Shown one piece after another: positions 1 to 64,000 of a stretch of 64,000 nt of DNA. The DNA is from Candidatus Aminicenantes bacterium (GTDB taxonomy: Bacteria; Acidobacteriota; Aminicenantia; Aminicenantales; JAFGBC01): contig OY969696.1 of the NCBI GenBank assembly GCA_963702005.1, positions 3,936,001 to 4,000,000 on the forward strand, given 5' to 3'. Every line of letters begins with the position of its first letter. Positions within the stretch are counted from its first letter, which is position 1. The notes below the pieces were generated by a model. The model saw only the letters and a program-made list of their open reading frames with translations, had not been told where the DNA came from and searched no databases. The position numbers and the translations under genes were made by a program.

Positions 1-615
1 GAAGGTGTGCAGTTCGTTTGTGCCACATTGACGGGCTTTATACTTCTCGTAAAAGAGTATCCGGGCTGCATCTGGATATATACCGTACCGATTTTTTGCA
101 ACAGCTGTTGATTTCGCCAAGAACGGATGGTGTGCTATTGAGCGCATGCTTTGGACGATTTCTCCAGGCTTGGCATTAAGACGCTCTCCTATCTGCAACG
201 GTTTTCCACGCTGAAGTCTCGAAAATATAAGCCGAACGCGTTCATCGTCGTAATCTTCCATTATGTGGAAAGTAAGGGGGTAGTTCAAGAATTGCGTTTT
301 CTGGTCATCATCCAGCGGGTTTTCGCCATTGAATGTTTTACCCCGATTGGCTAACCCTGAGAATCTCTCGCTCAGTTTTACTTTGTTGTCATAGAAGTTG
401 GATATGCAATTGAGACGCTGTTGCCCATCCACGATATAAAAGACCCTCTTTGCCGAATCGAAGTTGAGAAAGAAAATGGGAATCGGCTCTCCGCGCAGAA
501 TTGTATCTATGAAGCACTGATTGTCCTCATGCGACCAAGCGTCGCTCGGCCTTTGATACGTACGGTCGACTTTGTACTTGTTGCGATCATTGATGTATTG
601 TTGGATGTTTGGCAT
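1..615 (-). CDS. DUF262 (ParB-like, GmrSD N-terminal) protein, runs off the window; integron cassette 3
   Basis: Not in the ORF track. Manual translation from ATG 615 gives MPNIQQYINDRNKYKVDRTYQRP...FYIVDGQQRLNCI...IFSRLQRGKPL, open to base 1. YQR and DGQQR motifs; RBS GAGGTGAGG; starts just after the attC core GTTAGTC. Confidence 0.85.
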   Translation of the reverse strand, partial: MPNIQQYINDRNKYKVDRTYQRPSDAWSHEDNQCFIDTILRGEPIPIFFLNFDSAKRVFYIVDGQQRLNCISNFYDNKVKLSERFSGLANRGKTFNGENPLDDDQKTQFLNYPLTFHIMEDYDDERVRLIFSRLQRGKPLQIGERLNAKPGEIVQSMRSIAHHPFLAKSTAVAKNRYGIYPDAARILFYEKYKARQCGTNELHTF

Positions 616-634
616 TCCTCACCTCTTTTTCTAT

Positions 635-694
635 GACTAACGTCACGGATTAGCGGCGCGGCTTGTCCGCGTCCGCTGCATGCGATTGTTAGCC
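635..694 (-). mobile_element. attC: attC site of the R-M cassette
   Basis: Minus strand GGCTAAC-aatcgcatgcagcggacgcggacaagccgcgccgctaatccgtgac-GTTAGTC, a 60-bp imperfect palindrome. The upstream gene's TAA lies inside R''. Confidence 0.93.
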
Positions 695-1603
695 CTCTTC
701 TTCTGTTTCATCATTTCCGGGAGCGCTGGCTATGAAACTCAAACCGCTCGCTGATAACTTTGATGAAAACTCTTTTCGCGCCTTTGCAAGTGTCTGAAAG
801 TAATTGCGGAATGCGTCGGACTGACTCTTTGCCCATGCTTGAGACTTGGGCAGTGGCACAACAATTTCTCGGTAGCGGGAGCCGCAGTCCTCGCGGTTGG
901 TTTGCATAAGCGCGATGCGACGCCATTGATTTCTTACCGCACTGAGACACAAGGCCCAAAAGAGGTAGAAGGGGTCCCAAACAGAGGCGTCAACAACGCG
1001 AAACACAAACATCTCCTTGGTAAGAACAGCTTGTTCTTCGCCCGGCACAATGATTGCGAACTCGCCTATGTTACTGCTCGCCCGGTTGGGCGTCAGAACA
1101 TCCCATGCACGCAGTCCGCTACTCTTGCCGCGCCAGAACCTCTCGGCAACCTTGGTGGTAACGAGGTTCGTGGGATTGATGTTCATGCGCATGGCGCGGA
1201 TATCAGAAACCTTGATGTAGGGGATTGTTCCCGCTCTTTGGTCGTTTCCCGGACTTCCGTGTCCGCCTCGGACGGTGAGAATCTTTGCGTCAAGAAGTGC
1301 TCCAAGCGTGATCCCCTCCGTGCCGAGGTCGCGAAGCGTTTCCCGTATGGGATGATTATAACGGTCATCGTAGTATGTCGGGACAATAACGCCGGTTGTA
1401 AAGACAACCGACTCCTTCACATCGAACCGACAGGTTGATGCCGATCCGTCAACATACGCGTCAACGGCCGCAATCAGTTCATTGTCAACCTCTTCCGTCC
1501 GCTTGCCTGTCGCCGGGTCGGTCTTGTACCGGATGCCGCCACTCTTGTATATCCCGCAGGTCTTAGGGTTCAGGAACGTTACCTTGTGCTGTTTTGTGCT
1601 CAT
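689..1603 (-). CDS. Restriction-modification specificity (TRD/HsdS-like) subunit
   Basis: 304 aa with TRD-like segments (IPYIKVSDI, DVLTPNRASSNIGEFAII, YREIVVPLP); ATGA overlap with the methyltransferase. Confidence 0.72.
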   Translation of the reverse strand: MSTKQHKVTFLNPKTCGIYKSGGIRYKTDPATGKRTEEVDNELIAAVDAYVDGSASTCRFDVKESVVFTTGVIVPTYYDDRYNHPIRETLRDLGTEGITLGALLDAKILTVRGGHGSPGNDQRAGTIPYIKVSDIRAMRMNINPTNLVTTKVAERFWRGKSSGLRAWDVLTPNRASSNIGEFAIIVPGEEQAVLTKEMFVFRVVDASVWDPFYLFWALCLSAVRNQWRRIALMQTNREDCGSRYREIVVPLPKSQAWAKSQSDAFRNYFQTLAKARKEFSSKLSASGLSFIASAPGNDETEEEG

Positions 1604-3231
1604 GGTCGCGTGGACACCTTCTCAAATACATAAAAGTTCGTCTTGGCTCGGCAAAAACCTTGGAATGCCTCCATCGGGATGTTTGCAACAACCACAGGGC
1701 GGAGCCTGGGTTTAATCCATTCAGTCACGAAACTATAGTTCGGGGAGAAGAAGTATGTTTCTGGCAGAACAATCCCAACCCGACCCCCCTTCCTCAATAA
1801 TTGGTAGGCCCGTTGCAAAAACAACAGCCCTATCTCCAAGTCTCGGAATCCGCCATCCTCCTGAGCAGCTATCGTGAGATTGGAGAGACGACTGTCTTTC
1901 GCAGAGACTTTCAGATTCTTTCCGAATGGAGGATTGGTCAAGACGACGGAAAATCGTCCATCTCTGAACGTGCCTGATGACAGATGCGGGAAATCAGTAG
2001 CCCACTTGTGCGTGCGCACAGAGTCGCCACGAGCGCAGTGAGCCGAGCCATCCCCGGCGATTTGCATAATGGCCTTTGTCAGTTTTAGGCCGATGGCGTC
2101 TTTCTCGATTCCAAAGATGTGAGTCTGAGACCATTTGGAAAGGCCGGAGTCAGTCATCTTGGGGAAACGTCGTTTCATTTCAATCATGCTCTGCACAAGA
2201 AAGCCGCCAGTTCCACATGCCGGATCGATTACGATATCTGATTGTTCAAGTCTCATGAGGCGGACTCCAGCCTCGATTACCGCTTGGGGAGTGAAATACT
2301 GGCCTTCTCCCTGTTTCAGTGCTTCGCTGCGAAGCACCTGAAAGGCCACGGCAACCGAGGCCATGCCCATATCCAGCAAACGGAGACCTGATAAAGCGTC
2401 AACACATGCTGTTATTGTGTCGTCGGATAGGCGAAGCCTCTTGTCGTTGTCCGTGGTGAAGGTCTCGGGATAGACGTCGGCCAGGTTCTCGAATGCCTCG
2501 CGCACAGCGGCGGCAGTCTTTTTCGCTGATTCCATTCGCCGGAAGATGACCGCACTTTCAGGGTCAGACTTGCCCTGTTTATCGCTCTCCAGTTTGATCA
2601 AGAGAAGATTGCAGAGCTGGTCGAGTTGTTCTTCCCGACGCGTTACCACGGTGTCGGATATCACAACCTTGTCCAAAAGATCAGAAATGACTTTGCGGAA
2701 TATCTGCTCGGTTGGTTCGACCAAGTCAGAATAAGTTGTTGTTTGGATATCTGGAGCAATCGGGTCGCCAGGCCGGGGCAGCTTGTCCAGTTCAAGTCGT
2801 TTAAGCAGCAGTCTGCCATCTGGACTGCGGTATAGGAATGCGCCTTTGGCTGATGCCTCGGGAGTGTTAACCCAGACACCAAGACTCGCGTGCGGCTCGC
2901 CAACGAAATAGCTCTCCAGTTGATTGACGCCCGCCTTCTCGTTCGGTTGTTTACATTCAACAATGAAGAGTAGGTGATTGGGGTCTCCGCGGTGGATTTC
3001 CCCATCGAACACGGCGATATCCACAGGAAAGCCAGCGAAGCTCTGGCCCTTCTCCCGCTTTGTGGCTTCAGATGGCGTCTTCGGAATTCGCCACTCTGTC
3101 TTTCCGAAGATCATCTGCCCAACTTTCCACCCTCGCGAGACGAGTAGGTTTACCAGTGGACCAACGACGCCGTACTGTTCCTTGGTCTCCTTAAGGACGG
3201 AGACAACGTGTTCTTTGTAGTCGTACTTCAT
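1600..3231 (-). CDS. N6-adenine DNA methyltransferase with N-terminal PD-(D/E)xK nuclease domain (type IIG/IIB-like)
   Basis: GQYFTP, IDPACGTGGFL (motif I), TNPPFG (motif IV); N-terminal VDIAVFD...IVECK; RBS AGGAG. Confidence 0.9.
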   Translation of the reverse strand: MKYDYKEHVVSVLKETKEQYGVVGPLVNLLVSRGWKVGQMIFGKTEWRIPKTPSEATKREKGQSFAGFPVDIAVFDGEIHRGDPNHLLFIVECKQPNEKAGVNQLESYFVGEPHASLGVWVNTPEASAKGAFLYRSPDGRLLLKRLELDKLPRPGDPIAPDIQTTTYSDLVEPTEQIFRKVISDLLDKVVISDTVVTRREEQLDQLCNLLLIKLESDKQGKSDPESAVIFRRMESAKKTAAAVREAFENLADVYPETFTTDNDKRLRLSDDTITACVDALSGLRLLDMGMASVAVAFQVLRSEALKQGEGQYFTPQAVIEAGVRLMRLEQSDIVIDPACGTGGFLVQSMIEMKRRFPKMTDSGLSKWSQTHIFGIEKDAIGLKLTKAIMQIAGDGSAHCARGDSVRTHKWATDFPHLSSGTFRDGRFSVVLTNPPFGKNLKVSAKDSRLSNLTIAAQEDGGFRDLEIGLLFLQRAYQLLRKGGRVGIVLPETYFFSPNYSFVTEWIKPRLRPVVVANIPMEAFQGFCRAKTNFYVFEKVSTRP

Positions 3232-3283
3232 GATCTCCTACACTCATCATCTTGGCACGCATGCATCGGTGTCATTCTCTCCG

Positions 3284-3355
3284 GGCTAACGTCAGGGTTG
3301 ACCGGCGGGGGAACCGCTCGGCGGTTCACCCGTACGGTCCGACCCTTGGTTCGCC
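3284..3355 (-). mobile_element. attC: attC site of the AAA ATPase cassette
   Basis: Minus strand GGCGAAC-caagggtcggaccgtacgggtgaaccgccgagcggttcccccgccggtcaaccctgac-GTTAGCC, a 72-bp hairpin overlapping the last codons of the ATPase. Confidence 0.9.
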
Positions 3356-4572
3356 CCTACAGTCTGAATGACTTTATACGCAGCTATCCAGACCGCGAAT
3401 GACCGTGACGGCAACCGGAACATCCCCTTCTTCCCCGGCATGGGAAGAAGAATGTGCTTCTTCGTCAGAGTGTGAAGTGCATTGCTTATGGTCCCCGTCT
3501 TCAGGCCCGATCGCTTAGTAATCTCCCCCCGCGACATGTATTGTTCGGGATTTACAGCTATCACTTGGAGCACCTTTCGGTAGTCATCCGAGTAGATTTC
3601 GCCCGTGTACATGTTCTCGAAGTAGCGCATGCCGAGTTGATGGAGCGCGCCGTTCTCTTTGGTCAGCCCAACGGCGACGTCAGTGCGAGAGATGACATTA
3701 TCCGTGTCGGTCTCGAACGCTGAGTATCCGTACTGCTGGATGAAGTGTGGATAACCTTCCGAGACGTTGACGAGGAGTTCGAGGGCATCAGCTTCGATGG
3801 CGGTTGGGAATCCATTCTTCTCCGCAGCTTCGTCAAGTGCCGACGAGAAAACGCTCCTTCGCTCTTCCGGTGCGAGAGGCCCTAATTCGAATGGCTGAAA
3901 GATGCGGACCGAGGACTCATGACTCTTCCTTAGCTTGCCAAGAACCTCAGTAATGCCGACCAGACCAAATGCCGTGTTGCCGCAACCTCTCTTTGCCAAT
4001 CTCTCGGTAAGCACCTTCATGCACTCTCCGAGATTAGCATGCGCCGGGGCCTTGTCGGCTTCGTCAATGAACACGAAGATTCCGGAACCGCGTTCCTTAA
4101 GGCGTGCGGCCACCGCTATCATCTTCTCTGCAAGCTCCTCAACGAGAACCTCCGGGCGGAGTTCCTCTTTGTTGTACTTGACGCCAAAGACCTCCCACCG
4201 CGTCAGAAACTCCCATAGATCCGATAGAGACTTCCGGACAGCCTCGCTTCGGTCAAGCGTCCTAGTGAACTCTCGTGCAATCTTCGCCGTCAACTCGGTG
4301 TAGGTGTCAGATGGCTCAAGCTCCACGTTGACTGTGAGTATGTCCAGCTTGCTGCCGTCCAGAGTCGGGATCGTCCCTCGTGCCACATTGTCCAGGAGAA
4401 ACAACAGAGAGGACTTGCCTATCCCGCGTTCACCATGGATCAAAAAACTTGTCGGGTTTCCGTTAACCGTCTGGAAGAATGCGTTCTCAATTGCGCGTAT
4501 CTCCGGGATGCGGCCGTGAAACATTCCTGGGTGGATGATTGACCCTGGCTTGAACGGGTTGTATTTCGGCAT
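3292..4572 (-). CDS. P-loop AAA/STAND-like ATPase with C-terminal winged helix; integron cassette 1
   Basis: NPFKPG...FHGR start, Walker A GERGIGKS, Walker B FVFIDE, GYPHFIQ, C-terminal HTH. Start moved to ATG 4572 (AGGAGG RBS, downstream of the attI core). Confidence 0.85.
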   Translation of the reverse strand: MPKYNPFKPGSIIHPGMFHGRIPEIRAIENAFFQTVNGNPTSFLIHGERGIGKSSLLFLLDNVARGTIPTLDGSKLDILTVNVELEPSDTYTELTAKIAREFTRTLDRSEAVRKSLSDLWEFLTRWEVFGVKYNKEELRPEVLVEELAEKMIAVAARLKERGSGIFVFIDEADKAPAHANLGECMKVLTERLAKRGCGNTAFGLVGITEVLGKLRKSHESSVRIFQPFELGPLAPEERRSVFSSALDEAAEKNGFPTAIEADALELLVNVSEGYPHFIQQYGYSAFETDTDNVISRTDVAVGLTKENGALHQLGMRYFENMYTGEIYSDDYRKVLQVIAVNPEQYMSRGEITKRSGLKTGTISNALHTLTKKHILLPMPGKKGMFRLPSRSFAVWIAAYKVIQTVGANQGSDRTGEPPSGSPAGQP

Positions 4573-4584
4573 CTGTATCCTCCT

Positions 4585-4750
4585 GGCTAACATATATTAG
4601 ATGGATCCGCATAAGATGCAATAATCTTGTATGTTGTCCGTATAAGACACCTTCCGATTTCTTGCCGAAGAGCCGAAAATACTCTCCTTTCAACGACTTG
4701 CTGCCCATCCGGCCATTTATTTCGGCATGTTATGCGGATCGGCATAAAAC
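4585..4750 (-). mobile_element. attI: attI site with upstream repeated putative IntI-binding motifs
   Basis: Minus strand ttatgcggatccatctaatatat-GTTAGCC directly before cassette 1, with no attC hairpin. Related motifs ttatacggac and ttatgccgatccgcataa lie between it and the intI stop. Confidence 0.75.
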
Positions 4751-4757
4751 CTCCCTT

Positions 4758-5270
4758 TTAAAGCTCGTCCACCGGGCTGCGAACGCCGGCCGGTCCGCGG
4801 TTGAGGACATGGGTATATATCATCGTTGTTTTGACGTCGCTATGGCCTAAGAGTTCCTGGACCGTCCGGATGTCGTAACCGCCTTCGAGCAAGTGGGTGG
4901 CGAAGGAATATCGGAAGGTGTGGCAAGTGGCCCGTTTCGTTAGACCTGCCTTCGTAACAGCATCTCTAACGGCTTTCTGAACGAGTGATTCGTCAACGTG
5001 ATGGCGACCTTGTTCCTTTGTCTCGGGATTGATCCTCCGGTTTTCCTGGGGAAAAACCCATTGCCAGCGCCATTCCGCGGGCGCGTTGGGATATTTCCGG
5101 TCCAAGGCGTTAGGCATCGCTACGCGTTCCCAACCCTCGGCCAAGTCGCGTTCATGAATGGTCTTCACACGCTTGAGGTGGTCTTGAAGCGGCGATTTGA
5201 GCGAGTCGGGAAGCATCGTGTTAACGAAGACGACTTCCTGTCTTGTCTGTAAATATCCCCCCGCCAACAT
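4758..5270 (-). pseudogene. intI: Integron integrase, N-terminal half deleted
   Basis: IntI-specific insert ([20 protein letters not shown]...RHH), [29 protein letters not shown]. Similarity begins only at TMLP (~5220), so box I Arg and the N-terminal domain are missing. Confidence 0.92.
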
Positions 5271-5308
5271 AGATAAAGGTTATCACGCTGATTCAAAAAA
5301 TGTCAAGA
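5249..5308 (-). promoter_or_regulatory. Sigma70-like promoter block upstream of the intI remnant
   Basis: TTGACA-18 nt-TAACCT with extended TG, 6 nt before an ATG; 44/60 identical by eye to 33453-33511. Confidence 0.65.
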
Positions 5309-5364
5309 TTTTATAGCTTGCGAGCGGGCAAGGACGGCTAAGTACCGAGGCGACAAGAAGCTTC

Positions 5365-7797
5365 CTACGTTTCCTCGATCAGGCCGACTTCGCGCCAATG
5401 GCCCGACAGCTTCTCGACCCGGATCGTCTTGACCTCGAACGGCTTGAAGGCGAACCGCATCTCGGCTTTGGGCTCGCGGAGATCGATCTCGGCCGCCGTC
5501 TCGATCCCGCACGCTTCCTGGAGCCTGAGGATGAGGGCCTCTCCTTCCCAGGCTTTTTTGCAGGCCAGGAGGCGGATGTTCAACGGCCTGACCGATAGAA
5601 ATTCCTCAACCCCGGCCGAACCCTCGCCGAAAGGAAGATGAGCATAGGCCACCGGAGGAGCGGCCAAATGATCGGCCAACCCGGGCATCATCCGCCGGAG
5701 GTCCTCGGGATCTCCCGCCGTGACGAGGAGTCGGACGTCGTGGGCGCCGAGGTCGGCGTACTTGGGAGACGGAGAATCGCCGAGCTTGAACCCGCGCTCA
5801 TGGCAGTAGGCCGCGCTCCGCAGGACCGAAAGGCGAAGCTCACCCCCCGCGAAGTCGAGCCCGTGCTGGCCGCTCGAGGCGACGCCGAGCCCGGCGCGCC
5901 GTCCTCCGACGGTTCCTTGCAGCAGGCACCAGCGGCCGTGGACATGCTCCTCGCCGTCGGCCGGCCGGAGGATGGCGCCGGCCGGAACCTCGCAGAAGAG
6001 ATCCCCGGCCTTGAAGACCGTCGGGACGCGCAATTTGAGGCGCTTCTGCTCCTCGTTCCAAAGAATCCGGAGTCGGACCTCGAGGACGGGCCAGCCTTGC
6101 CAAGAGCAGATGTCCACGGTCAGCCGGCTCCGTTTGTGGACGAGGACGGATTGGACGATCGTCCGGACGGGGCCTTTGGCCGACGTCTTAGGAAGGCCCT
6201 TGAGCTTGAACCGGCCGGCGACTTCCCGGTAGCTGGTGCGCCCCGTCCCCCAGGAATCGGCCGGGTCGTTGATAACGAGGGGCTCGAAAAGAGGGCCGGC
6301 CAGACATTCATCGCCCGCCGCGGTCTTGAGCGATCCGACCAGCCCGCGCCGCCGGTCATACTTGAACTTGAGGCCGGGCTTGGCGCTCCGCTCCTGCCTG
6401 GGGCCCGAAACGGCCAGAAGGTGGTAGCGCGAAACGCCCGCCCCGGGAAGCTCGTCGAGGAAACTGACCTTGCGGCGCCAGCCGTTGAAGGGAAGGAGCG
6501 ATTCCGGCTGCTCTTCCTGACAGGGGACTTCGCCGCCGTCCATCCGCATAAGCTTGAGGTGCCATTCGCCCGACCAGAACGGGCGGTAGTCGACCATGCT
6601 CTCGACCTCGACCGGGACTCGGGTCAAAGCCGCGTTCGTGTTCAAGAGCGTGACCGGGAGGCTGGGGCTCTCCTTGTCGCCGCGGTTGAGGGCGGCCGCC
6701 GCGGCCAGCCGGACGCGGCGGGCGGCCTCGGCGGCCCGGCCGTAGATGTCCAGGGCGTCCTGTTCGGCCGGCTCCGTGCAGCTCCCGGTGATGACGTCGT
6801 GGAAGTCATTGAAGAGATGGTCGCGCCAGGCGGCCCTGAGTTCGGCTTCGGGGAAACTCTCGTTCTTGCGCAACCAGGCCCAGGCAGCGAGCGCCTCGGC
6901 TTGGACGAGCCGGCCCAGGCTTTTGACGGCTCGCCGTTTGACCCGGCTCAACAACGTATAGCATCCCGTGAACACCCGCTGGAGATCGCCGACGACCACG
7001 GGTGCCGCGGCCGCGAAGTCCTTGAGGGCCGCGTAGAGCTTGTCGGGCGTGCTGTGGATGACGCGGACTCTCTGCTCCCTGGCGATGAAATCGTCGATGA
7101 TCTTGAGGTCCTCGCGGGTCGCCCCGCCGCCGTGGTTCCCCAAGCCCCAAAAAATGGGTACGTCGCGGCCGAGCTTGAGCGCCAGCCCGGTCCCCTCCTC
7201 GAGCCGCCGGCGGATGTTGTCGCGCTCGGTATGGTAGAGGCCGACGCTGATCCGGTAGGTCAGGATCTCGCTCCCGTCCACCCCCTGCCAGCGGTAGAGA
7301 TCGGCGGGAAGCGCGAGCTCGTCCGGCTGGGGCCGCATGTGGATGTACATCTCGTAGCCGGCCTCGCGGAGGAGCTGGGGCAGGCCGCCGCTATGGCCGA
7401 AGGAGTCGAAGTTGTAAGCGACGCGAGGGTGGGCCCGGAACCGCTCCCGGAAATAGCGGCGGCCCTCGGCGATCTGGCGGACGAGGGATTCCGTGCCCGG
7501 GAGGTTGAGGTCGGGCTGCAAGAACCAGCCGCCGCTTACGACCCAGCGTCCCCTGGCCGTCAGGTCCTGGATTTTCCGGAAAAGAGACGGATCGAGCTTC
7601 TCGACCCATTGGTAGAGGACGGCTTCGTTGTGATTGAAGATGAGCCCCGGGTGCTCGCGGAGAAGCCGGACCGCGGTCCGGAAGGTGGCCAGGGCCTCGG
7701 ACGCCCCTTCCTCCCAGCGCCACTGCCAGACGGGGTCGAGGTGAGCGCTGCAGATGAGGTGGACCGTGGGCTTGTTCATTTGATCGGGCTCACCCAT
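5365..7797 (-). CDS. Glycoside hydrolase family 38 (alpha-mannosidase-like)
   Basis: AHLDPVWQW, DSFGH, FNDFHDVITGS motifs; 810 aa. Confidence 0.9.
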   Translation of the reverse strand: MGEPDQMNKPTVHLICSAHLDPVWQWRWEEGASEALATFRTAVRLLREHPGLIFNHNEAVLYQWVEKLDPSLFRKIQDLTARGRWVVSGGWFLQPDLNLPGTESLVRQIAEGRRYFRERFRAHPRVAYNFDSFGHSGGLPQLLREAGYEMYIHMRPQPDELALPADLYRWQGVDGSEILTYRISVGLYHTERDNIRRRLEEGTGLALKLGRDVPIFWGLGNHGGGATREDLKIIDDFIAREQRVRVIHSTPDKLYAALKDFAAAAPVVVGDLQRVFTGCYTLLSRVKRRAVKSLGRLVQAEALAAWAWLRKNESFPEAELRAAWRDHLFNDFHDVITGSCTEPAEQDALDIYGRAAEAARRVRLAAAAALNRGDKESPSLPVTLLNTNAALTRVPVEVESMVDYRPFWSGEWHLKLMRMDGGEVPCQEEQPESLLPFNGWRRKVSFLDELPGAGVSRYHLLAVSGPRQERSAKPGLKFKYDRRRGLVGSLKTAAGDECLAGPLFEPLVINDPADSWGTGRTSYREVAGRFKLKGLPKTSAKGPVRTIVQSVLVHKRSRLTVDICSWQGWPVLEVRLRILWNEEQKRLKLRVPTVFKAGDLFCEVPAGAILRPADGEEHVHGRWCLLQGTVGGRRAGLGVASSGQHGLDFAGGELRLSVLRSAAYCHERGFKLGDSPSPKYADLGAHDVRLLVTAGDPEDLRRMMPGLADHLAAPPVAYAHLPFGEGSAGVEEFLSVRPLNIRLLACKKAWEGEALILRLQEACGIETAAEIDLREPKAEMRFAFKPFEVKTIRVEKLSGHWREVGLIEET

Positions 7798-7925
7798 TTT
7801 ACATGATTATTCGATCCGGAGCATAGAGCCTTTAGATCTTCCAGAATAAGAATTCCCCCCTTGGTCTCGGCACGGCTGATTTCGCGGCCGTCTTGTCAAC
7901 AAACCTAGCCTATTCTCCGTTTCTT

Positions 7926-7976
7926 ACTACGGGGAGCAGAATATAGATTGCATAATCCTTGCTGCTCCCCGAGTAC
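7926..7976 (-). repeat. GTAC-footed palindrome (REP-like)
   Basis: Minus strand GTACTCGGGGAGCAG-22 nt-CTGCTCCCCGtAGT, intergenic. Confidence 0.55.
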
Positions 7977-8051
7977 TAGCCGGGCGACAAAGAAATAGGG
8001 AGTCATCTATATTCCGCCCGGCTTAGTAAGAAAAGGCTCTATGAGGAGATC

Positions 8052-9290
8052 ATGATGAAGGCTCTGTCGATACGATTTCTTCAGCCGCCGCGGCTCTTTG
8101 CCGGCGCCATTCTCATCGCCGTCGTATCCGTTCCCATGGCGGCGCAGGACGCGAAGGTGGATATTTCCGCTTGCCGCGGCATGTACAACGTGCTGAAAGC
8201 CATGCGAGACGGTGAGCCGCGCGACAAGGTCTCTAGCATGCTGGACGCCTTGCTCGAAAAGCCGCCATATCGGATCATGTTCAAGCACTACAACCGCTCG
8301 TGGCGGCCCAACCATCTGCCCAAGGCCGTATTCAAGAGAATGATCCTCAGCCTCCAGTTTGAGGGCGAGTACTCTCCCGGCGAGAACGAACGCGCCGACG
8401 CGATGCGGGCGCGATGGACGAAGTATTACCCGGATCTCTCGCCCTACGACAGCCAGCTTGGCCAGCTCGAGTCCGCGAACCTGCCCAAGCTCATCAAGGA
8501 CGGAGTGAGATATGCGCAAGGCTGGCTCCCTCCGGGATGGAAGATTCCGGATTTTTGCTTTCCCGTCATCCCCAACGGAGGAAGCCCGGCCTTTACCATC
8601 GAAAATGCCCAAGGATATGATTTCCTCCAACTCTCGCAGGGGCGGCCGGGCGAACTGGACCTGAACTGGCTTGTGGGGACGGTCGCCCACGAATCCCATC
8701 ACATGGGCATGCGGTCCGTCGCGCCGGGCTCGCTGTCCCCCGCCGATGCCATGGCCTACCGTGTCGTCAGCCTCTGCGTCGCCGAGGGCGTGGCGACGGA
8801 GTTCATAAGCGGCCCGCCTGAGGGACGAGCGCCCGCCATCCCGGACGTACCGTTTCACGTTTTCACCGATGACCTCGCTAAAGCCTGGAAGGAGCATGTG
8901 GACGAGGAAGAGGACATCCTGAAGCACCAGATCGCCTTGCTCGACCAAGCCGCCGCCGGAGAGTTGACGGAGGAAGCACTCAACGCCGAGCTGCGCGATT
9001 ATTGGCTGAATGGCGTGGTCGGCCGCGCCTACGTTTTAGGAGCGGACATGTTCGGGGCTATCTACCTGGCGTTCGGAAAACAGGGCGTTTTCTTGGCCAT
9101 GAAAGACCCGCGGAGATTGTTCGAGATGTACAACGCCGCGCTCGACGCCAAACCCGAAGCCCTCAAGCGCTGTGTCCGCGTACCCGATGCCTCCGTCAAA
9201 CGGGCCCTCGCTATCGGAACGGCCAACATCCTTCCCGGCAAGCAGCCTGTCCCGTCCGTTGAGGCCGCCGATGCTCTCCGGCAAACCTGA
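8052..9290 (+). CDS. Secreted putative Zn-dependent protease (DUF5700/DUF2268-like)
   Basis: Signal peptide; HESHH (HExxH) followed by AEGVA. Confidence 0.7.
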   Translation: MMKALSIRFLQPPRLFAGAILIAVVSVPMAAQDAKVDISACRGMYNVLKAMRDGEPRDKVSSMLDALLEKPPYRIMFKHYNRSWRPNHLPKAVFKRMILSLQFEGEYSPGENERADAMRARWTKYYPDLSPYDSQLGQLESANLPKLIKDGVRYAQGWLPPGWKIPDFCFPVIPNGGSPAFTIENAQGYDFLQLSQGRPGELDLNWLVGTVAHESHHMGMRSVAPGSLSPADAMAYRVVSLCVAEGVATEFISGPPEGRAPAIPDVPFHVFTDDLAKAWKEHVDEEEDILKHQIALLDQAAAGELTEEALNAELRDYWLNGVVGRAYVLGADMFGAIYLAFGKQGVFLAMKDPRRLFEMYNAALDAKPEALKRCVRVPDASVKRALAIGTANILPGKQPVPSVEAADALRQT

Positions 9291-9310
9291 AATGGGTTGA
9301 TCGAACCTCT

Positions 9311-11071
9311 CTATCGTTCGTCTCGGGATGGCAGATTCTTATACCACGTGAAGAAAAGGACGGCCGCCAGCGAGAGGGCGACGGCGAGCCAGATCCCGAA
9401 TTGTCCCCAGCGCCTGAGGAAGGCGTAAAACGTGAGCAAAGCCAGCGAGAACTGAAACACCGCCGTTAATATTCCGTTCAGGGCGTCCATGGCCGGCATC
9501 TTGTCTCGGGCGGGGACGAGCCCGCGCCGGACGGCCTCGCGCCGGACCGGCCCCCAGAATCCAAAGGGCCGGATCCTGGCGTAGAACTTAACGAGGACGT
9601 CCATGTCGGTCGGCTTGTTGAGGAAGGTCATGATGATCGTAACGACGAGGCAGAGGCCGGTGTCGACGGCCAGAGAGCCCGCCGCGCCCAACGACCTGAA
9701 CAGCATGACGCGGCCCAGGACAAGGACGACCGAGATCCCCATGCTTCCGACAAAAGCCCGGGCGCTCATCCGCCAGTAGTGCCAACGCAGGGTGGCCGGG
9801 ACGAGGATGACCGTGACCCAGATGAAGATCATAGTCTCCCAGGCCGTCACGATGTGGGTGAAGGAAAGGCTGAAAACGAATCCGATAAATAGAGCGACGA
9901 CCGAGGCGACCTGGCCGATCCGGACGAGCTGCTTCTGGCTGAAGTCGCGCCGGACGTAGCGCTTGATGAAGTCGTTGGTCACGACCGAGCTGGTGACGTT
10001 GATCATGGCCGAGATGGTCGACATCAGGGCCGCCAGCAGGACGGCCATGAACAGACCCCGCACCCCGAGCGGAAGCTTGAGGAGGACGAGCGGCATGATC
10101 TTCTCGGCATCGAAGCCGGCCGCCGACCCCAAATAGACCATTCCAAGGCAGAGGAAGGCGCAGCCGATGATCCAGCGCAGCGTATAGCCGACCGTCCACA
10201 TGCCGCCGGCCAGGGAGGCGTCGCGCGGGGAGCGCGTCGTCAGGAAAAACTGGAAGTCCCAGACGTTGGGGCCGGCCAGGACGCGGAAGATGAGCCAGAG
10301 GAAGCCCGCCAACAGGATAGGCCCAAAGGCCTCGAAGTGCCCGTAAGCGGGCGGCGTCGTCGCCGCGTAGGACGGCCACAATCGCCAGGTGGGAGCGAGC
10401 GAGAACCAGGCCGGGTCCTTTCCGGCGAGGGCGGCCGGGACCGCGCTGTTTCCGAAGACCATGAAGGACAGGATGACCGCGCCGACGGCGATCAGGAACG
10501 TCTGGAAGACGTCGGTCAGGATGACCCCGAAAAAGCCGCCCAGCGTCACATAGATCCCGACCACGATCAGGACGATGAGCGAGGATTGCCAGCGAGGGAA
10601 GGGCAGGAACTCTTCGGCGAACTTCCCGGTCCCGACCGAGATGAACATGAGGTTGAAGATCATCAGGACGAGCAGGAAGACGGCCGCGCTGAACCGGGCG
10701 TATTCGGCATCCCGGGTCGCCCCGAACCGGGTCTCGTTCCACTCGGCGAAGGTCATGACGCCGGAGCGGCGGATCCACTTGGCCTGGAAGGCCATGTAGA
10801 AGCAGATGATGAACCAACCCCAGAAGATATGGGTCGCCCACATCGACTTGAGGCCGAGGTAGAACAGAACCCCGATCATGGACATCGTGCCGCCGATGTC
10901 GATGTAGCTCGAGCAGCCCGAGAGCCCCAGCATCCACCAGGGGACGTTCCGGTCGCCCAGGTAGTAGGAGTCGATTTTCTTGGTCGCCCGCTTGCGGACC
11001 GCGAGCCCGATCAGGGCGACCAAAAGAAGGTAGACGCCGATGATGGCCAGGTCGAGGGGTGGCAGTTTCAT
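9311..11071 (-). CDS. Sodium:solute symporter family protein
   Basis: Many TM helices; YYLGDRNVPWW, VILTDVFQ, LLAALMST motifs. Confidence 0.9.
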   Translation of the reverse strand: MKLPPLDLAIIGVYLLLVALIGLAVRKRATKKIDSYYLGDRNVPWWMLGLSGCSSYIDIGGTMSMIGVLFYLGLKSMWATHIFWGWFIICFYMAFQAKWIRRSGVMTFAEWNETRFGATRDAEYARFSAAVFLLVLMIFNLMFISVGTGKFAEEFLPFPRWQSSLIVLIVVGIYVTLGGFFGVILTDVFQTFLIAVGAVILSFMVFGNSAVPAALAGKDPAWFSLAPTWRLWPSYAATTPPAYGHFEAFGPILLAGFLWLIFRVLAGPNVWDFQFFLTTRSPRDASLAGGMWTVGYTLRWIIGCAFLCLGMVYLGSAAGFDAEKIMPLVLLKLPLGVRGLFMAVLLAALMSTISAMINVTSSVVTNDFIKRYVRRDFSQKQLVRIGQVASVVALFIGFVFSLSFTHIVTAWETMIFIWVTVILVPATLRWHYWRMSARAFVGSMGISVVLVLGRVMLFRSLGAAGSLAVDTGLCLVVTIIMTFLNKPTDMDVLVKFYARIRPFGFWGPVRREAVRRGLVPARDKMPAMDALNGILTAVFQFSLALLTFYAFLRRWGQFGIWLAVALSLAAVLFFTWYKNLPSRDER

Positions 11072-11136
11072 AAGGAAAGATTTATCTCAACAGCCGGCCT
11101 CTGTCAATCGTCGCCGGCGCGGCCCCGGATCGTCCG

Positions 11137-13329
11137 TCAATGGAGGAATTTGGCGAGGACGATATCGGTTTTGCCGTTGGCGGTCGTATCATAGGCCCGC
11201 GCCGTCACCGGGAAGTTCTGGGAGTCGGTGTCGCCGGCGACATAGATATCGCCGACGCCGTCGACAACGACGGCCCGCCCGTAGTCGTACCCGGACCCGC
11301 CGAGGAACGTGGAGACGAGCAGCCGGGTCAGGGAATTGCTGAACTTGGAAACGAACATATCCTCGATTCCCGCCTCGTTGAGCGTCGTGTCGTAGGCTCC
11401 GGGCGTGGCCGGGAAGCCGGTCGAGCGGGTCCAGCCCGCGACATAGACGTTCCCGGCTTTGTTGAGGGCGATCGCATGCGCCTCGTCCTCGATTTCGCCC
11501 CCGAGGAACGTGGAGGCGAGGAGCGTCTTTAAAGCGCCGCCGAGCTTGGCGACGAACGCGTCATGGGCGTTAGGGTCGGTATCGTTGAACGTCGTGTCGT
11601 AAGCGCCCGCCGTCACGGGAAAATCCCGGGACTCGGTCCATCCGGCAAGGTAGACATTCCCCTGGCCGTCCAGGACCATGGACTGGGCGCACTCGTTCTC
11701 CTCCCCTCCCAGAAACGTGGATGCGACCAAGGTCGAGAGCGCCGCGTCGAACTTCGCAACAAAGACGTCGCCGAAATCATCAAGAGTCCGGGCATAGGCG
11801 CCCGGCGTCGTCGGGAAGTCTCTCGAAAACGTCCAGCCGCTCACATAGACGTAGCCGGAGGAGGTGACGGCGCAGGACAGTCCTTCTTCGGGGTTTTTGC
11901 TCGTTCCGCCCAGGAAGGTCGAAGCCCGAAGTCTGGATAGGGCGCGGTCGAACGAGGAGATAAAAACATCGGGATAACCGTTGTAGGTTGTGTCATAGGC
12001 TCCCGTGGTGACCGGATATCGTTTGGACGCGGTCGTCCCGGTCAGATAGACGTTCTCCGCGGCGTCGAGGGCCAGGGCGTAAGCGCTCTCCCAATAATCC
12101 GCGCCGATCAAGGTTGAGGCTAGGATTCGATTGAGGCCGGCGTTGAGCCGGAGGACGAAGACATCCTGGTTTCCGTTCGGGGTTGTGTCATAGGCGCCGA
12201 CGGTCGTCGGAAAGTTGGGGCAGTTTGAAGCGCCCGCCACGAAAACGGCTCCGCTGGCTCCCACGGCCATGGCGTTCACAACGTTGACGGCGAATCCGGT
12301 CCCGGCTTTATCCCCGCCGATATAAGTCGAAGCCAGCAGGACGCTCAGGTCGCTCTTGAGCTTGAAAACGAAGGCAAGGTATTTTCGTTTTTTCGAGTCG
12401 AGCGTATAGCCCGCCCCTAGGATATTTCCTTTGCCGTCGACGGCCAAGGCCCTGACATGATCCTCGATAGACGTCCCCAGGTAGGTCGAAGCGAGCAAGG
12501 TCTCGAGGGTGGGGTCGATGATCAAGGGACGGGCGGCATCATAAGGTTCCAGGACCCGGAACCCGTAGACGTTTTCGCCTTTCTTATCGTAGGCGACCAA
12601 CACGGGCCGACGCGCTCCGTCTCTCTCCTGATAGGCGAGCGGAGCCGTCTGGGCGACCCGCCCCAGCTCCGTGGCGATGACGAGCCTTCCCTCGGGAGAA
12701 ATCTCCAAACCCAGCGCTCCCTCAATCCCGATCCTGATCCGTCCCGGGTCCGCTCCCGGCTCGCAGGTAAAAACCTTCTCAGCGTTCCCTCCCGACGCCT
12801 TGATCTCGATCCCGATACCGGGCCAAACCTCTCCCAACGAGACGCTCTGATAGGATGGGACATCCGCCCGCCAGGCGGCCGGATCATTCCCCACGAAAAA
12901 GGAGACCTTGGTCGGAGATTTCAATCCTCCTCTCGGCTCGAAAGAAAGAGACCGGCCTGCGGCATCTAGAAACATTTCCTTGAGGACGGCCGTTCGGATG
13001 CGCGGATCGATCTCGAGGCTTTCACCGCCCCGCATTGAACGCAAAGATACCGGCTCGGCGCCCCTCTCGACTTTGCCCAGGGAGAACACCAAGGCTTCGC
13101 TCGTGACATCGAGCCTCCCGCAGAAGAGATCGGCCGAGAACCGAACGGCCCGATCGGACTGTCCCTGATTGACGACAAACGGCACCGAAAGGCCGGCCAG
13201 CTCCGCCCGGGTCAAGCCCGTCGAAAGCGCCCGGGAAGAGGCCGCCCCCGAAGTAGATGGCCCCAGAGATATCGCCAGCAAAGCCAGGATCCCCCCCGCC
13301 AGGAAAAGCCGTCCGTAGGATCTAGGCAT
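11137..13329 (-). CDS. Secreted SBBP-repeat beta-propeller protein
   Basis: Signal peptide; repeated LLASTFLGG..D.A.ALA.D..GNVYVAG.T.S.DFP.T.GAYD units. Confidence 0.88.
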   Translation of the reverse strand: MPRSYGRLFLAGGILALLAISLGPSTSGAASSRALSTGLTRAELAGLSVPFVVNQGQSDRAVRFSADLFCGRLDVTSEALVFSLGKVERGAEPVSLRSMRGGESLEIDPRIRTAVLKEMFLDAAGRSLSFEPRGGLKSPTKVSFFVGNDPAAWRADVPSYQSVSLGEVWPGIGIEIKASGGNAEKVFTCEPGADPGRIRIGIEGALGLEISPEGRLVIATELGRVAQTAPLAYQERDGARRPVLVAYDKKGENVYGFRVLEPYDAARPLIIDPTLETLLASTYLGTSIEDHVRALAVDGKGNILGAGYTLDSKKRKYLAFVFKLKSDLSVLLASTYIGGDKAGTGFAVNVVNAMAVGASGAVFVAGASNCPNFPTTVGAYDTTPNGNQDVFVLRLNAGLNRILASTLIGADYWESAYALALDAAENVYLTGTTASKRYPVTTGAYDTTYNGYPDVFISSFDRALSRLRASTFLGGTSKNPEEGLSCAVTSSGYVYVSGWTFSRDFPTTPGAYARTLDDFGDVFVAKFDAALSTLVASTFLGGEENECAQSMVLDGQGNVYLAGWTESRDFPVTAGAYDTTFNDTDPNAHDAFVAKLGGALKTLLASTFLGGEIEDEAHAIALNKAGNVYVAGWTRSTGFPATPGAYDTTLNEAGIEDMFVSKFSNSLTRLLVSTFLGGSGYDYGRAVVVDGVGDIYVAGDTDSQNFPVTARAYDTTANGKTDIVLAKFLH

Positions 13330-13386
13330 TGACCCCTCCGCTCGCTTACCAGGATGCTTCCATTATGCTTTCCGCCTCGGGGAGAG

Positions 13387-13646
13387 TCAACCCCGCGACT
13401 CCCCGGCATGAATGCCGGCACCCATGAACCGTATCCGGTTCATGAGTACTGCAAGGCTGGGCTTGTTCGGGGTTAACCCTGAGCCTACTCAGCCCCATTC
13501 CTTCTAAAAGGGCTGAGTACAAAAGTGTCGCTTCTCGTCCCCGCCCCGAAGCTCCACGGACTCACGTCCGTTGGAGCGCCTGTACTCATGAACCGTTTCC
13601 GGTTCATGAGTGTTGAAAGGCGGGGTGGCGTTGGCGAACGGGTCAA
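13387..13646. mobile_element. Non-autonomous IS200/IS605-like miniature element, copy 1, with nested palindrome insertions
   Basis: Shares its whole frame with 53011-53162 (TCAACCCC...CCCCGGCATGAATGCCGG...CCCCGCC..GGCGGGG...CGAACGGGTCAA), plus two inserts. Confidence 0.75.
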
Positions 13647-13709
13647 CGGCCCGCCTTAACAACCCGTCGAAAACATGCTACAATAGCGTTCCCAAAGGAA
13701 CGTAAGATT

Positions 13710-15545
<1,836 letters not shown>

Positions 15546-15579
15546 AGGATGAAACACTAAGGATCGAGACGCAGGAACC

Positions 15580-16467
15580 GTGAGACAGGAGATTCGCTTC
15601 CGGACGAGGGACCGAGGGTTCCTTCTCGGGCGGCGAACCTGGCTGATGGGAATCCTCAACGTCACCCCCGACTCCTTTTCAGACGGCGGGCTGTTTCAGG
15701 ACCCGGAGGCGGCCGTCGAGAGGGGGCTGGCCTTGGCCGCCGACGGCGCCGACATCATCGACGTCGGCGGCGAGAGCACCCGTCCCGGCGCCGACGAGGT
15801 CCCGGTCGCTGAGGAGATTCGCCGAGTCATCCCGGTCGTGGCCGGCCTCCGGAAGCGCTCGCAAGCCCTGATCTCGGTCGACACGACCAAGTCCGAGGTC
15901 GCCCGGCGCGCTCTCGAGGCGGGCGCGGACATCATCAACGACGTCAGCGCCCTCCGCTTCGATCCGGACCTGGCCGGCGTCATCGCCGAGGCGCGGGTCG
16001 GCCTCATCCTCATGCATATGAAGGGCACGCCCCGGACGATGCAGGTCGCCCCCTTCTATGAGGACCTCCTGGCCGAGGTCCGCGGCTTCCTCGACAGCCG
16101 TCTCCAGGAGGCGGTGGCGGCCGGGATCTCGGCCGAAAGCGTCCTCCTCGACCCCGGGATCGGGTTCGGGAAACGGGTCGAACACAACCTGACACTCATC
16201 AACCGGCTCGAAGTCTTCGCGGACCTGGGACGTCCGCTCGTCCTGGGATCCTCCCGGAAATCGTTCATCGGCAAGATCCTCAACGCGCCGCCCCAAGAAC
16301 GGCTCGAGGGGACGATCGCCTCGGCCGTCTTCGGCGTCGTCCGCGGAGCCCACATCCTCCGCGTCCACGACGTCCGGGAAGTCGGCCGGGCCGTCCGGAT
16401 CGCAGAGGCCATCCGGGACGAGGCGCCCGAACCCGACGCCAAAGGACACGTCCGCTATGTCAGCTAA
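15580..16467 (+). CDS. folP: Dihydropteroate synthase
   Basis: MGILNVTPDSFSDGG, GGESTRPG, DPGIGFGK, SRKSF. Confidence 0.97.
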   Translation: MRQEIRFRTRDRGFLLGRRTWLMGILNVTPDSFSDGGLFQDPEAAVERGLALAADGADIIDVGGESTRPGADEVPVAEEIRRVIPVVAGLRKRSQALISVDTTKSEVARRALEAGADIINDVSALRFDPDLAGVIAEARVGLILMHMKGTPRTMQVAPFYEDLLAEVRGFLDSRLQEAVAAGISAESVLLDPGIGFGKRVEHNLTLINRLEVFADLGRPLVLGSSRKSFIGKILNAPPQERLEGTIASAVFGVVRGAHILRVHDVREVGRAVRIAEAIRDEAPEPDAKGHVRYVS

Positions 16468-17230
16468 CGCCTGGCATGCCCTGACCCACATCAAGCTCAC
16501 GGATGTTTTCGACATCCTCCTCGTCGCCGTCATCCTTTATTCCTTCTTCCGGCTCATTCAGGAGACCAAAGCCTACCAGATGGTCATCGGCCTGGCCGTC
16601 ATCGGCGTCCTGTTCTTCGTCAGCCGTTGGGCCCGGCTGTCCGTCTCCCAGTGGCTCATCAAGAATTTCCTGTCCTACCTTATCATCGCCATCATCGTCC
16701 TCTTCCAGGGCGAAATCCGGCGCTTCCTGATCGGCCTCGGCTCACGGACCTTCCGGAATCCGCTCGCCCTGCGTTCTTTCCAGGAGAAGATCGAGGACCT
16801 GTTTCTGGCCGTCGATTTCATGTCCCAGCGGAAGATCGGGGCCCTGATCGCCATCACCAAGGAGATCTCCCTCAAGGCCTTCGCCGACCGGGGGACCAAG
16901 CTGGACGCCGTCTTGTCCAAGGACCTCCTGGTCAGCATCTTCAGCACGCAGTCGCCCCTCCACGACGGCGCCGTCATCGTCGAGGGGAACAAGATCCTGG
17001 CCGCGGGCTGCCTCCTCCCCCTGCCGGCTTCCCATAACCTTCGCGACGACCTTGTGGCCCGGACCCGCCACCTGTCGGCCCTCGGCCTTTCCCAGGAAAC
17101 GGACGCGGCCGTCATCGTCGTCTCCGAGCAGACCGGGGACCTGACCTTGGCCGCCCGGGGCCGGCTCGAGCGCGTCCCGGACATCGATGCCTTCAAGGCC
17201 CGGCTGATGGAGTACCTGAAGCTCCCATGA
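16457..17230 (+). CDS. cdaA: Diadenylate cyclase CdaA
   Basis: Three TMs, FQGEIRR, SPLHDGA, ETDAAVIVVSE; followed by cdaR and glmM. Confidence 0.92.
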   Translation: MSANAWHALTHIKLTDVFDILLVAVILYSFFRLIQETKAYQMVIGLAVIGVLFFVSRWARLSVSQWLIKNFLSYLIIAIIVLFQGEIRRFLIGLGSRTFRNPLALRSFQEKIEDLFLAVDFMSQRKIGALIAITKEISLKAFADRGTKLDAVLSKDLLVSIFSTQSPLHDGAVIVEGNKILAAGCLLPLPASHNLRDDLVARTRHLSALGLSQETDAAVIVVSEQTGDLTLAARGRLERVPDIDAFKARLMEYLKLP

Positions 17231-17925
17231 GAAAAATCAGGCGCTGGCTGTCCCGGAACTGGGGGCTGAAGCTCCTGGCCTTCCTGCTCGCCCTCGTCCT
17301 CTGGCTGACCCTCATCCCCGAGGAGAGGACGTTCTCGGAGAAGAGCCTGACCATCCCCCTCGAGACCCACAACCTCCCGGCCGACATGGAGCTCGTCGAG
17401 CGTCCCCCCGCCGTGATCGACCTGACCGTACGCGCCCCGAACCGTCTCATCGATCAAATCACCCCCGCCAACGTCTTCGCCAAGCTCAACCTGGCCAACG
17501 CCAACCTCGCCCAGCAGGAGTATCCCCTCAACGAGTCCATGATCAGCGTCCCGGCCGGCGCTACGGTCACCAAGATCTACCCGAGCAAGGTCCGTCTCCG
17601 GCTCGAGCGAACCCAGCAGGCCGAGCTGGAGATCGTCCCCGAGCTCATCGGCGAACTCCGGGAAGGACTCCGGATCGAGCGGGTCGAGGTCGTCCCGGCC
17701 ACGGTCATCGTCAAGGGCCCCGAGAACCGGATCAAGAAGAAGGACCGGGTCCGGACGACGCCGATCGACATCTCGGCCTTCACCCAATCAAACGAGGTCG
17801 AGGCCGACCTCATCCTGCCCCACCCGGACCTTCGCCTGGCCTCATCCCAAACGCGGGTCAAGGTCCGCATCATCATCGGCGGCCTCGAGACCGCGCCCGC
17901 TAACGGAAAAACGAAAAAGGACTGA
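17227..17925 (+). CDS. cdaR: CdaR/YbbR-like regulator
   Basis: NWGLKLLAFLLALVLW anchor plus YbbR-like repeats; operon position. Confidence 0.88.
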   Translation: MRKIRRWLSRNWGLKLLAFLLALVLWLTLIPEERTFSEKSLTIPLETHNLPADMELVERPPAVIDLTVRAPNRLIDQITPANVFAKLNLANANLAQQEYPLNESMISVPAGATVTKIYPSKVRLRLERTQQAELEIVPELIGELREGLRIERVEVVPATVIVKGPENRIKKKDRVRTTPIDISAFTQSNEVEADLILPHPDLRLASSQTRVKVRIIIGGLETAPANGKTKKD

Positions 17926-17933
17926 TTTCGTCC

Positions 17934-19277
17934 ATGCCCAAGCTGTTCGGGACCGACGGGATCCGCGCCGTCGCCGGAGAATTTCCGCTCGATCCCGTAT
18001 CCTGCCGAATCCTAGGGTCGGCCCTGGTTCGCCTCCTCGCGGAACGCGGGCGTGGCGGCCGCATCCTGATCGGCCGTGACACGCGGGAATCCGGGGACTG
18101 GATCGAACTGGCCTTAATTGCCGGGATCAAGGCGGCGCGCGGGGAAGCGGCCCTGACCGGCGTCATCCCGACCTCGGCCGTCTCTTTCCTGGCCCGTAAG
18201 CACCGCTTCGCGGCCGGGATCGTCATCTCCGCGTCCCACAACCCGTTCCGCGACAACGGGATCAAGATCTTCTCGCCGGAAGGGCTTAAGATCCCCGACG
18301 ACTGGGAGAATACCCTCGAGGCCGCGATCCAGTCCAAAAAAGATCCGGCGTCTGAGGCTTCGGAAGAGGAGCCCCGCCCCCTGCCCGATCCGTCCTACGG
18401 CGAGGACTATATCGAATTCCTCAAGACCCGCCTCTCGCTCAAGTTTCCGTTTCCCTTCAAGATCGTCGTCGATTGCGCCAACGGCGCGAGCTCGGCCTAC
18501 GCGCCCCGGATCCTCAAGGAGCTCGGGTTCGAGGTCGTCGCCCTCCATTGTTCCCCCGACGGCCGGAACATCAACCAAGACTGCGGTTCCCTTCATCCCG
18601 AGCGCTTGGCTGAAAGAGTATTGGAAACGAAGGCCGCCATCGGGATCGCATTGGACGGGGACGCGGACCGGGCCGTCTGGGTGGACGAGACCGGCGCCAT
18701 CCTCAACGGCGACCACACCCTCTTTGTATTAGCGCAACGGATGAACGAGAAAGGGCGGCTGGCGGCGCATCAGGTCGTGGCGACGACCATGAGCAATATG
18801 GGTCTGGAGGCCGCTTTGGAAAGGCTGGGGATCCGCCTCCTCCGGACGCGGGTGGGCGACAAGTACATTTTCGAGGAGTTGGTCAGGTCCGGCTCCAACT
18901 TGGGCGGCGAGCGTTCGGGCCATACGATCCTCCTCGATGACGCGCCGACCGGGGACGGCATCCTGACCAGCCTCCGAATGCTCGAGGCCATGGTCGAAAC
19001 CGGCCTCCCCCTTTCGGCCCTTAAGGCCGGTTTCGAGGAGTATCCCCAGATCCTCCTCAACGTCCGCGTCAATAAAAAGACTCCCTTCGAAGAGATCGTC
19101 GAAATCCGGGCCGCGATCCAGAAGGTCGAGAGGGCTCTCGCCGATTCCGGCCGCCTCGACATCCGCTACTCGGGGACCGAATCCGTGGCCAGGATCATGG
19201 TCGAGGGCCGGGATAAAGCCGAGATCGAACGTCTGGCCCAGGATCTGGCCGCGATCGTCTCCGACCGCTTGGGCTGA
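17934..19277 (+). CDS. glmM: Phosphoglucosamine mutase
   Basis: LFGTDGIR, ISASHNP, DGDADR, RYSGTE. Confidence 0.97.
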   Translation: MPKLFGTDGIRAVAGEFPLDPVSCRILGSALVRLLAERGRGGRILIGRDTRESGDWIELALIAGIKAARGEAALTGVIPTSAVSFLARKHRFAAGIVISASHNPFRDNGIKIFSPEGLKIPDDWENTLEAAIQSKKDPASEASEEEPRPLPDPSYGEDYIEFLKTRLSLKFPFPFKIVVDCANGASSAYAPRILKELGFEVVALHCSPDGRNINQDCGSLHPERLAERVLETKAAIGIALDGDADRAVWVDETGAILNGDHTLFVLAQRMNEKGRLAAHQVVATTMSNMGLEAALERLGIRLLRTRVGDKYIFEELVRSGSNLGGERSGHTILLDDAPTGDGILTSLRMLEAMVETGLPLSALKAGFEEYPQILLNVRVNKKTPFEEIVEIRAAIQKVERALADSGRLDIRYSGTESVARIMVEGRDKAEIERLAQDLAAIVSDRLG

Positions 19278-19292
19278 GAGAAGGAGGTCCCG

Positions 19293-20009
19293 ATGCGTCT
19301 CGCCGTCAACATCGACCATTTCGCGACTCTCCGCCAGGCGCGACGGGCCGACGAGCCCGAACCGGTCCTGGCCGCCCTCCTGGCCGAGCAGGCCGGCGCC
19401 TGCGGAATCGTGACCCACCTCCGGGGCGACCGCCGCCATATCCAGGACCGGGACCTTCGGGTTCTGAGGGCCGTCCTCAAGACCAAGCTCAACCTTGAAA
19501 TGGCGGCGACGGCCGAGATGAAGGCGATCGCCCTCGAAGTCAAGCCGGACGTCGTCTCCCTCGTTCCCGAGCGGCCCGAAGAGCTGACGACCCAAGGCGG
19601 CCTCGATGTCACCGCCCGGCGCAGGGAACTCGGCCCTTTCATCAAGTCGCTGAGGGAGGCCGGCATCCGCGTCAGCATTTTCATCGACCCCGATCCGGTC
19701 CGGATCAAGGCCGCCCGGGAGCTCGGCGTCGACCTCGCCGAGATCAACACGGGCCTGTACGCGGAACTCAAGGCCGGCCCGCCCCGGGACAAAGCCCTGG
19801 ACGGCGTCCGGGCGGCGGCCGCCCTTGGCCGCAAGCTCGGCCTCGAGGTCCACGCCGGCCACGGCCTGGACTACCGGAACGTGGCGCCCATCGTCGCCGT
19901 CCCGGAGATCGAGGAACTCAGCATCGGGTTTTCGATCGTGGCCCGCTCCGCCATCGTCGGCATCCAGGCCGCGGTCCGCGAGATGAGAGCTCTGATCGAA
20001 GTCCGATGA
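19293..20009 (+). CDS. pdxJ: Pyridoxine 5'-phosphate synthase
   Basis: VNIDHFATLRQAR, DRRHI, LNLEMA, HAGHGL. Confidence 0.97.
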   Translation: MRLAVNIDHFATLRQARRADEPEPVLAALLAEQAGACGIVTHLRGDRRHIQDRDLRVLRAVLKTKLNLEMAATAEMKAIALEVKPDVVSLVPERPEELTTQGGLDVTARRRELGPFIKSLREAGIRVSIFIDPDPVRIKAARELGVDLAEINTGLYAELKAGPPRDKALDGVRAAAALGRKLGLEVHAGHGLDYRNVAPIVAVPEIEELSIGFSIVARSAIVGIQAAVREMRALIEVR

Positions 20010-21232
20010 GCCTCCGGATCGACCTCGACCGCCTCCGCAATGACCTCGAGGAGCTCGGCCGGTTCGGACGGGACCCGCGGGGCGGCGTCAGCCGGCCCTC
20101 CTTCAGCCGGGCCGATTTCGAGGCCCGCGACTGGCTCAAGGGAAGGATCCGGGAAGCGAGCCTCGAACTGCGCGAGGACGGGGCGGGGAACATCTTCGGC
20201 CGCCTGCCCGGATCGGGTCGGGTCGTCTGCGCCGGCTCCCACATCGACACCGTCGTCAACGGCGGAATGTTCGACGGAGCGGTGGGGGTACTGGCCGCCC
20301 TCGAGTGTCTGCGCCGAGTCCGGGAGGAAGGCCTGACGCCCGGGAAGACGATGGAGGTCGCCTCGTTCACGGACGAGGAAGGAAACCTCGTCGGCGACTT
20401 CCTGGGCAGCCGGGCCTTCGCCGGCCTGATCGATCCCGACGCCCTCCGCGCCGGACAGACTTCGTTCGGGATGCCTTTGAAAGACATCCTGGCCGGGACC
20501 GCTTTCACGCCCGAAACGATCCTCGGAGCGCGCAACGAGCGTCCCGATCTCGAAGCCTACCTCGAGCTCCACATTGAGCAGGGCCCCGTCCTCGATACGG
20601 AAGACGTCCCCATCGGAATCGTCGAGGCCATCGCCGGAAAAATCTGGCGCCTGTGCTCGTTCTCGGGACGGGCGGGCCATGCCGGAACGACGCCGCTCGA
20701 GCTCCGGCGGGACGCGTTCCTGGGCTTGGCAGATTTCGCCCAGAAGGCGACCCGGCTTGCGGCGGCCGAGCACGAGGGGAGCGTCGTGACGATCGGAAAG
20801 ATCACGGCCCATCCCGGCGCCTTCAGCATCATCCCCGGCCAGGTCGATTTCAGTCTCGACGCCCGGAGCGTTTCCGCGGACGGTCTGGCGGAGCTGGAGC
20901 GGGCGCTCCTCGCCCTGGCCGCCGACATCGCCTCGACCCGGGGCCTGACCTTCGCCTCCAAGCTTGTCGACAGGACGGAGCCCGTTCGGATTCCGGACCG
21001 GATCAAGGACCTCTTGAAAGAAGAAGCGGCAAGGCTCGGCTACAAAACGTTCTCCCTTCCAAGCGGCGCCGGCCACGACGCCCAGATCGTGGCCTCCCTG
21101 TGCGAGGCCGGGATGATCTTCATCCCCAGCCCGGACGGGATCAGCCACTCTCCCGAAGAGTCCATCCGCTGGGAGGACCTGGAGAAAGGCGCCAACCTTC
21201 TTCTGGCCGCCTGGCTCCGCCTGGCCGGCTGA
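20006..21232 (+). CDS. M20 family amidohydrolase (N-carbamoyl-L-amino-acid/allantoate type)
   Basis: GSHIDTV, FDGAVG, DEEG, ELHIEQG, HAGTTP, SGAGHD. Confidence 0.92.
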   Translation: MSLRIDLDRLRNDLEELGRFGRDPRGGVSRPSFSRADFEARDWLKGRIREASLELREDGAGNIFGRLPGSGRVVCAGSHIDTVVNGGMFDGAVGVLAALECLRRVREEGLTPGKTMEVASFTDEEGNLVGDFLGSRAFAGLIDPDALRAGQTSFGMPLKDILAGTAFTPETILGARNERPDLEAYLELHIEQGPVLDTEDVPIGIVEAIAGKIWRLCSFSGRAGHAGTTPLELRRDAFLGLADFAQKATRLAAAEHEGSVVTIGKITAHPGAFSIIPGQVDFSLDARSVSADGLAELERALLALAADIASTRGLTFASKLVDRTEPVRIPDRIKDLLKEEAARLGYKTFSLPSGAGHDAQIVASLCEAGMIFIPSPDGISHSPEESIRWEDLEKGANLLLAAWLRLAG

Positions 21233-21416
21233 CCGGCCGTCGCGCTCAATCTTTGTAAAACATCCATCTGCCCCAGACAGGCTCAGCTGATGGGGCTCGA
21301 AGAACGCAAGGGCTCGGGAAAGTCGACTCGAAAGCACACTTCACCCCATCAGCTTCGCCTGTCCCCCCATAAGAGTCTCTCTGTGCTCCGGCGGCGGTCA
21401 ATTCATCCCCGAAACT

Positions 21417-22547
21417 CTAACGGGAGGCCGCCAAGATCTCCAGGAAGGAATCCGTCAAGCTGGAGGAAGAGAAGAAGACCACGCCGGCGGCGCCGGCCGT
21501 CCGGCTGAGCCCGATTTCTTCCATCATGATTTCCGGCGTCGCCTGGTTATGGCTCGTCCCGATTCCGATTCCGGGGCAGAGGAGGACGCCGCCTTGAGGG
21601 AGGGCGGCCGCCTTCCGGGCGAGCCTTTCGAACAACGCCGTATCGTTCGTGTAGAACATCGGGCAGAGCATATCGACCAGCCCTTCGGCCGCCCAGCGGC
21701 CCCAATCCTGTCCGATAAGGACGCGGGCGTTATCGGGGTCGGGAAAGACGGCGGCCGAGATCTTGACCTTCCGGCCGCCCGACCGGAGCGCATCCCTCAG
21801 CTCGGCGACGAACTTGGTGACCCGGTCGCGGTTCCATTCCAGCCAGACGTTCCAGAACGGGTTCCCGGAATCCTTGGCCTTGAGGGCGAGCGGATCAACG
21901 CCGGTCTCGCCCTTGCACAACTCTCGGGTCCGGGTGTCATAGCTGAAAAAAGGTTCCTCGGGGTCGCAGGGAAATCGGATGTAGTCGAGGTGGATCCACT
22001 CAACCGGATAGCGGGCGGCCAGCTCGGTCATGAGCCCGATCTCGTAGGCCCGGACCTCGGGCAGGGCCGGATTGACGGTCCGGACCATCTCGCCGCCGCG
22101 CCCGGTAATCAGCCATTCGGGGTGGGCGCGGACTTCGCCCAGGATCGCGCCTTCGGGAAAAACGCAGAACCAGGGGTGGACGGTCATCCGCCGCGTCCGC
22201 GCTTCCTCCAGGAAGGTCCCGAAAAAATCCCAGGAATAGGCCGGATCGGAGACCCCGGTCCGGTTCTGGAAATAGACGTAACCCGACGTGTCCTTGACCA
22301 GCATGAACAGGGTGTTGATGCCGGCCGCCGCGTAGCGGTCGAGCGTTGCCCGGATCTTGGCGATGGCCGGCTCGCGCTCCGTGCCGAAAAATCTGGGGTG
22401 CATCCAGACGCCGCGGACCTTAAGCGAAGACCAAGCTTTTTCCTCGCCGGAGGCCGGCCCGCCTCCCATCGCGCGGCCGATTCCCAAGATCAATCCCAAA
22501 GCCAGGATTCCGAGCCGAAGGCGGTCCCTTTTCCTGTTAATGCTCAT
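21417..22547 (-). CDS. Glycosyl hydrolase-like family 10 (DUF187) protein
   Basis: VRGVW, VHPWF, NPALPEVR, IHLDYIRFP, GQDW, CPMFY. Confidence 0.85.
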   Translation of the reverse strand: MSINRKRDRLRLGILALGLILGIGRAMGGGPASGEEKAWSSLKVRGVWMHPRFFGTEREPAIAKIRATLDRYAAAGINTLFMLVKDTSGYVYFQNRTGVSDPAYSWDFFGTFLEEARTRRMTVHPWFCVFPEGAILGEVRAHPEWLITGRGGEMVRTVNPALPEVRAYEIGLMTELAARYPVEWIHLDYIRFPCDPEEPFFSYDTRTRELCKGETGVDPLALKAKDSGNPFWNVWLEWNRDRVTKFVAELRDALRSGGRKVKISAAVFPDPDNARVLIGQDWGRWAAEGLVDMLCPMFYTNDTALFERLARKAAALPQGGVLLCPGIGIGTSHNQATPEIMMEEIGLSRTAGAAGVVFFSSSSLTDSFLEILAASR

Positions 22548-22555
22548 CGGCGCTC

Positions 22556-24028
22556 CTATCTCACTTTCTCCGTGTAGTTCTCATTCTGTTTGAAGCGGAT
22601 GATCCGGCCGTCCTTGTCCGCCTCGAAAACGACCTCCTCGCCCAGCTCGCCGTCGGCGCGGACTCTCCGGAAGCGAAGCCCCTCGACCGGCTTCAGCTTG
22701 TCCAGGGCGTCCAACGGATTCTCGGTCGGGAGGTCGAACATGGCCAGGCCGTCGTCCCAGACCAGGACCGCCGTCTCTCCCCAGGCCGAGCGGTAGAGCC
22801 CGACGAATTTCTGGAACGACGGGTCGGGGACCTTGGCGGCGTCCGGGGCTTCCTTTATTTTCTGGGCCGCGCCGCCCAAAATCTTGACGACCTGGGCGAC
22901 GAACTCGCCCGGATCGACCCCCATCGCATTGACCATGGCCACCCCGGCTAAGAGATCTTGAGGATAGAGCGACAGCGCGGTCCGGTATCCGGGACAGCTT
23001 CCCCCGTGGCCGACCACGGTCTTGTTGTCCTGGCGATGGACCTCGAAGCCCAGCCCCCAGCTCGTCTTCCAGTCCGGGTCCATCCACTGGACGCGCTGCA
23101 TCTCCCGAAGGGTCGAGGCTTTGAGGACCTCGAAGCCGCCCTTAGCGAGCAACCGGAACTGCCAGGAGGCAAACCGGCCCAAGTCCTCGACGGTCGAAGC
23201 GAAGCCGGCGGCCGGGGCGATCCCGCGGGCCTGGAAGAAAGGCATGGCCGAACGCTCGCAGTCCCGGGTCAAAACGCCGTAGCCCTGGGCGAGGAGGCCG
23301 CCGCGTTCCTCCGCTGGAACCTCGGGGGTCGTCCGGGCAAGACCGAGCGGGGCGAGAATATTCTCGCGGACATATTGGGCGTAGGGCTGGCCGGAGACCT
23401 GCTCGACGATCTGCCCGGCCAGCGTCATGCCCAGGTTCGAATATTGGAAGTAGCGGTCGGAGGGATAGAGCATGGACTGGTTGGCGAGGCCCTTGATGAC
23501 CTCCTCCCTGGTCGGAAAGGGAAAATCGGGACCGGTCCAGTAGGAATAGCCGGATTCCCGGGGCACGCCCGCGGAATGAGTCAGCAGTCCTCGCAGGGTC
23601 ACCTCGGGGCTGTCCGCCGAGGCCGGGGGCAGTTTGAACCAGGGGAGGTATGCGGAGATGGGGTCGTCCAGCCGGAGCCGCCCCTCGTCACGGAGCCGCA
23701 TGACCGCGATGCTCGTGAACAGCTTGGAGATTGAGCAGATGCTGTAGATCGTCCCGGGTGTCGCCGGCTCCCGGCGGCGGAGGTCGGCAAAGCCGTATCC
23801 CTTGCTCCAGATGAGGTTTTGATCGACGACGAAGCCCAAGGAGACGCCGGGGATTTTCTCGTAGGCCAGCTTGGCGTCGATCCAAGCTTCAAGCAGGCCG
23901 ACGGCCTGGATGAAGCGCGGGTCTTTGACAACGGGAACGGCTTCTGTTTTTTCCGCGCTCGGGCCCGATGCCGCGGCCGTTCCAACGAACAGGGACATGA
24001 TGACGAAAGCGCCGAGGATTCTTTTCAT
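22556..24028 (-). CDS. Secreted serine hydrolase, beta-lactamase class C family
   Basis: CSISK (SxxK), YSN, HGG; signal peptide. Confidence 0.9.
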   Translation of the reverse strand: MKRILGAFVIMSLFVGTAAASGPSAEKTEAVPVVKDPRFIQAVGLLEAWIDAKLAYEKIPGVSLGFVVDQNLIWSKGYGFADLRRREPATPGTIYSICSISKLFTSIAVMRLRDEGRLRLDDPISAYLPWFKLPPASADSPEVTLRGLLTHSAGVPRESGYSYWTGPDFPFPTREEVIKGLANQSMLYPSDRYFQYSNLGMTLAGQIVEQVSGQPYAQYVRENILAPLGLARTTPEVPAEERGGLLAQGYGVLTRDCERSAMPFFQARGIAPAAGFASTVEDLGRFASWQFRLLAKGGFEVLKASTLREMQRVQWMDPDWKTSWGLGFEVHRQDNKTVVGHGGSCPGYRTALSLYPQDLLAGVAMVNAMGVDPGEFVAQVVKILGGAAQKIKEAPDAAKVPDPSFQKFVGLYRSAWGETAVLVWDDGLAMFDLPTENPLDALDKLKPVEGLRFRRVRADGELGEEVVFEADKDGRIIRFKQNENYTEKVR

Positions 24029-24258
24029 GAGGCCTCCTGGCTCGATTTATTTAAACGCAAGAAGGAGCTCAGAGGACGAACCTTTCGACGAAGGCCGTTC
24101 CTCGGGTGAACCTTTGAGGACGATCTCTGCCGAGGAGGGAAGACTCATGATATCGGTCGCTCCCGGGTTTTAGGCTGAGAATGCATTATAAAGAATATGA
24201 GGGGCGGGCCGCAACGCGCCTTTCGCTCCGCAACCTTGCCGGAGGCCGGGGACGGTGT

Positions 24259-24675
24259 TTATCCCTCATCATGGGAAGGCCTGAACGCGCGGCCTTTTTT
24301 GACCTCGGCGTGTTTCCGTTTGTCGGCGAGGATCTTATCCTGAGCCCGCTTGGAGCGCTTCCGCTTCTGGCGCCGGATCTTGGCGATCCGCCGCTCCTCC
24401 TCGCTCTTTTTCCCCAATAGGGCGCGCTCGATCTTGTCGGCCAGAATGCGCCGGGCCAGGTAGCGATTGAGGGCCTGGGAGCGTTCCTGTTGGCACTTGA
24501 CCTCGAATCCGGTCGGGAGGTGCCTGAGCTGAACGCAGGTCGCGACTTTGTTGACGTTCTGGCCGCCGTGGCCGCCCGAACGGATGAATTTTTCCTCGAG
24601 GTCCCTCTCGAAAATGCCGAGCGCCTCCATCCGTTCGCGCAAAGCATGCTCTTTATTGGGGCCGACGCCGGACAT
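24259..24675 (-). CDS. ArfB-like peptidyl-tRNA hydrolase (RF-1 domain)
   Basis: GGHGGQNVNK, ERSQALNR, basic C-terminal tail. Confidence 0.88.
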   Translation of the reverse strand: MSGVGPNKEHALRERMEALGIFERDLEEKFIRSGGHGGQNVNKVATCVQLRHLPTGFEVKCQQERSQALNRYLARRILADKIERALLGKKSEEERRIAKIRRQKRKRSKRAQDKILADKRKHAEVKKGRAFRPSHDEG

Positions 24676-24786
24676 AACGACATTCTCCGGCCTTCATCAT
24701 AAACAAAGGCCCGCTGGGAGACAAGAGGCGATTGACGAGCGGCCGGTCATTCCACTACACTCGATTCCTTAGGAAAGGAAAACCCC

Positions 24787-26460
24787 ATGACTCATTCCAA
24801 CAGACAATCCGCCCGGCGGCTGACCGGCATCCTCGTCCTGGCCGGCCTCGTCGCCGCATCCATCCCGCTCGCCGCCGACCAGGTCCCGTTCCGGACCGTG
24901 GCCGAAGCGAGCCAATTCCAGTCAACCTCGCGCTACGCCGACGTCCTCGACTTCATCGCTAAGCTCAAGGCCAAAAGCCCCTACATCCGCGTCGAGACCC
25001 TATGCCGGAGCGCTGAGGGTAGGGACGTCCCGCTCATCGTCATCGGGAAGCCCCTCCCCGACCGCCCCGAGCGCCTGCGCGGAGACGGCCGCCTCGTCGT
25101 CTACATCCAGGCCAACATTCACGCCGGAGAGGTCGAGGGCAAGGAGGCCTCGCTCATGCTCGCCCGCAGCATCCTCCTCGCGCCCGCTCCCCTCTACTTG
25201 GATAAGCTCGTCGTCCTCATCGCTCCCATCTTCAACGCCGACGGGAACGAGCGGATCAGTCCCGACAACCGGCCCGACCAGGCCGGCCCGGCGAACGGCG
25301 TCGGGGTCCGTTCCAACGGCCAGAACCTCGACCTCAACCGCGACTCGATGAAGCTCGAAAGCCCCGAGCTGCGCGGCCTGGTCTCGAACGTCCTCAACCG
25401 CTGGGACCCGGCCCTGGTCATCGACTGCCACACGACGAACGGCTCCTACCACCAGGAGCCGGTGACCTACTCCTGGCCCCTCAACCCGAACGGCGACCTC
25501 GACATCCTCCGCTACCAGCGGGATCAGATGCTCCCGGCCGTCCAGAAGGCCCTCGGCGAAAAGTATGGCACGCTCGCCATTCCCTACGGCGATCCGGCCG
25601 ACTGGCGCGACCTGGAGAAGGGCTGGGCGACCTTCAGCCACCATCCCCGCTACGTGACGAACTACATCGGGCTCCGCAACCGGCTGTCTATCCTTGACGA
25701 AAACTATTCCTACGCCGACTTCAAGACCCGGGTCCTCGGCTGCACCAACCTCCTCCTGGCCATCCTCGACTACTGTCAGGCGCACAAGGATGAAATCCGC
25801 GCCCTGGTCAAGGCCGCCGACGAGCGGACCGTCCGGATCGGCAGCGCGCCGACCCCCGAGGACACCTTCGCCCTCGAATACGAGGTCAAGCCGCTCCCCG
25901 ACAAGGTCACCGTCCGCGGCTATGAGATGGAGATTATCCCCCGCGAAGGGGGCTGGCCCGAGATCAAGAAGACGGACAGGGAACGGACCTACGTCCTCCC
26001 CTATTTCGCCGACTTCGTCCCCAAGCGGTCGGTCCGGCGTCCCTACGCCTATCTCGTTACGGCCGCCGATCCCGACATTGTCGCCCATCTCCGCCGCCAC
26101 GGCATTGCCGTCGAACGGCTGGCCAAGCCCGTCCGCCTCGAGGTCGAAGCCTTTAAGATCACGGAGCTTAAGGCCCCGGCCCGGCCCTACCAGGGCCATT
26201 GGACGAGCGGAGTCAAAGGGGAGTACCTGACGGAGGAGCGGGAGTTCGCTCCCGGCGCGATCGTGGTCAGGACCGGCCAGCCGCTGGGAAGTCTCGCCTG
26301 TTACCTCCTCGAGCCGGAGAGCGACGACGGACTCATCACCTGGAATTTCCTCGACCGCTATCTCGTTCCGGAATGGGGACGAGGGTTCGATAACTGCCCG
26401 GTCTATCGGCTCCTCAAGCCCGCGCTTCTCGCAACGGAGGGCGTCGCCGCGGGGAACTGA
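24787..26460 (+). CDS. Secreted M14 family zinc carboxypeptidase
   Basis: IHAGEVEG, NADG, DLNRD, IDCH. Confidence 0.9.
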   Translation: MTHSNRQSARRLTGILVLAGLVAASIPLAADQVPFRTVAEASQFQSTSRYADVLDFIAKLKAKSPYIRVETLCRSAEGRDVPLIVIGKPLPDRPERLRGDGRLVVYIQANIHAGEVEGKEASLMLARSILLAPAPLYLDKLVVLIAPIFNADGNERISPDNRPDQAGPANGVGVRSNGQNLDLNRDSMKLESPELRGLVSNVLNRWDPALVIDCHTTNGSYHQEPVTYSWPLNPNGDLDILRYQRDQMLPAVQKALGEKYGTLAIPYGDPADWRDLEKGWATFSHHPRYVTNYIGLRNRLSILDENYSYADFKTRVLGCTNLLLAILDYCQAHKDEIRALVKAADERTVRIGSAPTPEDTFALEYEVKPLPDKVTVRGYEMEIIPREGGWPEIKKTDRERTYVLPYFADFVPKRSVRRPYAYLVTAADPDIVAHLRRHGIAVERLAKPVRLEVEAFKITELKAPARPYQGHWTSGVKGEYLTEEREFAPGAIVVRTGQPLGSLACYLLEPESDDGLITWNFLDRYLVPEWGRGFDNCPVYRLLKPALLATEGVAAGN

Positions 26461-26470
26461 GACCCCCCCG

Positions 26471-27301
26471 CTACTTTTTCTTCTTGACGACTTTGACCGC
26501 GTGGGCGGCGACCAAGTATTTTCCGCAGTTCTCGCAGATGTAGATGTCGTTCGAACCCTCGATGGCCGAACTCATCCCGGTCGCGACGTTGATGTTGCAG
26601 CCCTGGCAGGCCCCGTCGGCGACCTCGGCCACGGCGAATCCATAGCGCTCCATGAGCCGGTCGAACCGGGTCAGCAAGGCCTGGTCGAGCTCCTCCCTGA
26701 GGTGGGAGGACTCCTTCTCGAGGACCTTCTTCTGCTCCTTGGTCGCCTTCTTCCGCTTGATCTCAATCTCCTGGAGCCGCTTGAGGAGGCTCGCCCGCGA
26801 AACGGTCACTTCGAGCGGCGGCAGCATGAGCTCGATCTCGGACAGGACCTTGTAGAGATCGGCCTTATCCTTGGCCTGGAAGGCGCGATGCCGGAAGTCC
26901 GAGCGCCGCAGGAATTTAGCCAGCCCGGCGAACAGGTGGTTGAACAGGCCGGGAATCGAGGGATTCCAGACGACCAGGATGACGAGGTGGACCTTCTTGT
27001 TGTCGACCGAGTCGAATTCGATCCCCTTCTCGGAGCGGCCCACGGCCACGGCAACTTCCCCGCCCGTGTCGACCCTTGCGTGGGGGAGGGCGACGTGGTC
27101 GCCGATGGCGGTCGTCTCCAGCCGTTCACGGTCGATGAGCCGGGTCAGGATGAGCTTTTTGTTGGCGATGAACTTTTGCTTGGCCAGGACATCGCAAAGC
27201 TCGTCCAGGGCCTGGACCTTGTCCTGGGCCTTGAGGTCGAAAACAACCGAGGACAGTTTGAGGTAATCGGAGAGGAATGAAAACCTGGGACCGCTATCCA
27301 T
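26471..27301 (-). CDS. PTS IIA-like domain fused to a coiled coil and C4 zinc ribbon
   Basis: RERLETTAIG..VALPHAR (phospho-His motif); C-terminal CQGC...CENC. Start ATG 27301 is a best guess. Confidence 0.8.
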   Translation of the reverse strand: MDSGPRFSFLSDYLKLSSVVFDLKAQDKVQALDELCDVLAKQKFIANKKLILTRLIDRERLETTAIGDHVALPHARVDTGGEVAVAVGRSEKGIEFDSVDNKKVHLVILVVWNPSIPGLFNHLFAGLAKFLRRSDFRHRAFQAKDKADLYKVLSEIELMLPPLEVTVSRASLLKRLQEIEIKRKKATKEQKKVLEKESSHLREELDQALLTRFDRLMERYGFAVAEVADGACQGCNINVATGMSSAIEGSNDIYICENCGKYLVAAHAVKVVKKKK

Positions 27302-27372
27302 TGTCTTGGCGCAAGTTATTCTATCAAAATCGGGAATCAGGGTCAAACCTACACTTTGTCACTTTTTGACCC

Positions 27373-28320
27373 TTACGTCTTGGGGAGATTAGCGGCCCCG
27401 AGTTCAGAGGTCAACCGGTAGGTTTCCATGATCCCCGAGACCGTGACGCCCAAGGAAGCCAGCGAAACCCCGAAGGCGGCGGCCTTGAACGGATCGGCCC
27501 CACGGGCGAGGAGGGCCATGGTCCCCGAGCAGAAGATGTCGCCGCAGCCCGTGCTGTCCAAGGGCGCCCCCAGGTCCCGGGAGCGGATCTTCCGGGACTT
27601 GGAGTGCGTCATGGCCCTGACGCCTTCTTTGCCCAAAGTCACGAAGACGGCCTTGACGCCCAGAGCGAAGGCGTAGCGCGCGAAAACCCCGAGTTCGCGG
27701 TCGTGGGGCAAACGCTCGGGATATCCCATCATGCAGGCGACCTCCTGACGGTTGGCCTGGAGGTAGGTCACGCCCTCGACCCACCGGGTCCATTCCGGAA
27801 GCGGCCGATACTCCCGGTGAATGCCGATCGCCGGGAACAAGGCCAGCGAGTGGATATCGAGCCAAATGGGCGATCGGGCGCCCGCGACGACGGCGCGCCA
27901 TTCGGCGAGCTCGATATCGAACCCGGAGTTGATGACAAGCATCAACATGTCCATCCGGCCCAGGTCGGGACGAATGTCAGCGGCCACCAGAGGAGGAACG
28001 ACCGATTCCAGGACCTCCCGGCGCTCCCCGCGGGCGGGATAATGAAGACGGACCTGGTTGCCGGGGCCCGCGACGTAAACCAGGCCTTTGCGCCGGAGCG
28101 TCGGCCAGCCCGAGACCGTCTCTTCAATATCGTCCTGAAGGTAGCGTCCGCAGTGGGCGAAGAGAGAAACCTCCTCGCCCAGCCCGCAGAGCGCGGCCGC
28201 CTGGTACAGAACGCCGCCCAGACCGACGAAGGCCTTCCCGGAATGATAGGAGATATGGTCGAGGGTGATGGTCCCGATGAGTCCGAATCGCTTGGAATCC
28301 CTTTCGTTCGGCATGACCAC
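27373..28320 (-). CDS. PfkB family carbohydrate kinase
   Basis: VTLGKEG, DSTGCGDIF. Confidence 0.85.
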   Translation of the reverse strand: MVMPNERDSKRFGLIGTITLDHISYHSGKAFVGLGGVLYQAAALCGLGEEVSLFAHCGRYLQDDIEETVSGWPTLRRKGLVYVAGPGNQVRLHYPARGERREVLESVVPPLVAADIRPDLGRMDMLMLVINSGFDIELAEWRAVVAGARSPIWLDIHSLALFPAIGIHREYRPLPEWTRWVEGVTYLQANRQEVACMMGYPERLPHDRELGVFARYAFALGVKAVFVTLGKEGVRAMTHSKSRKIRSRDLGAPLDSTGCGDIFCSGTMALLARGADPFKAAAFGVSLASLGVTVSGIMETYRLTSELGAANLPKT

Positions 28321-28404
28321 CCGTGAGCCCTCATGGTAAGCGAGGCCCGCTAAAATTGCAAGGCGGCCGATAAGATGATATTCTCTTTTCCCTTAGGAGG
28401 CTCC

Positions 28405-29790
28405 ATGGGAATAATTCACAAGATCGCTTCATTCGCGCTGGCATTCATCATCACGGCCGGATCCGGCTCGCTGACCGCATCGGATAATTCACCCTATGAG
28501 CCGGGGGCCCGGGCCTCGGGCCTGGGCGGGGCGTTCACCGCCAGGGCGGACGACCCGTCCGCCCTTTTCTACAACCCGGCGGGCCTCGCCTTTCAGAAGG
28601 GTCTCCGCTTCAAGACCAACCTCTTTTTCGGCAAGCCCGGCCTCTCGGCCCGCTGGCCGTCGAGCGGCGCGACCACGACCGACAATTCCTTTCAGTTCCG
28701 GGGATCATTCGCCGCGAGCTGGCAGTTCCTGAAGGGGGTCAGCGCCGGCGTCGGGTTTTTCATACCCTATCATTTCTTCACGGAATGGCCCTTTAACTGG
28801 GTCGGCCATGAGCTCGCCATCACGTCTTCATTGAACTCCGTCTTTTTCCGGCCGGCCGTCTCGATCGAGCTTCTGCGAGGTCTGTCCCTGGGCGTCGGCC
28901 TGGACTTTGTCCGCGTCAAAACCTCGTGGAGCTACATCCGGCCGTTCAATCTCGAGACCTTTCCCTTGTCCAAAGATATCGACATCAACAGCAGCACGGC
29001 CATGAGCGGAACCGGAACGGGATTCGTGGCCGGACTTATGTGGAAAGCCCATCCCCTGATCCAATTCGGCCTTAGATACCAGCATCATGTCAAGATCAAC
29101 CTCAGCGGCAGGAATGATTTCTTCATTCCTTACTTGGATATCGGAGAAGCCACGGTTCCTGACCCTGTCCTGCCCAGCAGGCGGCTGAGAGTCCTGTTGA
29201 GCGAATTCTACAGCGTCCAAAGGGTCACCTCCCGGATCACTCTCCCCAAGGAGATCGTTTGGGGGATGGTCTTCGCTCCGGCCGCCAGTCTCTCGTTCCA
29301 GCTCGACCTCCAGTGGAACAGCTGGAGCGAATTGGGGAAATGGGAGTTCAGGTCGGTCAACGCCGATGCCAACCTGAGCCCGGCCTTCACTCCCCAGCTT
29401 CAAGAATTCTACGGAATCGCGCCCGATTACGGTCATCAGAGCGCCGGGCTGATCCTGAAGGACGCTTGGAGGATCAAGGGCGGCCTGGAATACCGGCCGG
29501 GACCGGGCTTGGCGCTGAGGGCCGGTTTCGCCCGCCAAAAAGGTTCGACGGCCGCGGCCGATTTGAATCCCGTCAACCCCGACCCGGACCGCAACCTGAT
29601 TTCCCTGGGTTTCGGGTATGACGGCCCTTTATTGTCGATCACGACCGACCAAAAACTCAGCGACCTCTCTTTTGACGTCTATGTCCGATATGGATTCTCG
29701 AAGAAGGAAGCCTCGGCGATTCCGGAAGCTCCGCTGATTTACCAGGCCAAGCCCTGGGATTTAGGAGTGGGAGTCGGCCTCTTTTTTTAA
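28405..29790 (+). CDS. FadL/OmpP1-like outer membrane transporter
   Basis: GARASGLGGA..A.ADDPSALFYNPAGL; terminal Phe; RBS GGAGG before 28405. Confidence 0.88.
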   Translation: MGIIHKIASFALAFIITAGSGSLTASDNSPYEPGARASGLGGAFTARADDPSALFYNPAGLAFQKGLRFKTNLFFGKPGLSARWPSSGATTTDNSFQFRGSFAASWQFLKGVSAGVGFFIPYHFFTEWPFNWVGHELAITSSLNSVFFRPAVSIELLRGLSLGVGLDFVRVKTSWSYIRPFNLETFPLSKDIDINSSTAMSGTGTGFVAGLMWKAHPLIQFGLRYQHHVKINLSGRNDFFIPYLDIGEATVPDPVLPSRRLRVLLSEFYSVQRVTSRITLPKEIVWGMVFAPAASLSFQLDLQWNSWSELGKWEFRSVNADANLSPAFTPQLQEFYGIAPDYGHQSAGLILKDAWRIKGGLEYRPGPGLALRAGFARQKGSTAAADLNPVNPDPDRNLISLGFGYDGPLLSITTDQKLSDLSFDVYVRYGFSKKEASAIPEAPLIYQAKPWDLGVGVGLFF

Positions 29791-29873
29791 AAACGGCTCT
29801 CGGTCAGCGATAGACGCCCGCCTGGTCCCACTTCTGGATCGTATCCAGGATGAGGACGGCGAACAGAGCGCTG

Positions 29874-30095
29874 CTACCGCTTCTCTTCCGGCTTGAAAGT
29901 GACCGAGACGCTGCCGCTCTTCTCCTCGCCGTTGAGGGTCGCGACCAGGTTGAGGCCGCCCTCGCGGCTGGCCGCGAACGTCCCCGAGCCCTCGCCCATG
30001 GTGAAGGTCGACAGGATCTTCCAGCCGGCCGATTTAAGTTCCTCGCTGTACTTGGCCAGGGCGTCCTTGTCGAGCTTCTCGACGAGGATGTTCAA
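29874..30095 (-). pseudogene. Probable C-terminal gene remnant
   Basis: Protein-like 73-codon frame with a TTG start and no RBS, between convergent genes. Confidence 0.35.
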
Positions 30096-30114
30096 TGGAT
30101 AGGCGCGTCGGCCC

Positions 30115-31167
30115 TCAGCCCAGGGCGATTCGCTCGACCTTGATCCGGCCCAGGTCGGCGACGCCGACGCCCTTCCGGGCGGCCAACTCGATATGATCGC
30201 AGGGCCGGCCCGAATCCTTGAGGAGGGACAGGCCTTCGGCCTTGCGCTTATCGTCGATGACCTTATAGCCGACTGCGTCCAGGGCGACCGGATCCGTCCC
30301 CAGCCAGAGGGTGTTGGCCGGCCAGATGACTCTCGGGTTGCGGGGGGCGGGCCCCTGGTCGTAGCAGGCCTCGAGGCCGTCGATCATGTGGAGGACGACC
30401 TTTTTGCGGACCTCGGGGTGGGCGCAGAAGTCGGCGAGGAACGGGCCGATCGTCGTGGGACCGTGGAAGCGGCGGTTGTTGTCGCAGAGGCCGTAGGCCA
30501 GGTTCTTGAGGCAGAGGGTCACTCCAGACATGCCGTGGTCCTTGAGGATGGCCATGTTGATGACTTTGTCGCATTCCCTGCTGAAGATCCGGGAGAACCG
30601 GGAGGCCGTCGACCCGCCGTCCCGCTGGCGGGGATTGTCGAGCTCCGAGACATAGGTCAGCTCGGAATCGAACCGGTTGTTGGCCTCGTCCAGGGCCTCG
30701 GTCCCGTAGCAGAGGTATATGGATTCGTCGGTCGTGTTGAAGGTAAACCGGCAGTCCTTCATCTGGTCCTCGAATCGGTCCCAGACGATGACTTTTTTGG
30801 GCGGGACGCCCAGGGCAACCAGGTCCGCGGCGACGGCTTGGATGAGCTCGTGATGAGTAAAGAGGAGAGGACGGCCCAGGGTATTGACCTTGAGGCCAAC
30901 CCGGTCCGTGGGCTTGATGAACTCGGCCCAGGGGTTCTTGGCGCCGGTCAACGCGGCCATGCCCCGGTGGAGCATGTCCTTAACCACCTCCCCGTCGACC
31001 TTCCGGCCGGCGGCGACGGCGCCCGGGTGGAAGACCTCGACGACGCGGCCCGAGGCCGGCTCCGATCCGAGACTGCGGCCTAATCCGGCCTTGACGGCCA
31101 GGCCGGCGCCCAGGGCGGCCGTGGCACCCTTCTTCATGAATTCGCGTCTGTTGATTTTGACGGTCAT
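30115..31167 (-). CDS. Tat-exported DUF362 protein
   Basis: NRREFMK Tat motif; VGLKVN, LKDH...TLCLKN, TDPVALD. Confidence 0.88.
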   Translation of the reverse strand: MTVKINRREFMKKGATAALGAGLAVKAGLGRSLGSEPASGRVVEVFHPGAVAAGRKVDGEVVKDMLHRGMAALTGAKNPWAEFIKPTDRVGLKVNTLGRPLLFTHHELIQAVAADLVALGVPPKKVIVWDRFEDQMKDCRFTFNTTDESIYLCYGTEALDEANNRFDSELTYVSELDNPRQRDGGSTASRFSRIFSRECDKVINMAILKDHGMSGVTLCLKNLAYGLCDNNRRFHGPTTIGPFLADFCAHPEVRKKVVLHMIDGLEACYDQGPAPRNPRVIWPANTLWLGTDPVALDAVGYKVIDDKRKAEGLSLLKDSGRPCDHIELAARKGVGVADLGRIKVERIALG

Positions 31168-31313
31168 CGGCGCACCTCCGGTCCAGCCAGCATATACGAT
31201 CCATCTTATAGAATCAATAAATACCCGGCCGCACCTCCGCCGATGGACTTAATCGGCGGGATGGTTTAGGATAGGAAACGCGCCTCTAGGATATCCGATG
31301 GGAGGATTACAAA

Positions 31314-31919
31314 ATGATTAAATCCTATAAAAGAATTCTGATTGTATTAATCGCGGGAATCCTGCTGGTTCCGGCCGCGGCCCGGGCCCAAGCTCCCGTC
31401 AAGGCCGAGGAGCCGGCCCTCCTGACTTCCTGCGGCCAGAGCCCGGGGCCGGTCATGCTCAAGGTCATCATGCAGAAGCTCAAGATGGGCTACGAGCTCA
31501 ACTCCCTGGCGACACCCGCCGACCTCATGGCGAAACGAGACTCCGGGACTCCCTATAAATCCCTGGTCATCGTCATGGGCGCCAGTCTCAAGGGCATGGG
31601 CGCGGCGGGGATTTCGATCGAGGACGAGCTGCGACGGACGGCGGCCCTGATCGGGGAAGCCCGGAAGGAAGGGATCCTGGTCATCGGCGCGCACATCGAG
31701 GGCATGAAGCGGCGGGCCCAAGGCGCCTCGGCCGGCGACACGACCGACGAGCAGAGCATCGACGCCGTGGCGCCGAACTCGGACTTGTTGCTGATCAACA
31801 AGGAAGGCGACAGCGACGGCCGCTTCACGGCCATCGCCAAGGCCAAGAAGATCCCGCTCATCGCGGTCGAGAAGAACCTCGACCTCGTGGCCGAGATCCA
31901 GAAACTTTACAGTAAATAG
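31314..31919 (+). CDS. Secreted DUF6305-like protein
   Basis: LLTSCGQSP, GASLKGMGAAG, HIEG..RR. Confidence 0.7.
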   Translation: MIKSYKRILIVLIAGILLVPAAARAQAPVKAEEPALLTSCGQSPGPVMLKVIMQKLKMGYELNSLATPADLMAKRDSGTPYKSLVIVMGASLKGMGAAGISIEDELRRTAALIGEARKEGILVIGAHIEGMKRRAQGASAGDTTDEQSIDAVAPNSDLLLINKEGDSDGRFTAIAKAKKIPLIAVEKNLDLVAEIQKLYSK

Positions 31920-31953
31920 AGGCGCCGGCCACCCAAGCGCCATCCAAGGCCTA

Positions 31954-31988
31954 TTGACAAAAACAAGGAATATTGCTATTTTCCTTGC
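31954..31988 (+). promoter_or_regulatory. Sigma70 promoter and palindromic operator of the AbrB-VapC module
   Basis: TTGACA-17 nt-TATTTT-6 nt-ATG with no SD; inverted repeat CAAGGAA...TTCCTTG. Confidence 0.75.
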
Positions 31989-32285
31989 ATGATCGCTTCT
32001 TCCAAGCTCACTAAGAAAAACCAGACCACGTTGCCGCGGGCCGTGATTGACGCCCTAGGGGTGCGGCCTTCGGACCGAATCGTCTATGAGATTCGGGAAG
32101 GAAGCGTCGTTCTTTATCCCAAGACGGGAAATCTTGCGGATCTCAAGGGAAAATTCAAGCCTCGGGTTCCGCCTAGGGAATATCCCGTCTCCGTTGAAAG
32201 AATGCACGAGGCGGTTCAAGATACCGCGGCCGAGACGGCGGCGGGCTATAAGCCTAAACGAAAACGGTCCCAAGGATCCAGGTAG
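31989..32285 (+). CDS. AbrB/MazE-type antitoxin
   Basis: SKLTKKNQTTLPRAVIDALGVRPSDRIVYEI; upstream of a PIN gene. Confidence 0.88.
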   Translation: MIASSKLTKKNQTTLPRAVIDALGVRPSDRIVYEIREGSVVLYPKTGNLADLKGKFKPRVPPREYPVSVERMHEAVQDTAAETAAGYKPKRKRSQGSR

Positions 32286-32287
32286 CC

Positions 32288-32680
32288 GTGATAGCGCTCG
32301 ACACGAACGTCCTGGTTCGGCTTATCACCGAAGACGATCCCCTTCAAGCCCGCCGGGCCGAAAAGCTTCTCAGGGGCGAGAAAGGGCTGTTCTTTCTTCC
32401 TGATCTCGTTCTGGCTGAACTCGTCTGGGTGCTGCAGCGATCCTACGAATTTACGAAAGACGAAGTACGGTCGCTGCTCCTCGCTCTGCTGGAGCGACGC
32501 GACGTTGTCTTCGAGGATGAAGAAGGGATTCGAACCGCCCTGCGCGCCTACGAAGAAGGCTTGGATTTCGCGGACGGCCTGATCATCGCCCGCACGCGCG
32601 CGGCCGGCTGCTCCCGGCTGGCCAGCTTCGACGGACGGCTCAAGGCCCACGATCCCCGTTTTGTCGTTAAACTATCTTGA
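32288..32680 (+). CDS. vapC: VapC PIN-domain toxin
   Basis: MIALDTNVLVR, LAELVWVL, DFADGLI, SFD. Confidence 0.92.
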   Translation: MIALDTNVLVRLITEDDPLQARRAEKLLRGEKGLFFLPDLVLAELVWVLQRSYEFTKDEVRSLLLALLERRDVVFEDEEGIRTALRAYEEGLDFADGLIIARTRAAGCSRLASFDGRLKAHDPRFVVKLS

Positions 32681-32689
32681 CCTCTAACG

Positions 32690-32762
32690 GCCCAACGTTC
32701 GCGTTCACCCGCGCCGGCACATGATGACGCCAGCCGGCGTCGGGTGCAACGCGGTGTTAGAC
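32690..32762 (-). mobile_element. attC: attC site of the SET cassette
   Basis: Minus strand GTCTAAC-accgcgttgcacccgacgccggctggcgtcatcatgtgccggcgcgggtgaacgcgaac-GTTGGGC, 73 bp. Confidence 0.92.
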
Positions 32763-32772
32763 GGCAGCGGTG

Positions 32773-33276
32773 TCACGGCGCGAGGGCCAGGCGTTCTGCA
32801 TGACGACGCACAAACCACTCGGCCAGCAGCGGCCGGTATTCTCTCTGCGTTTCCGCCGGGAGAAGGAAGAAGTCGCCAACGACCGTGCCTAGACAGCGAC
32901 TGGAACCACAGTGGCACGGCCAGGCACTCCCACCGGAGTTGTTCACGTTGTAGTCGATGGTGATTTCCTCGCCTGCGGCGATAGTCCGGCGAGCGATCAC
33001 GTAGCAGGCCTCCGCCTCATAACGCACGTAGGCATTGGGATCGCACGAGTGGTTGAGGTGCCGACTCGGAAACCCGATCAGGACGACCTTGCCATCTGGA
33101 TAGTCGCAATGGTCGAACCGTTCGCCCAGTTCTTCGCGGAGCGGTGCGTCCGCAGTGATCTCGCGGACAACATTGATCCGATGGATAGACTCGCGCTCCT
33201 GAAAGCGGCGACACGCGAACAACCCCAGGCCTTCGATGGCGGACCGCTTGACGGTGACGGCGTCTGGTTGACCCAT
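32773..33276 (-). CDS. SET-domain protein with post-SET cysteines; integron cassette
   Basis: SAIEGLGLFA, LNHSCDPN, GEEITIDY, CHCGSSRC. Confidence 0.9.
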   Translation of the reverse strand: MGQPDAVTVKRSAIEGLGLFACRRFQERESIHRINVVREITADAPLREELGERFDHCDYPDGKVVLIGFPSRHLNHSCDPNAYVRYEAEACYVIARRTIAAGEEITIDYNVNNSGGSAWPCHCGSSRCLGTVVGDFFLLPAETQREYRPLLAEWFVRRHAERLALAP

Positions 33277-33306
33277 TGTTGAGTGTCTCGATTCGATGTT
33301 CCTGCC

Positions 33307-33370
33307 GTCTAACAATGATTATATAGTTTCTCTATAACACCCTTTGCCGCCAAATTGCGGCATAACACGC
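33307..33370 (-). mobile_element. attI-like site without an integrase
   Basis: Minus strand gtgttatgccg...gtgttatagagaaactatataatcatt-GTTAGACGGC. The last 10 nt are the exact complement of the cassette's own R'' (GCCGTCTAAC). Confidence 0.65.
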
Positions 33371-33452
33371 CGCGCTCGATCTCGTCGTAAACCCTGTGAT
33401 TACTACTCCGCAGAACGCCTGCGGTGGTAGCCCGGGATGATATATGGTTTTC

Positions 33453-33511
33453 GTATATATCCCCCTTTAGCATGATTAGAGATTATCATTCTGATTTTAA
33501 AGATGTCAAGA
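33453..33511 (-). promoter_or_regulatory. Second copy of the intI-upstream promoter block
   Basis: TTGACA...TGATAATCT...ATG..GGGGATAT; 44/60 match to 5249-5308. Confidence 0.65.
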
Positions 33512-33578
33512 GCCCAAACCGGTCCGAAAACAAGGCATGTTCCGACTGCTCGAAGACGCGGGAATACGGCACCCGATT

Positions 33579-34232
33579 TCATTCGCCGAACATCTCGGTG
33601 ATAAGCCGCCGGAGGGCGGAGGCCTCGTCATTGGAGAGAGATTCGATCCTTGGGCCTAAGCGACTTTTACTGACGGTTCGGATCTGATCGACCGCGACCT
33701 CAGCCGGCTGGCCCGCGCACTGAATCGGCAGCCGGCATCTCCAGGCCGGATGAAGCTGGCTGGTGATCGGGCAGATCGTCACGGTTTGAAGCCGCTTATT
33801 CAGGTCATCCAGGCTGACGATAACCACCGGTCTGGTCTTGGCCATTTCTGCTCCACGAGCGGGATCTAAAAGCGCCCAGCGCACTTCATAGCGTTTGACG
33901 GCTTCCTTGCGGGGGTGGAGCTTCGATCCGTATGGAGTTCTCTTTTCCCTGACCCTCCTCCCTATCGACGCTTGCCAGGGGACAGAATCCAATCCGTCCG
34001 TGTCCAAAACGTCCCATTCGCTCCAATCTTGGTTCGCGGCCGACATCTCCCGGGCCGTATCTTCCCAACTGAGCTTCTCGACGGCAGGTCCCGCGGGCCG
34101 GAGAAGGATCCCCTCGGATCGTTCTTCCATGACCAGCACGGAACCCACGGCATATCGTTTCAACGACGAGGCCGGCAGGCGGACCCCACGGGAGTTTCCG
34201 ATCCGAGCGACTTTCAGCTCCTGGGTTTTCAT
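33579..34232 (-). CDS. Fused AbrB/MazE antitoxin - PemK/MazF toxin
   Basis: N-terminal ARIGNSRGVRLP; C-terminal LDPARGAEMAKTRPVVIVS...PITS...DQIRTVSKSRL; no internal stop; TTGACA-17-TACAGT promoter and AGGAGG RBS. Confidence 0.88.
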   Translation of the reverse strand: MKTQELKVARIGNSRGVRLPASSLKRYAVGSVLVMEERSEGILLRPAGPAVEKLSWEDTAREMSAANQDWSEWDVLDTDGLDSVPWQASIGRRVREKRTPYGSKLHPRKEAVKRYEVRWALLDPARGAEMAKTRPVVIVSLDDLNKRLQTVTICPITSQLHPAWRCRLPIQCAGQPAEVAVDQIRTVSKSRLGPRIESLSNDEASALRRLITEMFGE

Positions 34233-34458
34233 TTTCGGCCCTCCTTTGATTAAACTTCGATGTTATTACTGTAGTTACATTGGGGAGGAATGTCAAGGCC
34301 TGAATCAAATCCTTAGCGCTACTTCTTGAGAAAGAGCCACGTCCACGCCCGCAGCGACGGCATCATCCTCCGCGTCAACGGCTATGCCTTTCTCAAGCGA
34401 AAGGGACGACAGCCGGCCCTGGATTGTACCGGGATCAAGACGGTTAAGGACGATCACT

Positions 34459-34507
34459 GTGTTGCGGAGCGTAGCGGAGCGACGTCGGTTGCGACCCGTT
34501 GCTAGGT
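34459..34507 (-). mobile_element. Degenerate half attC
   Basis: ACCTAGC-aacgggtcgcaaccgacgtcgctccgctacgctccgc overlapping the stop codon; right arm absent. Confidence 0.45.
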
Positions 34508-35428
34508 TTTGCTGCTATGCTCCACAGTTATGACTACATTTCCCTTTTTGTGCCCTATTTCGACATACCTGTGTGCCTCGATAATTTGTTCCAAGGGATA
34601 GCGTCTATCTATGACCGATTTTATTTTTCCTGCCTCAATAAGCTTTTTGAGGAAGACTAGATCTTCGGTCTTTTCCTTTCCTGAAGATCCCAATACAGAA
34701 AGAAAGACTCCTTTCTCATTCAGCGATCTCTTGCTTCGTGAAGACGAACTCTTGCCTACCGCGTCAAAAATAACATCATAGGTCTCGCCACTTTGGGCAA
34801 AATCCTCTTTAGTGTAATCAATGACCTTATCCGCTCCCAGAGCTTTCACCCACTCTAGATTCGTGGCACTGCATACCCCCGTAACCTCTGCTCCCAAATA
34901 CTTTGCAATCTGCACCGCAAAAGAACCTACGCTTCCAGAAGATCCATAGATCAGAACTTTCTGCCCCTTCTGGATGTTTCCTTTTCTAAGAAAACGTAAT
35001 GCTGTAGGTCCCCCAACAGGAACGGCTGCGGCCTCCTCAAAGGTCATATCGGTCGGTTTAACTGCCAGCATCCCGTCTTCAGGAAAGCATTTGTACTCGG
35101 CATAACCACCAAAACTCACTCCGAAGGTAGATGCAAAAACCTGATCGCCTTTCTTAAACAGCTTTACATCTTTGCCTACGGATTCAATTTCCCCGGCTAA
35201 CTCCATCCCCAGTATAGATCTCTTCGGTTTTCTAATACCTAAATATATTCGCGCGAAGAGCCATTGCCCGCGAGGAACTCTAAAACTTCGCATTCTCACA
35301 TCCCCTGCCGTTACTGTTGTTGCACAGACTTTCACAAGTACTTCATTTTCCTTGGGGGTTGGTTTTTCTACTTCTTTGAGCTGAAGAACATCCGGTGGCC
35401 CATATTTTGCGTATACAATCGCTTTCAT
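34502..35428 (-). CDS. NAD(P)-dependent MDR-family oxidoreductase
   Basis: [40 protein letters not shown]; markedly lower GC than its neighbours. Confidence 0.92.
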
Positions 35429-35610
35429 GAGTCTTCTCCAAATTTACTTTGGTGTCGTCTTCGCGCTGTTGCCCATCATCCCAACCCAAGATCTGAAGCT
35501 CTTCAGGGTCGGATCAGCTTTAAAACAGGCTCGAGGCGCGGTCCGGGGACATTATCAGCTCTCAGTTCTGCGGAAAGCGCTCGGCGATAATCCGGGGACA
35601 GGGTTGAGCG

Positions 35611-37710
35611 TCACCGTATAACGATCTCGACCATGCCGAGCTTTTCCAGGAACTTTATGTAATTTTCGACCTCGACGACCGGGATCGGTTCGTACTCCGC
35701 CGAGACGGCGTCCCGGATCTCGAGGATCGACCGCTTCCCGTCGATGAAATTGCGGGCCTCGAACTCGCCCTCGCCAAGGTTGTACTTGGGAAGGTCCTTC
35801 CGCCCCCGGATCTTGTCCCCGAGCCGCCAGAAATCGAGGATCGTGCCCATCTTGGCCGTCCGGCGCGGCACGAGCCCCGCCAGCCGCGTTTCGTCTTTGG
35901 TCGGAGAGGGCAGCACGGCCGGCTTAACCTTGAGGGCGGCGCAGCGCCTCGCAAAAACGCCCTCGAGGTCCTGGAGAAACGGCCCCTCGATTTCAGCGAA
36001 GGCTTCGACCTTCTTCTGGAGGGCCGCTTCGGCGGAGGCGTTTCCCTTGGCGAAGAAGCGGATGGATGCCAGAGCGTCCTTCTCCCTGGCCACGGACTGA
36101 CGGACGACGTTCAAGGCTTCCTTATGAGCGGCGGCAACGTCCTTGGCGCCGGCCGCGGCGATCATCCGCTCGGCCCTGAGCCTCTCCTTCCCGATTCGTG
36201 CCGAAGCCCGCGCCTGAACCTCGCCCGCGATCCGGTCGACATCCTCGGGGCCGGCGTTGGCCAGGAACAGGGCGGCCGCCGCTCCCAAAATCCCGACCCG
36301 CTTGAGCTGGGTCGAGTCGGACTTGTCGGGGGTATCGCCGCTGGTGTGATACCACATGTCGGGCCAGACGATGAACATGACCGCGGGGACGCGAACGCCG
36401 CCGTCGATAAACACGACGTGATCGCTCCCGCCCGTGAAGCGGCTCACGGAGCAGTAGAACGGATCCCGCGTCCCGGTCGGGGAGGCGATCAGATACGGCA
36501 CCCCCCAGGTCTCGGTCGAGTTCCTCTGAGTCAAGCCCATCCACTCGACGAAGGACTCGACGACGTCGCCCAGGTAGCTGGGGATCGAATAAGGCGACCG
36601 TTCGAGATAGAACGTGCCGTTGTTCTTAACGATGGCCTCGCCGACCATGTCCTCGTTGATGTTGGCGAAAAAGCGGCGGGCGACATCGGGATACTTCTTG
36701 ATGTAGGCGGCCGTCCCGTCGATCTCGGGCACCATCAGGAAGCGGACCGAACGGCGCAGGGGCGGGATAAGGCCTTTTTCGGTCAGCGTCTTGAGGGCCC
36801 GGGCCGTCTCGAGGATGGCGACGCAGCCGCTGACGTCGTCGTTGGCGCCCTGCTTGGCGAAGCCCTCAAAGAGGTGGGCCGTGAAGACGAGCTCCTCGTC
36901 GGGACGGTCCTTCCCCTTGAGGACGGCCTCGACCATTTCTTCCTTGTAGGGGACCATCCGGGTTTTGACCGAGGCCTTGAGCACGATCTTGACGCCGCGC
37001 TCGAGCTGGTCGCGGAGCTCCTGGCCGGTTCGCTGGGAGACCATGAATCCGAAGGTCTTGGCGGCCTTTTCGGAATTATCGATATGGCCCCAGCCGACCT
37101 CGTCCTGGTCGAATTCGGGATGGGACGAGGAAAAGCCGACCAGGCCGACCGCCCCGTATTTCTCGACGGCCAGCCTCTGGGCCCGTCCGGGCGAGCCGTT
37201 GACGAGGGCGATTTTTCCCTTGAGCTTTTTCCCCTGGTAGCCCTCGGCCTGCCAGCCGGGGCCGACGTAGACGAGCTCGGCCGTGACCTCGGCCGAGGAG
37301 CTGCCCGGGCAGATGGAGGCAGCGATCTCCTTGAGGTCCGCGATTTTCTCCTTGGAGGGCTCGATCATCACAAGCTCGGCCGACTCGGCGTCCCAGGTCT
37401 CCTTGTCCTCGGTCGGAAGGTCGACGATGGCCGCATCCTTGATCCCGTATTCCTTGAGCCTGTCAATGAGGAAGCTGGTCTCGAAGTAGCCCTTGAAGTA
37501 TTCATCGGGCTTCCGGTTGCGGTTGACCCCGCTCAGATAGATCTCGTTCTGGAGGGCCAGGTCTCCCGACACCTCGAGGATGATCGAATCCAGGACGTCG
37601 AGGGAGAGGAGGGCGGGCGGGACATCGCTCCTCTGCTGGGCCGGGACGGGAACCGCGAACGCGGCGATGAGAAGAAGAATGAGGCCGGGGCCGAAGACCT
37701 TCCGATTCAT
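35611..37710 (-). CDS. Secreted M28 family peptidase with PA domain (DUF4910-like)
   Basis: TAHL, GANDDVSG, PEIDG, NEDMVG, GSDH, YHTSGD. Confidence 0.88.
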   Translation of the reverse strand: MNRKVFGPGLILLLIAAFAVPVPAQQRSDVPPALLSLDVLDSIILEVSGDLALQNEIYLSGVNRNRKPDEYFKGYFETSFLIDRLKEYGIKDAAIVDLPTEDKETWDAESAELVMIEPSKEKIADLKEIAASICPGSSSAEVTAELVYVGPGWQAEGYQGKKLKGKIALVNGSPGRAQRLAVEKYGAVGLVGFSSSHPEFDQDEVGWGHIDNSEKAAKTFGFMVSQRTGQELRDQLERGVKIVLKASVKTRMVPYKEEMVEAVLKGKDRPDEELVFTAHLFEGFAKQGANDDVSGCVAILETARALKTLTEKGLIPPLRRSVRFLMVPEIDGTAAYIKKYPDVARRFFANINEDMVGEAIVKNNGTFYLERSPYSIPSYLGDVVESFVEWMGLTQRNSTETWGVPYLIASPTGTRDPFYCSVSRFTGGSDHVVFIDGGVRVPAVMFIVWPDMWYHTSGDTPDKSDSTQLKRVGILGAAAALFLANAGPEDVDRIAGEVQARASARIGKERLRAERMIAAAGAKDVAAAHKEALNVVRQSVAREKDALASIRFFAKGNASAEAALQKKVEAFAEIEGPFLQDLEGVFARRCAALKVKPAVLPSPTKDETRLAGLVPRRTAKMGTILDFWRLGDKIRGRKDLPKYNLGEGEFEARNFIDGKRSILEIRDAVSAEYEPIPVVEVENYIKFLEKLGMVEIVIR

Positions 37711-37779
37711 GATTGTCTCCTTTGTCTAATGATCCGCTTCATTCAATGTGCCGAGTCGTGAAGATTCTTGGCGATTTTC

Positions 37780-39822
37780 TCACAGTTGCTTTCTGATAAC
37801 GCCTCCCCCATCCAATCCGAGATAAAGGATTTTTTGGGCTTCATTATAGGCTAGGCTCATGCATTCCCTCAAGGAAATATCGGCATAACTAATGCTGTCC
37901 CATGTCTTCCCCCGGTCCTTGCTTACCTGAACCTCATTCCCTCCGACGATGATCTCCCCATGCGAGCTCTTGGAGATAAACATGGCATGGGCAGGCTGCG
38001 TTAGAAGCTTTTTCCAGCCGGCCCCGCCGTTCCCGCTCTTATAGAATCCGCCGTAGCCGCAGCAGAGATAAATGTTGTTTGTATTCAGAGGATCGATTTT
38101 CATATCATCGATGTCGTCGAAGTCACCGGCCTTTGTGTTTCCCCAGCTGGATCCGCCGTCGATGCTTTTGACGAGTTTGCAGCGATTCGAGGCGTAATCC
38201 AAATAGCCCATGTAAATAACCTTTTCGCGGACGGGATCTACGGCAATGGCCCGGGCATAGGAATCGGCCGAATTCGCCCGGACCGTCGTCCAGGTCGCCC
38301 CGCCGTCCTTGGAAAAAAATAGAGCCAAAGCGTTATATGAGCCTTGAGGCCCGCTGGCCGGGACCATCCCCGCGCAAAAAATATGTTCGGGATTCCGGGC
38401 AGACCGGTAAAGATCCTGCAAAGTCCCGGATTTGAGCTGCTTGAAAGTCCTTCCTCCATCTACAGACCTGTAGATGCCGTCGCCCGCTCAGCCCCCGGAC
38501 AGGACAATGACATCCTTGGCGTTCGTGGGATGGACCGCGATCTTGAAGTATCCGCCGCAGTTGCTGAGCTCGGTCAGGCGCTCCCAAGATTTTCCGCCGT
38601 TCGGCGTCTTAAAAAAACCAAGTTGGCGGGCTTGGGCATAGAGAATATCGGGGGCGGAGGGAGCCGCCGCAACCGCGGGGATGACGGACTCTCGGATTCC
38701 GGAATGAGCGGCCCGCCATAAGAGCCCCCCGTTAGTGCTCCGAAAAACGCCTCCGAGCGATCCGAAAAAGACCGTTTGTCCAGGATTCGGTCCTTTATCG
38801 ATGACGAGCATTTTCAAGCATTCCCCGTAAACGCCGGAGGACCGGACCCAAGCGACGCCGCCGTCCGAGCTTTTTGAAACGGAATTGTCGAAGTCCGCTC
38901 CGGCATAAAGAATATCGGGATTCGAGCCGTCGACGGCAAGGTCGCCGGCATCGAAGCTGGTCGCGGTTGTCTGCCAAGTCAATCCGCCGTCCTGGCTTCT
39001 CTCGACGCCGAGGCCGGTTGCCACCCAAACCCGATTCGAGTCGCCGGGATGAACGACAATGGAGTACGCAGAATAACGATCATCCCAGGGCAAAATACGC
39101 CAATCTTCTCCTCCGTTTGTGGATTTGAAGATCCCATACTTCGCCGTATGCGGCCCGATGCCGTAATAGCCGTCAATATATAGAACGTTAGGGCTGGAGA
39201 GGCTCATGGCGAATCCCATGGTATCGCCATAGTAGGATCCCTTGCTGACGAGATGGGTCTTCCAGGTTTTTCCGCCATCGACGGATTTAAAAAAAGCGAT
39301 GCCCTCCCGCCAGGGATTCGAGCGGTAATCATAATTTCCTGAAGCATAAATAATATTCGAATTCGAGGGATGAACGAAGACCTTGCCCAAGCGTCCGCTC
39401 CTGCCGGCTCCAAGAGAATAACGCTGCCAACAGGGTTGCCCGCGTTCATGCGCGTCCGCCTCTTCGGCGCCGGTCAGCGATATATAAAAGCCCATCTCGC
39501 CCAACGCATAGGCGATTTTGGGGTTTTTCGGATTCAGCGCAAAATCATAAATCGTATCCGGGATCGAGGAGACCTTGGACCAGGTCCCCCCTCCATCGAG
39601 AGTTTTATAGACCGTTACCGAATATTCTCCGACAACGGCATAGACGACCTTCGGCTTGGCGGGATGGTAGGCCAAAGAATGGACTCGCCCCCCCTCCGGT
39701 CCGGCGCCGACCCAAGGACTCGAGGAGGATGACCTCGATTGCAGGGAAGCCGCCGTGATCGCAAATCCCAAGACTATCAGGACAACCCCCTTCTTGGGGA
39801 TTGGCTTGACTTCCATGGTCAT
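37780..39822 (-). CDS. Secreted BNR/Asp-box beta-propeller protein with in-frame TGA (probable Sec445), 680 aa
   Basis: ORFs 38488-39822 and 37780-38421 are in the same frame. Read-through gives VLSGG-TGA-AGDGIYRSVDGGRTFKQ, and S.DGG.TW repeats occur on both sides. Confidence 0.8.
38457..38476 (-). promoter_or_regulatory. Bacterial SECIS-like hairpin
   Basis: UGA + 11 nt + CAUCUACA-GGUC-UGUAGAUG (perfect 8-bp stem, G-first loop). Confidence 0.78.
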
Positions 39823-39975
39823 TCACCTCAACTGAACATGCTTGACGGCAAGATGACCTTATCATGACTCAACCTTAGTATCAATCCCCGACTCATGGAT
39901 CCCATTAGGCTAAAAAATTACGATAGGCGGACGGGGCGAATTTTGGTATAATCTCCCTGGCCAAAGGAGGCTCGG

Positions 39976-40557
39976 ATGGTAGCGGTTTCAACCCTGAAAA
40001 TCATCGTCCTGGTCCTTCTCGCCCTGTCCCTGTTCAGCCTGGTCCGGATCTTGATCCATAAGGAAAAAGAGTCCATAATCCGGGCCCTTATCATCTGCGC
40101 CGCCTTAGGCGCGATCATGTTCGGGATCTCAACTATCAAAGCCGAGAAGGTTTCCGTATCCCTCGGACAGCTCAAGCGCCTCATCTTCCCGGCTAAAACC
40201 GAGGAGTGGGAATACATCGTGGATAAGGGGAGTTTCCAGGGAAGGCCGCAGACCCGCTACATATTCCCCGAGCCGGGGCCGCAGCTCAATCTCACCATGG
40301 ATCCCCAGGGCGGCACCTTCAGCATCACCGACGTCAGCGTGGTCAACACCGTCCTCGAATACCTCGGCCTTCCACCCGTCGAGGAGGGCGTCCCGGAGCT
40401 GTCCACGATCACGGGGTCCTCGCTCAACATCAACACTTACCGCTGGGACGACTATCCCCAGGGAATCCTCATCCTCGAGCGAGGCCTGTGCCGGAAGCTC
40501 GACACCCTCAACACCTACCCCTGCATAGCCAGCATCACGATCCGGGCGCGCGGCTGA
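39976..40557 (+). CDS. Hypothetical membrane-anchored protein
   Basis: AGGAGG RBS, two N-terminal TMs, host-like codon usage. Confidence 0.75.
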   Translation: MVAVSTLKIIVLVLLALSLFSLVRILIHKEKESIIRALIICAALGAIMFGISTIKAEKVSVSLGQLKRLIFPAKTEEWEYIVDKGSFQGRPQTRYIFPEPGPQLNLTMDPQGGTFSITDVSVVNTVLEYLGLPPVEEGVPELSTITGSSLNINTYRWDDYPQGILILERGLCRKLDTLNTYPCIASITIRARG

Positions 40558-40602
40558 GATTTCGCTGCCGTCTTCCCGACGGCAACCGCAAAGAGAACTA
40601 GC

Positions 40603-42063
40603 TTAACGGTACCGCCGGGCGAGTTCCGCCGCGGACGTTCCGGCGGCGATGAGCTCGGCCGCTCGGGCCGTGAATACCCACTCCTCGAAGAGCTTGTCGA
40701 GGTTGATTTCAGACCTTTTTTTTATGAAGTCGACGAATTGCCGGGCCGTAGCGCCCGTGTCGAAATAACCGCGATAGAAATCTCCGATCGTTTCCAGGAA
40801 TGCTTCTTCCCCCAGCGTCCGGTACAGAAGATAGAAGAAGACCTGACCCATGCGGTAGGAAAGATCCGTCAATTGTTTGACCCCGTAATCGATCATCGGG
40901 GTCTCTTTCCAGCCGGGATGCTCGCGAAATGTTTCGGCCATCCGGACGAGCGATTCGCCGACCGCTTTCTCGACAGCCCCATTGTTGTCCTCCAGCTTTT
41001 CCTGAACGAAGTGCTGGAGAAACATGGCCAGCCCCTCGCTCTCGAAACGGGGAGGAAGGGGATCCTTGGCTTCCACGTTCCAGAGGTGGGAAAGTTCATG
41101 ATAGAACGAGTAACGGCCGGAGGGGTTCTTGAACGCGCCGGCCTCCTGGATGATAGCGGCGACATCGGCTTGGGAGCCGAAGCCGTCCGGAATCTCGATG
41201 ACGGTCAACCCCCGAAAAACCTTGAGCGGTCCGAACCAACGGGAGTAGAGTTCCATCGTCCTCGTCAGGCTCGCGAGGAGCTCTCCCGCCCCCTTGACAT
41301 CCTCGGGAAAAGCGAATATCCGGAGTCGTCCCCCCTCCCCTTCAAGGATGGTGTATTTCGAAACGGCCAGGTCAATGCGCCAGGACGGGACTTTGTCTCG
41401 GTAGACCCAAGTCGTCCGGCCGTCTTTGTCCTCCTTCGAGATCAAATCTCCGCCGTTGGCGACGACGAGCGAGGAGGGAACCGTAAGCGAAACCCGATAT
41501 CCGAAATCATCCAGGCCCTGGGCCCGGTTCGTCAGCCAGGAGGGGACCCCGATCTGCGGAAAAGCGTAGCTGTCCGAGCGGATCAAGGTCAGCTCCCGGC
41601 TGACGCGGTCCTTAACGTATCGCATCGCTTCGGCGTAGCCCAGAAGGAGCCCGCCATACCGAATCCGGAGCGTGGCCTGTTTCCCCGGTCCGAGGAGCGG
41701 ATCGATTCTGACCCGAATGTGGTTGACCTGCAATTCCCTCCAGTCCTCGAAGATCTTGACGTTCTGGGTAAACTCGAGTGGGGTCCCCTTTTCGTCCGTC
41801 ACCGAGGAAACCTCCATGAGGCGGTAGAGATTCAGGGGAATGACCGAGATGGGCTGATCGCCGCCGTTCTTCACGGTCAATGAGCAATCGCCGGCGATGG
41901 CGCCCGATTCGAAGTCAATGTCGATCTTGAGGTCGTAGTAAAGCGGCTTGGGAAGGACCGCGATGTCTTCGGTTGGAGAGAAGCCCAAAGCCGGCGCCGG
42001 TCGCGGACATGCCGCTATAAGGAGGCCGGACAAACATGCGAGGAGAGACAGCCGTTTTTGCAT
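40603..42063 (-). CDS. Secreted M1-like (gluzincin) aminopeptidase
   Basis: YHELSHLW...ESEGLA; YDLKIDID N-terminal domain. Confidence 0.82.
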   Translation of the reverse strand: MQKRLSLLACLSGLLIAACPRPAPALGFSPTEDIAVLPKPLYYDLKIDIDFESGAIAGDCSLTVKNGGDQPISVIPLNLYRLMEVSSVTDEKGTPLEFTQNVKIFEDWRELQVNHIRVRIDPLLGPGKQATLRIRYGGLLLGYAEAMRYVKDRVSRELTLIRSDSYAFPQIGVPSWLTNRAQGLDDFGYRVSLTVPSSLVVANGGDLISKEDKDGRTTWVYRDKVPSWRIDLAVSKYTILEGEGGRLRIFAFPEDVKGAGELLASLTRTMELYSRWFGPLKVFRGLTVIEIPDGFGSQADVAAIIQEAGAFKNPSGRYSFYHELSHLWNVEAKDPLPPRFESEGLAMFLQHFVQEKLEDNNGAVEKAVGESLVRMAETFREHPGWKETPMIDYGVKQLTDLSYRMGQVFFYLLYRTLGEEAFLETIGDFYRGYFDTGATARQFVDFIKKRSEINLDKLFEEWVFTARAAELIAAGTSAAELARRYR

Positions 42064-42198
42064 TTTTAGACTCCTCGCTTAGTCTATCATGATTTCCTTC
42101 CGCTATTAAGGTTCGTTCTTGTCCATTCTCGTTCGTTCTCGTTTTTGACAAAGGGTCCAAAAATAGTCTAAATTGACCCCTTCCGGATTGGAACGACC

Positions 42199-43491
42199 AT
42201 GAACGCAACAGCGTCCGCCCTTCTCGTGCTGGCCGTTATGGTCGCGGCCTACATCGCGGCCAAGCTCCTCAAGATCTCGACCGAGCTGGCCCTGTTCGCG
42301 GCCGCCCTGGCGGGAGCGCTGGCCGGCGGGGCCGGGATTCCGGTCCGGCACATCGCCGAAGGCGCCTTCACCTATTTCGACATCATCCTCATCTTCGTCA
42401 CGGCGACCCTGTTCATGAACCTTCTCAAGGAATCGGGAGGCGTCGCCTTCGTCGTCCGGTCCGTCATCCGCCGCTTCCACCGTCGGAAGGCCGTCTTGTT
42501 CACCCTGTTCGCGATGCTTCTTCTCATCCCGGGCGCACTGACCGGAGCGGGCAGCGTGACCGTCCTCGTCATGGGCGGCATGGTCGCGACCGTCCTCGGC
42601 TACATGGACCTGCCTCGGCCCCGAATCGCGGCCATCATCTTCGTGATCGCCGGTCTGAGCGCGGCGGCTCCCCCGGTCAGCCTATGGGCGATGCTGACCG
42701 CAGCCGGCGTCAACATGCCCTACGTCGGGTTCTTTCTGCCCCTCCTCGTCCCCTGCGTGCTGCTCGCCATGGCGACGATCTTCTGGCTGGGCCGAAAGGC
42801 TAAACCCGTCAACCTCGACCTCGCCCTGCGCGAGCTTCCCCAGCCTCCGGCCGGAATGAGCTGGCTCCGAATCGTCCTCCCCTTCCTCGCCTTTCTTGTC
42901 CTGGTCGCGGCCGGAAGAGTTTGGCCGTTCTCCTTCCCCATCCTCGGCCTCCCGCTCATCTTCGCCGCCGCGGCCGGGCTGACCCTCGTTCTATCCCCGG
43001 TGCGCCTACCCGTCCTCCAAATCGCACGGCGGACGGTCGAGCAGCTCCTGCCGCTCATCGGGACGCTGACCTGCGCGGGAATCCTGGTCCAGATCATGAC
43101 CTTGACCGGAGTCCGCGGGCTCATCGCCGTCACCGTCGTCACCCTTCCCGTCATCGTGGTTTATTTTACGCTGTTCGTGACCCTCCCCATCTCAGAGGCC
43201 GTCCTGATGTGGGGGGCGGCGCCGGTCCTCGGCGTCCCGCTCGTTCTTCTGTTCAACACGATCAACCTCAATCCGATCGTCGCCCTGGCCGGGATGAGCG
43301 TCATCTGGCCGCTCGGCGACGCCGTCCCGCCCACGGCCATCATCGGGCGGCTGACGGCGGATACGGTCGGCATGAAAGAGCCCTACGGAAAGTTCCTCAA
43401 GGAATGCCTGGTCCCGGCCCTACTGATCGCGGCGGTCGGGACGCTGATGGTCGTCTTCAGCAAAAAACTGGCCTTCCTCACGGTGTTCTGA
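42199..43491 (+). CDS. TRAP DctM/IT-superfamily permease
   Basis: About 12 TMs; IPGALTG, AAAPP, PPTA. Confidence 0.75.
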   Translation: MNATASALLVLAVMVAAYIAAKLLKISTELALFAAALAGALAGGAGIPVRHIAEGAFTYFDIILIFVTATLFMNLLKESGGVAFVVRSVIRRFHRRKAVLFTLFAMLLLIPGALTGAGSVTVLVMGGMVATVLGYMDLPRPRIAAIIFVIAGLSAAAPPVSLWAMLTAAGVNMPYVGFFLPLLVPCVLLAMATIFWLGRKAKPVNLDLALRELPQPPAGMSWLRIVLPFLAFLVLVAAGRVWPFSFPILGLPLIFAAAAGLTLVLSPVRLPVLQIARRTVEQLLPLIGTLTCAGILVQIMTLTGVRGLIAVTVVTLPVIVVYFTLFVTLPISEAVLMWGAAPVLGVPLVLLFNTINLNPIVALAGMSVIWPLGDAVPPTAIIGRLTADTVGMKEPYGKFLKECLVPALLIAAVGTLMVVFSKKLAFLTVF

Positions 43492-43640
43492 TGATCGTCA
43501 CGATCCTTTATTATCTGCTGACGGCCTTGGTGGCCGCCCTCATCATCTGGAACGTCGTCAAGAGCCGCAAGTGGCAGGACGAGATTCTCTACGTCATCGT
43601 CCTCATCCCCTTTCTGCTGCGGCTCCTTAGGTTAAAATGA
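43491..43640 (+). CDS. Small membrane protein (49 aa)
   Basis: MIVTILYYLL...LLRLLRLK; stop/start overlaps with both neighbours. Confidence 0.75.
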   Translation: MIVTILYYLLTALVAALIIWNVVKSRKWQDEILYVIVLIPFLLRLLRLK

Positions 43641-44790
43641 ATCGGCGCAAAATTGTCATCGGGATTTTCGGCCTGGCCCTCCTCTTTTTTTCCGGGGCGA
43701 GCTTCTACCGCAGCCGCCATCTTAAGGAGCCCGTCGTCGCGAGCGCCGGGGTCGCCAAGGTCGTGAAGCTGGGCGACTATTTCCAGGGAGTTCGGGGAAC
43801 GATCAACGACTCCAACGTCTATGTCTTGGAAGGCTCTGAACCGGGCGGGACCATCCTCGTCCTGGGCGGCTCGCATCCCGAGGAGCCGGGGGGCGGCTGG
43901 CGGCCTGGATCCTGGCCGAACAGGGTATTGTCCGGAAGGGCCGCCTGTTGGTCGTTCTTTCCGCCAACCGGAGCGCGACGACGGTGACCCGGCTGGGCGG
44001 CGCCTATCCGCCCGACTTCTCGATCAAGACGAGCTGGGGCGCTCAGACCTTCCGGATGGGCGATCGCTGGTCAAATCCGCTCGACCAATGGCCGGACCCC
44101 GAGGTCTACATCCATTATCCGAGCCGCCAGGAGCTGGCTTACGTCGACATCCGCAACCTCAATCGAGCCTGGCCGGGACGCAAGAACGGCACCCTGACCG
44201 AGCGGACTTGCTTCGCTTTGATCGAGCTCATCCGCCGCGAGAAAGTCGACATCGTCATCGACCTCCATGAGGCCGAACTCCAATATCCGGTCATCTCGAC
44301 CATCGTCGCCCACCAGAAGGGACAGGACCTGGCCGCGATGGCCTCGATGATGATCTCGGGCTCGGAAGGGTTCAACATCGGCGTCGAGTATTCGCCGCTG
44401 ACCCTCCACGGCCTATCCCACCGCGAGATCGGCGACCACACCGATGCGATCTCGCTCCTGCTCGAGGCGCCCGAACCCTTCCTGGACGCGACGCGGGGCC
44501 GGACCGGGACCGATCTGCTGTTGACCGGCCGCGATCCCTTCATCGTCAAGGCCGGCCGGCACGGGCTGCTGTTCGAGAAGATCGACGAGAAAGGCTGGCC
44601 GATCGATGTCAGGGTCGGCCGTCACACATCGGCAATCCTCCAGATTCTGGAAACTTGGTCCGGGGACAAGCCCGACCGGGCCGTCGTCCTCGAAGGAATC
44701 CCCCGCTACCAAGAAGTTGTCGCCAAGGGCGTGGGCGCGTTCTTGCGCGACCCGTCCAAAGCGGACCCTAAATCAATTTACTACGAATAG
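43637..44790 (+). pseudogene. Succinylglutamate desuccinylase/aspartoacylase-like deacylase, frameshifted in a G6 tract
   Basis: GGSHPEEP in one frame continues as GRLAAWILAE...NLNRAWPG...IDLHE in another; one base is missing at 43888-43893. Confidence 0.8.
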
Positions 44791-44845
44791 ATGTCGCGGA
44801 TCAGGCGGGGTTATTGGCCATCGCTTGCATCCGCCTTTTTAGGCG
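44791..44845 (-). mobile_element. Degenerate attC
   Basis: GCCTAAa-aaggcggatgcaagcgatggccaataaccccgcctgatccgcgac; L boxes pair but R' is lost at the junction with the deacylase stop. Confidence 0.55.
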
Positions 44846-45239
44846 GAGTGCTGTTGTTTGACGCATCTTCCGAAGAGAGAATCCAGCGAATGGCGCTTTC
44901 AAAGTCCGTGAAGGCATTAACCGAAAAACCGCGGTTATGCGAGCATGTCTCAAGGAACGCGGCGGAGTCAAATGCGACGCCCGGAAAAACGAGAACGGCC
45001 ACTTTTCTGTGAAAGGTGTCGCCGTGCTCGCTGAGTTCCGCTGCAAGCCGATACAGATCGACCGTCGACATCTGCCACTGCGTGTCACGGAAATCAATGA
45101 GCAGATCGTAGTCCACCGGGTGGTGCTCAGCCTTGGCTATATCTACAAGAAGTTGTCTGCTTGTGGTGATGTCGATGATTCCCTCGGGAGCTACTTCAAG
45201 AAAATCCCCCGTCGTGATGATTTTGATCTTTGTTGCCAT
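44811..45239 (-). CDS. Hypothetical protein (possibly SpoIIAA/STAS-like), cassette-derived
   Basis: GGAGG RBS; LLIDFR, KVAVLV, FLET...RG..VNAFTDFESAIRW; C-terminus runs into the attC. Confidence 0.7.
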   Translation of the reverse strand: MATKIKIITTGDFLEVAPEGIIDITTSRQLLVDIAKAEHHPVDYDLLIDFRDTQWQMSTVDLYRLAAELSEHGDTFHRKVAVLVFPGVAFDSAAFLETCSHNRGFSVNAFTDFESAIRWILSSEDASNNSTPPKKADASDGQ

Positions 45240-45321
45240 GCGATCCTCCCCCGCCCAAATTCCCAGATTAAATAATATAACATCGCACATAAAATATCAA
45301 CATAGAATCGGCCGCGATCCC

Positions 45322-45551
45322 TTAGATTTTTAATCCGGGCGCCGGGGTGGCCAGCACCGCTATGTAGGCGGCAAAGGTCGGTCCCAGGCCGCCGAGCATG
45401 TTAAGAAGCATGAAGGGCAGGTGGCCATAGACCGTCGTCCGCGCGCGAGCCAGCGGCACCAAGATCCCCCAACAGGACCAACTGACCAGAAACGAGACCG
45501 CCAGAAAGATATTGAGACGGCTCAGGGGATTTCCGGAATAGTCAGCTTCAT
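45322..45551 (-). pseudogene. N-terminal remnant of a CPBP/Abi-like membrane protease
   Basis: FLAVSFLVSWSCW...LGGLGPTFAA, then abrupt end. Confidence 0.5.
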
Positions 45552-46138
45552 TTGCTTTCAATGTCGTCCGATTGGATGAGCGCCACCTTGTTCTGTTTAT
45601 CAAGGACATAGTGCTGCAGCAGCGTAGCGTTTGCAAATTCCGTGCGATAACGATAGTTCCGCCAACCGTCCTCATCCCAGCGTGCGACAAGGGTCATCGA
45701 GATAAAGCCGCCGAGCCGTTTCAGATCGGCCTGAAGCTCCTTTTGGTTGGGATAAAACTCCTTCCAAAAATCAGCGGTGTAGTCGCCGGGCCGGACGGTG
45801 CCGCCGAACATATCCTCAACGATGGCGTAAAGATGTTTCGTGACATCGGGTTCCCGGTCGGGAATCGGCTCCCATTTCTCCATGAATCCCGCCACCCAAT
45901 CGAAGGCGAGGCCTTCCGTGTTGACTCCACCTTGGGGCTGACCGTCATCAAATCCGACATAGGCGCAGCCCCAATGCCCTTCTCCGGCCGGAACAAACCA
46001 TATCCGGCTCTTGGGGTTCGACCAATCCTCGTTATTACAGAAGAGCGCCCGTTTCGCATCGGTGAGCACGAAGATGGTGCAGGCAAGAACCGGCGCGGAG
46101 ATGGAGCAAAAAAAGGCCAAGGCAAGACCATGTTTCAT
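45548..46138 (-). pseudogene. Ntn-hydrolase-like gene, apparently internally deleted
   Basis: Signal peptide then CTIF...NNEDW...QGGVNTEGLAFD; the fold seems cut after about 95 aa and joined to a C-terminal domain. Confidence 0.55.
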
Positions 46139-46644
46139 CGGGCGGCGCTTTGTTCGGCATTCTGAAAGAGGAGTTGCCAATAACCCACGTCAATCCACCG
46201 GCCGAACTTCCGGCCAACCTCCTTAAAATGCGCAACCTTGACAAATCCCAGACTTTCATGCAGAGCCACGCTGCCTTCATTCGGCAGGGCGATCCCTCCA
46301 ATGGCTCCATGCAAGGAACGGTTGCGAAGCTCGGATATCAGAGATTCATACAGCTGTCTTCCTATCCCTTTGCCGATGAAATCGGGATGGAGATAGATGG
46401 CGCTCTCCACGGAAAATCGATAGGCGCAGCGACTCTTCCATTGGCTCGCATAAGCATAGCCAACGACTTTTCCGTTTTCCTCGAACACAAACCATGGCAA
46501 AGAAGATGTTACTTCCGCGATTCGGCTCCGCATCTCCTGGATGGGAACGGGTTCTTCCTCAAAAGAGATGAGGGTATTCTTAACGTAATGGTTGTATATA
46601 TCGCAAATAGCCCCTGCATCTTCGATTTTTACATTGCGTATCAT
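46135..46644 (-). CDS. GNAT N-acetyltransferase (YncA/Pat-like); integron cassette
   Basis: IYNHYV, GYAYA, GKGIG, NEGSVALHESLGF, VGRKFGRWIDV; flanked by GTTCGGC and its complement GCCGAAC. Confidence 0.92.
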   Translation of the reverse strand: MIRNVKIEDAGAICDIYNHYVKNTLISFEEEPVPIQEMRSRIAEVTSSLPWFVFEENGKVVGYAYASQWKSRCAYRFSVESAIYLHPDFIGKGIGRQLYESLISELRNRSLHGAIGGIALPNEGSVALHESLGFVKVAHFKEVGRKFGRWIDVGYWQLLFQNAEQSAAR

Positions 46645-46656
46645 GGCTTTCCTTCC

Positions 46657-46686
46657 GCCGAACATTATTTACATCGATCCGTATAA
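46657..46686 (-). mobile_element. attI-like site without an integrase
   Basis: aacattatttacatcgatccgtataa (46661-46686) vs aacatatattagatggatccgcataa (4589-4614): 20/26 identical, ungapped. Confidence 0.75.
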
Positions 46687-46706
46687 TACTCCCAACATGG
46701 CTTTGG

Positions 46707-46786
46707 AGGAAGTCGTGGCTAAGGGGACGGATGCGTTCCTGCGCAACCCGTCTAAAGCGGCCCCTAAGTCTATTTATTACGAATAG
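46707..46786 (+). repeat. Diverged duplicate of the deacylase 3' end
   Basis: EVVAKGTDAFLRNPSKAAPKSIYYE* vs EVVAKGVGAFLRDPSKADPKSIYYE* at ~44713-44790. Confidence 0.9.
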
Positions 46787-46841
46787 GACCTTCCTGTCGA
46801 CGAACTAAAAAACGTATAGCTTTATCTAATACATTTTTCAG

Positions 46842-46878
46842 TTGACAATATGTCCAATATGACATATCCTTTTGAAGG
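46842..46878 (+). promoter_or_regulatory. Promoter/operator of the HigBA-like module
   Basis: TTGACA-17 nt-TATCCT; palindrome ATATGTC-caatat-GACATAT. Confidence 0.72.
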
Positions 46879-47211
46879 ATGATTTTTACAGATAAACCGC
46901 TTGTCTGGCTTCATGGTGAGGTTAAGACCCCACCCCTTTCCAAGGAGGCCCGATTGGAGGTTGGATACTTGCTTCGCTTGCTTCAGAGCGGGGAGTCTTT
47001 GAAAATACCTTGGTCTCGGCCAATGCCATCCCTGGGGCTCAGGTGTCACGAGCTGAGGGTTAATGATGTCTTCCGTACCTGGAGAATCATTTACAGAATA
47101 GACCCCGATGCGATCGTGATTCTAGAGGTTTTTCGGAAGCAAACGCGGAGCACGCCCAAGTCCATCTTGGACTCATGCCGGAAGCGTTTGCGAGACTATG
47201 ATGCCTGTTAG
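46879..47211 (+). CDS. RelE/HigB (Gp49-like) toxin
   Basis: KPLVWLHGEVKTPP, SRPMPS, CHELRV, WRIIYR, EVF.K.T..TP. Confidence 0.9.
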   Translation: MIFTDKPLVWLHGEVKTPPLSKEARLEVGYLLRLLQSGESLKIPWSRPMPSLGLRCHELRVNDVFRTWRIIYRIDPDAIVILEVFRKQTRSTPKSILDSCRKRLRDYDAC

Positions 47212-47222
47212 AGAGGTTTAAA

Positions 47223-47528
47223 ATGGATGCAGCCAAACGAAAAAGACTCGAAAAAGCAGGGTGGAAAGTCGGTACACCTCAAGAATTTCTCAACCTATCC
47301 AAAGAAGAGGCGGTCTATATTGAACTCAAACTCCGACTGGCAAAAGAACTCCTTGAACGCCGGCGGTCGCTTGGGATGAGCCAAATCGCGGTCGCGAAAA
47401 GAATACGTTCAAGCCAATCAAGAGTCGCGAAGATGGAAGCGGGAGACCCGTCCGTCTCCATTGATTTGCTCGTCAGGTCATTACTCGCCCTGGGCGGAAC
47501 CGTTCAGGCTCTACATAAGGCTTTTTAA
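47223..47528 (+). CDS. XRE-family HTH antitoxin (HigA-like)
   Basis: KRKRLEKAGWKVG, SQIAVAKRIRSSQSRVAKMEAGD. Confidence 0.9.
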   Translation: MDAAKRKRLEKAGWKVGTPQEFLNLSKEEAVYIELKLRLAKELLERRRSLGMSQIAVAKRIRSSQSRVAKMEAGDPSVSIDLLVRSLLALGGTVQALHKAF

Positions 47529-47644
47529 TCAGGTCGGCCGGCATACCTCCGCCGCTTGCAGATTCTTTAAAATTGATCGGAAGACGAGCCCGCCGCGCTA
47601 TCGCGATCAAGGGCATCGCCTGAAGTGCCTTATTAGCTGCACTA

Positions 47645-48058
47645 TCATAACAACCACATCACATATCGGACATGCCCCGTTTGAGCGTTCACAAGGAATA
47701 CCCAGACTGATTTGTCGGCAGAATATTCAAGGACAACATACCCTTTATTTTTCTGTCCGTTTATATAGGTTTGCCAACGCGAAAGCGGTAGTTTTTGGCC
47801 GGAGTATGGCCTTAAATACCTTAAGAACTCATTTGTTTCCTTTGGATCATACTGAAATTCTCCTTCAGATTTGTTTGTATCGAGATCGTTCGATGTCGTA
47901 ATATTTCTCGCTGACGAGGGGATAATATTAGGCAGCCAGCCCCGTTCAAAAACCTTTTCTGCCTCCGATTCGGATCGAGTGGCATAATGATTGGAAACAG
48001 CATTATTGCACGCCCCGAACAGAAAGAGGATAAGCACGATTATTGAAATGATTCTCAT
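47645..48058 (-). CDS. Putative lipoprotein; integron cassette
   Basis: LFGAC lipobox, RGWLP; starts after GTTAGTT; degenerate R'' (GCTAATaaggcacttcaggcg) after the stop. Confidence 0.7.
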   Translation of the reverse strand: MRIISIIVLILFLFGACNNAVSNHYATRSESEAEKVFERGWLPNIIPSSARNITTSNDLDTNKSEGEFQYDPKETNEFLRYLRPYSGQKLPLSRWQTYINGQKNKGYVVLEYSADKSVWVFLVNAQTGHVRYVMWLL

Positions 48059-48070
48059 ATTCACATTCTC

Positions 48071-48154
48071 AACTAACGATTTAAGCTCAAGCATGCCGCC
48101 ATACGAACTTCACGTCGTGGCGTCGTCTGCCGCGGCTTCTTAGACTCGTTATGC
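48071..48154 (-). mobile_element. attC: attC site (imperfect)
   Basis: GCATAAC-gagtctaagaagccgc...gcggcatgcttgagcttaaatc-GTTAGTT, 84 bp between two co-oriented low-GC ORFs. Confidence 0.6.
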
Positions 48155-48168
48155 GCCAGCTGATCCTT

Positions 48169-48696
48169 TTATTTTTTACTTAAATCAATGATTGAATATA
48201 TCTTACTAAGGCGGGGTTCGCAACTTGATAACAAATGTGGATCTTGTCGGAGATTTTCTTCAAATTCAATTAGCCCCTCTGAAAGAGCGTGCTCGAGCGC
48301 CTCAAGTTCAACGCCTGTATGAGCCTCTGGTTTAGGGGCACGCTTGATTACCTCTCTAATGGTCTCAATCCCGCCAGCACCCCAACAATATAACAAGCGT
48401 CGTGCGTGGCCAGTTTGAGTTGCAGTAGAATCAGGAGTTGCAGTATGTAGAATTGCGCATCTGGCTCCCCAAAGGTCAGAAGAGTTCACGTCGGAAAGGT
48501 GTTTGATAAGGTACTTGTCAACGAATTTTCGAAAACGCGGACCAGCTTGTTTATCATCGCCTCCCGCCCAAATATACGAAAACATATCGATCGTCGTATA
48601 CATAATGATAAGGTATCCAAGGGGCAAATCGGCGCGATAAAGGGCATTGAGGGCACGTTTCTGTTGCTCGGCCAGTTGTTTGAACCGCTCAATCAT
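48169..48696 (-). CDS. Hypothetical protein with HEPN-like R-x4-H motif; integron cassette
   Basis: FRKFVDKYL...DLWGARCAILH; GTTAGAC just before the ATG. Confidence 0.68.
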   Translation of the reverse strand: MIERFKQLAEQQKRALNALYRADLPLGYLIIMYTTIDMFSYIWAGGDDKQAGPRFRKFVDKYLIKHLSDVNSSDLWGARCAILHTATPDSTATQTGHARRLLYCWGAGGIETIREVIKRAPKPEAHTGVELEALEHALSEGLIEFEENLRQDPHLLSSCEPRLSKIYSIIDLSKK

Positions 48697-49098
48697 ATAG
48701 GTCTAACCATTAATATTTATCATGTAACAATTGATACGACATCTACCTAATTTACGAAATATTTTGAGTAACTCCATTTAATTGCCCCACAATATTGCGG
48801 TATTATTTTAGAATTATCCATATAAGATTTCAAATGGAATCAGATTTTCAGCTTTGCCGATAGCCAAGCTATTATTTTTAGTTTAGCCGGTGATCGTTAT
48901 TTAGGCCCCCCTCAAGGCGATTTGTAGAAAATAAAGATTATGTCACAAAGGAGGCCACCTCAAACTCTAAGGAAACCGTAGATCCGAAGTCAGTTTATTA
49001 CTAAAAAAACAATTATAACGGATAGGCTTCTATCTCCATTCCTGCCGAACGCTGTTTGAACCTCTCCTCATCAGCAGCTATAAGTCATGCGGCCTGTC

Positions 49099-51375
49099 TC
49101 AGAGGACCAGCGCGTAGCCGACCTTAAAGAAAAAGGTCCGGCCGGTCCGGGTCAAGTCCACGTCGCGCGTCCCCAATGAATTATCCGAGTAGCCGAGGAA
49201 GAGCACCGTCTGAGCGTTCAGCTTGTAGGAGAAAAGAAACTGGGTGAAGAGCCCGCGCGATCTTGACTCCACCGGCTCGTTGTAGAGGGCCGGATCTCGG
49301 TCAACGTCGCGGAATTGGGCGATCGCCCGGAGGAAACAGCGCGTGTTGACATTGTAGATCAAGCGGCCCTGAAGGAGGTGAGCCGTATAGATCCGTCCTT
49401 CGTCGCGCGAGAGGCGCTCCAGGTAATAGGAGGCGTTGAAGTTGATGTGGCGCCCCAGGCCAAATTCGGCGTTGGGACCGAATCGAACGGCCAGGGCGGG
49501 CCGGGCATTGGCATAGTCGACCGCCCCGGCCAGGTCGCCCTCCAAACCGAGGCTGAGACCCGAAGCCGGCTTGATAACCCCCCCCAGAACCAAATCGCTG
49601 ACGTCGTAGAGCCGGCCCGAATAATACTCCTGATTCCAACGTCCGATGACCTGGAGCTGGCTCTGCCAGGGTCCCTCATACAGGCCGCCCAGCGCGACCC
49701 GGGAATCCGTCAAGCGGCCGGTATGATCGGCGATCCGGTATCCTCTCAGCCAGACGCGGATGCGGTCGAACCAGTTGCCGCTTTTTCCGCCGCCCCGCTT
49801 CCCATAGAAGAGGACGTCGGTTTCGAGGTCGATCGTCCGGGTGTCGACGCGCGGCACGAAGCCCGAGTCGGCCCTGAACCCCGGGTCGATCCCTTCGTAG
49901 GCCGCAATAAGCACTAAGTCCCGGGTCATGTGGACGTACTGGGCCATGAGGGCATTCCCCCCGAAGTTGCCCCGCTCCTGCCCCTGTTCGACGGCCAGGG
50001 CGAAGGGATAGCGGCTGTCCGAGCGGAGGAACTGGAAAATGACCTGATCGCTCTTGCCCAGGCGCAGAAAGCCGTCCAGGCCTCCGGTATGGTTATGGTA
50101 GTCGCCTCCGACGCGTCCGGCGTAGAGCGCGCCGAGCGTCGAGCCCCGGCCAAGGTCATAGCGGTATCGGAAGACGCCGCTCGTCACGTCCCTATCGAGC
50201 GACGCCGCGCCGCTTCCCTGATTGGAGGGAAAAAGGAGGTTGTTGATCCGGTCCTGGGCGGCGAAAAATCCGACCGCGCTGCGCCCGATCTTGCCGGTAA
50301 CCTTCGCTCCCCAATTCGGATCGGCCACGGTCCGGGTGAACACGGCTTGGAAGGGCGTCATGAAAAAGTCGCCCCCCTCCAGAAAGAAGGGCCTCTTTTC
50401 GGGATAGTAAAGGGCGAACCGGGTGTTGACATCGAGCTGGGCGACATCCGCCTCGACCTGGGAAAAATCGGGATTGGCAGTGGCGTTGAGCATCAGGTTG
50501 GGCGTAATCCCCCAGCGTGCCGTGAGCCCGGGATCGGCCTCGGCGCGTCCCGCCTCCATCGGGCCCGAGGGAAAATCGGACCGGGTGTCGCTGCGGTCCA
50601 CGGTCAAGGTCGGCGTGAACTGCATGTTGAGCCCCGGGGAGATCCCCTCGAAGCCGGTGATCTTGTTGAACTGGCAGATAAGGCAATTCCGGTCGCGGTC
50701 GCGGACGTGGGTGCTAATCCTGTGCCGGACGAGCCGGGGATAGGAACGATCGGCCTCGAATCCCCAAGTCTGGACACCGCCTCCCCTGGGAAAGCGAAGC
50801 TGGTTGAAGGGCACGGCCACTTCGACCGTGTACCCGAAATCCGTGATCGCGCCAGCCGATTCCCAGATCGCGTCCCAGGAAAAGTCCTCGTATTGGTCGA
50901 GCTCGCTGAACATGGCGTCGGCCTGCACGCCCAGAGGGTTGACGCGGAATTGGAAAGCCCGGCGCTCGTCGTTGAAGGTGTCCAGAATGAAGCTGACGTG
51001 GTCGTCCTGGATAAAAGTGTCGATGGCGTCGCGGTCCATCAGATGGGCCCGGATCTTGGCCGGCTCGGGGTCGAAACAGCGGAAGGCGATATAGAGCCGC
51101 GAATCGTCGAACGTCACCAGGCACTCGGTCTTGACCGGCGGCGGACAGTTCTCGCCGGGCATCCATTCATAGAGGATTTCAAGCCGGCCGGCATCCTTCC
51201 AAGCTTGTTCGTCGAGATTCCCGTCGACCCGGACAGGCGAGGAAGCGCGGGTCAGAGTCAGAGACTGAGGCGGGGGATATTTTCCGGGAGAATCTTGCGC
51301 GGCGCCCGCCGCGAGCGGGACGGCGAGCAGCAAGCCGGCCAAGATGAGTGCGATCGGTCTTCCGGCGATATTCAT
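49099..51375 (-). CDS. CBM9-like domain + DUF5916 outer-membrane protein
   Basis: VDGNLDEQAW, LDTFND, NPLGVQ.D, NPDFSQVEAD, PEKRPFFLEG. Confidence 0.88.
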   Translation of the reverse strand: MNIAGRPIALILAGLLLAVPLAAGAAQDSPGKYPPPQSLTLTRASSPVRVDGNLDEQAWKDAGRLEILYEWMPGENCPPPVKTECLVTFDDSRLYIAFRCFDPEPAKIRAHLMDRDAIDTFIQDDHVSFILDTFNDERRAFQFRVNPLGVQADAMFSELDQYEDFSWDAIWESAGAITDFGYTVEVAVPFNQLRFPRGGGVQTWGFEADRSYPRLVRHRISTHVRDRDRNCLICQFNKITGFEGISPGLNMQFTPTLTVDRSDTRSDFPSGPMEAGRAEADPGLTARWGITPNLMLNATANPDFSQVEADVAQLDVNTRFALYYPEKRPFFLEGGDFFMTPFQAVFTRTVADPNWGAKVTGKIGRSAVGFFAAQDRINNLLFPSNQGSGAASLDRDVTSGVFRYRYDLGRGSTLGALYAGRVGGDYHNHTGGLDGFLRLGKSDQVIFQFLRSDSRYPFALAVEQGQERGNFGGNALMAQYVHMTRDLVLIAAYEGIDPGFRADSGFVPRVDTRTIDLETDVLFYGKRGGGKSGNWFDRIRVWLRGYRIADHTGRLTDSRVALGGLYEGPWQSQLQVIGRWNQEYYSGRLYDVSDLVLGGVIKPASGLSLGLEGDLAGAVDYANARPALAVRFGPNAEFGLGRHINFNASYYLERLSRDEGRIYTAHLLQGRLIYNVNTRCFLRAIAQFRDVDRDPALYNEPVESRSRGLFTQFLFSYKLNAQTVLFLGYSDNSLGTRDVDLTRTGRTFFFKVGYALVL

Positions 51376-51581
51376 AAGGGCTCCTTTCGAACTTCATGAT
51401 GATCGGCGAGACGTCAAAATGGGCGGCTGGATAATAGGCCATCCGTCTCAATAATATTACGGCCTGAAGGAGCCTTTTGTTTCAGGCCAGCCCCCGATTT
51501 TTAAATAGGCGCGAGCCGCCGGCCAGACCGCTAGTTTTCGGTCTGTTGTAGCCGCGCGGACGGTTTTAAGGCCTACGACAG

Positions 51582-52895
51582 TTATTGATTCTTAGCCGCT
51601 TGCGCCGCCCTTAAAATCATCCGCCGCAACATCTCTTCGGGCTTCTGGGCCGCCGTGGCCGAGCCGGGAAGGGAGAACAGGTTGTAGGTGCCGGCGGGCA
51701 GCGTAAAACGGTAGACGCCCTTGGTATTCGTCGCGCCGACCATGAAATTCAAACCCAAGAGGTCGATATTCAGCGGGGCGGTCGGGTTGAAGGCGGTGAT
51801 GATAGCGGACATGGCTTTGCTCTTGGCGTCGGTGATTTTTCCCGTGACGACGAATCCGTTCTTGGCGACCAGGGCCAGCGTCTTGGCGGCCGCGGGCATC
51901 GTCAGGTCGAAGCTGGTCACGGTCGCTTTCCCGGTATAGGTGTTCATCACGAATCCGATCGGCACGAACACGAGCATATAGCTTCCCGCCGGGATGAAAG
52001 TGGTCTTCGAGTTCAGCCCGGTCAGTACCCCGAAGCTTCCCTTAAGGACGACCGTCTCCTGGATGTCCCAGCCCTTGAACGTCCCGCTCTTGGGAATGAT
52101 GAACAGAATGCCGTCCAGCCCCTTGCCGGCGGCGTCCTTGACCGTGCCCGACAGGCTGTAGCCGCCCTTGAGCATGACCAGGTTCTTGACGGTGTCCTTG
52201 CTGATATTGACCGAGTCCGTCTTAGGCAGCATCGGGACGTATTGTCCCATCATCGTGGAGCCCATGGCCCTCGACAGCAGCCGGTAGGATCCGGCCGGCA
52301 GGGCCGCCGCGTACTTGTTCAGGAGGAGCTGGCTCGTCCCGCCGACCTGGGCGATACCGACGGGCGTCAGGCTGGTCGGGGGGAAGATCTCGATGTAGGG
52401 CATGAAGATCATCAGCGTTCCGCTTCCCGCCGGAGGATCGACCTTCCCGCTCAGGATGAAGCCGTTTTGGAGGGTGATATCGCCGACGGCCGTGTCCTTG
52501 GTTATGCTGACCCCCAGCTGGATTTTCGACAGCAAGCGCGAGAACTTGGACGGATCCACCGACGCGCTGGCCGGGGGCGTGACGCCCAGATACTTGTTTC
52601 CGGCCTGTACCGGGACCGAAAACTTCCCGGAGGCGTCGGCCACGCCGCTGAACCCGGAATACTGGTCGGTCGCGTCGCCGATGTAAACGCTCGCGCCCTT
52701 GACGACGGCCCCGGTCGGGCCTTTGATGGTCCCGGTCACGAAGTAGCCGTCCGGAAGCGTGATGTTGAGAGTCGTGTCAGCGCTGATTTTCTGACCCGTC
52801 TTGTGGTACTCGGTCGTCCGCGACTGGGCCGCGAAGACCGGGATGACGGCGAGGAACGCCAGGACGACGAAAAGCGCCACGATCTTTTTATTCAT
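51582..52895 (-). CDS. Secreted protein with carboxypeptidase-regulatory-like (transthyretin-fold) repeats
   Basis: Signal peptide; repeated G..(L/V)(S/T)G.(V/I)...G.Y units. Confidence 0.7.
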   Translation of the reverse strand: MNKKIVALFVVLAFLAVIPVFAAQSRTTEYHKTGQKISADTTLNITLPDGYFVTGTIKGPTGAVVKGASVYIGDATDQYSGFSGVADASGKFSVPVQAGNKYLGVTPPASASVDPSKFSRLLSKIQLGVSITKDTAVGDITLQNGFILSGKVDPPAGSGTLMIFMPYIEIFPPTSLTPVGIAQVGGTSQLLLNKYAAALPAGSYRLLSRAMGSTMMGQYVPMLPKTDSVNISKDTVKNLVMLKGGYSLSGTVKDAAGKGLDGILFIIPKSGTFKGWDIQETVVLKGSFGVLTGLNSKTTFIPAGSYMLVFVPIGFVMNTYTGKATVTSFDLTMPAAAKTLALVAKNGFVVTGKITDAKSKAMSAIITAFNPTAPLNIDLLGLNFMVGATNTKGVYRFTLPAGTYNLFSLPGSATAAQKPEEMLRRMILRAAQAAKNQ

Positions 52896-53010
52896 TCCTT
52901 CCTCCTTGGCGGATTATCCGTCGGCGGCCATCCGCGGTCTGCCGGAAAAAAGGCCGTCTGACAGCGATCTCTATAATAGCCGAAAACCGTGATAAATCCA
53001 AATGGGATAA

Positions 53011-53162
53011 TCAACCCCTCGACTCCCCGGCATGAATGCCGGGGCTTGTTCGGGGTTAACCCTGAGCCCACTCAGCCCCATTCCTTCTAAAAGGGCTGAG
53101 TACAAAAGTGTCGCTTCTTATCCCCGCCTTTCAGGGCGGGGCAGCGTCGGCGAACGGGTCAA
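53011..53162. mobile_element. Non-autonomous IS200/IS605-like miniature element, copy 2 (152 bp)
   Basis: Subterminal hairpins CCCCGGCATGAATGCCGGGG and CCCCGCC-TTTCAG-GGCGGGG; TCAA at both ends. Confidence 0.75.
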
Positions 53163-53204
53163 GAGCGGATTGCCCCGGACGTCGGAAGGCCCTCGCCGTC
53201 GTTA

Positions 53205-54113
53205 TTAAAAGGCATAGCGCAGGCCGACCCCGAACTGGATCCGGCCCAGGCTGAGGTCGTTCCATTCGCCGGATGTCCTCTGTCCCGAAGCCTTGTCGAT
53301 CGACGTCCAGGACCCCTTGGCCCCGGCAATCATGAACCGGATTCCGCCCTCGAGAGCCAGGCGGTCGCCGAGCTCGTAATCCAGCCCGGCGCCGACGTAG
53401 AAGCCCAGTGCATTTTCGACCTTCTCCTCGCGCGTAATCCCCCGCCCGGCCCAGTCCTCCAGCGCGGCTGGATCGAGCTTGAACGAGGCGAGGTTATAGC
53501 CGAGCCCGGCCTCAGCAAACGGCGTGAGCGCTCCCTCCAAGGGGAAACGGAGGATAAAGCCCAGCTCCAGGGGAACGACGCTCAGCGTTCCCTCGCTCAG
53601 ACGCTCGGGATCCCCGCTGACGCCGGACTTCAGAGACGTCGCGCGAACGACGAGGCCGATCCGATCCGAGAGCGCGAGGGACAAGTCCGCGGAGAGGGCC
53701 AAGCCGGCGCCGAAGTTCTTCCCGGTCATGGAAGCGAGCCCGGCGCCGATTCCGGCCTCCAGCGCGATCCTTCGCCCCGCGCCTTGCGCCGTGGCCATCG
53801 CTGCTACGCCCGTTCCTTCGGCGACCTCTTCGACAACGCTCTTGTGGACATAGCCGGGCAGGGAATAGCCCTCGAGCTTCAAGGGGAGCCGGACAAGGTA
53901 CCAATCTCCCTCCTTGGCGTCAACCTGGAGAACGGCTCCTCGCTTGACCTGGCCGACGACTTCGCTCTTGAGGTCGGCCGAGGCCCGGACGTTGGCCCGG
54001 CGCGCCGTCACCCGGACCTTAAGCTCCTGGGCCTCGAGAATCGCCGCTCCGGACACAACAAGAATAACCGCCCCGAAAAAGACTTTCTTTGCGAGCGTCC
54101 TATTCCTTAACAT
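53205..54113 (-). CDS. Bacterial SH3 domain + OmpW-like beta-barrel
   Basis: ANVRA...GDWYLV...GYVH; C-terminal GVGLRYAF. Confidence 0.82.
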   Translation of the reverse strand: MLRNRTLAKKVFFGAVILVVSGAAILEAQELKVRVTARRANVRASADLKSEVVGQVKRGAVLQVDAKEGDWYLVRLPLKLEGYSLPGYVHKSVVEEVAEGTGVAAMATAQGAGRRIALEAGIGAGLASMTGKNFGAGLALSADLSLALSDRIGLVVRATSLKSGVSGDPERLSEGTLSVVPLELGFILRFPLEGALTPFAEAGLGYNLASFKLDPAALEDWAGRGITREEKVENALGFYVGAGLDYELGDRLALEGGIRFMIAGAKGSWTSIDKASGQRTSGEWNDLSLGRIQFGVGLRYAF

Positions 54114-54179
54114 GGATCGAACCTTTCTTTTGAAATAGGGCCAATTATTATACCACCGCTGGACACGGAAGACGCACGC

Positions 54180-55253
54180 CTAAATAGACCGGCTTCGGCC
54201 GAGAAGGAGTCCGGCCAGGACGATAAGGGTTAAATAAGCGACGGCAAGGATGAAGAAGGCCCTGCTCGCGGAGAGCTCCATGCCGCCGACGGCATCCGGG
54301 CCCGGCTTCGGTAGGGGGATAGGGTCCCAGGGAAGGCCGTAGCGCCGGCAGAGCCCGCGGATGTTGAGAAGGTGGATGACGGGAACGCCCAGCGCCGACA
54401 TGGCCTGGATGACGCCGTTTCGGCCGGGCCGGTAAGGAAGCTTCGTCCGCGTCAAGCCCGGCTTCAGTTCCAGCACCGAGGCGTCCGTTCCCATATCGGC
54501 CCAGCTCCCCCCGATATTGACGAAGGCTTTTATCGCCAATCCCTCCGCTGCCCGCCGGTAGGCCGCGATCCGCGCTTCGACGTTTCGGGCGAGGTCGGGC
54601 TCCGCGATTCGGGGAATCCCGGTCCCTTCCATCTTCGCGAGGAGCAGCGCGCGGCCCTCTTCCGGAAGATCCTGCCCGTCGTCCCCTTCCCCGCCCAGCG
54701 AAACGGCGATCGGCGGATGGCTAAGAAGTCCCGCCGTTCTCAGACAGCCTTCCATCTCCAGCCAGCCGAATTCGGGCCGGTTGGCGCCCCACTGGGACGC
54801 GCCGAGCGATGCGATGACGAGCGGCCGCGCGCCCATGGCTTCGGCCGCGGACATGGTCGCGACGATGAGCCCGGGAAACGAGCTCGACGCGCCGACCGCG
54901 ATCGGGTCGCCTTTGCGAACGCCGGCTTCTTCGAGGAGGCGGACGAGGAGAGCCGCCCAAGCGGGATTCGCCGTCGTCCGCTTGGCCTCGAGGCTCCCCA
55001 GCGTCGTCGTGACGAGCGAATGCTCGATGCCGACAATCCCAGTCCGGTTGGGATCGGAGGCCTCATCGATGGAAAGGCCCCGGTCTTTTTCGCAGGCCCG
55101 CAGGGAGGAAAGGGACTTCTCCATGATCGCCGCGGCCCGGACCATGGTTGCCCGGGCTTCGCCTCCGGAAGCCGGCAGGCAAAATCTCTCGACGCCCCAA
55201 GCGAGGAGACTCAGCAGCGCCGCCGAATAGAGGAAGAGCTTACTATTTTTCAT
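54180..55253 (-). CDS. pgsW: Poly-gamma-glutamate system protein PgsW
   Basis: DPNRTGIVG, TTTLGSLEAKRTT.NP, SSFPGL, SLGASQWGAN, PVIHLLNI; follows pgsBC. Confidence 0.88.
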   Translation of the reverse strand: MKNSKLFLYSAALLSLLAWGVERFCLPASGGEARATMVRAAAIMEKSLSSLRACEKDRGLSIDEASDPNRTGIVGIEHSLVTTTLGSLEAKRTTANPAWAALLVRLLEEAGVRKGDPIAVGASSSFPGLIVATMSAAEAMGARPLVIASLGASQWGANRPEFGWLEMEGCLRTAGLLSHPPIAVSLGGEGDDGQDLPEEGRALLLAKMEGTGIPRIAEPDLARNVEARIAAYRRAAEGLAIKAFVNIGGSWADMGTDASVLELKPGLTRTKLPYRPGRNGVIQAMSALGVPVIHLLNIRGLCRRYGLPWDPIPLPKPGPDAVGGMELSASRAFFILAVAYLTLIVLAGLLLGRSRSI

Positions 55254-55263
55254 CCTCTCTGTC

Positions 55264-55704
55264 TCAATGGATGAGGACCGTCCCCAATCGAACGATAAAA
55301 TAGGTCGCGATCGTGCATGTCGTCAGCCCGGCCAGGGTCGGAAGCGGTTTCTGGCGTCCGAGCTGGTTGGCGATGAGGCCGGGGATGACCCAGCCGACGA
55401 CGCGGAGCTCCGCCGGTCCGATCCCGAGCCGGGGCAGAAGGAGCGTCCCCGCCGCCGCCCAAGCCGCGCCGAGGAGAAGCATGACCGTGAAGCGGCGCCG
55501 TCCGAACAGAAGCAGATAGCGGCTGAGGAGCCGGTAGAGGCCGAGCGCCAGAAAGGCCGCGGCGAGCGTCAAGACCGCCCGTTCGGGACGGTTGAGGCTT
55601 AGCGCCAGATAGCCGGGAACGATGATCCCCCCCGGCCAAACGCCGCTGAACTCGATGAAAGCCAAGGCCACGACGATACCGACCAGAATCGTTTCAAGTG
55701 CCAT
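55264..55704 (-). CDS. pgsC: Poly-gamma-glutamate biosynthesis protein PgsC/CapC
   Basis: PGGIIVPGYLAL, LFGRRRF, GWVIPGLIAN. Confidence 0.93.
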   Translation of the reverse strand: MALETILVGIVVALAFIEFSGVWPGGIIVPGYLALSLNRPERAVLTLAAAFLALGLYRLLSRYLLLFGRRRFTVMLLLGAAWAAAGTLLLPRLGIGPAELRVVGWVIPGLIANQLGRQKPLPTLAGLTTCTIATYFIVRLGTVLIH

Positions 55705-56902
55705 GAGGATCTCCGATCGTTTCCCAATATCCGACCAGGGCGCTCCCTAGCCCGCCCATGTTCCCCATCCCGATGACGGCGGCGTTCCCGCGCGCCGCCC
55801 CGGCCGCCAGCCAGACCATGATCCGGGCCGGGTCGCTGTCGGTGGAGGCCCGCAGGTGCGGCCCTCGGCCCGAGGACAGCCCTTTTTTCAGCCTCCGCCA
55901 TGCCGCCCGGGCCGGCGGCCCGACCAGGACGATCTCGTGAAAGTCGGAAAGAAATCCGTCCCGAATGGAGGCCAGCCATTGGAGCGTTCTATCTCCCCTG
56001 TCTTCGCGCAGGCTGAGCACCCCGATCCGCGTTCGTCCCTCAAGGAGCTCGGTCGCGGCGAGCGCGTCCAGGACCCGGCGGGTGGAGTCGGGATCGTTGG
56101 CCGCGAAAGCGCTAACCAGAAGCCAGGCGCCCCCGGCGCCCGGGATTCCGGCGTCCCACAGCCTCAGGCTCCCGAAATCGGGTTGAGCCTTATCCATGCC
56201 GCGGACGGCCGTCCCGGCTGGAATTCCCAAGCGCTCCGCGACGGCCGCGGCCAGCCGGCGGTTCGCTTCGAACTCGAACGCCCCCGACGCCCCGGCCGGC
56301 CGGACCCCGTCCGCTGACGGCGGGACGGTCACGAGCTCGGCGCCGACCCTTGCGGCCTCCTCGCGGAACACGGACAGCTCCTCCTCCTCGGGAATCATGA
56401 CGGTCATTCCGGACACGAAAGAAGCCGCCAAGCTGCGGGCGATCTCGGCCTTGGTCCTTCCCTGGTCTTCGATGTGGTCGAGCCTGACGTTGCCGACGAC
56501 GAGAAGCTGAGGCCGAAGAATTCCGCGCGACTCGACGGCCAGGAGGTCCGGCCTGACGGCCATGAGCTCGGCGACCAAAGCCTCCGCATTTAGTTTCGCC
56601 CCGAGCCGGACGAGGCGTTTTTGCTCGAGGATCGAGGCCGGCCCCGGACGCTCGATCTCCCGCTCGACGCCGTCGGGAAGGATAAGGATGGGTTTGGAGC
56701 CCGTCGTCTTGGCCAGGGTTTTCGTCCCCGCTTCGCGAAGGGCGGCGGCGACGAGCCGGACCACACTCGACTTGCCCCGGGTTCCGGTGACGGCGATCCG
56801 GACCCGGATGCGGTCCCGGGCCCGATCGAGGCGGAGGCGCTCGATGAAAAGTAAGACGAGGCATCCCGCCAAAAGAAATCCGGCCGCGATTAATTCCCGC
56901 GT
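55694..56902 (-). CDS. pgsB: Poly-gamma-glutamate synthase PgsB/CapB (start uncertain)
   Basis: VTGTRGKSSV.RL, AKTTGS, NVRLDH, FAANDPDST, GMGNMGG. The frame extends to an ACG at 56902 behind GGAGG; the first standard start is TTG 56872. Confidence 0.9.
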   Translation of the reverse strand, partial: TRELIAAGFLLAGCLVLLFIERLRLDRARDRIRVRIAVTGTRGKSSVVRLVAAALREAGTKTLAKTTGSKPILILPDGVEREIERPGPASILEQKRLVRLGAKLNAEALVAELMAVRPDLLAVESRGILRPQLLVVGNVRLDHIEDQGRTKAEIARSLAASFVSGMTVMIPEEEELSVFREEAARVGAELVTVPPSADGVRPAGASGAFEFEANRRLAAAVAERLGIPAGTAVRGMDKAQPDFGSLRLWDAGIPGAGGAWLLVSAFAANDPDSTRRVLDALAATELLEGRTRIGVLSLREDRGDRTLQWLASIRDGFLSDFHEIVLVGPPARAAWRRLKKGLSSGRGPHLRASTDSDPARIMVWLAAGAARGNAAVIGMGNMGGLGSALVGYWETIGDPHGT

Positions 56903-56963
56903 TGCAGCCTCCGATCTTCAGAAGACATTATAGACATCCTTAAGTTATAATGGCAACGAGGTC

Positions 56964-58226
56964 ATGAGGCTCCTCGACCGCCTGAAGACGCACGGGCCGC
57001 GCCGCGAGGCGCTGGCCGTCCTCCGTTACATCGGGCCGGGACTCCTGGTCACGGTCGGTTTCATCGACCCCGGCAATTGGGCTTCGAACATCGCGGCCGG
57101 CTCCCGCTTCGGTCTGTCCCTCCTCTGGGTCGTAACCCTCTCGACGGTCATGCTCCTCATCCTCCAGCACAACGCGGCCCATCTCGGCATCGCGACCGGC
57201 CTCTGCCTCTCGGAGGCGGCGACGCGGCACTTCAGCCCGCTCCCGTCCAAGATCGTCCTGGTGAGCGCCGTCCTGGCCGCGATCTCAACGGCCTTGGCCG
57301 AGATCCTGGGCGCGGCCATCGGGCTCCGGATGCTCGTCCCCGGCCTCCCCCTCGAAGTCGGGGCCTTCCTGTTCGCGGCCGCCTCCCTGATCATGCTCGT
57401 CACCAATTCCTACACCCATCTCGAGAAATGGATTATCGCCTTCGTTTCGCTCATCGGGATCGCGTTTCTGTTCGAGCTCCACCTCATCCGCGTTCCTTGG
57501 GGGGAGGTGGCCGCAGGCTGCGTCCGGCCCTCGCTTCCGGCCGGATCCCTTTTCGTTGTCATGAGCGTCCTGGGGGCCGTCGTCATGCCCCATAACCTCT
57601 TCCTTCACTCGGAGGTCATCCAGAGCCGCCGCTGGAACCTCGGCGACGAAAAGGTCATCCGCCGCCAGCTCAAGTTCGAGTTCACGGACACTCTGCTGTC
57701 CATGTCGGTCGGCTGGGCCATCAACAGCGCCCTGATCATCATCGCGGCCGCGACCTTCCTGGGACGGGGCCCGGTCCTGGAGCTGGAACAAGCCCAGCGG
57801 ATGCTCGCCCCGCTTCTGGGCCGGACGGCCGCCGTCGTCTTCGGGCTGGCCTTGATCCTGTCGGGCTTTTCGTCGTCGATCACGGCCGGGATGGCCGGAG
57901 GCACGATCTTCGCCGGGATGTTCGGCGAAACCTACGACATCAAGGACCTCCATTCGAGGGTCGGGGCCGTCGTGACCCTGGCGGCCGCCGCGCTCGCCGT
58001 TTTTATCATCGGAGACCCCTTCAAGGGGCTGCTCCTGTCCCAGATGCTCCTCAGCGTACAGCTCCCGATCACGATCGTCACACAGATCCGGCTGACCTCC
58101 TCGGCCAAGGTCATGGGGTCCTACGCGAATGCGCCTCTCCTCAAGGTCACGCTTTGGATCGTCGCGGCGGTCGTGATCGCGCTCAACCTGCTGTTATTGG
58201 CGACCGTCCTCGGGCTTCGGCGCTGA
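56964..58226 (+). CDS. mntH: Nramp divalent metal transporter
   Basis: GFIDPGNW, VMPHNLFLHS, SQMLLSVQLP. Confidence 0.93.
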   Translation: MRLLDRLKTHGPRREALAVLRYIGPGLLVTVGFIDPGNWASNIAAGSRFGLSLLWVVTLSTVMLLILQHNAAHLGIATGLCLSEAATRHFSPLPSKIVLVSAVLAAISTALAEILGAAIGLRMLVPGLPLEVGAFLFAAASLIMLVTNSYTHLEKWIIAFVSLIGIAFLFELHLIRVPWGEVAAGCVRPSLPAGSLFVVMSVLGAVVMPHNLFLHSEVIQSRRWNLGDEKVIRRQLKFEFTDTLLSMSVGWAINSALIIIAAATFLGRGPVLELEQAQRMLAPLLGRTAAVVFGLALILSGFSSSITAGMAGGTIFAGMFGETYDIKDLHSRVGAVVTLAAAALAVFIIGDPFKGLLLSQMLLSVQLPITIVTQIRLTSSAKVMGSYANAPLLKVTLWIVAAVVIALNLLLLATVLGLRR

Positions 58227-58253
58227 GATCGGGCCCGGATTTCCCGGGATCCT

Positions 58254-59615
58254 TCATTTGACGAGAAGGACAAGTCCCGAGCGCGCCCCCAATTGGACGG
58301 AGCTGACCGTCTTGCCGTCGTTTGTGGCGGGATCCATATTTCCCTTGATCTTTCGGAAAGCCGTCCCCAGAGATACGGTTCGGGACTTATCGGTGGGGTT
58401 GACCAGAACGGTCCCGTTCTGAAAATCGCGGCGCCAGACCCGGGTTAGAGAGGACCTGTCATCCTTCAAGAGCAGGCTCGAGAGGAGGACGGTTTTGTCC
58501 GCGATGTCGTAGGCGGCGCCCTGGGGCGAGCCCAGCCATCCTTTACAAGCCAAGGATCGAACCGCTTTGCCCGTCGTTTTATCGACGGCATACTCGTCGT
58601 ACCACCGGGCCGCTTGATAGGTTCCGGTATTCGTATAGGCGAAATAGCCGTCCAACATGAGCGTCGAGCACAGGGCGAAGCGCATGAACCGGAAATTCCG
58701 CGTTCCGCCGTTGGCCATGATCATCGATATCTTGGGAGAGAGCGAGCCGCGCTGCATGAGCAGATGGCCGCGCAGGACCCGGTGCCAGTCATTGCCGAAG
58801 GACTCGCCGCCCAGAAAATTCTCGACCATGCGGCCGTGAAGGAGGCCTTGGTAGGTGTCGTCGAAAATCCAGCCTCCATTCCCCGCGATGAGCGTCCCCT
58901 GGGGATAATTCTGACTGCTCTTGGCCAGCATGGTTTTCGTGCCCCGGACCCAGGCCGCGTCGAGCTTGGCGTCGGAGTCGGCGACGCCGTCGTTGTCGAT
59001 ATCAAGAGGCTTGTTGGGGTTGGGGGATCGATCGTTAAGCCAGGAGATATGCTCCGTGATCCAGTCATAAAAGATGCCGTCCCCCAAGCCTTTCGAGACG
59101 ACGGCGGACTTGAGATAAGCGGGAAGATATCCGTTGACCCGGGTCGTCAGATTGAGCATCTTGGTCCAGGCGCCGCCGGGAAGCAGGAACAGCAGGTAGC
59201 GCGCCCCGGCCGTATCTTTCATGTAATCGCCGTCCTTGAGGCCGGCCAGAAACCCGGAATTGACGGGCGCCGGATTCCCGGGGATGACATCGGCCGGGGA
59301 GAAATAGAAGAGGATAACGGCCGCCGTATTGTGGGAGCGGATGCGGCCGGCGGGTCCGAGGAATTCAGGACGGCTGACGACGGTCTCGGCATCGAGGACG
59401 AGGACGTCCCAATCGGCAGCCCTGTCAAGGAGCGACGCGGTCGGATCGTATTTCTGGATTTGGATGAAGAGCTTGGGATAAAGATGGCGGGGAAACACCC
59501 TGACCTTGGAATCGACGGCGGTGGAGGCAGCCCCGTCGCGGACGGCCGTCGACAAAGGGAGGATCAAGGCAAGGAGCGTCGCCGCGGCGAGCGAAGCTCT
59601 CGGAAAAATCTTCAT
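58254..59615 (-). CDS. Secreted putative glycoside hydrolase (TIM-barrel, GHL15-like)
   Basis: DGIFYD, MRFALCSTLM, WYDEY, GWLG.P, VWRRDFQNGTVLVNPT. Confidence 0.7.
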   Translation of the reverse strand: MKIFPRASLAAATLLALILPLSTAVRDGAASTAVDSKVRVFPRHLYPKLFIQIQKYDPTASLLDRAADWDVLVLDAETVVSRPEFLGPAGRIRSHNTAAVILFYFSPADVIPGNPAPVNSGFLAGLKDGDYMKDTAGARYLLFLLPGGAWTKMLNLTTRVNGYLPAYLKSAVVSKGLGDGIFYDWITEHISWLNDRSPNPNKPLDIDNDGVADSDAKLDAAWVRGTKTMLAKSSQNYPQGTLIAGNGGWIFDDTYQGLLHGRMVENFLGGESFGNDWHRVLRGHLLMQRGSLSPKISMIMANGGTRNFRFMRFALCSTLMLDGYFAYTNTGTYQAARWYDEYAVDKTTGKAVRSLACKGWLGSPQGAAYDIADKTVLLSSLLLKDDRSSLTRVWRRDFQNGTVLVNPTDKSRTVSLGTAFRKIKGNMDPATNDGKTVSSVQLGARSGLVLLVK

Positions 59616-59619
59616 CGGC

Positions 59620-60969
59620 TTATTTCCGGCCGGCCAGCAGACGCTCGACCTCGTCGATCTCCTTGGGGACGTCGGCGGTCAGGACCTCGCAGCCGTTCCG
59701 GGTGATGAGGACGGTGTCCTCGATCCGAATCCCGATCGCCTTTTCCGGATAGTAAAGCGCGGGCTCGATGGCCATGACCATGCCCTCCTTGAGGACGATG
59801 TCGCCGCGCGACCCGACGTCGTGGACCGAGAGCCCGACGAAATGGCCCAGGCCGCCCTTGAGCCCGCGCGGGTCCAGGCCCTTTTTCTTCATCTGGAGGG
59901 CGACGGCCTCCTGGACATCCTTGGACGTCGCGCCGGGTCGGAAGGCGGCGATGCAGGCTTTCTGGACTTCGAGGACGGCCTCGTAGACGGCGCGCTGTTC
60001 GGCGCTGAACGTCCCGGATGAGGGCCAAGTCCGGGTAATGTCCATCGTCATCATGTCGAGGTCGGCGCCGAAGTCCATCAGGACGAGATCGCCTTTTTCG
60101 ATGCGCCTCTCGTTCTTTTCGTAATGCCAGATGCAGGTGTTGGGGCCGGAGCCGACGATCGGGGCGTAGGCCGGACCTCGCGCGCCGCCGCGGAGAACGG
60201 CCCCGACGGCCGCCGCTGCGACCTCGTACTCGAATCCGCCCGGCCGCGAGGCGAGCATGGCATCGCGAACGGCTTGGGCCGAGATCCGGCCGTTCCGGCG
60301 CAGGACGGCGATCTCCTCTTCCGTCTTGATGACCCTGAGGGCGTCGATGAAGGGCACGATATCGCGGAGCTCGCACTGAGGGTATCGCTCCCGGAGCTTG
60401 ACGACCCGGTGGTTGTCGAGAGAAATCTGGTCGTTGTAGTGGGTCCGGGCCCGCCGGGCCGACATGAGGCCGACCTCGGAGCGGGCTTCATCGATCATGT
60501 CCCGGGGCGAGAGACGGACGTAAAGAACCTTCGCCGTCCGCTCCAGGTTCCGGGCCAGGTATTCGTCGAAATAGGAGAGGGGAAGGATATCGGTCAGCGC
60601 CAGCTTGTCCTTGGCGGCGGGGTCCTTGAGAAGGTTGGGGCCGCTGACCATGTCCTCGCGCGGCGACTGCTGGGGGAGAAACAAGAAGGCCTCGCCCGTC
60701 CCGGCCGCTATGACCAGGATGGCGTTTGCGTCTTCACAGCCCGTGAAATAGAAGAAATCGTTGTCCTGGCGAAAGGCGGCCGGCGGCGCAGCGTCGGTTT
60801 CGCCGAACAGGACGATGGTCCCTTCCTTAACGTCCCGGACAAGGGCCTGGCGCCGCCTCACGAACTCGTCCCGGCTGTACCCTGTCCGTTGAGCCAGAAG
60901 CCCCGGGCCGAGGACGGCCAAAGCGGTCAAGAACAGGAGCAGATGACGGCGGACGGTTCTTATGTTCAT
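59620..60969 (-). CDS. Xaa-Pro aminopeptidase (M24B)
   Basis: FRQDNDFFYFTG, DITRT, GHFVGLSVHD, EPALY, IRIED. Confidence 0.92.
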   Translation of the reverse strand: MNIRTVRRHLLLFLTALAVLGPGLLAQRTGYSRDEFVRRRQALVRDVKEGTIVLFGETDAAPPAAFRQDNDFFYFTGCEDANAILVIAAGTGEAFLFLPQQSPREDMVSGPNLLKDPAAKDKLALTDILPLSYFDEYLARNLERTAKVLYVRLSPRDMIDEARSEVGLMSARRARTHYNDQISLDNHRVVKLRERYPQCELRDIVPFIDALRVIKTEEEIAVLRRNGRISAQAVRDAMLASRPGGFEYEVAAAAVGAVLRGGARGPAYAPIVGSGPNTCIWHYEKNERRIEKGDLVLMDFGADLDMMTMDITRTWPSSGTFSAEQRAVYEAVLEVQKACIAAFRPGATSKDVQEAVALQMKKKGLDPRGLKGGLGHFVGLSVHDVGSRGDIVLKEGMVMAIEPALYYPEKAIGIRIEDTVLITRNGCEVLTADVPKEIDEVERLLAGRK

Positions 60970-61085
60970 GGGCACCTCGATTCAAAAAAAATGTACACCA
61001 TCGCCCGTCCCGAGGCAAGTTGACTATCCGCTCGAGACTTGCTATTCTCTACGCCAGTAAGGGAAATAGCAAAGGCGGGACTGCC

Positions 61086-64000
61086 ATGAAATGCAGCCGT
61101 TGCTCATTTGAGAATCCTCCCGGAACGCGTTTCTGCGGGCGGTGCGCCGCCGCGCTCCAGCCCGAAGGAAGCCCGCCTTCGACCCAATCCATGCCCATGC
61201 CGGTCCGCGAGCTCGCGTCCGGAACGATCTTCGCCCGCCGTTACCAGGTCATCGAGGATCTGGGCAGGGGCGGCATGGGCCGGGTCTACAAAGTCTTCGA
61301 TACCGAGGTCCGGGAGAAGCTCGCCCTGAAGCTCATCAATCCGGACATCGCTTCGGATGAGCGGACGGTGGAACGCTTCCGGAGCGAGCTCCGGCTGGCC
61401 CGGACCGTCTCCCACCGTCACATCTGCCGCATGCACGACCTCGGCCGCGAGGCAGAGACCGGGACGTATTTCATAACCATGGAGTACGTTCCGGGCGAGG
61501 ACCTCAAGAGCCTCATCCACAGCATAGGAGCTTTGCCCATCGGCAAAGCCGTGGCCATCGCCCGGCAGGCCGCCGAGGGGCTGGCCGAGGCCCACCGCCT
61601 CGGCGTCATCCACCGCGACCTCAAACCCCAGAACATCATGATCGACCGCGAGGGCGGCGCCCGGATCATGGACTTCGGCATCGCCCGTTCGGTCAAGGCC
61701 AAGGGGATCACAGGCGCCGGCGCGATGATCGGGACGCCCGAATACATGTCGCCCGAGCAGGTGGACGGGAAAGAGGCCGACGGCCGTTCGGATATCTACT
61801 CGCTGGGCGTCGTCCTGTTCGAAATGCTGACGGGACGCCTCCCCTTCGAGGGAGACACGCCCCTCAGCATCGCCGTCAAGCAGAAAAGCGAGCCTCCGCC
61901 GGACCCCCGGACGCTCAACGCCCAGATTCCGGAAGAGCTCGGAAGGCTTGTTTTAAAGTGCCTGGAGAAAGAGAAAGGCAAGCGGTTTCAGGGCGCGGAC
62001 GACCTGCGCCTGGAGCTCGCTCGAATCGAAAGAACTCTGCCGGCGACAACCCACGATCTTCCGCCTCGCAAGCCCTCGACCTCGAAGGAGATCACGGTCC
62101 GGCTCCCGTCGAAGAGGGTCTGGATTCCGGCGGCCGCGCTGCTCCTCGCGCTCGTCGCTCTTCTTGTCTGGCAGTTCATTCCGGAAAGCGAGGGCTCGAA
62201 GCGCACGGTCGCCATCCTTGGCTTTAAAAACCAAACCGGAGACGCGGGCCTCGATTACCTTCGGGAGACCATCCCCAACCTGCTCATCACCAGCCTGGAA
62301 CAGTCGAAACACCTACAGGTCGCGTCCTGGCAAAGGCTGAAGGATCTTTTCCGTAAAGCCGGCAGGAGCGAAACCGCCATTTATGACGAGGAGGCCGGCT
62401 TCGAGGTCTGCCGGGGGGAAGGCATCGAGGCGGTCGTCGTCGGGTTTTTCAGCAAGGCGGGGGAGACCTTCGTCTCGGACGTCAAGGTGCTGGATGTCGG
62501 CACCCGAGAGGTCTTGAAAAGCGCCTCGGCCAGGGGAGAAGGGGTTAACAGCATCCTCAAGTCCCAGATCGACGAGATCAGCCGTACCGTATCGCGCGGC
62601 ATCGGCCGGCCGGCCCTCAAGATCGAGATGCCGCAAACAAAGATCATCGACCTGACGACGAACTCCCTCGAGGCCTATGGCTATTTTCTGCGCGGCCGTG
62701 ACGCGGCCGGTAATCTCATGGGCTATGAAGCCAAGAAGCTTCTGGAGAAGGCCATTTCCCTGGACCCGAATTTTGCGGTGGCCTATCGTTATCTGTATGA
62801 AGCTAATCATATCATCGTCGACTTCAGGGCACGCGATGAAGCCTTGATAAAAGCGAAGGAACTCTCCGCCAGGGCTTCGGAGAAAGAGCGGCTCTATATC
62901 GAAGCGGAATACGCCCGGAGGATCGAGGGGGATCGAGCCAAGGCCTACCGGCTCCTTCTGGAGCTGACGGATAAATATCCCCAGGAAAAATATGCTCACT
63001 ATGAGCTCGGGAGACAGTCCTATTTGTCGGCTAGATATGCCGATGCCGTTCAGGAGTTCGAGAAAGCCGTCGCCCTGGACCCAACCTTCGGCCCCGCCTT
63101 CAATATGCTGGGATATGCCCATGCGATGGCCGGGGATCTTGCTCAGGCCGAAGCGGCTTTCGGGCGCTACATCACGTCGAATCCCGGCGACCCCAACCCC
63201 GTCGATTCCCTGGCCGAGCTCTACGTGCGAATGGGACAGCTGGACAAGGCCGAATCGAAGTATAAGGAAGCCCTGAACCTCAAATCTGATTTTGTTTCGC
63301 CCTGCAATGGATTGGCCTATATTTTTGCACTGAGAGAAAATTATGCCGAGACCTCGCGCTGGCTGGGAGAATTCGTCGCCAGGGCAGGACCCACCCAAAA
63401 AATGGAAGGTCTGTGGCTCATCAGCTATTTTGATTATTTCTTGGGCCGCCTGGAGAGGGCCCAAGACGGGTATCTCGCCCTGAGGAAGATCGCCGAATCG
63501 TACGGCTCCCCCCCTTACCTCATAGCCACATTGGATTGGATTACCGGATTTTTAAATTGTGAGCTGGGCCGATTCGAAGAGGGCCGGAAAGGGTTTCAAT
63601 CCTATTCCAATTACCTAGGGCAAACAAACCCGGCCGCGGAAAACAGCAATTCTGCCGAAAATGATCTAAACTCCGGTTGGGCGGACCTAAAGCAAGGACG
63701 CCTGGATGACGCTCGCACCCGGCTCATGGAAATAAAACAGCTTCTCCCGAAAGCAGCTCAAGAAGACGTGGAATTGATGAATTTTTCTCCTCAAGACTTG
63801 GAATCGATGTCTTTCTCGTATCAGCTTTTAGCCGCCGAAATCGCGCTGGCCGGAGGCTCTCCGGAGGAGGCCGTCGCCAGCGCCGAACAGGCGCGCCTGC
63901 TGGATTTCGCGGGCATGAATACGCCCGATGTGGCTCGCTATAACATGCCCTTTTTCAAAGATGTTTTGGCCCGGGCTTACTGGAAAAAGGGAGACCTTGA
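61086..64000 (+). CDS. Ser/Thr protein kinase with N-terminal Zn ribbon, TM segment and TPR repeats; runs off the window
   Basis: Not in the ORF track. ATG 61086: MKCSRCSFENPPGTRFCGRC, LGRGGMGRVY, HRDLKPQN, DFG, GTPEYMSPE, later TPR-like A..LDP.F repeats. Confidence 0.93.
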   Translation, partial: MKCSRCSFENPPGTRFCGRCAAALQPEGSPPSTQSMPMPVRELASGTIFARRYQVIEDLGRGGMGRVYKVFDTEVREKLALKLINPDIASDERTVERFRSELRLARTVSHRHICRMHDLGREAETGTYFITMEYVPGEDLKSLIHSIGALPIGKAVAIARQAAEGLAEAHRLGVIHRDLKPQNIMIDREGGARIMDFGIARSVKAKGITGAGAMIGTPEYMSPEQVDGKEADGRSDIYSLGVVLFEMLTGRLPFEGDTPLSIAVKQKSEPPPDPRTLNAQIPEELGRLVLKCLEKEKGKRFQGADDLRLELARIERTLPATTHDLPPRKPSTSKEITVRLPSKRVWIPAAALLLALVALLVWQFIPESEGSKRTVAILGFKNQTGDAGLDYLRETIPNLLITSLEQSKHLQVASWQRLKDLFRKAGRSETAIYDEEAGFEVCRGEGIEAVVVGFFSKAGETFVSDVKVLDVGTREVLKSASARGEGVNSILKSQIDEISRTVSRGIGRPALKIEMPQTKIIDLTTNSLEAYGYFLRGRDAAGNLMGYEAKKLLEKAISLDPNFAVAYRYLYEANHIIVDFRARDEALIKAKELSARASEKERLYIEAEYARRIEGDRAKAYRLLLELTDKYPQEKYAHYELGRQSYLSARYADAVQEFEKAVALDPTFGPAFNMLGYAHAMAGDLAQAEAAFGRYITSNPGDPNPVDSLAELYVRMGQLDKAESKYKEALNLKSDFVSPCNGLAYIFALRENYAETSRWLGEFVARAGPTQKMEGLWLISYFDYFLGRLERAQDGYLALRKIAESYGSPPYLIATLDWITGFLNCELGRFEEGRKGFQSYSNYLGQTNPAAENSNSAENDLNSGWADLKQGRLDDARTRLMEIKQLLPKAAQEDVELMNFSPQDLESMSFSYQLLAAEIALAGGSPEEAVASAEQARLLDFAGMNTPDVARYNMPFFKDVLARAYWKKGDL

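Follow-up and report, generated by a model that had tools for sequence, protein, structure and literature searches.

Integrase-less attI sites of reverse integrons in a Candidatus Aminicenantes genome, probably left by separate deletions of intI

Reverse integrons are those whose intI is read in the direction of attI and the cassettes. Integrons of this kind, also termed "unusual" or "inverted", have been described in Treponema denticola, Chlorobium phaeobacteroides and Blastopirellula marina (PMC6557892, PMC3607928), and they resemble the sites reported here in that intI and cassettes are co-directional and attI lies downstream of intI. In the available portions of these two papers, attI is called poorly conserved and left out of analysis, and no description of the three-part attI layout presented below was found. 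CALINs and intI pseudogenes, or "pseudo-integrons", offer a similar likeness, as cassette arrays without a working integrase (PMC4889954, PMC2426708). According to the accessible text of these sources, loss of intI is one proposed origin of CALINs, pseudogenes are reported to make up about a third of intI genes, more than one intI occurs in ~20% of integron-bearing genomes, and a recognisable intI pseudogene lies near just 15 of 279 CALINs; attI was not searchable in that work because it is unknown for most integrons. Additionally, a published chromosomal reverse integron lost intI and kept its recombination sites, and delta-attI-type cassettes of class 1 and class 2 mobile integrons place integrase-usable attI fragments inside arrays, as short attI1 or attI2 remnants ending resistance cassettes in clinical integrons (PMC12901181, in the part available).

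We analyzed a stretch of 64,000 nt from a Candidatus Aminicenantes genome, referred to as the window (Table 1). Our findings suggest that four minus-strand sites in it are probably attI sites of reverse integrons, each left after deletion of its own intI. Unlike the reverse integrons of PMC6557892 and PMC3607928, intI appears to have been deleted at every locus. In contrast to CALINs, attI is recognisable, and a sister genome reveals a clean deletion without a pseudogene; with one attC at locus 3 and none at loci 2 and 4, these loci therefore have fewer attCs than the two that define a CALIN in the available text. The published reverse integron without intI represents a single event in one lineage, whereas here several platforms (promoter plus attI) occur per genome with defined deletion ends, and, in contrast to delta-attI-type cassettes, whole platforms recur in environmental reverse integrons.

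Table 1. Features of the four attI loci and their surroundings (window coordinates).
Feature	Position	Strand	Basis or remark
Cassette 3 ORF, GmrSD_N / NsnA-like	1-615	-	Pfam, PADLOC; runs past window edge
Cassette 2 attC	635-694	-	R1 48.9 bits; R1 training member
Cassette 2	689-3231	-	Pfam, PADLOC
Type I specificity subunit-like protein, cassette 2	689-1603	-	Pfam, PADLOC
N6 DNA methylase, cassette 2	1600-3231	-	Pfam, PADLOC
Cassette 1 attC	3284-3355	-	R1 23.6 bits, E 0.008; fold z = -4.7
Cassette 1 ORF, AAA_16 ATPase, MarR-like tail	3292-4572	-	Pfam
Locus 1 crossover GTTAGCC	4585-4591	-	
Locus 1 complete attI, subtype A	4585-4757	-	attI-core profile, 14.5 bits
Locus 1 attI boxes	palindromic double 4730-4747; direct-repeat 4635-4646; last 4604-4614		
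Locus 1 truncated integron integrase, 170 aa	4758-5270	-	TIGR02249; in-frame internal deletion
Locus 1 predicted intI promoter block and first intI codons	5235-5312	-	TTGACA, 16 nt, GATAAC
SET cassette attC	32690-32762	-	R1 37.8 bits, E 6e-6, outside training set; fold z = -3.4
SET-domain cassette ORF, 167 aa	32773-33276	-	Pfam SET, E 4.5e-15
Locus 3 crossover GTTAGAC	33307-33313	-	
Locus 3 attI, subtype B	33307-33457	-	BLAST with G001:C36 attI, E 2e-54
Locus 3 predicted intI promoter block	33440-33515	-	Promoter scan; TTGACA, 16 nt, GATAAT; 11 of 12
Locus 3 intI deletion junction	33453-33457	-	Alignment to G001:C36
Region upstream of locus 3	33579-35428	-	Contains the next two features
Reading frame with MazF/PemK domain	33579-34232	-	Pfam
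Zinc-dependent dehydrogenase ORF	34502-35428	-	Pfam
Signal-peptide ORF, internally shortened	45548-46138	-	Comparison with G017
GNAT acetyltransferase ORF	46135-46644	-	Pfam
Locus 2 attI, 3' 50 nt, subtype C	46655-46705	-	BLAST with G089:C18 attI
Locus 2 crossover GTTCGGC	46657-46663	-	
Orphan second copy, last 78 nt of gene 43948-44790	46709-46786	+	Direct repeat, 81% identical
Toxin-antitoxin-like pair, Gp49/HigB-like and HTH protein	46879-47528	+	Pfam; inside island, opposite strand
Two ORFs behind locus 4 (48169-48696, 47645-48094)	47645-48696	-	
Locus 4 crossover GTTAGAC	48701-48707	-	4 nt ahead of ORF
Locus 4 attI, subtype D	48701-48840	-	BLAST with G074:C47 attI

The motif TTATRCGGATC-N12-GTT represents the last integrase-type box and the G|TT crossover, 12 nt apart, of one attI family that is located behind intI in several phyla. 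The full layout comprises a palindromic double box directly 3' of the intI stop codon, a direct-repeat box ~100 nt further, and then the last box with the crossover; all three parts are found behind intI in L021, L022, L025, L026, L030, L031, L033 and L040. For 18 loci drawn from the best 80 IntI loci of other phyla, the layout lies 99-180 nt behind intI in 17 and 50 nt behind it in the remaining one. A profile built from these 18 attI cores, none of them from this genome, places loci 1 and 3 within the genome's five best places (14.5-19.6 bits), the sixth scoring 8.3 bits. TTATRCGGATC itself occurs four times in the genome, three of them inside the window, and all copies lie in integron contexts except the palindrome partner. 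The first-pass annotation had reported that the segment at 4589-4614 recurs at 46661-46686, and we confirmed the identity of 20/26 (33/51 ungapped when extended to both start codons). Matches of at least 20/26 occur at just three places in the 4.31-Mb genome, namely the segment itself, 46661, and a third copy at genome position 3933388, outside the window (given as 7 kb off), and in none of 200 shuffled windows. The pattern also stands above background in the order, with 21 matches in 246 genomes against one for a reversed-pattern control.

The window holds four attI subtypes, A to D, and each matches an attI found behind an intact intI in a different genome of this order. The integrases linked to the subtypes differ as well: those with subtype C attI are 80-81% identical to the subtype B IntI, and those with subtype D are 48% identical to it. 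Whole-genome BLAST with the regions behind full-length intI reading frames of the order recovered locus 3 (149 nt, E 2e-54), locus 4 (138 nt, E 6e-15) and locus 2 (51 nt, E 0.025).

At locus 1, a truncated IntI lies directly upstream of the site on the same strand. Its residues 1-16 align to residues 1-16 of the intact IntI of the congener G001 and its residues 18-170 to 192-344 (80% identity), codons 17-191 being absent and the reading frame kept. It scores 241.2 bits with the integron integrase family profile TIGR02249 (cut-off 265 bits), covering just profile positions 163-315. A promoter-block profile matches the genome at three places, loci 1, 1b and 3 (E 1e-15 to 1e-18); 75 nt of the block are common to loci 1 and 3, and the locus 1 block also precedes the intact intI of G001:C36. 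A strict sigma-70 scan gives no call for it because its -10 hexamer ends in C. Neither the truncated integrase at 4758-5270 nor the shared block appeared in the first-pass annotation. The first cassette ORF starts 13 nt past the crossover, with a Shine-Dalgarno sequence. The array, whose attCs were called with a covariance model (R1), extends to genome position 3931264 or beyond, includes further attCs at 3935310-3935366 and 3931264-3931379, and contains locus 1b, a second subtype A platform that is fully integrase-less.

At locus 3, the promoter block (profile match E 9e-18) is 94% identical to that of G001:C36, where IntI is intact (344 aa, 489.6 bits). Positions 1571-2572 of G001:C36 match window positions 34453-33453, and 3605-3753 match 33457-33309, both at 94%. 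The 1,032 bp between them (2573-3604), corresponding to the whole intI, are absent from locus 3, where 5 nt are common at the joint and the start codon (33473-33471) plus ~5 codons remain. The attI-core profile gives 16.2 bits (E 0.055). As previously annotated, the SET unit has 10-bp complementary ends, TGTTAGACGG at 33314-33305 and CCGTCTAACA at 32764-32755, and an attC that the covariance model recovers. The unit 32694-33313 recurs in contigs of a different context with 2 differences in 620 nt, and the match in metagenome contigs ends exactly at 33313; this recurrence, bounded exactly by 33313 and 32694, fixes the crossover points. By eye, the dehydrogenase ORF upstream ends in an apparent cut attC, for which R1 gives no call.

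Loci 2 and 4 lie in a decayed island of 4.3 kb (44791-49098) that is wholly missing from the congener G002. With the attI of G089:C18, which follows an intact intI, as the query, locus 2 is the genome's second-best match (51 nt, 70.6% identity, E 0.025). It also shares 86% identity over 49 nt with G001:C433, a copy that heads cassettes with attCs; its match to the general attI-core profile is weak (6.6 bits, E 80). Similarly, locus 4 aligns with the intI-linked attI of G074:C47 over 138 nt (E 6e-15) and with that of G008:C346 over 48 nt (87.5%, E 3e-9). Neither locus has an intI scar or a promoter block, and their assignment to integrons of their own therefore follows from subtype only; judged by subtype, they would be 3' attI remnants of 50-140 nt. 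The GNAT unit does have the annotated ends, GTTCGGC at 46663-46657 and GCCGAAC at 46158-46152, and lacks an attC; shuffles fold as well as 46080-46160 does (z = +1.1), and the GNAT stop codon overlaps the next start (ATGA, 46138-46135). The annotated fourth entry, GTTAGAC at 48707-48701, is likewise present 4 nt before an ORF. With filters off and E up to 10, the attC model found no match in the whole of 44791-49098, and the sequences that follow the ORFs at 48.1 kb and 47.6 kb do not differ from shuffles in folding (z = 0.0 and 0.07), so that the "cassettes" at both loci, including the two placed behind the fourth entry, are unproven. The two ORFs behind locus 4 matched no Pfam or PADLOC family.

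Several side observations concern this island. The GNAT attC is apparently cut after ~20 nt when read by eye, and a broken GNAT copy in G025 is followed by an attC-like site, also seen by eye, for which the model gives no call up to E 1. The G017 homologue of the signal-peptide ORF is ~530 nt longer, is preceded by a model-called attC (53.2 bits) and is followed by a site read as attC by eye. The orphan 78-nt copy abuts locus 2.

No intact intI lies beside the four sites or elsewhere in the genome, where all 18 matches score below the family cut-off; the assembly consists of a single contig with 94% completeness. Nothing resident can therefore serve these sites in trans, contrary to what the first-pass annotation had proposed for an IntI elsewhere.

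The closest IntI relatives of the window fragment include MAGs labelled Pirellulales, Planctomycetota, Chlorobiaceae and Treponema, and every decayed copy that we read carries large deletions, not point mutations. The complete genome G023 has no intact IntI (best match 191.6 bits) and at least six platforms, no two of which carry the same intI deletion. Identity among three of these platforms is 88-96% over ~250 nt on the promoter side and ~115 nt of attI; by our reading, the homologous segment runs from the attI G|TT to the neighborhood of an attC GTTAGGC, exactly so in one copy. An attC model match lies directly upstream of three of the four copies read, the site at the fourth being seen by eye, and near-identical integrase-less platforms are multiplied here within one array. 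In a Chlorobiaceae MAG, the array of an intact platform contains a deleted one 3 kb further down, and G001 combines one intact IntI with three integrase-less platforms. G000 and G001 are homologous at subtypes A and B as far as the crossover and differ beyond it.

Among 66 metagenomic motif copies with at least 450 nt upstream, IntI similarity in that upstream sequence is absent from 56, spans 26-89 aa in 8 and 269 aa in 2. The palindromic box is kept in 26 of the 66, at 132-135 nt in 25 of these (control segment, 0/66). The motif heads cassettes in these environments too: 33 of 37 attC matches in motif-bearing metagenome loci lie downstream on the motif strand, and just one lies upstream on the same strand, as do none of the 11 plus-strand matches (13 in all) in other-phyla loci. 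The large excess of integrase-less over integrase-linked copies in metagenomes (2/66 with a long match) is a point in favor of the earlier annotation, as is the multiplication of platforms in G023.

In one alternative, cassettes were inserted at secondary GTT targets by an integrase acting elsewhere, and the attI likeness is due to chance and AT-rich promoter sequence. Integrase-less cassette clusters are known to arise by secondary-site insertion (PMC4889954, in its available part), and the lack of attCs and integrase scars at loci 2 and 4 agrees with this alternative. It is largely refuted by the BLAST alignments of loci 4, 3 and 2 to intI-linked attI (138, 149 and 51 nt) and by the shuffled windows, and the 21 pattern matches against one reversed control also count against it, which leaves it very improbable. 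We give still less credence to TTATRCGGATC serving a non-integron host regulon as operator or promoter element: at loci 1 and 2 the motif does precede the start codons by a fixed distance, followed by an AT-rich -10-like sequence, but its four genome copies lie in integron contexts apart from the palindrome partner, attC arrays follow it in metagenomes, and it occurs behind intI in other genomes.

A further explanation, which we consider unlikely, is that integrase-less heads, as promoter plus attI or attI alone, are maintained as non-autonomous platforms. These would be copied to other sites and depend in trans on a rare intact IntI, present in the same cell or in the population, as MITEs do on a transposase from another locus; within arrays, such heads may spread as units that recombine at attI, an attI-closed circle integrating by attI x attC. 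The multiplied platforms of G023, which lacks an intact IntI, with their homology ends and upstream attCs, would fit this proposal, as would locus 1b within the locus 1 array, the deleted platform near an intact one in the Chlorobiaceae MAG, the combination in G001, the different sequence past the crossover in G000 and G001, and the 56/66 metagenomic copies without IntI similarity, together with the 26/66 that keep the palindromic box. However, this genome has no IntI available, and the four window sites are four subtypes, while attI is recognised only by its cognate integrase (PMC2095811, in the part available). Outside G023, few attCs lie upstream of the motif on its own strand (1/37 and 0/11), ordinary cassette turnover around a duplicated segment also ends homology at crossovers, many metagenomic copies may descend vertically from one old deletion, and the circular intermediate and its recombination are hypothetical.

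The earlier annotation described dispersed copies of one platform sharing attI and promoter sequence. Its sites, their common strand and the absence of intact intI hold, as do integrase-free integron heads and a shared attI architecture; among the four sites, the promoter block is confined to loci 1 and 3, and multiplication applies to G023 and to tandem loci 1 and 1b, not to the four window subtypes. It had named independent decay of full integrons as evidence against its reading, and loci 1 and 3 carry their own intI deletion scars. Some points count against separate integrons: loci 1 and 1b are of the same subtype in tandem and, with the three G023 copies, therefore indicate that platforms can multiply within a genome; two long IntI matches in 66 are more extreme than simple decay predicts; and intI may be plasmid-borne in this organism. 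The assignment of locus 2, also counted here, draws on E 0.025 and the likeness to G001:C433.

Under the preferred explanation, each window site would be the remnant of its own integron after intI deletion. Because the intI of a reverse integron separates its promoter from attI, a clean deletion would bring that promoter beside the first cassette, to a distance of ~0.2 kb at locus 3 and ~0.7 kb at locus 1. Deletion would also dispose of a costly recombinase, and both effects together would explain large deletions rather than point mutations. As the genome has no intact intI, the arrays beside these sites are in all probability frozen, and the integrase-less state is the usual one for such attI sites in environmental DNA.

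At locus 1 (4585-5312), the intI fragment, the attI, the ORFs and the attCs share a single orientation, all on the minus strand, and therefore form a "reverse" integron, in which attI lies downstream of intI. The IntI fragment scores 238.6-241.2 bits against TIGR02249 (cut-off 265) and is the genome's best match. None of the 18 IntI matches in the genome passes that cut-off, so the intact integrase of a complete integron was found nowhere in it, and the first-pass annotation was right that none of the four sites has an intact intI. Residues 1-16 of the fragment correspond to residues 1-16 of the intact IntI on contig C36 of the congener G001 (344 aa, 489.6 bits), and residues 18-170 to its residues 192-344, at 80% identity; the locus 1 gene has lost about 175 codons in frame (residues 17-191 missing). 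Its attI lies directly behind the truncated intI, and the array that follows holds at least five attCs, three of them in the window, with the intI fragment adjoining. By Pfam and PADLOC, the cassettes of this locus (window 1-4572) resemble defence genes: an AAA_16 ATPase, an N6 methylase with a type I specificity-subunit-like protein, and a GmrSD_N / NsnA-like protein.

A 75-nt block consisting of TTGACA, 16 nt, GATAAT or GATAAC, ATG and a run of G stands upstream of the intact G001 intI. The genome under study has three copies and no more, at locus 1, at 33515-33440 in locus 3 and at genome 3933629-3933558, with E from 1e-15 to 1e-18. The locus 3 copy agrees with the promoter consensus at 11/12 positions and is a predicted promoter; a strict promoter scan of locus 1 did not call the block. 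The third copy belongs to locus 1b (genome 3933385-3933629, 2.4-2.6 kb before the window), which lies within the locus 1 array; there the promoter block and a handful of codons are followed by a complete subtype A attI, and the integrase is missing altogether. G001 also carries subtype A platforms (an attI with or without its promoter block), and on its contig C101 a by-eye reading finds about 14 first codons of intI fused to about 22 last codons, a different deletion that is larger than the window's.

Features of the window and matches of attI regions from same-order genomes
Feature	Position	Strand	Evidence
attC	694-635	(-)	R1 48.9 bits; training member
attC behind first ORF of locus 1	3355-3284	(-)	R1 23.6 bits, E 0.008; fold z -4.7
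Complete subtype A attI, locus 1	4585-4757	(-)	all three parts of the attI layout present
Truncated integron integrase, locus 1	4758-5270	(-)	TIGR02249, profile positions 163-315 only
Promoter block, locus 1	5312-5235	(-)	TTGACA, 16 nt, GATAAY, then ATG and run of G
attC of SET gene	32762-32690	(-)	R1 37.8 bits, E 6e-6; fold z -3.4
attI of G001:C36, locus 3	33457-33309	(-)	149 nt, 94%, E 2e-54
attI of G089:C18, second match, locus 2	46705-46655	(-)	51 nt, 70.6%, E 0.025
attI of G008:C346, locus 4	48833-48786	(-)	48 nt, 87.5%, E 3e-9
attI of G074:C47, locus 4	48840-48703	(-)	138 nt, 67%, E 6e-15
attI of G089:C18, best match	genome 3314315-3314212		104 nt, 72%, E 4e-14

The attCs were called with R1, our covariance model trained on 18 attCs drawn from this genome and others, and the window was searched with filters off. 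Cassettes ending in an attC were found at loci 1 and 3, and the attC reported by the first-pass annotation behind the SET gene is among the sites called. Genome-wide, the attC count is a lower bound, as 150 initial candidates were scored and two directly found sites were missed. Additionally, an integrase-less array lies at genome 3311777-3314315 (6777-9315 of the extracted locus L115), with a subtype C attI at its head, attCs at 3313184-3313125, 3312381-3312295 (weak) and 3311916-3311851, and a second attI core at 3311803-3311777, about 50 nt past an attC. The window gave 0 matches to Rfam and 0 in a tRNA scan. Between a GH38 gene and the next ORF (7923-8036) lie about 105 nt, likewise with no Rfam or tRNA match, that recur at 83-93% identity on contigs of both congeners, two in G001 and seven in G002.

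With the IntI fragment of the window as query, 593 of 600 candidate stretches were confirmed and the best 80 loci were kept. The attI layout comprises a palindromic double box just past the intI stop, a direct-repeat box, and a last box with an AT-rich stretch and GTTRRRY; it recurs behind intI in MAGs labelled Pirellulales, Nitrospirales, Nitrospira, Chlorobiaceae, Omnitrophota, Lentisphaeria, Planctomycetia and others. From the best 80 loci we took 18 cores, none of this genome, for an attI-core profile; their distance past the intI stop is 99-180 nt in 17 and 50 nt in one, and their choice by a loose regular expression and by position behind intI shaped the profile. This profile took the place of an nhmmer search that had the locus 1 core as its single query and was too weak (best E 4e-4 in a small database). 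Five places in the genome score 14.5-19.6 bits, namely genome 3933418, genome 3311803, 33341-33307 (locus 3), genome 3314253 and 4619-4587 (locus 1), with locus 1b as the top match at 19.6 bits and a sixth place at 8.3. The same genome-wide search gave locus 2 no more than 6.6 bits (E 80) and left locus 4 unmatched.

Ten of 121 same-order genomes carry an IntI match at E <=1e-40, and six of these pass the cut-off. The attI regions cut from behind these integrases were compared by BLAST with the whole genome under study. Identity to the subtype B IntI is 80-81% for the integrases linked to subtype C and 48% for those linked to subtype D. Because their BLAST partners and linked integrases differ, the window's sites are evidently four attI subtypes (A at locus 1, B at locus 3, C at locus 2 and D at locus 4) and not copies of one platform; each is a predicted recognition and recombination site of its cognate IntI. 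One 1,713-nt sequence with a full-length intI frame (L020 from G008:C346; 435 bits) bears the same 48 nt at 7-54 and 1660-1707, inverted. This repeat is the subtype D palindromic box, and the inverted ends are probably an assembly effect at the palindrome.

Locus 3 (33307-33515) can be compared base for base with an intact counterpart. Two blocks of G001:C36 align with the window, each at 94% identity, 1571-2572 with 34453-33453 and 3605-3753 with 33457-33309; the 1,032 bp between them, which hold the intact intI, are absent from the window, and 5 nt are shared at the deletion joint. The locus 3 attI is 94% identical to the one behind that intI and is partial, part of its first box having gone at the joint; by the same comparison, the locus fits the reverse layout. 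R1 finds a single attC at this locus. The SET unit it ends occurs in contigs from four metagenome runs of different studies (sediment, peat), in other sequence contexts. For instance, a 1,878-nt contig carries the unit (32694-33313) with 2 differences in 620 nt and both flanks unlike the window, and the match ends at 32694 in two further runs, one of which ends also at 33313. Since the contigs diverge exactly at 33313 and 32694, both SET crossover points are fixed. Taken together, the matches show a recently shared cassette, which may have entered either before or after the loss of intI.

A toxin-antitoxin-like (TA-like) frame with a MazF/PemK domain (33579-34232) lies directly upstream of the locus 3 promoter and is present in G001:C36 too. 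On that contig, an attC at 1387-1458 of the extracted locus L111 (24.2 bits, E 0.008) lies upstream of the TA-like genes and the intact platform, on their strand; the congener's intact platform likewise comes after an attC.

Loci 2 (46655-46705) and 4 (48701-48840) lie in an island, 44791-49098, that is absent from the congener G002, where 8 bp separate the same two flanking genes. The complementary ends of the GNAT and SET units are present as the first-pass annotation quoted them, and so is the GTTAGAC, at 48707-48701. For the GNAT cassette and the two cassettes it placed at locus 4, R1 called no attC across the island, with filters off and E up to 10, and three candidate stretches fold like shuffles (z 0.0, 0.07 and +1.1). 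Two stretches taken for attCs in a first by-eye reading, 48170-48080 and 47640-47530, were rejected for having no R1 match and shuffle-like folds; the second also looks like part of the gene beside it. GNAT itself ends in a stop codon that overlaps the start of the next gene. In the same-order genome G025, a broken GNAT copy is followed by a site that looks attC-like by eye and is not called by R1, and in G017 the next gene after GNAT is about 530 nt longer, with an attC before it called by R1 and one after it seen by eye. Locus 2 retains the attI core only, with 86% identity over 49 nt to a G001:C433 site that heads cassettes with attCs, and can be read as a collapsed array; locus 4 shows the subtype D layout. 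The island showed no other type of integrase, and Pfam and PADLOC gave no family for 44811-45290, 45548-46180 or the ORFs behind locus 4. A TA-like pair, Gp49/HigB-like and HTH, lies within the island on the opposite strand (46879-47528).

The last 78 nt (44713-44790) of the AstE/AspA-like gene at 43948-44790 are repeated 2 kb on, beside locus 2, at 46709-46786 (81%). Similarly, 47532-47617 resembles the stretch of the gene's G001 homologue just before the repeated part (73% over 88 nt). From this arrangement, the 3' end of the gene seems to have received insertions more than once.

The first-pass annotation had gone further and proposed that the attI platform itself was multiplied across the four loci and could be served in trans by an IntI elsewhere. 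Several of its observations hold: all four sites are on the minus strand, and the 26-mer at 4589-4614 is 20/26 identical to 46661-46686, a likeness that extends without gaps to both start codons at 33/51. At 20/26 or better, 4589-4614 matches just three places in the genome (itself, 46661 and genome 3933388, 2.6 kb before the window), and 0 of 200 shuffled windows reach that level; TTATRCGGATC has four copies in the 4.31-Mb genome, three of them within the window. The motif also stands far above background, with 21 matches to TTATRCGGATC-N12-GTT in 246 order genomes vs one for the reversed control; the matches fall in 15 genomes, and 14 of the 21 have an AT-rich, attI-like spacer by reading. 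Within the window, multiplied heads served in trans are unsupported because the sites are of four subtypes, loci 1 and 3 bear the integrases' own deletion scars, and no resident IntI passes the cut-off to serve them. The best-supported reading of the sequences is one of four separate reverse integrons, along with locus 1b and the 3.31-Mb array, each probably frozen by the loss of its intI.

Multiplication, unsupported for the window, did find support in another family. The complete genome G023 has no intact IntI and five pattern matches; its platforms number at least six, no two with the same intI deletion, and three of them are 88-96% identical across promoter side and attI. The platform copies lie within a 10-kb stretch that has 11 minus-strand attC matches (10 at E <0.01), and three of the four copies read have an R1 attC immediately before them. 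These sequences show that platforms can multiply within a genome. In a Chlorobiaceae MAG, moreover, the array of an intact platform holds a deleted one 3 kb further down. Integrase-less heads may be maintained, predominant, non-autonomous mini-platforms, fixed points of expression and capture that a rare intact IntI in the population would serve in trans and that would copy themselves into cassette slots by attI x attC. Such self-copying is conceivable because a reverse "intI + attI" has the topology of "ORF + attC", and we hold the proposal as a whole to be tentative and rather unlikely. A stricter version, with the platform always in a cassette slot, fits G023 and fails elsewhere: only 1 of 37 attCs in the listed metagenome loci lies upstream on the motif's strand, and 0 of 11 plus-strand attC matches (13 in all) are upstream in the loci from other phyla.

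The metagenome contigs, searched with a tighter pattern, gave at least 119 stretches; 80 loci with 81 matches were analysed, and 66 had at least 450 nt upstream. Among these 66 listed copies, 56 lack IntI similarity, eight have 26-89 residues and two have 269, the last two possibly being one sequence from two assemblies. The palindromic box is kept in 26 of the 66, in 25 at 132-135 nt from the core (control segment, 0/66). Besides the one upstream, 33 of the 37 attCs are downstream on the same strand and three on the other strand. Given this downstream bias and the rarity of IntI, the motif among the matches listed heads arrays and is usually without its integrase. If frozen reverse integrons account for the window, the mechanism would follow from their architecture, in which intI lies between its own promoter and the cassettes. 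A clean deletion would both remove the recombinase and bring the promoter next to the first cassette, and transcription from the predicted TTGACA-16-GATAAY block would then run into the cassettes. This promoter shift, together with the loss of a costly recombinase, is our proposed reason why deletions dominate.

Parts of this picture are established in the open text of earlier reports. CALINs and their uncertain origin have been described (PMC4889954), with a nearby intI pseudogene in 15 of 279 in Cury et al. [quoted passage not shown] Reverse integrons (PMC6557892, PMC3607928) and Delta-attI cassettes of clinical integrons (PMC12901181) are also on record; intI pseudogenes reportedly make up about one third of intI genes, some arose by duplication within a genome, and about 20% of carriers have more than one intI (PMC2426708). 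By the definition of a CALIN (two or more attCs, no intI nearby), locus 1 has at least five attCs but an intI fragment, locus 3 has one attC, and loci 2 and 4 have none. In the open full-text literature, a scope that leaves supplements and subscription journals outside, we found neither the present attI layout described, nor clean removal of intI with promoter and attI left in place, nor a predominance of integrase-less heads. Within that scope, these three appear to be new, and reverse integrons, CALINs and pseudogenes known.

These findings address the open question of where integrase-less cassette clusters come from. A recognisable reverse-integron attI family common to several phyla is now available and serves as a marker by which integrase-less heads are traceable to a clean intI deletion, base for base against a sister genome; whether such heads are usable in trans becomes testable. 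Should the metagenome pattern stem from numerous independent losses, reverse integrons would seem prone to freezing, probably since loss of intI does away with a costly recombinase and at the same time puts its promoter in front of the first cassette.

What the first reader, a model, noticed from the sequence alone, without database searches (positions are those of the whole stretch)
37780..39822. Probable unannotated selenoprotein: secreted BNR beta-propeller with UGA-Sec and an fdhF-like SECIS
Seen: the two ORFs are one frame broken by a single TGA (38490-38488). Read-through gives ...LSNCGG(C422)...VLSGG-U445-AGDGIYRSVDGG, continuing the Asp-box repeats without a gap, and the downstream ORF has only a TTG start. 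Exactly 11 nt after the UGA begins a perfect hairpin CAUCUACA-GGUC-UGUAGAUG. Established: the E. coli fdhF SECIS also begins 11 nt after UGA and has the same CAGGUCUG apex that SelB binds. Inference: Sec is inserted, perhaps pairing with C422. I do not know BNR/VPS10-like propellers as a selenoprotein family, and pipelines would split this gene or call it a pseudogene.
Basis: partly seen in the sequence, partly recalled or inferred. Interest (0 to 1): 0.9.

Follow-up and report, generated by a model that had tools for sequence, protein, structure and literature searches.

The report
Secreted beta-propeller selenoprotein family in Aminicenantes
The "stop" codon that splits this gene almost certainly encodes selenocysteine, and the gene belongs to a large, apparently unlisted family of exported propeller-shaped selenium proteins from uncultured sediment bacteria.

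Summary
Window 37780-39822 (-) is one 680-codon frame with a single TGA (38490-38488). A perfect 8-bp hairpin, CAUCUACA-GGUC-UGUAGAUG, starts 11 nt after it.

The TGA is not a broken gene:
- The 4.31-Mb genome has 13 intact paralogues, plus one broken copy, with TGA at the same alignment column and the same hairpin.
- The hairpin shows compensatory base changes.
- The genome carries a selA-selD-selB-tRNA-Sec operon, which lies inside a cluster of these paralogues.
- The part after the TGA is under purifying selection.
- 9 of 9 genome-collection hits and 86 of 86 metagenome hits to the TGA-plus-hairpin pattern fall in homologous genes at the same column.

The protein has a probable signal peptide. 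Its fold is a GH74-like tandem seven-bladed Asp-box propeller. Sec sits in a loop on the functional face, usually 23 residues after a conserved Cys.

I found no propeller family in a 2026 inventory of 119 prokaryotic selenoprotein families. This scan had already noted BNR-propeller Sec candidates on other DNA; none resembled this sequence. Biochemical function is inferred, not shown.

The parts
37780..39822 (-). Whole selenoprotein gene: 680 codons plus a TGA stop. It encodes an N-terminal hydrophobic signal-like segment followed by a tandem Asp-box beta-propeller.
   Evidence: one frame, one internal TGA. (Pfam Sortilin-Vps10, 98.3 bits against a cut-off of 33; the best stretch, 359-486, spans the TGA). 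(AF2 pLDDT 88.2; best Foldseek matches are GH74 enzymes).
38488..38490 (-). UGA read as selenocysteine (U445)
   Evidence: the same column is TGA in 14 copies in this genome; it is also TGA in other genomes and in 86 of 86 metagenome sites; the Sec machinery is present.
38457..38476 (-). SECIS-like hairpin CAUCUACA-GGUC-UGUAGAUG (loop 38465-38468). It lies within the codons for I-Y-R-S-V-D-G of the Asp-box that follows U445.
   Evidence: 98.4% of cells paired; 2 pairs with compensatory changes; apex shared with fdhF; only the Asp-box after the UGA uses these codons.
38557..38559 (-). Cys422 codon (TGC), the candidate partner of U445
   Evidence: Cys here in 9 of 13 Sec paralogues and 0 of 6 non-Sec paralogues. 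Cys at -28..-19 in 69 of 94 distinct Sec sites, 54 of them at -23.
39721..39822 (-). N-terminal basic and hydrophobic segment (MTMEVKPIPKKGVVLIVLGFAITAASLQ...), probably a signal peptide or membrane anchor
   Evidence: Sequence; low-confidence N-terminus with a short helix; most paralogues in the alignment start MKK/MKR + hydrophobic. No signal-peptide predictor was available, so this is an inference.
35611..37710 (-). Next gene on the same strand, starting 70 nt downstream: an M28-family peptidase (context only, possibly co-transcribed)
   Evidence: Peptidase_M28, E 1.6e-16.

Best explanation
The gene at window 37780-39822 (-) is one intact selenoprotein gene. UGA 38490-38488 is decoded as selenocysteine by the organism's SelB/tRNA-Sec system. 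The signal for this is a hairpin in the coding sequence that begins 11 nt after the UGA and presents a GGUC apical loop 19 nt downstream, the same geometry and apex (CAGGUCUG) as E. coli fdhF. The hairpin is built from the codons of the Asp-box directly after the Sec (V/I-Y-R-S-V-D), so this stretch serves both as protein motif and as RNA signal. Those points are shown by sequence evidence. The product is probably exported and is a GH74-like tandem seven-bladed Asp-box propeller. It belongs to a family with 13 intact Sec paralogues in this Candidatus Aminicenantes genome and many more in sediment and wetland metagenomes. The following mechanism is inferred. U445 lies in the loop between strands 2 and 3 of one blade of the C-terminal propeller, on the variable 'top' face that Asp-box propellers use for function. 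There it forms a redox-active selenenylsulfide with a Cys on a neighbouring top-face loop: C422 in this protein, or a Cys about 23 residues downstream in one subgroup. The centre would be re-reduced by exported TlpA-like thioredoxins, which are encoded together with a membrane polyferredoxin among the paralogues beside the sel operon. The substrate is unknown.
For: 1. One frame with one TGA, and Pfam and fold matches that span it.
2. tblastn of the read-through protein on the complete genome gives 20 full-length paralogue models. Of these, 13 have exactly one in-frame stop, always TGA and always at the same column. A 14th TGA copy is broken.
3. All 14 TGAs are followed by the hairpin. In 24 distinct copies from this and other genomes the spacing is 11 nt (15 copies), 14 nt (8) or 17 nt (1), and 98.4% of cells pair. 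G-C changes to A-U in 6 of 24 copies (Val/Ile codon against a synonymous Asp codon). A-U changes to U-A in 2 of 24. None of 500 shuffles reaches the observed covariation score, and slid controls give 16-53% paired.
4. Of 93 Asp-box-like motifs in 9 paralogues, only the 3 that follow a UGA carry the TAC-AGG-TCT-GTA-GAY hairpin. The same peptide elsewhere uses other codons.
5. selA, selD, selB and tRNA-Sec(UCA) lie at G000 765451-770102.
6. dN/dS after the TGA is 0.27 and 0.31, against 0.26 and 0.48 before it, in two paralogue pairs.
7. One paralogue has Cys at the column and is sister to two Sec paralogues with 100/100 support.
8. There is an internal positive control. Two exported thioredoxin-fold/TPR genes have TGA at the first Cys of the CxxC site (UGSC), followed by a hairpin whose G(G)UC apex starts 17-18 nt after the UGA.
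9. The TGA-plus-hairpin pattern finds 9 genome-collection stretches and 86 sites on 80 metagenome contigs (a capped list). All lie in homologous genes at query column 443-449.
10. All 3 relatives' genomes with the TGA form (counting G000) have selA.
11. For the redox pair: a Cys lies at -28..-19 in 69 of 94 distinct sites, and 21 of the other 25 have a Cys within 38 residues downstream. Passages of PMC2716378 place loop 2-3 on the functional top face and the Asp-box on the opposite face.
12. Three TlpA/AhpC-TSA-type proteins with WCxPC motifs and a Fer4_5 polyferredoxin lie between two Sec paralogues next to the sel operon.
Against: There is no protein or selenium evidence, and no RNA data. 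The hairpin region's folding energy is not unusual against shuffles (z -0.57). Rfam gave no match. The stem is perfect and lacks the bulged U that I recall as important for E. coli SelB. Cys homologues, usually plentiful for selenoproteins, are scarce: 1 of the 6 non-Sec paralogues aligned has Cys (a 7th was not aligned). Among the 120 best database hits the loop is mostly absent, with 67 gaps at the column and only 2 doubtful Cys. The partner Cys is not universal: 4 of 94 sites have none nearby. The TlpA/polyferredoxin genes sit next to only 2 of the 13 paralogues, and none lies within 40 kb of the window's gene. I could not measure the C422-U445 distance. Export is inferred from the N-terminal sequence alone.
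Confidence: 0.85

Rival explanations
1. The TGA is a nonsense mutation or an assembly error, and the gene is a pseudogene.
For: A single in-frame stop is what a fresh pseudogene looks like. The genome does hold decayed copies: L054 is broken into pieces and L068 is frameshifted.
Against: The same TGA column recurs in 14 copies here and in 9 + 86 sites elsewhere. The downstream part is under purifying selection. Contigs of two public runs cover the TGA without a difference, though they may come from the source sample.
Confidence: 0.01
2. UGA is a real stop. Only the 444-residue N-terminal product is made, and the hairpin acts in termination, pausing or mRNA stability.
For: Sec insertion is usually inefficient, so a truncated product probably exists alongside the full one. 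Gene callers predict exactly this product.
Against: The 235 codons after the TGA stay in frame, keep the propeller repeats and invariant Asp-box residues, and have dN/dS 0.27-0.31. Truncation would leave an incomplete second propeller. The downstream ORF has only a TTG start, 66 nt past the TGA.
Confidence: 0.03
3. UGA is read through as a standard amino acid (Trp, Cys or Gly) by hairpin-stimulated near-cognate decoding or local recoding, not as Sec.
For: Stimulated read-through by downstream structures exists in other systems (recalled). No selenium measurement is available.
Against: A complete Sec operon lies within the paralogue cluster. The hairpin apex equals the SelB-binding apex of fdhF. 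Thioredoxin-fold genes in the same genome have UGA at the CxxC active-site Cys position, which is the classic Sec signature, followed by a similar hairpin. TGA is also an ordinary stop here, including this gene's own.
Confidence: 0.04
4. Sec is inserted, but it acts as a metal or metalloid ligand or as a catalytic nucleophile of a hydrolase in the inter-propeller cleft, not as a Sec-Cys redox couple.
For: The fold is that of GH74 glycosidases. 4 of 94 sites lack a nearby Cys. The window's gene sits beside peptidase genes rather than thioredoxins.
Against: Cys co-occurs with Sec at one of two alternative top-face positions in 90 of 94 sites. TlpA-like reductases lie in the sel/paralogue island. 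The positions that I recall as the GH74 catalytic Asp pair show no conserved Asp in the family alignment (the motif is recalled).
Confidence: 0.3

Closest known systems
E. coli fdhF selenocysteine insertion sequence (in-ORF bacterial SECIS bound by SelB)
   Same: The element lies within the coding sequence. The SelB-binding hairpin starts 11 nt after the UGA. The apex CAGGUCUG with a GGUC loop is identical, and the loop begins 18 nt (fdhF) or 19 nt (here) after the UGA.
   Different: The stem here is a perfect 8-10 bp helix without the bulged U of fdhF. It encodes a protein repeat motif (the Asp-box). The host protein is unrelated to formate dehydrogenase.
GH74 xyloglucanases / oligoxyloglucan cellobiohydrolases (e.g. 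5fkt, 2cn3, 4lgn, 1sqj)
   Same: Tandem seven-bladed Asp-box propellers. These are the best Foldseek matches (E about 1e-29, TM about 0.6) and the best profile matches (E 4e-40).
   Different: Only 14-18% identity. No GH74-specific family match. The catalytic Asp pair, as I recall its motif, is not conserved. GH74 enzymes have no Sec.
Exported thioredoxin-fold selenoproteins (UxxC thiol:disulfide oxidoreductases, PF13098 type, listed in PMC13188914 Table 1)
   Same: Extracytoplasmic location, and Sec paired with a Cys. Two such genes are in this genome with a similar SECIS.
   Different: A different fold. Sec and Cys are 23 residues apart on separate loops rather than in a UxxC motif.
BNR-propeller Sec candidates noted earlier in this scan on other genomes (e1-2450634, e1-761832, e1-1162683, e1-4544774)
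   Same: One conserved in-frame TGA in a BNR or propeller gene, followed by a hairpin, and the family reported as missing from published lists (AI notes that I did not check).
   Different: No sequence look-alike was found by the index. The hairpins described there differ (a GGTGGGGTC arm; 34 nt spacing), as do the contexts (T9SS cargo; a MoaD-like partner).

Membership tests
Bacterial selenoprotein gene (UGA-Sec with in-ORF SECIS) | In-frame UGA with conserved coding sequence on both sides | tested here: met
   dN/dS downstream is 0.27 and 0.31.
Bacterial selenoprotein gene (UGA-Sec with in-ORF SECIS) | Stem-loop shortly after the UGA with G/U in the apical loop, conserved among homologues (the model criteria are recalled from the bSECIS literature) | tested here: met
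   24 distinct copies, 98.4% paired, compensatory changes in 2 of 8 pairs. The GGUC loop begins 19-25 nt after the UGA.
Bacterial selenoprotein gene (UGA-Sec with in-ORF SECIS) | selA, selB, selC and selD in the genome | tested here: met
   All score over the curated cut-offs, and all lie in one operon at 765451-770102.
Bacterial selenoprotein gene (UGA-Sec with in-ORF SECIS) | Homologues with UGA or Cys at the same column | tested here: met
   UGA. Cys: one paralogue, L043. Cys forms are otherwise rare.
Bacterial selenoprotein gene (UGA-Sec with in-ORF SECIS) | Selenium shown in the protein | not testable with these tools
   Needs 75Se labelling or mass spectrometry.
E. coli fdhF-type SECIS | GGUC apical loop closed by C-A/U-G, at fdhF-like distance from the UGA | tested here: met
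E. coli fdhF-type SECIS | Bulged U in the upper stem (its importance is recalled) | tested here: not met
   All 24 copies have a continuous helix.
Asp-box / Sortilin-Vps10 propeller (Pfam PF15902, PF02012) | Score over Pfam's gathering threshold | tested here: met
   PF15902 98.3 bits (cut-off 33); PF02012 38.5 bits (cut-off 27).
GH74 glycoside hydrolase | Tandem seven-bladed propeller fold | tested here: met
GH74 glycoside hydrolase | Catalytic Asp pair, one in the first blade of each propeller (motif recalled; the PDB titles name D60A and D465N mutants) | tested here: inconclusive
   There is no conserved Asp at the corresponding 'YAxxxxG' positions in A1. In one search, 'YARADIGG' aligns to a non-acidic stretch. 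No residue-level structural alignment was available.
NCBIfam NF045728 (F510_1955 family glycosylhydrolase) | Score over the curated cut-off | tested here: not met
   166.7 bits against a cut-off of 175.

The most novel reading that the evidence does not exclude
Exported Asp-box beta-propellers form a widespread selenoprotein class that is absent from the published inventory I read. In this Aminicenantes genome they make up 13 of at least 15 selenoprotein genes. The sel operon sits inside their gene cluster, together with TlpA-like thioredoxins, a membrane polyferredoxin and outer-membrane barrels. This would mean a selenium-dependent redox or catalytic system working at the cell surface, on a scaffold known so far only from glycosidases and sorting receptors. 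It would also mean that the Sec trait in this genome, which has no Sec-type FdhA or SelD, is maintained chiefly for this family.
Probability: 0.45. Interest if true: 0.85.

Novelty: new variant of a known kind. Interest (0 to 1): 0.8.

Why it matters
Nearly all known bacterial selenoproteins are cytoplasmic redox enzymes, mostly with a thioredoxin fold or metal cofactors. A Sec-bearing, exported, GH74-like propeller expanded to 13 paralogues would widen the range of chemistry and cell locations that use selenium. It would add a large environmental family to the selenoproteome of anoxic sediments and wetlands. It would also correct systematic mis-annotation: these genes are stored as 441-445-residue fragments. 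Finally, it is a clear case of a protein repeat motif doubling as a SECIS. The hairpin apex matches that of fdhF, so the recoding may be testable in E. coli.

Tried and rejected
- Rfam: no match at E up to 10 in 38300-38600.
- The search for related loci with alignment A1: answered that no stretch was conserved enough. I used a DNA pattern scan instead.
- FdhA as a SECIS control: no Sec-type FdhA (best 59.4 bits, no stops). selD has no in-frame stop.
- Coding-potential screen for other TGA-interrupted genes: 66 candidates, mostly adjacent genes in the same frame; 5 were BNR copies, and no other selenoprotein stood out by eye. The hairpin-filtered screen (31 candidates) found the two UGSC thioredoxin-like genes. 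Neither screen is exhaustive.
- Phylum-wide protein search: 3 of 401 genomes matched at E<=1e-40, but only 2 candidates per genome were scored, so sensitivity was low.
- Profile alignment to GH74 chains: blades aligned out of register, so it gave no residue-level mapping of U445 onto the GH74 active site.
- Model coordinates are not exposed, so no C422-U445 distance could be measured.
- The look-up of sequencing runs: no RNA holder listed.
- Run X3 laid nothing.
- Haft & Tolstoy 2025 is not held.
- Literature searches found no propeller selenoprotein: selenoprotein/BNR, beta-propeller/SECIS (22), Aminicenantes/selenocysteine (34; one irrelevant paper), selenoprotein/Asp-box (47; 0 papers), selenocysteine/BNR repeat/VPS10/xyloglucanase/Ycf48 (83), and the groundwater/deep-Sep search (84).
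- Term look-ups in deep-Sep, BSepDB and the 2026 review also found none.
Full report
**The observation**

Window 38488..39822 (-) is a 444-codon ORF that ends in TGA at 38490-38488. The same frame continues without another stop to 37780. Reading TGA as U gives a 680-residue protein with U445 in ...VIVLSGG-U-AGDGIYRSVDGGRTF.... The separate downstream ORF would have only a TTG start.

After the TGA come 11 nt and then a perfect hairpin, CATCTACA-GGTC-TGTAGATG (38476-38457). Taken alone, the 71-nt region does not fold better than shuffles (z -0.57; 51 of 200 as good). So the case rests on comparison with other copies, not on energy.

In K-12, TGA is followed by 11 nt and then GGTTGCAGGTCTGCACC. 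The 8-mer CAGGTCTG is shared, and the GGTC loop starts 18 nt after the UGA there against 19 nt here.

**Sec machinery**

The window lies in a single-contig genome of 4,309,361 bases, 94% complete by marker genes. The genome carries:
- selA (561.7 bits, cut-off 267.9);
- selD (364.6 bits, cut-off 125);
- selB (255.3 bits for the best stretch and 288.1 with neighbouring stretches, cut-off 242.25);
- a tRNA-Sec with anticodon UCA (Rfam 73.8 bits; ARAGORN calls it tRNA-SeC).

All four lie in a row at 765451-770102.

**Paralogues**

tblastn of the read-through protein against the genome finds about twenty full-length relatives at 28-36% identity. Of 20 gene models, 13 carry exactly one in-frame stop. 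It is always TGA and always at the column of U445. A 14th TGA copy is broken into pieces.

Seven full-length paralogues have no stop. Six of these were aligned: one has Cys (L043, GQ-C-GYSGLYISRDGG) and the others have Ser, Asp, Thr or Pro. The seventh (L053) was not aligned; in the tblastn pairing the column falls at an Ile beside a three-residue gap.

On a maximum-likelihood tree the Sec and non-Sec forms are interleaved, and well-supported branches force at least 3 changes. The Cys form is sister to two Sec forms with 100/100 support, and a Ser form is nested in a Sec clade with 99/98 support. This is the usual picture of Sec being exchanged for other residues.

**The hairpin is selected as RNA**

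All 14 TGAs are followed by (C)RTCTACA-GGTC-TGTAGAY(G) or a close variant. In an alignment of 24 distinct copies from this and other genomes:
- the spacing is 11 nt in 15 copies, 14 nt in 8 and 17 nt in 1;
- 98.4% of cells pair;
- pair 2 is G-C in 18 copies and A-U in 6, where a Val-to-Ile codon change is matched by a synonymous Asp codon change;
- pair 6 is A-U in 22 copies and U-A in 2 (TTC...GAA);
- one copy has a G-U pair;
- none of 500 column shuffles reaches the observed covariation score, and sliding the partner by 1-3 columns gives 16-53% paired.

As a control I looked at 93 Asp-box-like motifs in nine paralogues. Only the 3 that follow a UGA use TAC-AGG-TCT-GTA-GAY and form the GGUC hairpin. 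The same peptide elsewhere (for example YRSVNAG, YRSTDGG) is written CGC/AGC and forms no such hairpin. Five other motifs do form unrelated 8-9-bp stems.

A genome-wide scan for stems of at least 6 bp around AGGTCT-type loops gave 43 hairpins, 13 of them in this family.

**The downstream part is translated**

The Pfam Sortilin-Vps10 match (98.3 bits) has its best stretch at 359-486, across the UGA. The alignment keeps invariant Asp-box Gly, Trp and Ser residues through to the C-terminus. dN/dS after the UGA is 0.27 (L035/L036) and 0.31 (L050/L051), against 0.26 and 0.48 before it.

**An internal positive control**

A hairpin-filtered screen of TGA-interrupted frames turned up two exported thioredoxin-fold + TPR proteins (Pfam Thioredoxin_7 and Thioredoxin_2). 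In both, TGA replaces the first Cys of the CxxC site (...SG-U-GSC...). This corresponds to a class listed in the 2026 review. Their hairpins (ACUGCUG-G(G)UC-CAGCAGU) put a GUC/GGUC apex 17-18 nt after the UGA. So the propeller hairpin matches what this organism's SelB evidently reads.

No Sec-type FdhA was found, and selD has no in-frame stop. By my non-exhaustive screens, the propellers are therefore 13 of at least 15 selenoprotein genes.

**Beyond this genome**

Among 41 genomes of the same order, 7 have a relative at E<=1e-30.
- The TGA plus hairpin at the same column is present in a same-genus genome, G001. One search lists 5 G001 hits with one TGA; the column and hairpin were checked for 3 of them.
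- It is also present in G040, which belongs to another family.
- G002, G003 and G011 have non-stop forms.
- G016 has one homologue with two TGAs elsewhere and no such hairpin, probably a pseudogene, and a second with no stop.

selA scores over its cut-off in 18 of the 41 genomes, including all 3 with the TGA form.

The pattern 'hairpin + 10-18 nt + TCARCC' finds 9 stretches in the species-genome collection. Seven are on contigs titled Candidatus Aminicenantes, one is 'uncultured bacterium' and one is 'uncultured Eubacteriales'. All 9 lie in homologous genes with the stop at column 444-447.

All 86 are a '*' at query column 443-449 of a tblastn alignment, at 25-62% identity.

In the protein collection, 1302 proteins match residues 330-560 at E<=1e-10. 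Of the 120 listed, 6 end exactly at the column, including the window's own 442-aa piece and three 441-445-aa relatives at 70-76% identity. Another 67 have a gap there and 2 have a doubtful Cys. The Sec forms are thus a distinct subfamily with an extended G-G-U-G-x-D-D loop, and gene callers truncate them.

Contigs from two wetland-metagenome runs cover the TGA with no difference. They may come from the source sample.

**Structure**

AlphaFold2 with the paralogue alignment gives mean pLDDT 88.2 and pTM 0.87. The best Foldseek matches are GH74 xyloglucanases (5fkt, 2cn3, 4lgn and others; E about 1e-29, TM about 0.6). The best profile matches are the same enzymes (E 4e-40). So the fold is a tandem seven-bladed Asp-box propeller.

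U445 lies between strands 438-442 and 448-453, directly before the Asp-box, and C422 lies just before strand 425-430. Passages of PMC2716378 state three things:
- the Asp-box lies in loop 3-4, on the conserved bottom face;
- loop 2-3 and the N-terminal ends of the inner strands form the variable top face;

From this I infer that U445 and C422 are neighbours on the functional face.

The Cys pattern fits. Of 94 distinct Sec sites, 69 have a Cys at -28..-19 (54 at exactly -23). Of the remaining 25, 21 have a Cys within 38 residues downstream, that is, in the loop leading into the next blade on the same face. Four have none. In G000 the upstream Cys is present in 9 of 13 Sec paralogues and 0 of 6 non-Sec ones.

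I could not obtain coordinates to measure the distance. The positions that I recall as the GH74 catalytic Asp pair carry no conserved Asp. I therefore do not file the protein as a GH74 enzyme.

**Genomic context**

The gene order around the sel operon is:
- four copies, one of them broken, at 756153-764679 (-);
- selA-selD-selB-tRNA-Sec (+);
- a FAD amine-oxidase-like gene;
- a Sec paralogue;
- an AhpC-TSA/TlpA-like domain fused to DUF6029;
- a second TlpA-like protein;
- a Fer4_5 polyferredoxin;
- a third TlpA-like protein;
- an OmpW-like barrel;
- another Sec paralogue, ending at 782771.

The TlpA-like proteins carry WCVPC or WCGPC motifs and N-terminal hydrophobic segments. This is the basis for proposing thioredoxin-dependent recycling of a selenenylsulfide. 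The support is limited. Only two paralogues are adjacent to these genes, and the window's own gene lies between M28 and M1-like peptidase genes.

**Literature**

I read Table 1 of the May 2026 review PMC13188914 in full (119 families and subfamilies). I also searched its text for propeller, BNR, glycosyl, sortilin, WD40, photosystem, xyloglucan and hydrolase. Nothing matches. Term look-ups in deep-Sep and BSepDB gave nothing.

Full-text searches pairing selenoprotein or selenocysteine with BNR, beta-propeller, Asp-box, VPS10, xyloglucanase, Ycf48 or Aminicenantes found no relevant paper. NCBIfam release 20 has no selenoprotein model that hits this protein.

I could not see Haft & Tolstoy 2025, Deng et al. 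2026, or any supplements. The novelty claim is limited accordingly.

This scan's earlier notes describe BNR-propeller Sec candidates in four other genomes. The sequence index finds no look-alike of this gene among them. I did not test those notes.

**Verdict**

This is a genuine UGA-Sec site with an fdhF-like in-ORF SECIS. The gene belongs to a large family of probably exported Asp-box propeller selenoproteins that I could not find in any published list. Sec decoding is strongly supported by sequence evidence. The Sec-Cys redox mechanism and the link to the TlpA-like proteins are inferences.

Noticed in passing
G000:C1:755500-783500 (loci L054, L035-L039, L067); outside the window: This is a 'sel island'. 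The selA-selD-selB-tRNA-Sec operon is flanked by six copies of the Sec propeller gene, one of them broken. The island also holds three TlpA/AhpC-TSA-like thioredoxins (one fused to DUF6029), a Fer4_5 polyferredoxin, an OmpW-like barrel and a FAD amine-oxidase-like gene.
   Followed up: partly
G000:C1:1013349-1015058 (+) = L151:150-1859, and G000:C1:2162569-2164092 (-) = L152:170-1693: Two exported thioredoxin-fold + TPR proteins have TGA at the first Cys of the CxxC site (U-G-S-C). Each TGA is followed by an ACUGCUG-G(G)UC-CAGCAGU hairpin. They are probable selenoproteins of a listed type, and gene callers would split them.
   Followed up: partly
L068:1079-3086 (G000:C1:1976578-1978585): This paralogue has no TGA. 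Its frame changes exactly in the loop where the others have Sec (...VIYVMFD / FWGADPFYRSKDGG). It is either a frameshifted pseudogene or a sequencing error.
   Followed up: partly
L054 (G000:C1:755500-758324): A broken copy of the family. The tblastn match is split at about residue 285/301, yet the copy still carries the TGA and the hairpin.
   Followed up: no
L028 (G016:C11:1149059-1153582): A homologue in another genus has two in-frame TGAs at other columns (query positions 120 and 158) and no GGUC hairpin. It is probably a pseudogene.
   Followed up: no
L059 (contig CAZJXZ010000002.1): A contig of a MAG labelled 'uncultured Eubacteriales bacterium' carries the Aminicenantes-type gene with the TGA and hairpin. 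This could be mis-binning, a wrong label or gene transfer.
   Followed up: no
window 35611-37710 (-) and 40603-42063 (-): The selenoprotein gene lies between an M28-family peptidase gene and a weak M1-like peptidase gene. Both begin with signal-like N-termini.
   Followed up: partly
G000, whole genome: No Sec-type formate dehydrogenase alpha subunit was found, and selD has no in-frame stop. The two most common bacterial selenoproteins therefore do not explain why this genome keeps the Sec machinery.
   Followed up: partly
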